Virus record (IMG/VR): IMGVR_UViG_3300020042_001016 | Coordinates: 1-31,752 of that record | DNA from: a virus | Taxonomy: Duplodnaviria; Caudoviricetes | DNA: 31,752 bases | Strand: one strand, 5' to 3' | Part shown: positions 1-31,752 of the stretch, piece after piece | Layout of the letters: every line of letters begins with the position of its first letter | Numbering within the stretch: the stretch's first letter is position 1 | Made by a program: the position numbers and the translations under genes | The notes under the pieces: generated by a model | What the model was told of the DNA's origin: nothing | Database searches by the model: none | Seen by the model: the letters and a program-made list of their open reading frames with translations, nothing else

Positions 1-269
1 GCTTCAATGTTCTTTTGAGGATCACGCAAGTCTTTTTCGCTAAACCCCAATAACTTTCCAGTGCTAGGCAAAACTTGCATAACACCTATTTCGCCAGAGC
101 CACCATCCTCTTTGGAAAAGTTCAAACTGCCTTCTTTAAAAGCAATAGAGACAGCCAAACGTGGGTTGATCCCCATTTCTTTGGCTTTTTTTGCAATAAT
201 TAAAGCATTTTGCGCTTGTGACTCATTGAGTTCGTCAATAAATCCAAGTGGTGGTTGTTTGTCAGCCAT
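1..269 (-). CDS. Internal virion/ejection protein with N-terminal soluble lytic transglycosylase (SLT) domain; partial, runs off the left edge
   Basis: Not in the ORF track. Hand translation from ATG at 269 (AAGGAA upstream): MADKQPPLGFIDELNESQAQNALIIAKKAKEMGINPRLAVSIAFKEGSLNFSKEDGGSGEIGVMQVLPSTGKLLGFSEKDLRDPQKNIE. It has the SLT hallmarks: catalytic Glu after an 'LAVSIA' helix, GVMQV (GLMQ-like) and DPxxNI. Confidence 0.85.
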   Translation of the reverse strand, partial: MADKQPPLGFIDELNESQAQNALIIAKKAKEMGINPRLAVSIAFKEGSLNFSKEDGGSGEIGVMQVLPSTGKLLGFSEKDLRDPQKNIE

Positions 270-278
270 GTATATTCC

Positions 279-1949
279 TTATCGAAGTTCTGCGTCCAAC
301 CTTGCCTTGGCGTCTGAGCTAACTTTTGGCGAACTAGACGACTTCTTGGTTGATGGCGAAGTTGGTTTTACAGGATCAGGAAATTTTACGTTGGTATAAA
401 TTCCACGAATGGTTTTGTCGTAGTTATTAACCATGTCTATGTATTCAGGTGTGCGAGAAAACTTGTCAAAAGACATGTTGCCGTCAACCAAAGCATTTTT
501 AAGAGCGTCATCAAACTTTGCTCGTTCTTCCATGTGCTTGGACTTAGCCATGATGGTTTGGAAAGTGTCTCGAACGGTAGGCCCCATTCGATCAAAGATA
601 ACCTGTTCAAAGTTAGAAATTGACCCTTGACCTGATGCCAACGAGCGCAGACCAAATGTGACTTGCGCAAACAATGACAAGGCTTGTTGAGTCTTGCTGA
701 TTACGGTCTCAACACGTTGATCGTATTGTTGTCTAGTTTCTCCAGCAATTTTTGGCAAATTAATCTTGTTGGCAGTAAATATGTCACGCACTTGAGGAAC
801 GCTGATGCTAAAGCCTCGACCAAGGTTGATGCCATCTTCGGCAAGCTTGAGGACACCGTTCAGGAAGCCGGGTCGCTCCAGCACACCCGTCACCTGATCC
901 ATCCCCTCGCCTTGGAACAAATCTTGTATCACTTGCGCTGTTTGTCGTCTCGATCCAGCATCATTTCCAGCGTTAATTTTGGCGGTTGTGCGATCTGCAC
1001 GAGCTTTAGACAATGCTTCGCTTTCAGCTTTATTTGAAGCCAATTCCAACTCTTGCTGTTGTTTCAACTCTGTGGGATTCAGAGCACCTAATGGAGCAGA
1101 AGCAGGTCGACCAACAGGTGTAACTTCAGAAGGTTTGGCTTCAGAAGAAACAGATCCAGTAGATGGCGCTACAACTTGAGGCTGAGGGAATGTTGTATAT
1201 CGATCAATCAATTGACTTAATGTTTTGTAATTACCAGAAGCTCTTGCGTCGTCGTAGGCTATTGCATCTTGCTCAGACATGTCAATATTCATTGCCTTGC
1301 GACCAGTTGTAGGGTCAGCAGGGGCAAAGCGTTGAACAGTCGTCTTGCCGCCAAAAGGCGTGTACTTGTTTGTTCTCTTGTTGTATGCGCCACCCGCTTG
1401 AACAGAAGTGGCGTCCAATTCCATCTTGTACTCAGCCTCTAATACTTTGCCAAGATCAGGATTGGTATACATGATTTTGGAAATTTGACGAGGCGTAAGT
1501 GCGCCTTTGCTTGTTTGGACAGCAGGGCCTGAGTCATCTCCCTTAGGGGTCGCTCCTGACGTTGGCGATTCGCCTTGTGGCGATCCACCTATGGTCGGTG
1601 CTGTAGGTTGATCACGATCATTCAAATACTGTAGTCCTTGGGTCTTGCGAGCTTGTTCACGCTCGGCTTGGGCAAGTTGTAAACGCATTTGTGCGTTGTC
1701 CATGGCATCTTTTTGCTTTTGAGCCATGACGGGAATAACATTGCCAGCGGCTCCGCCTAAACCTTCGGCGAAGGAGCCAGTTTTGCCGGGCGTCAAGAAC
1801 CCCTGAGCCATTGCCAACATCACTGGATCAATCGACGGGTTCTCACGAGCCGTCAAAGCGGCTTGTATGCGCTCTAAAGCACTTTGGTACTTGGTATCCG
1901 CATCCTCATTGATGCCAGCCAATGGAGATAAAGCTAGTTTGGTTGCCAT
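279..1949 (-). CDS. Putative internal virion (DNA ejection) protein, 556 aa
   Basis: Long, helical, Ala/Gln-rich ORF with an N-terminal hydrophobic Gly-rich segment (LAMAQGFLTPGKTGSFAEGLG) followed by coiled coil. Lies between other core proteins downstream of the nozzle. Confidence 0.65.
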   Translation of the reverse strand: MATKLALSPLAGINEDADTKYQSALERIQAALTARENPSIDPVMLAMAQGFLTPGKTGSFAEGLGGAAGNVIPVMAQKQKDAMDNAQMRLQLAQAEREQARKTQGLQYLNDRDQPTAPTIGGSPQGESPTSGATPKGDDSGPAVQTSKGALTPRQISKIMYTNPDLGKVLEAEYKMELDATSVQAGGAYNKRTNKYTPFGGKTTVQRFAPADPTTGRKAMNIDMSEQDAIAYDDARASGNYKTLSQLIDRYTTFPQPQVVAPSTGSVSSEAKPSEVTPVGRPASAPLGALNPTELKQQQELELASNKAESEALSKARADRTTAKINAGNDAGSRRQTAQVIQDLFQGEGMDQVTGVLERPGFLNGVLKLAEDGINLGRGFSISVPQVRDIFTANKINLPKIAGETRQQYDQRVETVISKTQQALSLFAQVTFGLRSLASGQGSISNFEQVIFDRMGPTVRDTFQTIMAKSKHMEERAKFDDALKNALVDGNMSFDKFSRTPEYIDMVNNYDKTIRGIYTNVKFPDPVKPTSPSTKKSSSSPKVSSDAKARLDAELR

Positions 1950-1958
1950 ATTTTTGCC

Positions 1959-2975
1959 TTATCCCATAGTATCAGAGGGGGGTACTGCATCGCCTGTAAA
2001 GTCGCCTTCCCCAGATCCAGTAGTCGTTGTTGTCTTAAAAAGATCGGTGAAATCTGGAAGCGATGGTGAGATTTTTTTGAGTAGGTCTGGCAAGCCATAC
2101 AAGAATCCAGTCTTTGTAAATTTGCCAGTAAGAGGATCGGTAACACCACCCAAGCCAGAACCCAAAAGAGTGCCAAGACCAGCGATTTGGGACATGGGGG
2201 AGGGGCTGTAGACGCCCGGGATCGGGCCTGTCGCAGACTCCGTTGTGGTTGTCGGTTGTGTGTACCCACGCAACAACGCAGACACGTTTGTTGCGTTCTT
2301 GAGCGGCGCATCAATGATCGATTGATTAAACGCTTGTTGCTCCGCACCACCTTTGGTCAACGCTCCTGCACCCTGCAAGCCAAGCAATTGTTCCTGACCA
2401 GCCAAGTTGGCTTGTGTAGTAGCCGCTTGGTTAAACAAGTTGCCTTGGTTGTACGCCGCCTGCATTGCGTCAGCGTAACCCTTTTGCAGTGCGCCAGTCT
2501 GTTGACCAGTCAAGTTTGCCTGCATATCAGCCATGGTTTGACCCAAAGCGCCAGCATATCGTTGACCACCCAAACCACCTGAACCCACAAAACCAGCTTT
2601 CATCTGAGGCATGACGTTGCGTTGGATGTTTTGTTGTTGCAGTCGCTCCATCTCATTCACCACGTTCGAGGTGTATGGATTCATAAAACTTTGAATCATG
2701 GTAGGAGACATGCCTTCGGCGGCTTTACCTGCGGTGGTTTCTGCGGCAGTTAATTGAGGTATATACGATGCGGCGGCAGTTGGAAGCTGTCCATACCCCT
2801 GAGTCTGCATCTGTGTTAAAGGAGAAACCATCTGATTCGCAGGCTTATCAAGGGCGGTTTCTCCAACACCTGCCAACTTTGTTTGATAGTCAGTCCAATA
2901 CTCTGGGGCGACAGAAGCGGTTGTCTTTTTGGTCGTTACGTCTGGTGCGGCAATGCCTTGAAACATATCTGCCAT
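1959..2975 (-). CDS. Putative internal virion/DNA transfer (pilot-like) protein, 338 aa
   Basis: Gln/Ala/Gly-rich, with FMNPY and GFVGSGGLGGQR motifs and a C-terminal Gly-rich hydrophobic helix (IAGLGTLLGSGLGG), typical of podovirus ejection proteins. AGGAG RBS. Confidence 0.7.
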   Translation of the reverse strand: MADMFQGIAAPDVTTKKTTASVAPEYWTDYQTKLAGVGETALDKPANQMVSPLTQMQTQGYGQLPTAAASYIPQLTAAETTAGKAAEGMSPTMIQSFMNPYTSNVVNEMERLQQQNIQRNVMPQMKAGFVGSGGLGGQRYAGALGQTMADMQANLTGQQTGALQKGYADAMQAAYNQGNLFNQAATTQANLAGQEQLLGLQGAGALTKGGAEQQAFNQSIIDAPLKNATNVSALLRGYTQPTTTTESATGPIPGVYSPSPMSQIAGLGTLLGSGLGGVTDPLTGKFTKTGFLYGLPDLLKKISPSLPDFTDLFKTTTTTGSGEGDFTGDAVPPSDTMG

Positions 2976-2977
2976 AG

Positions 2978-5900
2978 TTATCTCCTTGCCTTACTAGGCT
3001 TGCGATGCAAAAAATCTAGGGGTGACTTAATCTCAGGTGGTAGATCTTTTGGTTTTGCTGATCTAACGTGAGCACGAATTCCATGCATCATGTCGTAGAG
3101 TTTATCCGAACCAGCCTTTGTTGAGCCATTTCCTATAGCCGCCACCACGTCAGCAGGGAATACAAATTCCCCATCCGCCAGCATGGCAGGAATGTCGTCT
3201 GACTGACCATCACCCTCACCAGAAACAGCGTCTCCACCACGGAAATCCACCCTCATCTTGCCACCAGACGCCATAAGCGGTGTAGACATGCCTCCACTTG
3301 CATAACGACCATAGCGAGTTCCTGTAGCCCCTCCAGCCGCCATCAAAGGGGTAACCAAGCCACCACTTGCGGCTTGCAAGTTTTGGTAGTCAGGGTTAAA
3401 GAAGCTTTCAATAGGTTGGAGTTCGCCAAACTTGTAGTAGGGGCTGGTCTCTGGCGCACCAAGCTGTCCAAACTTGTAGTACATGGGCATTTCAGAATCG
3501 GTTGCTTGTGTCATTTCAGATAAAGAAAGTGGCGATGGTGGTTGCATTTCAGCAAATTGGTTCTGTTCAACTTCAGTAGGTGCAACTATCTGCTCATTTT
3601 GCAGATTTAGCAACTCCCTAAACTGATCCACATCTGAGGGCTGTTGTTCAGCAAATGTTTGAAACTCTTGTGGAGCCTGAATGGTTTCTTGGATCTCCTC
3701 AGGAGCTCGTGCAGACAAGGGGCTGGCAAAGGGTTCGTCTGTCTCTTGTGACGCCAAGAACGTAGGTTTGAGCGGCTTTGGAGCTACTCCAAGAGATGTA
3801 GCGTCCTGAGGGTTGAACTGTTGAGCAAAAGACACCTCCTCAGGTTGTTCAGGCGCTTTGGTCTTTATGACCTTGGGCTTAACGGGTTTGAGATCAGGTG
3901 TCTTCTCTGAAGGCGGAGCTACGTAGACCCAAGGTTTGCCAGTCTTAGGGTCTAGGGTGATGCTGTAGTCTGGGTTGTCTTTTACTGAAGGAACAGGAGG
4001 TAAGACGGGTTTAAATGGATCTTCGTCTTCGGGTTTTTTATCTTCGTCTACGAGTTTTTTAACTTTGTCTTCAGGTTTTTTAATTGGAGGAGGTGGCGGT
4101 TTTGGCTTCCAATCAGGAATGAGGTCTACAGGTTTTGTAGGTATAACAGAATCTTGTTTGGTATCTTGTTTGGTATCTTGTTTTGGAAGAATGGTTGCGT
4201 TAGTTATTGGCGTATTAGGAAACAGACGCTCCAAACTAACTGGTGCTCCATCTGGCGTGTAACCAATAATTCCTTGATCTAAGTCTTCTTGCGTAACACG
4301 TTGAGTCGCACGAGCAGAATCATCCACTCGCATAGCTTCACCAGACTCATTTCTAATAATGTAATTATCACGATTGATTTGCTGACCCTTAGAGTCGTAA
4401 CCCAAAACATTATCAGGATCTGTATCTTGTGCAGGCTTAACAATCGTTGGAACGTAATACTCTATAGGTCTACCCTGTGAGTCATAGTCCAAAACAACTG
4501 TAGTTACGTCTCTTCCGCTTGGATCAATTTCAATGGATGTCAACGGCTTTAGCGGGGGAGGATTTAAAGCTTCCCACAATTGAGCGGCTTCACGTCTTGC
4601 TTGCTGTAACTTTTCAAATTCAATCTCTTCTGGCGCTCCAGCCTCACCTGTGTATGTAAGCAAATCAAATAATGTACCTATAGGGTTAGCTTTCCCTAAA
4701 GTCTTGAACGCATCTGTTGCCTTGTATAGTTTGCTTGCTTGTTGAGGCGCTGTCTTTGCTTCAATATCAAAAATTCCAAGCAGAGCATTTGCTTCTTCTT
4801 TTGTAATGTTTGCTCGTTGAGCGGCAGACACATATTCATTCTTCAAAAGATCTGGGTTGTAGTGCGCTAATGCTCTCAAAACATCGCTTGGCATTGTTGC
4901 GCTCTTAACACCCATGCGCTCAAGCGAACGCATAACACGAGCATCATCTTCTAAAGTCCCTGCGGCAGACACCAATTTGTTTGTTGTTGAATCAATGACA
5001 ACTTTAATTTGTCTTTCATTTCCGTTGGCGTCAATGTCGACTACAAACGCTTCTTTAGAAAACGGATTAATGTTGAACTTGTTTGGATCTACATATGGTT
5101 TGGGAGGTGGTTCAAAGTCAGCCATCTCACCCAAACGAGCTTGAGCAAACATAGTGTCAGTCACTAAGTTAATGCCAATGCCACCTTTTTCTGGCTTGTA
5201 CCCAGCCAATGTCTCAAACGACTCTGTATTTGCCTGACGTATAGCTTGGTCAGCACGAGTGTTAAGAGTGTCTTCAGGGGAAGTTGTAGCAAGAGCCTTT
5301 GCCTCAGCCTCAGATGGATCACGTTGAAACTTGTCTTTAAAGAATTGAGTAACCTCTTCAACATCAGTAAACAATGGGTCAAGGTATGTATTAATCTTTG
5401 GAAACTGTTGGGCTTCTGGAGTCGCACCAATATAACTTTGCAGTTCCTCTTGAGTTGGATTGCGACCCAATGATTCTTGGAACATTTTGGTAATTTCATC
5501 AACATCCGTATACAAGGGGTCTACATATACTCCCATTTTTGCCACTTGTTGGGCTTCTTCAAACTGCCCCCTAAACGCCATTACTTCTTCTGGAGTTGGA
5601 TTTCTGCCTAAATAGCCGTTGAAAAAATTAATTATCTCTTCTTCAGTTGTAGCAAATGGATCAGCTTCTGCTCTTGCTTGAGCCAACAATTGTTCTTGGT
5701 CAACGTCAGATTTAACAAACCTCTCTATTTGTTGAGGCGTTAAGTTGGTGACGCCTTCACGAGCAAATGCTTGACGTGCTTGCTCTTCAGTAACAGATTT
5801 TGTTTTGATGTAAGAATCAATGTCTTTGTTGACTTCTGAAGGGGTGGAGTAAAAAGCAAATTTTTGTATTTCCTCTGCGGTAGCTGGTCTTCCAAACTTG

Positions 5901-6793
5901 TCGCTAATCTTCTTGTAAGCAATTACGCCATTTGCGGCTGATTGCAGACCAGAGGTAAGGAGAGCTTGAGTGGCGGCGTCCTCGATGGGCTTGTTGAGTA
6001 GTTGGGCTTGGATGGTGGAACTTAAAACATTCTTTGCGGGTACGGGAAGCTCGGAGTAGCCGGGGATCAAGTTCAACATCCCCGCTGTCGATCCTGCCAA
6101 CGACCCACTCAAAGACGCTTTAATTTGATCCGAAGATTGCCCTGTTGCTACGCCTTGTGCAACCGTAGCTGATGCATTGACAATTGCTGACGTGATCTGT
6201 GGATTTTTTACCAAATCATTTACATAAGGCGTAAACTTTTCAGCACCAATATTTACTGATGAATTGATAATTGCAGACTGTAAAGCTTTCTCGAAAGGAA
6301 CGCCTGAAGCTACTGCAACCGCAGTTTGTGCAACAGCAGTTGATACGGCTGTGATTGTGGCGGCAGAGACTCCTGCTGGTAAAGCGGCGGCAACGAATGG
6401 GCCTATGTAAGCCGCCGCATAAGGCATTGCAACCATCAAAAGAAGTTGTCCAGCAGGCTTGGCTAAGATCTCTTCTTTTACAACATCTTCTACTTTAGCC
6501 AAAGCTTTTGAGACTGGCTGAACAACAGGTTGAATAATTGCGTCATCAACTTGTGACGCAACATTGCTTACTGTTTGAACTGGATTAGTTACTGCGGCTT
6601 TGGCATTAGAAGCACTAGCTTGTTTCCAAAACTTTTTATACTCAGGCAAACCAGTATTAGGATTGATTGTCCCAGAACCACCATGCGCTTTCAGCAATCT
6701 TGCTTCTTCAGGGCTGATGTGAGCCAACATGGTGTCACCACCACGACCCTTAGAGACTAAGTCTTGTATTTGCTTTTTTGTCAGCTTTGTCAT
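2978..6793 (-). CDS. Giant internal virion/ejection protein, ~1271 aa, with tape-measure-like C-terminal module
   Basis: Start placed at MTKLTKK (6793), just after the upstream TGA. Contains an N-terminal GRGGDTMLAH..GGSGTINP.TGLPEY module, Ala-rich hydrophobic helices, internal repeats, a Pro/Lys-rich linker and a C-terminal xAxGG..G.G.GQSDDIPAMLADGEFV module. Confidence 0.8.
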   Translation of the reverse strand: MTKLTKKQIQDLVSKGRGGDTMLAHISPEEARLLKAHGGSGTINPNTGLPEYKKFWKQASASNAKAAVTNPVQTVSNVASQVDDAIIQPVVQPVSKALAKVEDVVKEEILAKPAGQLLLMVAMPYAAAYIGPFVAAALPAGVSAATITAVSTAVAQTAVAVASGVPFEKALQSAIINSSVNIGAEKFTPYVNDLVKNPQITSAIVNASATVAQGVATGQSSDQIKASLSGSLAGSTAGMLNLIPGYSELPVPAKNVLSSTIQAQLLNKPIEDAATQALLTSGLQSAANGVIAYKKISDKFGRPATAEEIQKFAFYSTPSEVNKDIDSYIKTKSVTEEQARQAFAREGVTNLTPQQIERFVKSDVDQEQLLAQARAEADPFATTEEEIINFFNGYLGRNPTPEEVMAFRGQFEEAQQVAKMGVYVDPLYTDVDEITKMFQESLGRNPTQEELQSYIGATPEAQQFPKINTYLDPLFTDVEEVTQFFKDKFQRDPSEAEAKALATTSPEDTLNTRADQAIRQANTESFETLAGYKPEKGGIGINLVTDTMFAQARLGEMADFEPPPKPYVDPNKFNINPFSKEAFVVDIDANGNERQIKVVIDSTTNKLVSAAGTLEDDARVMRSLERMGVKSATMPSDVLRALAHYNPDLLKNEYVSAAQRANITKEEANALLGIFDIEAKTAPQQASKLYKATDAFKTLGKANPIGTLFDLLTYTGEAGAPEEIEFEKLQQARREAAQLWEALNPPPLKPLTSIEIDPSGRDVTTVVLDYDSQGRPIEYYVPTIVKPAQDTDPDNVLGYDSKGQQINRDNYIIRNESGEAMRVDDSARATQRVTQEDLDQGIIGYTPDGAPVSLERLFPNTPITNATILPKQDTKQDTKQDSVIPTKPVDLIPDWKPKPPPPPIKKPEDKVKKLVDEDKKPEDEDPFKPVLPPVPSVKDNPDYSITLDPKTGKPWVYVAPPSEKTPDLKPVKPKVIKTKAPEQPEEVSFAQQFNPQDATSLGVAPKPLKPTFLASQETDEPFASPLSARAPEEIQETIQAPQEFQTFAEQQPSDVDQFRELLNLQNEQIVAPTEVEQNQFAEMQPPSPLSLSEMTQATDSEMPMYYKFGQLGAPETSPYYKFGELQPIESFFNPDYQNLQAASGGLVTPLMAAGGATGTRYGRYASGGMSTPLMASGGKMRVDFRGGDAVSGEGDGQSDDIPAMLADGEFVFPADVVAAIGNGSTKAGSDKLYDMMHGIRAHVRSAKPKDLPPEIKSPLDFLHRKPSKARR
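4151..4183. repeat. 12-bp tandem repeat (atcttgtttggt, ~2.75 copies) encoding KQDT-KQDT-KQD
   Basis: Read directly: atcttgtttggt atcttgtttggt atcttgttt. Confidence 0.9.
5270..5905 (-). repeat. About five degenerate ~40-aa protein repeats (T..E[EV]...F...LGR.P..EE) in the giant ejection protein
   Basis: KFGRPATAEE, TEEQARQAFAREG, TEEEIINFFNGYLGRNPTPEE, DPLYTDVDEITKMFQESLGRNPTQEE, DPLFTDVEEVTQFFKDKFQRDPSEAE. Confidence 0.8.
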
Positions 6794-6794
6794 A

Positions 6795-7067
6795 TCAGTT
6801 AACCGATGGGTTGACAGCATTGACTAGCTCTTGCGCCCAGTCTTGCCAATTGTTGAATGCATCCGCCATTGGTATTGCCTCATTGCTAAACACATCAATA
6901 GCTCGAATACCGTTCCCCCAAATCTTCCAATCTGTTTGAGGGCTTGGTATTTCAAGTTGTTGTGCCGCATATAGCTCACACATCAAGGATGCCCATGATT
7001 CAAACGTATGTCCCCTTGGGTCATATACCAACGCAACATTAAGAGGACTATTAGTAGCCACGTACAT
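6795..7067 (-). CDS. Small hypothetical protein after the nozzle (Trp-rich); start may be GTG at 7061
   Basis: Fills the gap between nozzle and ejection genes. AGGGGA lies 5-6 nt before the GTG at 7061. Confidence 0.75.
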   Translation of the reverse strand: MYVATNSPLNVALVYDPRGHTFESWASLMCELYAAQQLEIPSPQTDWKIWGNGIRAIDVFSNEAIPMADAFNNWQDWAQELVNAVNPSVN

Positions 7068-9030
7068 CCCCTATGTTTGCCGCTAACAATAAGCGACCAA
7101 GTTGGTAGTCTCCGCCTTGCGTGTTGCTGAGAAACTTCAATCGCAGTTCACGTCGTTGTTCACGCATATCCACTCTATGTGTTTCAGGATCAAAGAGGTA
7201 CGGCCCTGTCGTGCTGTCATACGCCTGCGCATATGGTCTACCAGTCACGTACACCTCCATCTCGCCTGATTGAATAAAGTCAGGCTCTATCCACTCTAGA
7301 TGCAACCATACGTTGTCGCCAACCATCGATGGCTGTGAAGGCCCACCAGAGACGAGTCCAAGATCATTTGTTTCAAAGTAGCTCTCAATCGCATTGATGG
7401 CTATTCCTTGAATAGAGTCAGTCCCTATTTCATGTTGCCACAAAGACACCAACGACATGGTAGCGCCCAATAGCAATTGAAATCCTGAACCAACTGGAAT
7501 AGAAGCAGACAAGACATCTGCTGATGTGTATCCAGTACCACGATTGGCAATTACCACCGTGGTTACTATTCCTCCTGCAACCGTAATGTCTGCTGTTGCG
7601 CCAGTGCCAGTACCGCCAGTCAGAGCTTTAGAGAGGTACGTACCATTGGTGTACAAAGTTCCACCAGCAGAAATACTATAAAAATTTACGCCACCAGTTG
7701 AATTTATTGTAGTTCCAGCTTTAATTGGATAATGGAACACCTCTGAAAAATATCCAGAAGCTCTTTGCGAACCATTGGCAAGACCAGTGTCATACCAAGT
7801 GTTCTCACGTATGTTGTAAATAATTGCATCAGTGCATTCTGTGGCGTCTCCACGTGGGTAAAACCACCAAATCTCACCAAAGCGTGGGACTTTTGTTGCC
7901 CAAACTTTTTGTCTTTGCGAATAGTTTAGGTTGTCAAAGAAGTAGTTTTGGTTCATGTTATTGGGGATCTCTTTGACCACACCGTTGTACATGAGGAAAC
8001 GATCAACACCGCACCAATAATAAATGCCGTCATACTCAATGGCAGATTGGCTAGAAAGAATTGATGATTGGCTGGTAATAATGTCATAGCGCCAATATTG
8101 AGCAGGCGTTCCAACGCCACCAATGTAGGACACCCTTACCAAGCTATCTAAGCTCCAAAACAACCCTGAAGGCGAGTTTGAACCGCCCCTAACAGGTAGC
8201 CCTTGGACAATCTTGCCAGTCGCCACATTAACCTCGTTAGCGTCCGCAGAGACCCAATCATTTAAATTAGCCGCCGAACAGTTTCTAATAAAACCATTGT
8301 TGCCATACACAAAAACATAAGGGTGTAGGGTAACCACGCCACCAGAAACGGATACGTTGTTGTCAAAGGTTATGGTCACAGTACCACTAGCAGTTGCTGG
8401 ATTGGAGATGACAACGGTAGTGGTTGAAACGGAGACCACAGTAGTGTTTGCAGGTATGCCAGTGCCTGTAACGGTTTGTCCAGCGCCAACCAAGGAATTA
8501 GCGACAGACAAAGTGATAGTTGTATTGGTGTTGACAGTAGTGGCAGTGGCGGTAAAGACGCCAATGCGAGTCATGGTGGTTCCAGTGGAGGAGCCAGCAA
8601 GAACGGGGGTGTTGGTGGAGTTGTCGATGAGTTGGAGGTTTTGACCGGGGTGCGCAAGGATCACACTCGCCCCTCCCCCACCTACATCAAAAAACCCATC
8701 AAACTGCCACAAATTGTTGGCGTTTGGCGTAAAGTAACTCAGCGTAAAGTTTAAGAGCCCTGCGCCAATTCCATTGTTGTCAATTGGGAGCAATTGCAAA
8801 CCATCCGCATAGCCGTTGTAGACGTTGTTAAAAGCTTGTTGTGGGTTAACAAAGATCCCTCGACTAGGGCCTGCCAAGTTGTTTACGATCTCACGATAAC
8901 CGAGTATCTTGCGAGGACGACCACGTTGAAAGCGAACCCATCTACCGTCGTTGTAGAACTGTTTATCAAAAATAGTTCCATCCCGTTGGATGCCGGGCTG
9001 GGTGTCGAGGGCAAATACTTTCTTCGTCAT
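7051..9030 (-). CDS. Tail nozzle/stabilisation protein (P22 gp10 / T7 tail tubular B-like beta-propeller) with two inserted beta-rich domains
   Basis: 659 aa. N-terminal PGIQRDGT..WVRF.RGRP.KI.G motif, aromatic beta-propeller-like core (FGEIWWFYP..C...IIYN..E..WY), C-terminal IEPDF..R.LRLKF. Lies just before the ejection genes. Confidence 0.75.
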   Translation of the reverse strand: MTKKVFALDTQPGIQRDGTIFDKQFYNDGRWVRFQRGRPRKILGYREIVNNLAGPSRGIFVNPQQAFNNVYNGYADGLQLLPIDNNGIGAGLLNFTLSYFTPNANNLWQFDGFFDVGGGGASVILAHPGQNLQLIDNSTNTPVLAGSSTGTTMTRIGVFTATATTVNTNTTITLSVANSLVGAGQTVTGTGIPANTTVVSVSTTTVVISNPATASGTVTITFDNNVSVSGGVVTLHPYVFVYGNNGFIRNCSAANLNDWVSADANEVNVATGKIVQGLPVRGGSNSPSGLFWSLDSLVRVSYIGGVGTPAQYWRYDIITSQSSILSSQSAIEYDGIYYWCGVDRFLMYNGVVKEIPNNMNQNYFFDNLNYSQRQKVWATKVPRFGEIWWFYPRGDATECTDAIIYNIRENTWYDTGLANGSQRASGYFSEVFHYPIKAGTTINSTGGVNFYSISAGGTLYTNGTYLSKALTGGTGTGATADITVAGGIVTTVVIANRGTGYTSADVLSASIPVGSGFQLLLGATMSLVSLWQHEIGTDSIQGIAINAIESYFETNDLGLVSGGPSQPSMVGDNVWLHLEWIEPDFIQSGEMEVYVTGRPYAQAYDSTTGPYLFDPETHRVDMREQRRELRLKFLSNTQGGDYQLGRLLLAANIGDVRGY

Positions 9031-10265
9031 GTAAAGACGCCCCCAGCAACGCCAGTCGTAAAGTTTCCAGACCCCGTGACTTGGATTCCCGTGGCGGTTA
9101 CGTCAAGACGTTGAGTTCCAAGAATGGAGACGGCGAACTCCCCGATGCCGGGTCGATAAATCCCCGTGGAAGTCTCTGACGAAAAGTTCAACGCAGGCGT
9201 ACCCACTGAGCCATTGACCAAACTGATTGATGTAGCGCCTGCTTGGAAGGTGTTGGCGTTGAGGAAGTTTGTGCCATCGCAGATGAGCGTGGCTTGTTGA
9301 CCCGGCGGTATCACGGCGTTAGCCCCACCCACCACCCCTGTCGTCAAAGTCAACGAGTATCCATTGTCCGTCGTCTGATTTGACACCACATATAGATTAA
9401 CCACTGGAGGATACGTAACTGTTACGTTACCCGTCAAGCTACCAACAAATTCTTGGATCGTATTTTGAACTTCGTTCGAGGTTAAAGTGTAGTTACCCGT
9501 AACAATTGGCTTTACTAGTGCAGTAAAAGCAAAAGTTGAACTTACGCCATATCCAATCGTTACGTATTCTGTGCCTGTACAAACAATAAAAGACGATTCG
9601 TTTGGGTTGTATAGCTTGGTCAAAGAACCATCAATTGTGTTTGTAGCATCACAAGTAACAGTCAATGATCCAGTACCATTGTTCTTCAATAAAGTGAACC
9701 AATTATTTGCCAAACTCACGGCAACTGGAAGGTTTACTGTACCTGTACCACTACCCCAAACCTTTGTTTGCGCTCTGTCACTGCTTAAAAAGGTGTACCC
9801 ATTTGAAAAACTAGATGCTGGGTGCGTTAGGTTAAGAGTGCTAGAGATAGCTTGTAAACCAAGTCCAGCAAGAGTTGTGGCGTCTGCTGAAGATGTACCT
9901 GCACCAAAGTCAATAATAGACCATGTGCCAGCTACCGTAGGGTTGGCTGTGAGGTAGATGTATGAAGCCTTGTTTGCGGCAACAGAAATAATAGTATTTC
10001 CACTATAGTCAACCACCGTAAAAGCAGTTCCTGTCATGTTGCGTATCAAGGCGTCTGTACCAACCGAGGTTTGATTGGCAGGTGGCATATACAACTTGCG
10101 TCCTGCGGCGTTCGGCGTCACATTCATGATGCGAGCCGCATAGTCGTCAGTAGCATTGCCGTTGATAGGCCACGACAAATTGATGTCAGCAGTTAATGCA
10201 ATTGCACGAAAACTGACATCCGTTGGAAGGATGACGTCACCAGTGAAAGGAGATATATAACTCAT
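9027..10265 (-). CDS. Proximal tail fibre / tail appendage protein, 412 aa
   Basis: Thr/Gly/Asn-rich beta protein between adaptor and nozzle. Carries a GS...P.L.F..TGIY fibre module and ends TTGVAGGVFT. Confidence 0.7.
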   Translation of the reverse strand: MSYISPFTGDVILPTDVSFRAIALTADINLSWPINGNATDDYAARIMNVTPNAAGRKLYMPPANQTSVGTDALIRNMTGTAFTVVDYSGNTIISVAANKASYIYLTANPTVAGTWSIIDFGAGTSSADATTLAGLGLQAISSTLNLTHPASSFSNGYTFLSSDRAQTKVWGSGTGTVNLPVAVSLANNWFTLLKNNGTGSLTVTCDATNTIDGSLTKLYNPNESSFIVCTGTEYVTIGYGVSSTFAFTALVKPIVTGNYTLTSNEVQNTIQEFVGSLTGNVTVTYPPVVNLYVVSNQTTDNGYSLTLTTGVVGGANAVIPPGQQATLICDGTNFLNANTFQAGATSISLVNGSVGTPALNFSSETSTGIYRPGIGEFAVSILGTQRLDVTATGIQVTGSGNFTTGVAGGVFT

Positions 10266-10897
10266 GAGTCCACCGCTATGGCTTGTCGATCAGCAACACG
10301 TAACCTATCTTCCGCCATCAGTGTTTGCATGATCAAGTCATACTGCTGTTGGAAGAAGGGCATGCGCTCATCGTTTCTGAGGAAAGGCATTGCTTGCATG
10401 AGTGAACCAAACAGCAAAGCCTGAGGGGCGTAATTTGTAAACCAATTGGTTTGATTGCTTGAATCCAAAGGTTGGACTCGTTGGTAGTACAACACTTCAA
10501 AGTTGTAAGCAACATCAGGCGTAGGTGCAATCAACCAATGGTCGTAGTCGTAGTCACAATAAAACTTGGGAACACCCTCGTCTGTAGGGTTAGGCCAATA
10601 CTCTCGAAGGTATTCGTACTTACGTAAGAGAACAGGTTGGCGCTCACCACTCACCGTGACGTTCATAGATACCGTTTTGTGCCAACGAGCGGGTTTTTGA
10701 ATGGTTGCATCACCTATAACCATTGTGCTTGTATTTACCGTCAAGTTGCCAAGGAACTTTATTTGGCTAGCAATGACTTGCTCTGCCAACATAATAAACA
10801 AAGGAATTTTTTCAATCGTAGCGGTGTCCGTACGCTCCAAATAACTTTGGATGTTCTCTACGAGAGAATCGTAGGTCATTACCGAGGCGGTTGCCAT
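10262..10897 (-). CDS. Head-tail adaptor / ring protein (tail tubular A-like), 211 aa
   Basis: MTYDSL...I..YL.R..IPLFI.LAE N-terminus, G.PKFY..IAPTPD.AY..EV.YY core, and NW....APQALL.GSL..A..F motif. Confidence 0.75.
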   Translation of the reverse strand: MATASVMTYDSLVENIQSYLERTDTATIEKIPLFIMLAEQVIASQIKFLGNLTVNTSTMVIGDATIQKPARWHKTVSMNVTVSGERQPVLLRKYEYLREYWPNPTDEGVPKFYCDYDYDHWLIAPTPDVAYNFEVLYYQRVQPLDSSNQTNWFTNYAPQALLFGSLMQAMPFLRNDERMPFFQQQYDLIMQTLMAEDRLRVADRQAIAVDS

Positions 10898-10911
10898 CTT
10901 GAGTCTCCTTT

Positions 10912-11253
10912 TTAACCAACATTACGCTCAAAATGGGGACAATCAACAAGCGATTTGAAATTTCCTCCCCAACGATTTTTGGGGTTCAAGGTCTCCCAAT
11001 AAGCACCTAAAGGCGCAAGGATGCTCTTGTCCCATATTATCCGCCCTTCTTTGAAGAAATTCAAGTCAATGGCGCATCGCTTGAGGTGGATTGAATTCAT
11101 GGTCTTGGAACGCCCAGTTTTGAAGTAAATGGCTTGTTGTTCAGGGGTTCGAGCCAACTCCCCCCCAGTGACCAAAAAACCTTGTTCTGTGGCGTATTGG
11201 ATCAGTTTGCACATGTCTAACAAGAATGCGGCTTGTTCGGTGCTTAGGCTCAT
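10912..11253 (-). CDS. Endolysin, zinc peptidase M15 family (L-Ala-D-Glu peptidase-like)
   Basis: RT.EQQ, S.H.....AID (Zn ligands His and Asp), RWGG.F and D.PHFE (catalytic Asp and His). Directly follows the holin. Confidence 0.9.
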   Translation of the reverse strand: MSLSTEQAAFLLDMCKLIQYATEQGFLVTGGELARTPEQQAIYFKTGRSKTMNSIHLKRCAIDLNFFKEGRIIWDKSILAPLGAYWETLNPKNRWGGNFKSLVDCPHFERNVG

Positions 11254-11762
11254 TTTCTGCCTTTCATTTCTGCTAGTTTTTCAATAGTTCTGCCGCCAAA
11301 ATAAGCGCCCATGATCAGCATACCCCACTGCCCAAGCAAGGATACATAAGACTCGTTGGCGTTATAGCCAAAGGCGCTCATCATGGCAAACAGGAAATAT
11401 CCTGAAAAGATGGCAATCAGGCTCATTGGGCGTATGTTCTTGGACAGCCAAGAGTCTGACCCCATGTCGGACTTCCAGCGGTCTGTGACGTTGTCGTCCT
11501 CGTTCTGTGCGGCTTTGGCAAACAATTCCAGTTCAGCCAACTCCATCTTGGCTTTCTCAATTCCAAGTTCCAAAAGGCGCTCTTCGTGCTGAAACTGCAA
11601 CTGTCGCAAGTTGCTGACGTCTTCAGGTGTTGGATCGTCAGGAATTTTTACGCCAAGCGTTTTTTCAACTACTTCTTTGCCCTTGGCTTGGATAGCGCTT
11701 GACAATAGTGTTAACCCGTTTTGGGCAAGACTACCAAGGAGGGATGCGACTATTGGAATCAT
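11250..11762 (-). CDS. Holin, GTA-type 3TM family
   Basis: Start placed at MIPIVASLLG (11762). RW..DM.SDSWLSKNIRP motif, two C-terminal hydrophobic helices, AYFGGRT.EK ending. Confidence 0.85.
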   Translation of the reverse strand: MIPIVASLLGSLAQNGLTLLSSAIQAKGKEVVEKTLGVKIPDDPTPEDVSNLRQLQFQHEERLLELGIEKAKMELAELELFAKAAQNEDDNVTDRWKSDMGSDSWLSKNIRPMSLIAIFSGYFLFAMMSAFGYNANESYVSLLGQWGMLIMGAYFGGRTIEKLAEMKGRK

Positions 11763-12036
11763 TGCGTTTTTCCTTTTCAACTTCACGTCTTAACTTTTCC
11801 ATCTTTTCAATCTGCTGTTTGGCTTCATGCTTTGTTTCCAACACATCCAAATACAACATCCCAAGAAGAGGAAGCAAAATTACTATAAGCAAACAAGCGG
11901 CAATCCATCCCACAACTATCTCCCAATCCTGTGCAAGAGGGCTAACAGTAGCCACAGGTATAGGAGGAAAAGAAAAGTCGCCAGCAGGTATGCCTGCCTT
12001 TCTTTTAGGAGACGCTCCTCCTCTTTGCGTTGCCAT
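11731..12036 (-). CDS. Single-TM + coiled-coil membrane protein in the lysis cassette; true start possibly GTG at 11913
   Basis: WIAACLLIVILLPLLGMLYL hydrophobic helix followed by a charged coiled coil. GGGAG sits 6 nt before GTG 11913, which removes the 121-nt overlap with the upstream gene. Confidence 0.65.
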   Translation of the reverse strand: MATQRGGASPKRKAGIPAGDFSFPPIPVATVSPLAQDWEIVVGWIAACLLIVILLPLLGMLYLDVLETKHEAKQQIEKMEKLRREVEKEKRNDSNSRIPPW

Positions 12037-12584
12037 GACTCATCATCCCGTTTCTTCCTTGCCCTGTCCTGCTCTATCTTGATGACATCCCGCATATCAA
12101 ACACTTTTGAGTACAAAGCCCCCATTTCTTTAGGTGCGCCGTATACCATCGCTTCCCTTATCTCCGTCTCCAACAGCGCCATTTGGTCTTGAGCCATTAC
12201 CCGTTTCAGGGCGGCTTCCATCAGGTTAGCGTCGGGATCGTAGACAGTTTTGCTCTTCTCTTCCTCTTCCCTTATGTGCTCGGCAAGTTGTTCTTGAAGC
12301 TTAAAAAACTGGGAAAGCTGGACAACGATGTCTGCCATAACTTGGGTTTCGTCGACGGCAACGTAGGCTTCTTTCTTTTTCGCCACAGGCTTGGGGCTTG
12401 AGGTGGGCGTTGTTCCGAAGAGCTTTGCCCAGAATCCTCTGACTGCCTTGACATCTGAAGCAATTTCATCAACAGTTTTCTTGACCTCCATAAAGGACGT
12501 TTTGGCGTCCTTGTACAGCTTGCATCCCTGCTTGATGGCGGCAACGCAGGCGTTAGCGGCAAAGAGGATGCTGAGAGGGTCAAT
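11916..12584 (-). CDS. Helical protein with C-terminal TM anchor, ~222 aa; probable non-canonical ATT start
   Basis: The 191-aa ORF frame stays open 31 codons upstream of ATG 12491 (IDPLSILFAANACVAAIKQGCKLYKDAKTSF) up to the in-frame TAA of the previous gene. C-terminal YLLATFLFLLYLWLLLALL TM helix. Confidence 0.7.
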   Translation of the reverse strand: MDPLSILFAANACVAAIKQGCKLYKDAKTSFMEVKKTVDEIASDVKAVRGFWAKLFGTTPTSSPKPVAKKKEAYVAVDETQVMADIVVQLSQFFKLQEQLAEHIREEEEKSKTVYDPDANLMEAALKRVMAQDQMALLETEIREAMVYGAPKEMGALYSKVFDMRDVIKIEQDRARKKRDDESWQRKEEERLLKERQAYLLATFLFLLYLWLLLALLHRIGR

Positions 12585-12779
12585 TTATAGCCCCAAGAAT
12601 TTCTTTACAAACTCGCCAGCCACGCCCGGCCCGAACAACACGCACACAATAACCGCATACAACAAGTATTCGATCTTCGACATGCGCTTGTCCCCATTCC
12701 TCAAAGAGCGATCAATGCTGTTGTAGCGTTCAGTACAAACCGCTTCATGCACCGCAAGCTTGGTCTCTACGTTGTCCAT
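12585..12779 (-). CDS. Small coiled-coil + C-terminal TM protein (XhlA/holin-like), 64 aa
   Basis: HEAVC.ERY motif, coiled coil, then YLLYAVIVCVLFGPGV. ATG overlaps the upstream stop (TGATG). Confidence 0.75.
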   Translation of the reverse strand: MDNVETKLAVHEAVCTERYNSIDRSLRNGDKRMSKIEYLLYAVIVCVLFGPGVAGEFVKKFLGL

Positions 12780-12925
12780 CACTCAACCTGTTGAGGCGTC
12801 TCAGAAGCGGCTTTGGCTTCCTTTTGGATAGCCTCTATGACCTGAAAGACTTCGGTGTATGGGCGTGTTCCAAGGTATTGCAGGATGGCGTTTACCAAGT
12901 TGGTTGAGAGTTTGATGTCGTTCAT
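12779..12925 (-). CDS. Small hypothetical protein, 48 aa (tail-fibre-associated)
   Basis: Below the ORF-track cut-off: MNDIKLSTNLVNAILQYLGTRPYTEVFQVIEAIQKEAKAASETPQQVE. Coupled on both sides (TAATG, TGATG) and fills the gap exactly. Confidence 0.85.
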   Translation of the reverse strand: MNDIKLSTNLVNAILQYLGTRPYTEVFQVIEAIQKEAKAASETPQQVE

Positions 12926-13221
12926 TACCAAGGCACTCCTGTCGCTGTCACTGGGTTCTTCTTCAGTTCAATCTGTGCGGCAAGGCTTGTCTCTGTTGCT
13001 GTCTTATCCACGCCGTTAGCCCAACACCAATCAAGCACTTCTGCTTCTGTAACGCTGGCATAGGGAATTGCTGGCTCGGCAATGGCAAAGCTACAAGTGC
13101 TGTAAACAGAAGCTGTGTATTCTCCATCAACTGCCGCCGCAGTCCAATGTGCTGTCGTGATAAAGCCATCTGAGGTCAGATAGTCGGTTTGTGTGATTGT
13201 CCAGTTGTATGCGATAGTCAT
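12925..13221 (-). CDS. Small tail-fibre partner/chaperone-like protein, 98 aa
   Basis: Y.W.I....DG.I.TAHW..IPYA.VTE..VL.W..QI...KNP....GVPW pattern, directly after a fibre gene. AAGGAG RBS. Confidence 0.75.
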   Translation of the reverse strand: MTIAYNWTITQTDYLTSDGFITTAHWTAAAVDGEYTASVYSTCSFAIAEPAIPYASVTEAEVLDWCWANGVDKTATETSLAAQIELKKNPVTATGVPW

Positions 13222-13224
13222 GGT

Positions 13225-14673
13225 TTATGCTCCTTCTAAAGCAGTGATTCGGGCGGTAAGTTGGGTGATGAGGGCTTGCTGTTCTTGGATTGATTTAATA
13301 AGAACAGGAATTAACTCGGTGTAACGAACTGACATATAGTCGGTTTCATCGCCATGACGTTTGGTAATGTCAATTACTTCGTCTACAACACCAACTAAGT
13401 CTTGGGCAATAATTCCAAGTTTCTTTTGCGAATCAGATGCATCAACATCTTTTAGTCTATATGAAACGCAACGAATACTGTTTAGTTTATCTAACCCGTT
13501 AGTTATAGGCTCAATGTCATACTTGAGCCGTTCATCAGAAAATGTCCCCCATGAAGTACCGCCAGATGCAAGGTTTACTCCAGCAGTATAAGAATTAGAA
13601 TAAATTCTTAATGAACGAACACTTGAGTTTTGTCCAATGTAGTAAGCAGTGCTATCTAACCAATGATAGGCTTCATAACCACTACCCGATATATAAAACT
13701 GTGCGGTAGCTTCTGTTTCGTTACTAGCTTTTTTTAACTGTAAACTGCCGCTGGAGTCGAGGCGCATCTTTTCGCTTCTATCACCCGCCCCTGTGTTTGT
13801 GCCAAAAACTAAACTTAATGATTGGTCACTTGCAGAACCACTGATTGCACCAATGTAACCAATTCGATTTTGTGAGTTGCCACTAATGTTTAACTGATAA
13901 CCAACAAATGTGCCACCAGAAGTGTGAGCAGACCCATTTGTAAATGCAGCCGTGCAGTTTGCTGCGTTTGGAGCAGTATTGGCATAAGCAGTTGCGTTAT
14001 CTAAGTTTGCATTAAATCTTGCAGAAAACGAACTAATACCAATACCCACGTTACCGCTGGAGTCGATACGCATACGTTCTCCACCTACAGAAGCATCTGA
14101 ACTACTACCAGTAAACTGCAAAATACCTGCTGTAGCGGCATCTACACCATAGAATCGTATTTGAGAAATAGCGGATGTATCTTGTCCAAGTTTTAATCTT
14201 GATGCACCATGTCCAGTATTATTACCTGTTATTGTTACTGCACCTGCAACAGTCATTAGTGTTGTTGTATCAGGAGTTGCCGTCCCAATACCAAGCCGAC
14301 CGCTGGAGTCGATACGGGCGGCTTCTATTGCATTTGTATAGAAAATCATCGGGTGTGCGCCCGTTCCATACAAAATCTTGTTATTGCCACCAGCGCTGTT
14401 GCCAACAATAAAAGTGCTTGTGCCGTTGTCAAAAGTTACTTGCGGTGATGTTGCATCGTAAACAGTTAGCTTTGTAGATGGCGAAACAGTACCAATCCCC
14501 ACATTGCCGCTGGAGTTGATACGCATAGCCTCCGCACCACCCTCAGAGAAAGCAATGGTGTCAGCGGCAGGGAAGAAGATACCTGTGTTTGCATCTGTTC
14601 CCCTAATGGCAGGGGTTGCGGCAGTACCATCAACATCGGATAAGCCGTCTGTTCCACTTAAAATTAGTGACAT
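13225..14673 (-). CDS. Tail fibre/RBP with C-terminal intramolecular chaperone (peptidase S74 auto-processing domain), 482 aa
   Basis: Four xRI(D/N)SSG.VGIG modules, then SDERLK..I, G.IAQD, V.Y.ELIP.LIKSIQE and a terminal coiled coil. Confidence 0.92.
   Translation of the reverse strand: MSLILSGTDGLSDVDGTAATPAIRGTDANTGIFFPAADTIAFSEGGAEAMRINSSGNVGIGTVSPSTKLTVYDATSPQVTFDNGTSTFIVGNSAGGNNKILYGTGAHPMIFYTNAIEAARIDSSGRLGIGTATPDTTTLMTVAGAVTITGNNTGHGASRLKLGQDTSAISQIRFYGVDAATAGILQFTGSSSDASVGGERMRIDSSGNVGIGISSFSARFNANLDNATAYANTAPNAANCTAAFTNGSAHTSGGTFVGYQLNISGNSQNRIGYIGAISGSASDQSLSLVFGTNTGAGDRSEKMRLDSSGSLQLKKASNETEATAQFYISGSGYEAYHWLDSTAYYIGQNSSVRSLRIYSNSYTAGVNLASGGTSWGTFSDERLKYDIEPITNGLDKLNSIRCVSYRLKDVDASDSQKKLGIIAQDLVGVVDEVIDITKRHGDETDYMSVRYTELIPVLIKSIQEQQALITQLTARITALEGA
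13748..14526. repeat. Four dispersed direct repeats ccgctggagt(c/t)ga at 13748, 14054, 14300 and 14507
   Basis: Read directly. Spacings are 306, 246 and 207 bp, all in frame. Each encodes the (I/L)(D/N)SSG module junction. Confidence 0.9.
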
Positions 14674-14675
14674 GG

Positions 14676-14972
14676 TTATGCTCCAACAGTTCTGCTTGCT
14701 TGCGCCTGATATGCCGCAATAACTTCAGCAGTCCAAGCCACATTGCAGATAGCAGTCAGTTTTACAACATCAGCATCAGATATTGCTGAATAGTTTTCTT
14801 CTGCCATGTGTGCGTTTACTGCGCCAATTTGAGCATTGATGTCAGTTGCAGGAGGTAAAGATGTTCGGTGATTGCCGATTAAGTCTCCATCGCTAGAGAG
14901 TTTGTGCATACGCACTTGGACAGTACCATCCTTGGTAATTTCAATTTGGTCAATGATGAGTTGTTTAGCCAT
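14676..14972 (-). CDS. Small tail-fibre partner protein, 98 aa
   Basis: IDQIEI...G.VQVR..HR..L.P..V.AIC...WT.EVI.AY pattern, after a fibre gene. AAAGGA RBS. Confidence 0.75.
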   Translation of the reverse strand: MAKQLIIDQIEITKDGTVQVRMHKLSSDGDLIGNHRTSLPPATDINAQIGAVNAHMAEENYSAISDADVVKLTAICNVAWTAEVIAAYQAQASRTVGA

Positions 14973-14992
14973 GATTTTCCTTTAAGTTAAAT

Positions 14993-15907
14993 TTAAGCAG
15001 CGTTATAAACTACACTTCCACTAAGACCAGTTGTGTTGGTTAAATCTGCATCCGTTAAATTAGTAACGGCGCTTGTTGATGCCGCTGTTTTAAGTCCAGC
15101 TAGGTATGAATAAGTTACACTTACATCATTTATTGACGACAGAAAAACCCAGTTAGTGGCAAGATTTTCAAAACCTACAATGTTTCTACCATAACGGACA
15201 CTATCATTGTCACTGGATGATGTAAATGGATAACCACTTAAATATATATTCCCTGAAATTGTTCCTTTTGCAGTAAGTACGCAATAGTAATTTAGTGATA
15301 CTTGTCTACCAATTTTGGTATAACCACCATAACGAGTCCCATAGGTTTGTGACCCACTTACCGATGTTCCTGTTAGTGTAGGTGTCCAAGTCCCCTCCTC
15401 ATAATCATCTAGCGTGTTTGCGTTTGACGATGCTGATTGAGTTGCGGGGAAGGTGATGCCTGTGCCTGAGCTTGAGAGCGTTGCACCCTTGAGTGCTAAT
15501 GCGCCATTGCCCAGTGTAGAAAAAACATACGCACTTGCACCGATACTATAAATCCCAATACCACCAGACAAATTAGAGTCTGTTTGCATTAGAAAATCGC
15601 CAGCCGTTCCACCAGAATGGGTTAATCGAATTTGAGCGTTAGTACTACTTGAATTAACAAGGAAGCCTGCGGGTGCTGTGCTGGATATTTGCCCAGTTGC
15701 ACTCACCGTAGTAAATGCACCGGTGTTTGCTGTAGTAGCGCCAACAGTGCCGTTTAATGCGCCAGCAATCGGGTTGGTGAACGTAGCAACTTGACTTGCA
15801 CTTATAGATACCGCCGTAGTCCCCGCAGTTTGAAGCGCCAACACGCCGCTGGTGTCAGCAGTGGTAACAATTCCAGCGGTAGTACTGGCATTTATAGTCG
15901 ATGTCAT
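14993..15907 (-). CDS. Tail fibre/RBP, 304 aa
   Basis: Thr/Ser/Gly-rich, with a GITFPATQSASS.ANTLDDYEEGTWTP junction followed by a Y.KIGR.V-type tip domain. AGGAG RBS. Confidence 0.8.
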   Translation of the reverse strand: MTSTINASTTAGIVTTADTSGVLALQTAGTTAVSISASQVATFTNPIAGALNGTVGATTANTGAFTTVSATGQISSTAPAGFLVNSSSTNAQIRLTHSGGTAGDFLMQTDSNLSGGIGIYSIGASAYVFSTLGNGALALKGATLSSSGTGITFPATQSASSNANTLDDYEEGTWTPTLTGTSVSGSQTYGTRYGGYTKIGRQVSLNYYCVLTAKGTISGNIYLSGYPFTSSSDNDSVRYGRNIVGFENLATNWVFLSSINDVSVTYSYLAGLKTAASTSAVTNLTDADLTNTTGLSGSVVYNAA

Positions 15908-15910
15908 TGT

Positions 15911-16189
15911 TTACTCTCCTGCCGCCTGTTGTAGCGGGGTTAAATCTTCTGTTATAAATTGAGCATCAATGTTTTGCTGAAGTTGAGAGCGCATTGTTTC
16001 TGCCCATTGGTCTATCTGTTCTTGAGTCCACAATGATTTTGATTTGTAATCATTGCCGCCAAAATTTACAGAAACGCTAGAAAGAACCTTGTTGCCAGAA
16101 TCATTTGTACCTTGCATTTCTAAATTTAAAGATGCGGCATAGCCCCTGTCATCTTCTTTTAAATGCTTTACCAAGAATTCGTATTGCAT
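15911..16189 (-). CDS. Small tail-fibre partner protein, 92 aa
   Basis: Start placed at MQYEFLVK (16189, AAGGG upstream). The TQEQIDQW..L...IDAQ ending resembles the 12925-13221 product. Confidence 0.7.
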   Translation of the reverse strand: MQYEFLVKHLKEDDRGYAASLNLEMQGTNDSGNKVLSSVSVNFGGNDYKSKSLWTQEQIDQWAETMRSQLQQNIDAQFITEDLTPLQQAAGE

Positions 16190-16199
16190 GATGCGCCCT

Positions 16200-17360
16200 T
16201 TAGGAGATTGTTGTACAGTAAATATAGATAGTGCCAGATGATGTAACAGCATTAAGTCGCACAGATGATGTTTGACCAAAAGTAACCGTCAATCCAGTGC
16301 CATTGCTAGATGCAATTGTGGTCACACTGTTAACTCTGGTTGCAATCAAAAACCATCCTTGTGAGCCATCCGCAGTGTTAAAACCAGAAACAAAATGTAA
16401 TCCACCAGTTGCACTATTTGATGGCGCAATATCCACTACACTCGTTGATACATTTCCTGCAACATACCTTGTATTTGTTGGGTTTCCGTCACCATCAGAC
16501 AACACTACGTTATTTGATTTTGTGCGAATGTCTAAGCCAGCAGAGTTCCCACCAAAACCGCCGATGACAACATTATTTGCGCCAGATGTTATGAGGTAGC
16601 CAGCAGGGTATCCATTGGAATTATTTCCAGCACCCATAAATGAATTGCCTTCACCTGTGGCGTTGTATCCCGCTAGTGCGCCAACATAAACATTATATCG
16701 ACTAGCGCCAGTAGAACCAGAATAACCTGCTTGATATCCAATAAAAGTGTTGGCTGTACCCGTATTTAAATACCCCGCCTGATAACCTACCGCAGTGTTG
16801 TTAGATGCTGTGGTGTTGGAGTAGAGTGCTGACTTGCCGACCGCAACATTAGATGCGCCGGAACTATTGGTATAAAGTGCGCCATAACCCAATGCGGAAT
16901 TGTGATTTGCGGTATTAAATTTAAGTGACTCATCGCCAACCGCCACATTGCCAACCGCACTTGTTGCAGTCGTTAATGCGGCTTGCCCAATCGCCACATT
17001 GTTGTAGCCATTTGTCAAAGCCAACAACGCATCACCTCCAATAGCGGTGTTGTATCCAATAGAACCGCTGTATGCTTTTAATGCTTGATAGCCAACTGCC
17101 GTTAAATATGGGCCTGTGTTTGATGTTGAAAGAGCACTAGCACCCACCGCTGTGTTAGTAGCCACAGCACCAGCACCTCTGCCGACTGTTACGCCCTGTA
17201 CGGTGATGTCACTTGTGGTGGTAAGGGTGGTAATCGTCCCGCCGCCAACAGCCATAACCCCCGATGTGGACGGCAAGGTCACGGTAACTGTACCCGCCAC
17301 GGCAGGAGCAGATAGTGTTACAGACCCGCTTGTATCTCCATTTACAACAACGCTTGCCAT
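16200..17360 (-). CDS. Tail fibre/RBP with ~14-aa N.A.G..AL beta-roll repeats (YadA-head-like), 386 aa
   Basis: Start placed at MASVVVNGDTSG (17360, AAAGGA RBS). Repeats NTAVGASAL, NTAIGGDAL, NVAIGQAAL, NVAVGDESL, NSALGYGAL, NVAVGKSAL, NTAVGYQAG. Confidence 0.82.
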   Translation of the reverse strand: MASVVVNGDTSGSVTLSAPAVAGTVTVTLPSTSGVMAVGGGTITTLTTTSDITVQGVTVGRGAGAVATNTAVGASALSTSNTGPYLTAVGYQALKAYSGSIGYNTAIGGDALLALTNGYNNVAIGQAALTTATSAVGNVAVGDESLKFNTANHNSALGYGALYTNSSGASNVAVGKSALYSNTTASNNTAVGYQAGYLNTGTANTFIGYQAGYSGSTGASRYNVYVGALAGYNATGEGNSFMGAGNNSNGYPAGYLITSGANNVVIGGFGGNSAGLDIRTKSNNVVLSDGDGNPTNTRYVAGNVSTSVVDIAPSNSATGGLHFVSGFNTADGSQGWFLIATRVNSVTTIASSNGTGLTVTFGQTSSVRLNAVTSSGTIYIYCTTIS

Positions 17361-17373
17361 ATCTTTTCCTTTT

Positions 17374-18420
17374 CTATTGGACAACCCAGCGTGAGCCAGA
17401 TGTAACTGTGACAACCACACCGCCTGATAGCGTTATCGGGCCTGCTGACATTGCTGAGAAACCAGAAGCAATCGTGTAGCTTGTAGCCACTGTTTGACTG
17501 TTAACCACAATCCCGTTGGAGGCAACAGGAACCCTTGCTTTAAGTTCACCAGTGCTTGGCTTGTATAGTAAATTTGCATTGCCTGTAAACACGCTTGATG
17601 CTGTGCCGCTTGTTGCGTTTGCAAACAAAGGGAAGACATCAGTTGCTGTGCTTGTGTCGTTACTTATGGTAGCCCCACCACCAACAGCCGCCCATGCAGT
17701 TCCGTTGTAGCCTTCAAACTCTACAGTCTGAGTGTTAAATCTCAGCATTCCCGATACAGGAGAAGGTCTAGCCGCAGTGTTACCTTTGCTGATGGTCAAC
17801 GCACCAGTTGAAGAAAATGTGGAATCCAACGTAGCTGTTAATGTGGTAAATGCACCAGTAGTTGCTGTAGTAGCTCCAACAGTGCCATTAATGTTGATTG
17901 ATGCAGTACCAGTTAAGTTCGTTACCGTCCCGCTTGAAGGCGTACCCAATACCCCGCCATTGACGACAAAAGCGCCAGCAGTGCCTGTATTTATACCTAA
18001 GGCTGTAACCACCCCTGAGCCAGTTGTAGTGGATGCTGGAGCCGCTCCTGCGCCCCCGCCAATCAACAGTGAATTTGCCGCCAAAGCCGCAGATGTTGCC
18101 CATGTGGTTCCACTTGTGAAGTAAGGTACTCCGCCTGATGTACCAGCTACCGTCAAAGCTAGCGTTCCAGATGTTGTAATCGGAGAGCCAGCAACTGAAA
18201 TCAATCCGCCAGTGAATGTCTGCGCAACTGAAGACACCGTACCTGTTGAAGAAGCGTTGGACGCCAAGAGCTTGACAGTTCCTGCGGCATTCTTGAAGTA
18301 CAGTTTTTCGTCCGTAATATTGATTGCCAACTCACCGCTGACCAAATTACCCGATGTCGGCGTAGCGGCGGCAGTGGTGCTGTAATACAGCGAAATTGGC
18401 GTGTAGTTTGTTTGTGCCAT
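17374..18420 (-). CDS. Tail fibre adaptor with N-terminal Mtd_N-like domain, 348 aa
   Basis: P..GNL.SGELAINITD.KLYFK N-terminus, fibre modules, C-terminal YTI..AMSAGPIT..VTV..GSRW domain. Confidence 0.8.
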   Translation of the reverse strand: MAQTNYTPISLYYSTTAAATPTSGNLVSGELAINITDEKLYFKNAAGTVKLLASNASSTGTVSSVAQTFTGGLISVAGSPITTSGTLALTVAGTSGGVPYFTSGTTWATSAALAANSLLIGGGAGAAPASTTTGSGVVTALGINTGTAGAFVVNGGVLGTPSSGTVTNLTGTASININGTVGATTATTGAFTTLTATLDSTFSSTGALTISKGNTAARPSPVSGMLRFNTQTVEFEGYNGTAWAAVGGGATISNDTSTATDVFPLFANATSGTASSVFTGNANLLYKPSTGELKARVPVASNGIVVNSQTVATSYTIASGFSAMSAGPITLSGGVVVTVTSGSRWVVQ

Positions 18421-20790
18421 TTAAAAGGTTCCCCCGAAGATGCCAGTCGTGGCTGTTACCGTTCCAGCAGTCAGCGTGTTGGTTGATGGATTGTAAGTAA
18501 GATCTGCGTCTACCGCTACTGGATTGTTTCCTGAAATTGCGCTTACAAAAGTAGGGTAATAAGCGGCATTTGTCGATACAGCAGTAGTACCCACATTTGT
18601 TGCGTTTGTTGCGTTTGTTGCCGATCCAGCGGTTGCCGCATTCAAGTTTGCAACTTGCGTTGTGCTTGCCACGGTAAACGGCGCAGTACCAATAGCAACA
18701 GTTGATGTGATGACACCAGATGCTGAGATTGTGGTAAATGCACCTGTGGCCGCTGTAGTTGCACCCACAGTACCGTTAATGTTGATAGAAGCCGTACCAG
18801 TCAGATTTGTAACCGTGCCACTGCTTGGTGTACCCAAAACACCGCCGTTAACAACAATAGCGCCAGCAGAGCCTACGTTGACCGCCAAAGCAGTTGCAAC
18901 ACCAGTTCCTAACCCAGTAATTGAACCTACCGCTGGAGTCACTGTGGTATTTCCCGCCAAGGTCAATTGACCCTGTGCATTGACCGTAAACGTGCCTACT
19001 TGAGTCGCAGAGCCATATGCGCCAGCAGTCACCGCTGTGTTGGTGATGCTGAACTGCGTACCCGTGAGGGTCAAACCCGTACCTGCTGTATACGCTCCTG
19101 AACCTGAGAACTGTATCCACGTAACAGGACTTGTGCCAACAACAGTTACAGGATCAGTTTGAACCCATCCTGTGCTTCCATACAACGTGCCGTTTGTAAT
19201 AAACGTAAAGTCACCGCTTGCCATCTCAGCGGCAGTGTCAAAGTCAGTTGCTCTGGTTAAAACAGTTCCGCCAGTCGCCCATGTGTATATGCCGTTATTT
19301 GCCTGCGTTGCTTCGTTTTTAACTAAAACACGATCTCCGTTGAGTAGCGTGTAGCCATCCAAAGTGGTTAAAGCCACTGACAAAGTCAAAGTAGCGCCAA
19401 CACCAGCAGTGCCATTGTTGTAAGTTACCGTTCCACCAGTAATAGATGCAAGCGTACCTGTCGTTGCCGCCGCACAAGACGCATGAACATGAAGACCCTC
19501 AGCAACAGCATCAACATACTGTTTTGTAGCCAATTGCAATGCAGATGTAGGGTCTTGGGTGACCGCCACTGAAGTCAATCCACCTAAGGTAAGACTAGAC
19601 GCACCCAAAGCAATTGCTGTTGTACCAACAGTCACAGACGAGTTTGTCAATGACGCATTGGCAATATTGGTAAGTGTATTGGTTGACCCTGATATTGACT
19701 TGTTGGTCAACGTCTGAGTTCCAGTCAAAGTTGCAACTGTTGAATCAATTGCAATGGTGACAGGAGAGGAGCCGTTATAGCTTGTACCCGTCAAGCCAGT
19801 GCCTATGGTTAAAGCGCCAGAGGCGCTAGCTGTCACTGTAATCGAGCCACCCAAACTTACTGAAGATCCATTAATGGTAATTGCACTGTTGGTCAACGAT
19901 GCGTTTGGTATGGCGCTAAGAGTATTTGATGAGCCACTGATTGACTTGTTTGTTAAAGTCTGAATGCCTGTCAGAGTTGCCACAACAGAGGTGTCGATGG
20001 CAATGGTTCCCGTTGCGGTGATAGGCCCACCAGTAAGACCTGTTCCTGTATTGATGAGGGTTACACCGCCTTGGGCAAATGGTGTCCAAGAACCTGATAA
20101 AAAACCTTCGTACCTATTGATGGTGGTGTTGTAACGAATTTGACCATTAGCGCCAGCGGGTTGTTGTCCAGAGGTTCCGATGGGAACCGTCACTGAGCCC
20201 GTGCCCGGCAGGATTGCGTTATCCGCCAACCCTATCGTTGGGTCACCCGCAAACGCATTACCATTCGTCACCGACGTCTGATCTGCAACCCCAAGGATTG
20301 TTCGAGGCGTCACCGTTGTACCGCTCAACACCGCCACCAACCCTGAGCCAGACATCCCCGCCAACGAAGCTGAGAGACCGCTTAAAGAGATCACTGGGTT
20401 GCCTGATACGCCACTACCATTAGTGATCGCTAAACCGTTTCCAGATACCTGAATTGTGCGATTGATGACGCTGTTGGCATTGTCCTTGACTACAAACCCA
20501 TTGCCAGCGCTCTCAAGACTTGCAGAAGCTCCATTAAGAGAGATTCGATAGTAGGATTGCACACCGCCATCCGTAAGCCCTAAACCCGTTCCTGTAGATA
20601 GGTAACGACTGTTTGGTAGGGTTGTCTCTTGATTAATTGTCAAGAAGGTCTGAAACTGCGAGGGAGCCGCCGCTATTGCCGCTGTAGTGGTTTGCTTAGT
20701 GACCCCATTTTGGACAATAGGTACTGCTTCCGTTCCTAAGATTGTCCCCGCCTGAGGCAGATTGGTGATCGTTGTTTGGACTTGTGACAT
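18421..20790 (-). CDS. Long tail fibre protein, 789 aa
   Basis: Very Thr/Gly-rich. Has ATKQYVD, GDRVLVKN.....NGIY..LTRATD, QFSG.G.YTAGTGL and QTLTNK repeats. Ends GIFGGTF. Confidence 0.88.
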   Translation of the reverse strand: MSQVQTTITNLPQAGTILGTEAVPIVQNGVTKQTTTAAIAAAPSQFQTFLTINQETTLPNSRYLSTGTGLGLTDGGVQSYYRISLNGASASLESAGNGFVVKDNANSVINRTIQVSGNGLAITNGSGVSGNPVISLSGLSASLAGMSGSGLVAVLSGTTVTPRTILGVADQTSVTNGNAFAGDPTIGLADNAILPGTGSVTVPIGTSGQQPAGANGQIRYNTTINRYEGFLSGSWTPFAQGGVTLINTGTGLTGGPITATGTIAIDTSVVATLTGIQTLTNKSISGSSNTLSAIPNASLTNSAITINGSSVSLGGSITVTASASGALTIGTGLTGTSYNGSSPVTIAIDSTVATLTGTQTLTNKSISGSTNTLTNIANASLTNSSVTVGTTAIALGASSLTLGGLTSVAVTQDPTSALQLATKQYVDAVAEGLHVHASCAAATTGTLASITGGTVTYNNGTAGVGATLTLSVALTTLDGYTLLNGDRVLVKNEATQANNGIYTWATGGTVLTRATDFDTAAEMASGDFTFITNGTLYGSTGWVQTDPVTVVGTSPVTWIQFSGSGAYTAGTGLTLTGTQFSITNTAVTAGAYGSATQVGTFTVNAQGQLTLAGNTTVTPAVGSITGLGTGVATALAVNVGSAGAIVVNGGVLGTPSSGTVTNLTGTASININGTVGATTAATGAFTTISASGVITSTVAIGTAPFTVASTTQVANLNAATAGSATNATNATNVGTTAVSTNAAYYPTFVSAISGNNPVAVDADLTYNPSTNTLTAGTVTATTGIFGGTF
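19595..20005 (-). repeat. Internal duplication of ~55 aa in the long tail fibre
   Basis: TIAIDTSVVATLTGIQTLTNKSISGSSNTLSAIPNASLTNS versus TIAIDSTVATLTGTQTLTNKSISGSTNTLTNIANASLTNS. Confidence 0.85.
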
Positions 20791-20791
20791 T

Positions 20792-21133
20792 TCAAGGGTT
20801 CTGTATGATTTCGTCTAAATTGCCATTTTCCTGCGGATTCTCACCACTGCTTTGCGTGGAGATGATGTAAGCACCATATCCACCAGTTATCAGTTGATTG
20901 TTCTGAACGGCAATATCCAAATCAGGTCGAGGGAAGCGAATGGTTATGCGCTCAGTTGGTCTTGCGGGTAGGCGATAGGGATCTTTCTCGTCAGCACACC
21001 CTTGGTCACAGACCTGTAAACCCGAAAAATTTGGGTCTGACCTCATCACCGAGTGCGCACGTTTCATCTTGCACCTATCGCAAATTGCGATTGCGATGTC
21101 TGAATTTCCCAGCGTGTCGAGAAATTTAGGCAT
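20792..21133 (-). CDS. Cys4 (putative Zn-binding) phage protein, 113 aa
   Basis: AICDRC..VCDQGC.D..DP (CxxC-x18-CxxxC), immediately after the adaptor. Confidence 0.75.
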   Translation of the reverse strand: MPKFLDTLGNSDIAIAICDRCKMKRAHSVMRSDPNFSGLQVCDQGCADEKDPYRLPARPTERITIRFPRPDLDIAVQNNQLITGGYGAYIISTQSSGENPQENGNLDEIIQNP

Positions 21134-21136
21134 GCA

Positions 21137-22207
21137 TCACCTTGTGTAGACTGAAATGTTTGGGGCGTAATAGATTGGCGACTTGTCTCGCTCTTCCTGC
21201 TCTGCGTCGTAAAGGTACTTGTCTGCCATCTTTTCCAAGTAACCAATACGATCAACAGGAATGCTTGGCAACTCCAAGCTCATCCTATGAGCTAGCATCG
21301 AAACAGTCGCCTCATACCAACGCTGAGGTATTTCAACCTCATCTGTTAAAGCTCCGACATCCATCACTTGGCGTGAGTACCACACAACCATCTGCACAAA
21401 CGTGTCACTGGGGACAGGCCATAGGTACAGCGAAGGGTTTGGAATCGTTCTGTCAAACCAAAATTGGAAGGGTTGGTTTGCAGTAAAGTTTTTGTTTGGC
21501 AAGTTTGTGTAATCGTCACGATTCAAACGAGCCATGGGAATTTCAGTGCTGTTATTGCCAAAAAAAAGTTCTCGCACAATCAATGTGTTACCGCCAGTCT
21601 CACGCATACGGTAATACTGCACGGTTTGACCGTTCACAATGTCGTACCAATACCATTCGTTGTCTACCCAAGCAGTCACACCAGTGGTTTGAAGGGTGCT
21701 CCAAGTGATTCCATCGATTGAATACTCAAAAACGACGTTAAAGTTGCCTGAAGTCCCAGCCAAAACACCAATTGAGCCTATGTAGTTTGTGTATCCAGAG
21801 CCATAATCAATGCCAATGTTGCCGTTGATAGCTGTTTGGGTACATTTTGTGGTCACGTTGCCATCAAAGGCGTTAATCGCCACACCAGAGCTTGCGTTGT
21901 AACCACCATCTGTGGGTGGCGTAGGACGATTCATGCGCCTGTACAAGGCATTTAGCACGTCTACAGCGCCATCTGGAAGGGTATAGATGTACTTGTCAGA
22001 AGTTAAGCCAACAACTTCCTTATTGATCGCCCAATATTGAATGCCACGATTGGCAAGGTTGGACAAAAGAAAGTACAAGCTCTCACGAGCAGATAGCTGT
22101 TGTTCAGAAGTCAGTTCTTCAGCAAGCTTGCCGCAACGACGAGCGCCGTGGTCGATCAGCGTTTGCACGTTGAGGACTGTTTGACCGACTGTTCCTGAGT
22201 ACGCCAT
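21137..22207 (-). CDS. Head-tail adaptor (P22 gp4 / tail tubular A-like) with inserted discoidin-like domain, 356 aa
   Basis: ARESL..LL..LANRG...W N-terminus and R.DY.NLPNK..P.QFW.DR..LWPVP..P.RWY C-terminus. Central AFDG..EYS.DG.TW..YYR insert. Confidence 0.75.
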   Translation of the reverse strand: MAYSGTVGQTVLNVQTLIDHGARRCGKLAEELTSEQQLSARESLYFLLSNLANRGIQYWAINKEVVGLTSDKYIYTLPDGAVDVLNALYRRMNRPTPPTDGGYNASSGVAINAFDGNVTTKCTQTAINGNIGIDYGSGYTNYIGSIGVLAGTSGNFNVVFEYSIDGITWSTLQTTGVTAWVDNEWYWYDIVNGQTVQYYRMRETGGNTLIVRELFFGNNSTEIPMARLNRDDYTNLPNKNFTANQPFQFWFDRTIPNPSLYLWPVPSDTFVQMVVWYSRQVMDVGALTDEVEIPQRWYEATVSMLAHRMSLELPSIPVDRIGYLEKMADKYLYDAEQEERDKSPIYYAPNISVYTR

Positions 22208-22219
22208 TGTGTTTCCTTG

Positions 22220-22474
22220 TCAGCATTTCCAACGTGCAAGCGCCGCCGCTTTACGAGTGGGCTTGCCTTTTTCGTCCTTCAGTGGGCCTGCCATCCCTGA
22301 CATACGAGCGCAGAAAGAGTCCTTACGTGCGCCCCCTTGTGGCTGAGGAGCCTTCAGATTGCTACCAGTCTCTCGGTTGTACTTCTGTCGACCTTTTTCG
22401 GTCAAGCCAGCACCCTTAGAGATTGGAAGCTTTTCTCCCCTGCCAACTGAAAGACTAACTTTCTTTTTGGTCAT
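22220..22474 (-). CDS. Small basic phage protein (DUF6321-like), 84 aa
   Basis: GLT.KGR.KYNRETGSNLKAP..RK.SFCARM.G..ALARWKC motif. The family name is recalled, not searched. Confidence 0.7.
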   Translation of the reverse strand: MTKKKVSLSVGRGEKLPISKGAGLTEKGRQKYNRETGSNLKAPQPQGGARKDSFCARMSGMAGPLKDEKGKPTRKAAALARWKC

Positions 22475-22779
22475 TTCACTTTGGCTGTCTTAGCTGACTG
22501 CTTAAAGTCTTGAGCCGTTGGAGCACCTTTGCTACCAACTCTTCGCATCTTTTCGCCAGATCCTTCAGCGATTCTTTCACGTTTTGCATTGATATTTTCA
22601 TACAAGCCGCCGCCTTTCATTTTTTTTGTAAAGACTTTATCAACTATTTCCATTCGTTGAGGCTTAGTCGTCACGTTATTGATAATTTTCAAACGCTCTG
22701 CTTTATCCTTCTTAGCAAACGAAGGGTTGTGCGCAATAGACGCCATCGATTTGTGTTGGGAAGGTGATTTGCTTGACAT
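22471..22779 (-). CDS. Small basic phage protein, 102 aa
   Basis: Start placed at MSSKSPSQH (TGATG coupling). C-terminal GLY.NI.AKRERI..GSGEKMR..GSKGAPT...FK.SAKTAK module follows an MKGGG motif. Confidence 0.75.
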   Translation of the reverse strand: MSSKSPSQHKSMASIAHNPSFAKKDKAERLKIINNVTTKPQRMEIVDKVFTKKMKGGGLYENINAKRERIAEGSGEKMRRVGSKGAPTAQDFKQSAKTAKVK

Positions 22780-23183
22780 CAAGCATACCCCTTGACCATC
22801 TCTAAGATGCACCAATAGGTGTCACCAGAAGATGCGTCAGCCGTAGTGAACACGATGTCACCAGTAACGCCAGTACCACCATTGTTAGTAATGCCGCCAA
22901 AGCCTGTCATGTCGAGCGTTTGGGTAGCATTGGGCGCTGATAGAAAAAACGGCACATCTGTTGTGGCGTCCCAAAGCATTCTGACTTCCATGCCATGAGT
23001 AGAAATGTAAATTTTGGTAACCGTAACCCTATCGCATACAGCGCCTGATGCGCTTTTTGTAAGAGCAGAAACATCTACCTTTAAAACCGCAGATTCACCA
23101 GTGCCATCACTGATGTTTGTGAATTTCATGATTGCAAGACGTTCGCCGTCAAGAAGGGTTTGACTTGTGACTGCATCAGCCAT
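22779..23183 (-). CDS. Hypothetical virion protein (beta-rich), 134 aa
   Basis: TAAGGA RBS, first gene after a terminator. KFTNISDGTGES.V.KVDVSAL..G.TGDI.FTT pattern. Confidence 0.75.
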   Translation of the reverse strand: MADAVTSQTLLDGERLAIMKFTNISDGTGESAVLKVDVSALTKSASGAVCDRVTVTKIYISTHGMEVRMLWDATTDVPFFLSAPNATQTLDMTGFGGITNNGGTGVTGDIVFTTADASSGDTYWCILEMVKGYA

Positions 23184-23194
23184 TTTTATTCCTT

Positions 23195-23224
23195 AAAAAA
23201 AGTGGGAGCCGAAGCCCCCACCTT
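23195..23224 (-). terminator. Rho-independent terminator with C(UUCG)G loop
   Basis: Minus strand GTGGGGGC-TTCG-GCTCCCAC followed by TTTTTTT, just after the stop of the 387-aa gene. Confidence 0.9.
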
Positions 23225-23227
23225 GGT

Positions 23228-24391
23228 TCAGCACTCTACAGAGCCACCACGTTTCTTGGATGGTGTCACCGTAACTGATTTCTCAGTCTTGGTCACACTA
23301 CCAGAAGGTGGAGTTCCGCTAAACAGTTTCTTTACACCCCCTAAAAGGCGACGAGGAGCGCCGAGGATGGTATCCCGCATAGCTTCGTTATCTTCTCTCT
23401 CAGACGCCTTTTCAGCGCCCTTGCGAGCCATTTCACGATCATATATAGGATCATAGTCAGAGGAGTCTCCTCCTCCTGCCATCTTCTTTACTCTGCCACC
23501 TTTTTTGAAGGTTCCAGACAGTGCAGTAATGCTCACAGGAGCGGAGGGCTTCTTACGACCTTGCGACATTTCTACCGCCTTGCCGTCGTCCTGCACTACC
23601 TCACCACCCCTAGCATACTTTTTTAAAGCACCACCCTTTTTATAGCCACCAGCGTTTGACTTTGCTACGCCACCAGTCGTGGTATTGGTTTTGCCAGCAG
23701 GCGTACCAACAACATTACCGTCAACGTAGTTCATCACAGAGCCGCCTTTGGCGTACATGTGGGCTGTTCCACCTTTTTTGTAGCCACCGCCATTACCCAT
23801 CTTCACGTCACCAGTCTTGGCGGGTGAATGATTAGGCTTGGCTGTGCTCATTTTGGTGGAAGTTGAGGCTTTACCTTCATTGCTGATGATGCCGCCGTTT
23901 TTGTACCCGCCTTGACCCATAGCAACGCCGCCAGTAGCACACGACATACCGCCCTTCATCATTCCGCCCTTTTTGAGCTTCAGTGAAGTGCCTTTGCCGC
24001 CTTTGTGCTCTTGCATGTCGTGTTGCTTGAAAGCCTTTTTGATCATGGCTTTGTCTTGCGACATGTCAGCTTTACCACCCTTCTTCATGGCGGGTGTAGC
24101 CGACATGGGAGGAGCAGAAACCATAGGAGGAGTCATTGAACGACCAGCCATAGCTTTGCGACGCATTGCCATAGATGGTTTAGCAGGACGAGCAGATGGC
24201 ATCATTCCGCCACGAGCAGGCATGCTTGTAGGCATACGAGCAGGCATACGAGCAGGCATGTCAGAAGGCATACCTGACTGCATGGGCATAAACCCACCGT
24301 CAGCCTTCTTCACAGTACCACCCTTTTTGAGCTTCAGTTCGACTGTTGGCTCAGTAGTCATCATTTTAACCATTGGTTTGAATTGACCCAT
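23228..24391 (-). CDS. Lys/Gly/Met-rich basic protein with ~15 [hydrophobic]-[A/K]-x-G-G repeats, 387 aa; probable internal head protein
   Basis: Low-complexity and probably disordered. Contains LKKGG, MKKGG, YKNGG, YKKGG, YAKGG, YARGG, FKKGG, MAGGG and others. Last gene of the capsid block before the terminator. Confidence 0.85.
   Translation of the reverse strand: MGQFKPMVKMMTTEPTVELKLKKGGTVKKADGGFMPMQSGMPSDMPARMPARMPTSMPARGGMMPSARPAKPSMAMRRKAMAGRSMTPPMVSAPPMSATPAMKKGGKADMSQDKAMIKKAFKQHDMQEHKGGKGTSLKLKKGGMMKGGMSCATGGVAMGQGGYKNGGIISNEGKASTSTKMSTAKPNHSPAKTGDVKMGNGGGYKKGGTAHMYAKGGSVMNYVDGNVVGTPAGKTNTTTGGVAKSNAGGYKKGGALKKYARGGEVVQDDGKAVEMSQGRKKPSAPVSITALSGTFKKGGRVKKMAGGGDSSDYDPIYDREMARKGAEKASEREDNEAMRDTILGAPRRLLGGVKKLFSGTPPSGSVTKTEKSVTVTPSKKRGGSVEC
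24230..24259. repeat. 12-bp tandem repeat (aggcatacgagc) within an MPxx array
   Basis: Encodes MPAR-MPAR inside MPSD-MPAR-MPAR-MPTS-MPAR. Confidence 0.85.
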
Positions 24392-24393
24392 GA

Positions 24394-25086
24394 TTAACGC
24401 TCCTTCGCAACAAAGACGTAATCCACAGTCATTGTCTTTGCAACGGCCTCACCATTTTGAAGAGCAATTGACACAGTCATATCTTCGTCGTCAGGCAAGT
24501 TGGTGGTCACAGAAGTGCCCTTCACAACGCCATCTACGAAGTATTGAATGCTTGATGCGCCATCGTAGTAAAAACCAAGACTAATAAATGTGTTGTTAGC
24601 CATAGTAGCCACGCTAGAGGTCGTAGTTGCTGTGTTGTCCTTCTCAACCAACAGGCTTACCGAAGTAGAGCCGTCTGCCTTGATGAAAAACACACCATCC
24701 GTTACGTTAAGCGGGGTTGCATCGGTAATTTGAAGACCAATAACTACATCAGATTGAGTTGCGTCGCTAACCTTGAGGCGAGCCTCAAAGAAAAGTTCTT
24801 TGCCTGAAGCAAAGCGATATGACTCGCCTACTTTTTGCAAAGCAACAAGATCATCATCTGCGGCAGTGTTGGTGATCAAAAGTAAACCACCATCGCCGTC
24901 AGTCAAAGCCTGAGTAGCACCAGCCTGAGTCTCAGTTACAGTCCAATTTGCGGCTACATAGTAGTCAAAATCTTCATAGTAAGTGTGAAACTTTGTTGGT
25001 GCTGGCATTGTCAGATCAGCAAACGGTGAATCTTCCCCGACGTTTGTCACGCCATTTGGGAAACGGGTTACCAGTAAATTTGCCAT
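24394..25086 (-). CDS. Putative minor capsid/head decoration protein with beta-sandwich (lectin-like) domain, 230 aa
   Basis: Directly after the MCP with a TAAGGAG RBS. TRFPNGVT N-terminus, YEDFD, FFEARLKV, YFVDG and MTVDYV..AKER strands. Confidence 0.65.
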   Translation of the reverse strand: MANLLVTRFPNGVTNVGEDSPFADLTMPAPTKFHTYYEDFDYYVAANWTVTETQAGATQALTDGDGGLLLITNTAADDDLVALQKVGESYRFASGKELFFEARLKVSDATQSDVVIGLQITDATPLNVTDGVFFIKADGSTSVSLLVEKDNTATTTSSVATMANNTFISLGFYYDGASSIQYFVDGVVKGTSVTTNLPDDEDMTVSIALQNGEAVAKTMTVDYVFVAKER

Positions 25087-25105
25087 TGTCTTGCTCCTTA
25101 TTAGC

Positions 25106-25125
25106 GCAGGAGCCGAAGCCCCCGC
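25106..25125 (-). promoter_or_regulatory. UUCG-tetraloop hairpin after the MCP stop, lacking a U-tract (mRNA stabiliser or weak attenuator)
   Basis: GCGGGGGC-TTCG-GCTCCTGC followed by GCTAATAAGGAG. Near-copy of the 23202-23221 stem. Confidence 0.7.
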
Positions 25126-25131
25126 TTGGGT

Positions 25132-26046
25132 TTAGACGCCGGGTGTGCCGTACATCGCACGAGGATCGGTGAAACCAACTTGGTAACGCTCTGTCGCTTT
25201 GTAGCGCATAGAGTCAGTCTCAAAGTCGCCTTCCATCGTCTTCTCCAGCTTACGACGCATCAAAAGCTTCATGCCTTCGGGAGCGTCGGTCTGAACCCAC
25301 CATGCGCTTGCATTGGTCAAACGAGACAACACAGCCGCACCTTCGTCCAACAGACCGATGGATTTGACAGGGTTGATGTCGTTGTTTGCGTTGCCTGAGC
25401 GCAGAACGGATTTCAACAAAACTTCGGCTTGGAAGACGTTGCCGGGAGCCACTACAAGTTGACGTGGAACCAAACGAATCTTCTTGCCGTTGTTGTCCAC
25501 AGCTTGGCGAATTTGAATCAACATCTGTTCGAGAGATGTTTGGCTCAAGTTGGCGGCAGTGGTCAACAGGTTGCTGAAAGTACCATTCACGATGGGGTGT
25601 GAGGCGGAGTTCAGCTGAACGCCATCACCACCGGGGTACGAACTATTGAAAGCACGATTCAACACGTTTGCTGACAAAGTTTCTTTGGTTTCAATCAAAG
25701 ACTGTGCCAAGTGACGTGCATAAACCTGACCAATACGAATATGGTCGCCATCTTCAACCAACACTTTGGTCAATGCGAAGGCGAGGCCATACACGTTGTA
25801 CACATAGCGTTGTAAGAAGAGAACACCACCTTGTTGGTAGCTGACAGGAGTACCGTCAGGCAACTGGGGTGCGGCTCCAAATCCATAAAGGACTGGTTCT
25901 TCGTGGTAGTTACGGGGGATACCTTCTTGTTCACGAAAAACTCGTGACCATTCGTCGGTTCGTTGATCGTAGACGCCATCGAAACATTCATTCAAGATTG
26001 GTTCGACGATGCTACGAAAGTCGGTACTTCGCATTGGAGCGGCCAT
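25132..26046 (-). CDS. Major capsid protein (HK97 fold, Mu gpT-like family), 304 aa
   Basis: GFG.AP...DG....Y, YGLAF..T....ED, GGDGV.L.S..HP, P..LVV.P, GDFET...RYKA.ERY..GF.DPR..YG.PG. Strong AAGGAGG RBS. Confidence 0.9.
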   Translation of the reverse strand: MAAPMRSTDFRSIVEPILNECFDGVYDQRTDEWSRVFREQEGIPRNYHEEPVLYGFGAAPQLPDGTPVSYQQGGVLFLQRYVYNVYGLAFALTKVLVEDGDHIRIGQVYARHLAQSLIETKETLSANVLNRAFNSSYPGGDGVQLNSASHPIVNGTFSNLLTTAANLSQTSLEQMLIQIRQAVDNNGKKIRLVPRQLVVAPGNVFQAEVLLKSVLRSGNANNDINPVKSIGLLDEGAAVLSRLTNASAWWVQTDAPEGMKLLMRRKLEKTMEGDFETDSMRYKATERYQVGFTDPRAMYGTPGV

Positions 26047-26059
26047 GGTCTACTCCTCC

Positions 26060-26662
26060 TTAGATTGCTGTGCCTGCCGCACCAGCGAACTGGTACTCGG
26101 CGATGGTTGCACGAACGATGACATAGTCATCACCCCAAGCGTTGTCGGCATAGGGGCCTATGTCAACGATACGCATTTGGGCGCTATTTCCTGATCCAGC
26201 CAAAGTGGTGGACAAAGTGGCTTGGGACAAACCAGTGGTGGTAGAACCAGCCGTGGTGTTGCTCAAGTCAGCTTCGTCGCCAATAGAGGTTTGTGCAATA
26301 GTGCCATCAGTTTGAATTTCATACACGATGTTGGGATCGGAGTAGAAATACGCAACGACAGAACCAACGAGGAAAGACTCGTTTGCAGGCCAAGTGTTTG
26401 AAACACGGCGACGACCAGTGGAGTCAGTCCATTCGACGCCTGAGAAGGCTCCGAGGAATGCGTCACCAGCGGCGGCAACCACGATGTAACCACCAGTGTT
26501 CATCTTGACGGGCTGACCCTTCAGGATGGTAGTGGCGTAGCCAGCGGAGACGTTACCGCTGGTAGATACTGCTTGAATGCCGTTGGCAAGCGCTTGAGCA
26601 CGATCCAGACCTGATGGGTGGAAAGCGGGACGCAAGCCAAACGGAGCGTTAGTTGAAGACAT
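26060..26662 (-). CDS. Putative capsid cement/decoration protein, 200 aa
   Basis: APFGLRP N-terminus, I.KGQPV, G.F.GVE.TD and DPNIVYEIQ.DG. Immediately upstream of the MCP, AAGGAGG RBS. Confidence 0.7.
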   Translation of the reverse strand: MSSTNAPFGLRPAFHPSGLDRAQALANGIQAVSTSGNVSAGYATTILKGQPVKMNTGGYIVVAAAGDAFLGAFSGVEWTDSTGRRRVSNTWPANESFLVGSVVAYFYSDPNIVYEIQTDGTIAQTSIGDEADLSNTTAGSTTTGLSQATLSTTLAGSGNSAQMRIVDIGPYADNAWGDDYVIVRATIAEYQFAGAAGTAI

Positions 26663-26695
26663 AGTCTTCCTCCTTTTTTGGTTGTCCTGCCCGTA

Positions 26696-27238
26696 TTAAA
26701 AGACGGGCGTACGGACGGATTGGTCAAATTGTCCGAATCCTTCACCTTCAACCTGTCCAAGCGCTTTGCCTGAACTGTCACGATTACCTTGAAGCTGTTC
26801 GATTTGGACTTTGATTTTGTCCGCTTCGTCCATTGGTGCTTCATGATGCATCTGCAACATAATGTCTTGGTAAACGTCCTCAGGAAGTTTGCACAAGATC
26901 ATTTCATTGCATGCGACAAATCCAACATGTTCGCCAGCTTTTACACGGTAATTGTCAAACCCGGGGAACTCTTCTGCTTTCACAGGCACGTACCCAAGTC
27001 GAATCCGTTTATCCAAACTGTCGTAACTATTGGTGGTTGATAACCAGCAAAGATGCCACCCTTTAATTGCAGGTAGCTTCGGCAGGGCGCTTTGTGTCCA
27101 CTCATCACTCCACATCTTGCGACGTTCCTGTGCTGAGACGAACTTCTCATCGACAGAGGCACGAGGCAGATCTTGCGAAGATCTATTTTCCCGACCACCA
27201 GCGTTGAGAGATTTTTTGAGACGAGATTCTGTTGCCAT
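26696..27238 (-). CDS. Head-module protein of unknown function, 180 aa
   Basis: P...GWHL.W.S..R.RLGY.PVKAEE..M.L.K.P pattern, between scaffold and cement genes. AGGAG RBS. Confidence 0.75.
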   Translation of the reverse strand: MATESRLKKSLNAGGRENRSSQDLPRASVDEKFVSAQERRKMWSDEWTQSALPKLPAIKGWHLCWLSTTNSYDSLDKRIRLGYVPVKAEEFPGFDNYRVKAGEHVGFVACNEMILCKLPEDVYQDIMLQMHHEAPMDEADKIKVQIEQLQGNRDSSGKALGQVEGEGFGQFDQSVRTPVF

Positions 27239-27240
27239 AA

Positions 27241-28215
27241 TTAACTCCTATATCCTTGGTTTTGTCGTGCTTCGAGTGCGTAGCGTTTAATCATCTTGTT
27301 GCGCTTTTCTGAGTTATCCCAGAAACCCGCATCCTTCATGGCACGTACTTGCTCTGGTGACAGAGTAAAAGTATTTTTTGCACCACTACCGTTGATGTTT
27401 TCACGCCCAGAACTTGTCACAACGCTCCTTGGTCTACGAGTCGATCTCTCGTCATTTCCTTCAGTATAACGGTGGGGAGCACGTTTAGCAACACGTCGAT
27501 CAAGCTCTTCCCAATATTCTTCGGTGCTTGGGTTCCAACCTTCTTTAACAAGCTTCTGATCGATCACTTTTGCAATTTGGCTGTCCTCGTCATCCCCATT
27601 TGGGTCATACCACGAGTTGCGATCCATCCACTTGGCGGCATGGCGTTGCATCTCACGATTGTCCTCAATGGGTTGGTTTTGGGTAGTTCGAGCCGCCTGC
27701 TCCTTGAGCGCACGAATGGACTCAATCTCTCGACGTGTCTCGTACCACATGTCCTGCGCCTTGCCAAACGCATCACCATCGCTGGCGCTTGTAGCCTCAG
27801 ACATCTTCATCTTGGCGTACTGCAAGCGAAGTTCTTTGTCCTCCAAAGCCTTGTCAATACGAGCCAAATCAGCGGAATGGGTCTTGCGCTCTAACACAGA
27901 CAAGCGTTCTACAAGCTCTTGACGCTCACGTCGTAAGCTGTTTAACAACATGTCCTTTTCGACATTGGTTTGCTTAATGTATTCCTTCTTGGCACGTCGA
28001 CGATTGCGTCGAGCGGCTCGAATAGCCTCCGTGTCATCAGGATGATCCTCGTCGTCACCAGCTTCTCCGCCAGCGGCTTGGGATGTCTCAGCCCTTGTAT
28101 CTCCATCATCAGAGTCGTCAGGGGCAAGGTGATCAGGTAAGTCAACTATGACTGACCCATCTTTTTCTTCGGAGACCTTGATGTCATCCAGTTTTTCTTG
28201 TGTTTCCGTACTCAT
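27241..28215 (-). CDS. Putative capsid scaffolding protein, 324 aa
   Basis: Acidic N-terminus, long coiled coil, W..RN.WY..YWEELD.R and a basic C-terminus with L..EQV. Lies between portal and MCP. Confidence 0.75.
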   Translation of the reverse strand: MSTETQEKLDDIKVSEEKDGSVIVDLPDHLAPDDSDDGDTRAETSQAAGGEAGDDEDHPDDTEAIRAARRNRRRAKKEYIKQTNVEKDMLLNSLRRERQELVERLSVLERKTHSADLARIDKALEDKELRLQYAKMKMSEATSASDGDAFGKAQDMWYETRREIESIRALKEQAARTTQNQPIEDNREMQRHAAKWMDRNSWYDPNGDDEDSQIAKVIDQKLVKEGWNPSTEEYWEELDRRVAKRAPHRYTEGNDERSTRRPRSVVTSSGRENINGSGAKNTFTLSPEQVRAMKDAGFWDNSEKRNKMIKRYALEARQNQGYRS

Positions 28216-28655
28216 AAGAAGGCTTTCATGGCTAATGGGTTACCAGTCACGGTGGCAATGATTTCATGGTCGTTTAGAACCATAAACAATGCTGGGTCTT
28301 CAAAGTCGTCCTCATTTGGAACTTTGACTTCCCATCGATCTCCGCCCCACTTGGGTACACGTATGTAGTCGCCAACTGAACACCAAGAGCCCTCAGGCCA
28401 TGACGCCATAGTGTCTCGATTCTTGAAGGCGAGGGGGCCGATCATCAGCACCTTTGCAACCATGTTGTTCCACTTTTCGGTCTCTTTAGTTTCTTCAACC
28501 AAGATGATCCCTGCGCTTGTTGCCTTCTTCTTTGTTCGACGTAACTGCACCAAAATGCGTCCGCCAAGAGGTCTTGCACCCGGGTCTACGACTGGAAAAG
28601 CCCAATCCACTTCAGCTTGGTCAAAAGCTTCGGGTTCATTCATTTTCATCTTCAT
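28212..28655 (-). CDS. groES: Phage co-chaperonin GroES-like (start may be 28649 or 28643)
   Basis: PLGGRILV, TSAGIILVE mobile loop, V..IGP.A, VGD.I...K.GG and LND.EI.A.V. Confidence 0.9.
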   Translation of the reverse strand: MKMKMNEPEAFDQAEVDWAFPVVDPGARPLGGRILVQLRRTKKKATSAGIILVEETKETEKWNNMVAKVLMIGPLAFKNRDTMASWPEGSWCSVGDYIRVPKWGGDRWEVKVPNEDDFEDPALFMVLNDHEIIATVTGNPLAMKAFL

Positions 28656-28821
28656 CCTTTAATAGTTTGTTTAAGATGTCCATGGATTCTTGTAATCCAT
28701 AAAAGTTGCCAACCATGCGTTGATATATCTCCCATGTGCTAGCGTTTCCGCTTGCGAGTGAGGTAGCTATTTCAGCCTGCCGAGACTTCAACGCACCGAT
28801 TAAATCTCCTACCGTGTTCAT
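28636..28821 (-). CDS. Small hypothetical helical protein, 61 aa
   Basis: L..G....WE.Y...VG...GL pattern. Abuts the upstream TAA and overlaps the groES start. Confidence 0.8.
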   Translation of the reverse strand: MNTVGDLIGALKSRQAEIATSLASGNASTWEIYQRMVGNFYGLQESMDILNKLLKDEDENE

Positions 28822-28977
28822 TTATTTTTTCTTTGCCTGTGCCAATCCTCCTTGTTTTGGTTTTTGATTGTTGCCCCCTTTAGGTTGCATGCTCGTGCCA
28901 TCTAGCTTCTCGCCCATAGCGATGCGCTTGTGTTGGGGAACGAGTTCGCTCTTTTGCTCTTGATCACTGGTAGCCAT
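28822..28977 (-). CDS. Small basic protein, 51 aa
   Basis: Not in the ORF track: MATSDQEQKSELVPQHKRIAMGEKLDGTSMQPKGGNNQKPKQGGLAQAKKK. AAGGA RBS. Fills the portal-to-28821 gap exactly. Confidence 0.8.
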   Translation of the reverse strand: MATSDQEQKSELVPQHKRIAMGEKLDGTSMQPKGGNNQKPKQGGLAQAKKK

Positions 28978-31480
28978 TTTGGTTTCCTTGGTTAGTTAAA
29001 GTAAGTGCAGTCTTCATCTGCTCGTTTTGCAATTTTGCCGTGTCACGGGTCAATCTTGCAGATTCGATCTTTTCTTTGGTTTCGTTGTCGCCTTGTGCAA
29101 TAGCCATCTTTAACTGATTGTCTTCTTGGGCTATTGCCATTGCATCTTGTTGCTTCTTCATAGCCAATTGGACGTCTGCTTGATCCTTAGCGGCACGACG
29201 TTGGGTTTCTGCCATGCTGGTATCCATCAAAACCTTAGCCTCTGGCGTCAAAGGCGCTGTAGGTTGCATCTGCTGAAGTTGCTGTTGCATCTGTTGGATG
29301 ATCGGCAGGATGCCTTGGAACACAGTTTGCGTATCCAAGTTAACGTGTTGAGAAGCCACGGCAAAGAGCTTGTCGATCTTAGAGGTGAACTCCTCGTCGT
29401 CGTATTCCTCGATAGGACGCCCCATAGCCTTGGTTACGTAGCCGTTTGTGCGATTTAGATACCAAAGGGTCAAGTGTTGCTTTAAGTGCTCCATGACCTG
29501 CGGAATGAAGGCAGGAGCCATCAATGGGTTTGCACCCAACACTGGGTCTTTGGCAAAGTCCAAGTGGGACTGTATGTGCGCCAAATGGTCTTGGTCGATG
29601 TAGGCAAATGCCGCTTGACCAATAGCCATAGCCACGTTCTCGTTGGCAGGGTCACGTTTCTCAGGATCTGGCACGTTTTTCATCAACTCATTCACAGCAG
29701 GTATCTTGATTTGCTTCAAGAACCGCTCAATTACGGCTTTTCTGTTAAACAAATCAGGATTCTTGTCCATCACCTGCATAACAGCTTGAATCTGCGCCAT
29801 GCGCTGTGTTTCAGAGAAGATATGTGGGTCAGAAACAGGTACAACGTCGGTATTTCTGCGGAAATCCTCTTTGGTGATCTCCAAATCCTCGACTATGTCG
29901 CCCTTTTTCTGGTCATCCAAGTACCAACGATTCAATCTACCCAAAATTTTCAGCAAACGACTTTGACTGTCGTGCAAACGAGCGTGAACGGCGGCAAATA
30001 CAGCCGCACCCTGCTCGATAAGCGCTTGAGTCGTGCCTACAGGGGCTTGGGCGTTGACGTCAGCGATCTTTTCCTCAGCGGTGGTGATGACGCCCTTGGC
30101 AGACTTCTCCAAGAAGCCCATCAATTGGAAGAGGACTGGGCTTGGGGGGTTGAAGGGCATGGGCATGGCGATCTTTTTGATGTCATCGATGCCCGGCGCT
30201 CCCTCGATCTCCACCACCTGCGTCACCTCAATCTGCTGTGACTGTCCAGAGATACGTGCGCCCTTGATCTTCAGCATGGTTGCGCTGTTGTTGATGTGCG
30301 CCGAGTCCAACAAAGCCCTAAGAGAGCCTGTCAAAGCGGCGGCAAGCCCACCAATGAGGTGCGGCAAGCCCACAGCATAGGCTCCACGCCATGGAATGAA
30401 CTTGAACTCCACCATCCAATCCAACTTGGTCATGGTGTCATCGCCCTCTTCCCAATTGCGATACAAGCCAATGACCCTACTCTCCAAATCGTCCACCATC
30501 ATGATGTATGGAGCCATCTCACCCTTGGATCGAGTGTCGTCCTCAAGCTCTAACCATGTGTAGATATGGTAGACACGACGAATACCGTCTTCGTTGTCTT
30601 CGTACTTCTTGCCTTCAATCTTATTTGAAGCCTTCTCTGACTTGCTTTCCTCAGGTTCCATTGACGCACGTATGTAACTGGTGTCGATGTACAAGCCAGA
30701 AGCAATACGACGCTTAAATTCCCAATCAGTAATGTCCTGAACTTCGGTCACACGTTGGCTGGTGTAGAAGTTTGCGGCTGAAAATGGCAACAAAATGTTG
30801 TCAATGGGGACAAATTCGGCACAAGGACGACGTTTTTGCTCGTCATACCAAAGCTTCATGAACTGTGAGCCACCCAAAGGTAGCTGAGTCAGCAGTTGTT
30901 CTTGCTCGTCACGGAACTCTTCGATCTGCTCCGTTAACTGCCAGTTCATGTAGTCACGTTTGCGCTCGGCAATAGCCATCTTTTCTTTGTCGACAGTGCC
31001 TAGGATCTTGGTTCGAGTAGGCCCATCAGGTGGGAAAAGCTCTTTGATGGCACGAGCGGCAAAGTCTACGCAGGCTTCAGCCATGACGGGGTGGACGACC
31101 TTGCTAGCGCCCATGAAGTTAGCACCTCCCGGCGCATCATGCCCCATCCCCGTACGTCTAATGCCCTCTTCGTACTGCTTGTCCCGTTGTTCACGAGCAG
31201 ACTTGTCCTTCTCCAACAAGCCAATGTATCGCATAGCGATGCCATCCAAGTCGAATTCGCTTATGTCTTCATCTGCAAGGTTGGCGTAGAAGTCTTCATC
31301 CTCGTCAGGGCCTTTGTAGTTGTCCATCTTGACCACAGCAGAGCCATCAGGAAGCTCCTCAATCTCTGAGTCATCAAGCTCCAACGGCACATCAACGCTA
31401 CCGTCTTCGTTTTCGGTCATGGACTCCATGCCTTCTATGTTGCGATCCGCTTCTGGGTCAATCGGCATTTGTGTAGCCAT
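28964..31480 (-). CDS. Portal protein (podovirus type), 838 aa
   Basis: Acidic N-terminus, GAS.VVHP.MAEACV.F.ARA..EL.P..GP, YMN.QL, LPL.GS.F.K, PVGTT.AL.E.G and a C-terminal Gln-rich barrel coiled coil. Heads the head module. Confidence 0.9.
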   Translation of the reverse strand: MATQMPIDPEADRNIEGMESMTENEDGSVDVPLELDDSEIEELPDGSAVVKMDNYKGPDEDEDFYANLADEDISEFDLDGIAMRYIGLLEKDKSAREQRDKQYEEGIRRTGMGHDAPGGANFMGASKVVHPVMAEACVDFAARAIKELFPPDGPTRTKILGTVDKEKMAIAERKRDYMNWQLTEQIEEFRDEQEQLLTQLPLGGSQFMKLWYDEQKRRPCAEFVPIDNILLPFSAANFYTSQRVTEVQDITDWEFKRRIASGLYIDTSYIRASMEPEESKSEKASNKIEGKKYEDNEDGIRRVYHIYTWLELEDDTRSKGEMAPYIMMVDDLESRVIGLYRNWEEGDDTMTKLDWMVEFKFIPWRGAYAVGLPHLIGGLAAALTGSLRALLDSAHINNSATMLKIKGARISGQSQQIEVTQVVEIEGAPGIDDIKKIAMPMPFNPPSPVLFQLMGFLEKSAKGVITTAEEKIADVNAQAPVGTTQALIEQGAAVFAAVHARLHDSQSRLLKILGRLNRWYLDDQKKGDIVEDLEITKEDFRRNTDVVPVSDPHIFSETQRMAQIQAVMQVMDKNPDLFNRKAVIERFLKQIKIPAVNELMKNVPDPEKRDPANENVAMAIGQAAFAYIDQDHLAHIQSHLDFAKDPVLGANPLMAPAFIPQVMEHLKQHLTLWYLNRTNGYVTKAMGRPIEEYDDEEFTSKIDKLFAVASQHVNLDTQTVFQGILPIIQQMQQQLQQMQPTAPLTPEAKVLMDTSMAETQRRAAKDQADVQLAMKKQQDAMAIAQEDNQLKMAIAQGDNETKEKIESARLTRDTAKLQNEQMKTALTLTNQGNQNGYQ

Positions 31481-31482
31481 AG

Positions 31483-31752
31483 TTATTTCCTTTTAACTTT
31501 TATCAAGCCACCCTTGCGCTTGGTCAAATCTGTTCTTTTATCGTTTAGTTCCATAAACATGGTGTCAGAGTTTTGAGCAACATGCACCTTACCACCATGC
31601 TTGAAGGGTGTGCTTTGCACAATAGGTGCAGGCTCTTCCTCTTGCACAGGCTGAGGCATCTCGAATTCTGCACCAGCGGCTCCAGTTCCAAGGGGTACGC
31701 CAATCTGTTGGTACAGGGGCATGCCTTGCTTTACCTCTTCACGCATCTCAGG
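31483..31752 (-). CDS. C-terminal end of a probably larger protein (frame open to the right edge)
   Basis: Frame reads CCT GAG ATG from the edge (PEMREEVKQGMPLY). Ends with FKHGGKV and KRKGGLI motifs. Stop lies 2 nt before the portal ATG. Confidence 0.75.
   Translation of the reverse strand, partial: PEMREEVKQGMPLYQQIGVPLGTGAAGAEFEMPQPVQEEEPAPIVQSTPFKHGGKVHVAQNSDTMFMELNDKRTDLTKRKGGLIKVKRK

What the first reader, a model, noticed from the sequence alone, without database searches (positions are those of the whole stretch)
2978..31752. A shared hydrophobic-[A/K]-x-G-G tag across unrelated virion-module proteins: candidate packaging or maturation-cleavage code
Seen: the same short motif recurs in otherwise dissimilar proteins. 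It appears ~15 times in the 387-aa protein (23228-24391), as MKGGGL in the 102-aa protein, as weaker PKGG and PKQGGLA in the 51-aa protein, as FKHGGKV and KRKGGLI at the C-terminus of the pre-portal protein, and as AASGGLV, MAAGGA, YASGGM and MASGGKM at the C-terminus of the giant ejection protein. It sits in low-complexity, mostly terminal regions, and I did not see such clusters in portal, MCP, scaffold or adaptors. Known: phages use short signals for internal proteins (T4 capsid-targeting sequence and gp21 cleavage; Prp cleavage at F|A in staphylococcal phage 80alpha), and tape measure proteins such as lambda gpH carry FATGG/YATGG in a processed C-terminal region. Inference: this phage uses one linear tag to load cargo into the prohead and/or to mark cleavage sites. 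No recognisable prohead protease is present in the window.
Basis: partly seen in the sequence, partly recalled or inferred. Interest (0 to 1): 0.85.

Follow-up and report, generated by a model that had tools for sequence, protein, structure and literature searches.

The report
Gly-Gly junction code on phage cargo
A five-residue signal ending in two glycines marks the joints and ends of several unrelated proteins of this freshwater phage, proteins likely carried inside its head, and it sits where related protein modules in T4-like phages carry their head-protease motif, so it is likely a maturation cut site read by an enzyme not yet identified.

Summary
The motif is real: [FYML][AK]xGG occurs 18 times against 2.2 expected in this HTVC023P/Caulobacter-RW-like podophage. 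In 160 related loci it is confined to four cargo-type families and the scaffold (e.g. 595 vs 18; 156 vs 23; scaffold 17 vs 0.7), keeps its position, and is about threefold depleted in other virion proteins. Corrections: 10-12 copies, not ~15; the 51-aa protein has none; scaffold orthologues do carry it.

The same small basic modules are free-standing without a signal in T7-type phages, follow a gp21-type x-x-E in T4-like phages, and follow the Gly-Gly motif here. In one module the motif's hydrophobic residue lines up with the start Met and with that Glu. Best reading (0.55): a cut site, predicted hydrophobic|[AK]xGG. No cut is shown and no conserved protease was found. Rival: an uncut docking tag (0.27).

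The motif also opens a module shared with tape-measure proteins; lambda gpH has FATGG near its unmapped cleavage site. The scan noted this motif before in this lineage and in crAss-like phages; one such note has the T4 comparison.

The parts
23228..24391 (-). 387-aa basic (net +41), low-complexity protein with 10-12 motif copies at residues 21, 29, 102, 139, 163, 204, 213, 250, 259, 295, 304, 379
   Evidence: sites 21, 102, 163, 250, 259, 295 kept in 53-59 of 59 orthologues; 5-14 copies per orthologue
24317..24331 (-). first copy LKKGG, closing a nearly invariant 20-residue N-terminal segment
   Evidence: 59 of 59 orthologues
22471..22779 (-). 102-aa small basic polyprotein; its last module (GLYxNI, phrog_16028) is opened by the motif
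22606..22620 (-). motif MKGGG at the junction before the GLYxNI module
22220..22474 (-). 84-aa free-standing DUF6321 module without the strict motif; in most relatives it is fused and preceded by the motif
   Evidence: Pfam PF19846 E 2.6e-23; 35 of 43 contexts with motif, 7 free-standing
2978..6820 (-). 1280-aa putative ejection protein carrying the C-terminal motif cluster and GEFV module
   Evidence: role inferred from its place after the tail genes
3260..3373 (-). four motif copies AASGG, MAAGG, YASGG, MASGG (residues 1150-1187)
3005..3247 (-). GEFV module, homologous to a module of siphophage tape-measure proteins in which the motif forms the start
   Evidence: profile hits 8zdo E 3.8e-12, 8rk3 E 1.4e-4; phrog_17300 E 3.5e-4
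6638..6748 (-). N-terminal GRGxDTxLAH module of the giant protein; preceded by FAMGG in phage DSL-LC04
31483..31752 (-). C-terminal end of the pre-portal protein (cut by the window edge) with FKHGG (31591-31605) and KRKGG (31507-31521)
   Evidence: orthologues are mostly 540-1540 aa, variable, with several copies
27241..28215 (-). putative scaffold protein; degenerate copy QAAGG (28066-28080) in the acidic N-terminal linker
   Evidence: 17 of 45 orthologues strict, expected 0.7
25132..26046 (-). major capsid protein, no strict motif; places the phage (88.5% to MW202545, 77% to Caulobacter phage RW, 40.6% to HTVC023P)
28964..31480 (-). portal protein, no motif here; C-terminal motif in 2 of 36 orthologues

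Best explanation
The [MFYL]-[AK]-x-G-G-x-[VA] motif marks module junctions and ends of proteins that likely lie inside the prohead, and is likely a maturation cut site, predicted to be cut after the hydrophobic residue by a protease not yet identified. Shown: enrichment, restriction to four cargo-type families plus the scaffold, positional conservation, depletion elsewhere, and the junction position. Inferred: the tagged proteins are in the prohead; the cut frees small basic modules and cargo domains with the N-terminus they have as single genes, and chops the 387-aa protein and the scaffold linker, as gp21 does in T4. Cutting and loading may go together, as in T4's capsid-targeting sequence.
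For: (1) Same modules, three junction types (distinct junction contexts counted). GLYxNI module: in loci found with a T7-like query it is free-standing, M-A-K-x-GLY (51 of 56, none with GG). In loci found with a T4-like query it follows L-x-E-[AE]-K-R (6 of 6). Here it follows the GG motif in 17 of 23, and free-standing copies lack GG. The motif's hydrophobic residue lies at -4, in register with the start Met and with the Glu. T4 gp21 cuts after L/I-x-E (PMC9026906, passages). DUF6321: Glu within 6 residues in 66 of 66 T4-type contexts and no GG; GG motif in 35 of 43 here. (2) The scaffold carries it in an acidic linker, so basic composition or DNA binding does not explain it. (3) Depletion: 12 against 37.1 expected in untagged virion proteins; only 12 of 468 control patterns are as low, 7 of them this motif or variants. 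(4) crAss001 gp45 has about eight such junctions. Its two cryo-EM-resolved pieces (214-245, 425-552; PMC10172136, passages) each lie between two motifs and sit 420 A apart, and 425 is the Ala of N-A-F-G-G. (5) Re-matching published MALDI peaks finds gp45 above decoy in 0 of 13 gel bands, while five proteins of 77-97 kDa are found. (6) A cut at lambda gpH F733 would give 79.8 and 12.5 kDa against about 78 and 14 kDa reported, site unknown (PMC12617516, passages).
Against: No cut has been observed. No conserved protease was found: no prohead-protease family above cut-off in the window (the capsid protein's hits to fused protease-capsid PHROGs aside); retropepsin 0 of 5 genomes; HslV-like peptidase in only 4 of 22 near-complete relatives. 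Many copies lie a few residues from the C-terminus or 8-13 residues apart, which suits multivalent binding as well. A site specified mostly downstream of the cut would be unusual (own knowledge). Cleavage of the T4-like cyanophage polyproteins is itself inferred from the motif; the DUF6321 query contained the junction, which biases that count; the 'T4-like' and 'T7-like' sets were not classified locus by locus. The crAss authors read gp45 as one intact chain; gp46, which has no motif, was also missed in the gel. The paper's estimate for lambda (about residue 710, modelled 691-730) lies upstream of 733. Caulobacter phage RW has the motif in only one of its annotated virion-module proteins, the GEFV-bearing gp066, apart from a loose match in the capsid protein.
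Confidence: 0.55

Rival explanations
1. Uncut docking or capsid-targeting tag: each copy binds an inner-capsid, portal or GEFV-module surface, and several copies give avidity that loads cargo into the prohead.
For: Tandem copies (commonest spacings 12, 13, 8, 9 residues), C-terminal copies, 5-14 copies in the basic protein. In crAss001 the AFGG at 425 is ordered in the portal-bound domain (PMC10172136, passages). The motif opens the GEFV module in tape-measure proteins. Depletion elsewhere fits mis-targeting too.
Against: Free-standing copies of the same modules lack the motif in this lineage (the window's 84-aa protein; 7 of 43 and 3 of 23 contexts). Scaffold and portal need no cargo tag yet gain it. 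The two other ejection-type proteins lack it (1 vs 6.7; 3 vs 8.1 expected).
Confidence: 0.27
2. Flexible hinge or gene-fusion scar with no reader: M-[AK] is a relic start and GG a linker, spread by duplication.
For: The hydrophobic position is in register with the start Met and is often Met.
Against: F and Y are common there; free-standing forms have no GG; sites stay fixed while linkers change; the scaffold gains it without any fusion; untagged virion proteins are depleted of it.
Confidence: 0.1
3. Site for a host protease, acting during assembly or after ejection.
For: No conserved phage protease found.
Against: The motif spans phages whose records name hosts in Alpha- and Gammaproteobacteria, Bacteroides and mycobacteria, and it is on the scaffold, which is not ejected.
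Confidence: 0.08

Closest known systems
T4 gp21 prohead protease with its L/I-x-E sites and capsid-targeting sequences of internal proteins (PMC9026906, passages)
   Same: One short motif on scaffold and basic internal proteins, often redundant; the same modules in T4-like cyanophages carry x-x-E at the matching junctions.
   Different: Different motif, predicted to be specified mostly downstream of the cut; internal and C-terminal copies; podophage; no gp21 homologue found.
crAss001 cargo protein C1, gp45 (PMC10172136, passages)
   Same: Virion cargo built of modules joined by [AK]xGG; the nearest Pfam-labelled cluster to the GEFV module by language-model features is crAss_CARG1 (score 0.84, a lead only).
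   Different: Homology of GEFV to C1 not shown (hhalign probability 0.3 and 0.1; PF25725 no match); the passages read mention no such motif and no cleavage.
Tape-measure proteins of siphophages (PDB 8zdo, 8rk3; lambda gpH)
   Same: GEFV module opened by [FY]AxGG; gpH is cleaved near this region by an unknown agent (PMC12617516, passages).
   Different: One or two copies in one tail protein, against a signal on several head proteins here; the lambda match is not significant.
Polyvalent proteins (PMC5512222, passages)
   Same: Large, variable multidomain proteins beside packaging genes, proposed to be packaged and processed.
   Different: Processing there is ascribed to built-in metallopeptidase domains; the passages read describe no shared junction motif; LPD or MPTase domains were not found in the one pre-portal protein scanned with Pfam.

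Membership tests
T4-type prohead maturation system (gp21) | Cut after L/I-x-E | tested here: not met
   Junction consensus is [MFYL][AK]xGG
T4-type prohead maturation system (gp21) | Herpes-fold or Clp-type prohead protease gene in the head module | tested here: inconclusive
   None recognised by Pfam or PHROGs in 35 window proteins, 71 selected proteins of two relatives or 55 of 85 remaining ORFs of two complete relatives; unassigned head proteins remain
T4-type prohead maturation system (gp21) | Shared short motif on scaffold and internal basic proteins | tested here: met
T4-type prohead maturation system (gp21) | Substrates are cut in the prohead | not testable with these tools
   Only indirect crAss001 data
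Capsid-targeting sequence | N-terminal peptide of about 10 residues sufficient for packaging | not testable with these tools
   Position differs: mostly internal and C-terminal copies
crAss cargo protein C1 portal-binding domain (PF25725) | Profile match of the GEFV module | tested here: not met
crAss cargo protein C1 portal-binding domain (PF25725) | Same fold | tested here: inconclusive
   Models of low confidence, mean pLDDT 52 and 65
Tape-measure GEFV-type module | Profile homology with the motif at the module start | tested here: met
   E 3.8e-12 to 8zdo and 1.4e-4 to 8rk3; 33 Arthrobacter phage records, annotated as tape measure in all rows shown, by tblastn
HTVC023P-type / Caulobacter RW-like podophages | Capsid protein homology and portal-GroES-scaffold-capsid gene order | tested here: met

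The most novel reading that the evidence does not exclude
One undescribed enzyme family would then mature the head cargo of HTVC023P-type and crAss-like podophages and the tape-measure proteins of many siphophages, including the unexplained cleavage of lambda gpH. The module is present in 14 of 14 genomes of this lineage and in 0 of 13 genomes that carry the same small modules without the motif (confounded by kinship, and the profile also misses crAss001 and lambda). It has invariant acidic residues in 52 podophage-type sequences.
Probability: 0.15. Interest if true: 0.92.

Novelty: new variant of a known kind. Interest (0 to 1): 0.72.

Why it matters
This lineage is common (about 2000 stretches estimated in IMG/VR) and has no recognised maturation protease. 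A processing code here would point to a new protease or self-processing module, give boundaries for the domains of large delivered proteins, and offer a tag for loading or releasing cargo. It also gives an exact, cheap prediction for an old open question: where and how lambda gpH is cleaved (predicted F733|A734; PMC12617516 states that site and catalyst are unknown).

Tried and rejected
Folding the GEFV module: mean pLDDT 52 with 29 close sequences and 65 with 52 diverse ones, confident only in the C-terminal helices. Foldseek found no match; VIA best Z 2.9. Uninformative.

Portal (75-690) with the GEFV module: no answer, score 0.00, partner fold uncertain. Not counted either way.

GEFV against crAss C1: not significant.

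180-aa head protein as the protease: 395 relatives; invariant W65, D73, G82, E112, H131 in 69 sequences. The HTVC023P orthologue (probability 97%) has Gly at E112 and no clear Asp at D73; no PDB or Atlas annotation. Not supported, not excluded.

HslV-like peptidase: 5 of 31 genomes, rejected as the general reader. Retropepsin PF13975: 0 of 5. A weak metallopeptidase hit in HTVC023P gp28 is below cut-off (E 0.013).

The 51-aa protein was rejected as a carrier. The 387-aa protein has no solved relative.

A profile search of the GEFV module over the 1.84-billion library was not obtained, so its full range is open.

Literature: nine searches listed no paper describing the motif; only open-licence texts are covered. 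Extended Data Fig. 3 of PMC10172136 (peptide map of gp45) and its supplementary file 1 could not be seen and bear on cut versus uncut.
Full report
SETTING. The window is the virion module of a podophage, all genes on the minus strand: pre-portal protein, portal, 51- and 61-aa proteins, GroES-like, scaffold, 180- and 200-aa proteins, capsid, 230-, 387-, 134-, 102- and 84-aa proteins, adaptors, fibres, lysis genes, tail, then ejection-type proteins. The capsid protein is 88.5% identical to MW202545, 77% to Caulobacter phage RW and 40.6% to HTVC023P. The labels 'scaffold', 'cargo' and 'ejection' rest on gene position and composition, not on a database hit.

OBSERVATION. In 37 ORFs the strict motif [FYML][AK]xGG occurs 18 times against 2.24 in shuffles: 10 in the 387-aa protein, 3 in the giant protein, 1 each in the 102-aa and pre-portal proteins, and 3 single matches in Gly-rich fibres. 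The independent test used 160 related loci, 1944 proteins after collapsing at 85%. Observed/expected: 387-aa 595/18.1, giant 156/22.7, DUF6321 group 30/1.4, scaffold 17/0.7, portal 3/2.8, and 0 or below expectation in adaptors, tail proteins, the other two ejection-type proteins and the 51-aa family. Pre-portal proteins give 100/14.5 given their GG count; the consensus is [GK]-[MYFL]-[AK]-x-G-G-x-[VA]. In two complete genomes the motif is in 4 of 71 and 4 of 80 mechanically called ORFs, the same four kinds. Six sites of the 387-aa protein are kept in 53-59 of 59 orthologues while linkers vary; other sites are lineage-limited (9-21 of 59). Untagged virion proteins hold 12 copies against 37.1 expected, among the lowest 12 of 468 control patterns; homologues are not independent, so this is a ranking, not a p-value.

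WHAT THE MOTIF MARKS. The small basic proteins are mix-and-match chains of modules, with the motif opening the internal ones. The window's 84-aa DUF6321 gene stands alone, lacks the strict motif, and starts about where the motif ends in fused relatives. These modules occur in 526 and 85 phage records. In S-RIP1 and DSL-LC05 they are single genes with no signal; in S-CAM1, ACG-2014f, RB11-B and Syn30 the DUF6321 module follows x-x-E, mostly within polyproteins. Two further sets of 80 loci extend this. For the GLYxNI module: 51 of 56 contexts free-standing in the T7-query set, 6 of 6 after L-x-E-[AE]-K-R in the T4-query set, 17 of 23 after the GG motif here. Start Met, Glu and the motif's hydrophobic residue fall four residues before GLY. 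T4 gp21 cuts after L/I-x-E (PMC9026906, passages), so the cut here is predicted after the hydrophobic residue. For DUF6321 the register is looser (Met at -4, motif at -5). Caveats: cutting of those cyanophage proteins is inferred, the DUF6321 query included its junction, and loci were not classified one by one.

WIDER LINKS. The GEFV module at the end of the giant protein is homologous to a module of two tape-measure proteins in the PDB, where YAGGG, YANGG or FASGG opens it. Lambda gpH has FATGG at 733; a cut there gives 79.8 and 12.5 kDa. PMC12617516 (passages) gives about 78 and 14 kDa, estimates residue 710, and says site and catalyst are unknown; the profile match to gpH is not significant. 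crAss001 gp45 has about eight [AK]xGG-type junctions; among 29 virion-region proteins scanned only gp45 matched. Its resolved pieces 214-245 and 425-552 (PMC10172136, passages) each lie between motifs, and the second begins at the Ala of NAFGG; the authors treat the chain as intact. I re-matched the MALDI peak lists of PMC6235969 (passages; supplementary file 8, parts 70-74 and 173) to 30 crAss001 proteins, gp50 only in part. gp45 was above decoy in 0 of 13 bands (best z 1.1), while gp20, gp22, gp23, gp25 and gp26 were found. gp46, without the motif, was also missed (best z 1.9), the portal band was weak, and no band between 15 and 35 kDa had been cut out. This is weak support.

Not found. No maturation protease was recognised in the window or in the relatives scanned. 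An HslV-like peptidase is in only 4 of 22 near-complete relatives. The 180-aa protein loses candidate catalytic residues in HTVC023P. The GEFV module is in 14 of 14 lineage genomes and 0 of 13 genomes with motif-free modules; kinship confounds this, and the profile misses crAss001 and lambda. Folding gave no answer.

MECHANISM. Most likely (0.55) the motif is a cut site used in the prohead: it frees basic modules and cargo domains, chops the 387-aa protein and trims the scaffold. An uncut multivalent docking tag remains open (0.27): tandem and C-terminal copies and the ordered AFGG in crAss001 fit it. A readerless hinge (0.10) and a host protease (0.08) fit worse.

COMPARISON AND NOVELTY. It appears to work like the T4 gp21 code but fails its defining motif and lacks a recognised enzyme, so it is a new variant, not a member. 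Nine literature searches listed no description of the motif. Passages of PMC5512222, PMC1796659 and 10.64898/2026.04.10.717836 do not mention it. Earlier notes of this scan report it in this lineage and in crAss-like phages. One gave me the crAss C1 lead and favoured an uncut tag; another, seen after my own test, makes the T4 comparison.

VERDICT. A real, conserved, lineage-wide signal; processing favoured but not shown; interest 0.72.

Noticed in passing
window 28964-31480 (portal N-terminus) and 27241-28215 (scaffold N-terminus): Portal and scaffold share an acidic N-terminal motif of the form E-x-D-G-S-x-x-V-x-L/M-P, seen in most orthologues of both; possibly a second assembly signal.
   Followed up: partly
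L080:4632-7226 and L047:4660-7233: The portal C-terminus has gained one or two copies of the motif; the scaffolds of these two loci lack it in their first 95 residues.
   Followed up: partly
L082:13996-15816 (MW202545): A ketoacyl-synthase-like gene (Pfam E 1e-15) with small neighbours sits between the tail gene and the ejection-type genes.
   Followed up: no
L082:10833-12071: An ejection-type protein ends in a long Cys/Ser repeat followed by two motif-like copies, with unusual Cys use throughout.
   Followed up: no
L379:16435-16887: HslV-family peptidase beside the small terminase; in 5 of 31 genomes searched.
   Followed up: yes
window 26696-27238: Conserved 180-aa head-module protein of unknown fold with invariant W, D, G, E and H among 69 aligned homologues; no PDB match.
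   Followed up: partly
window 28822-28977: The 51-aa family is conserved through a QHKRxAxG core, and a subset ends in GGL-x-x-x-KKK, a different pattern from the motif.
   Followed up: partly
L377:1291-10359: The giant-protein orthologue reaches 3022 aa; size among relatives runs from about 300 to 3000 aa with the GEFV module at the C-terminus.
   Followed up: no
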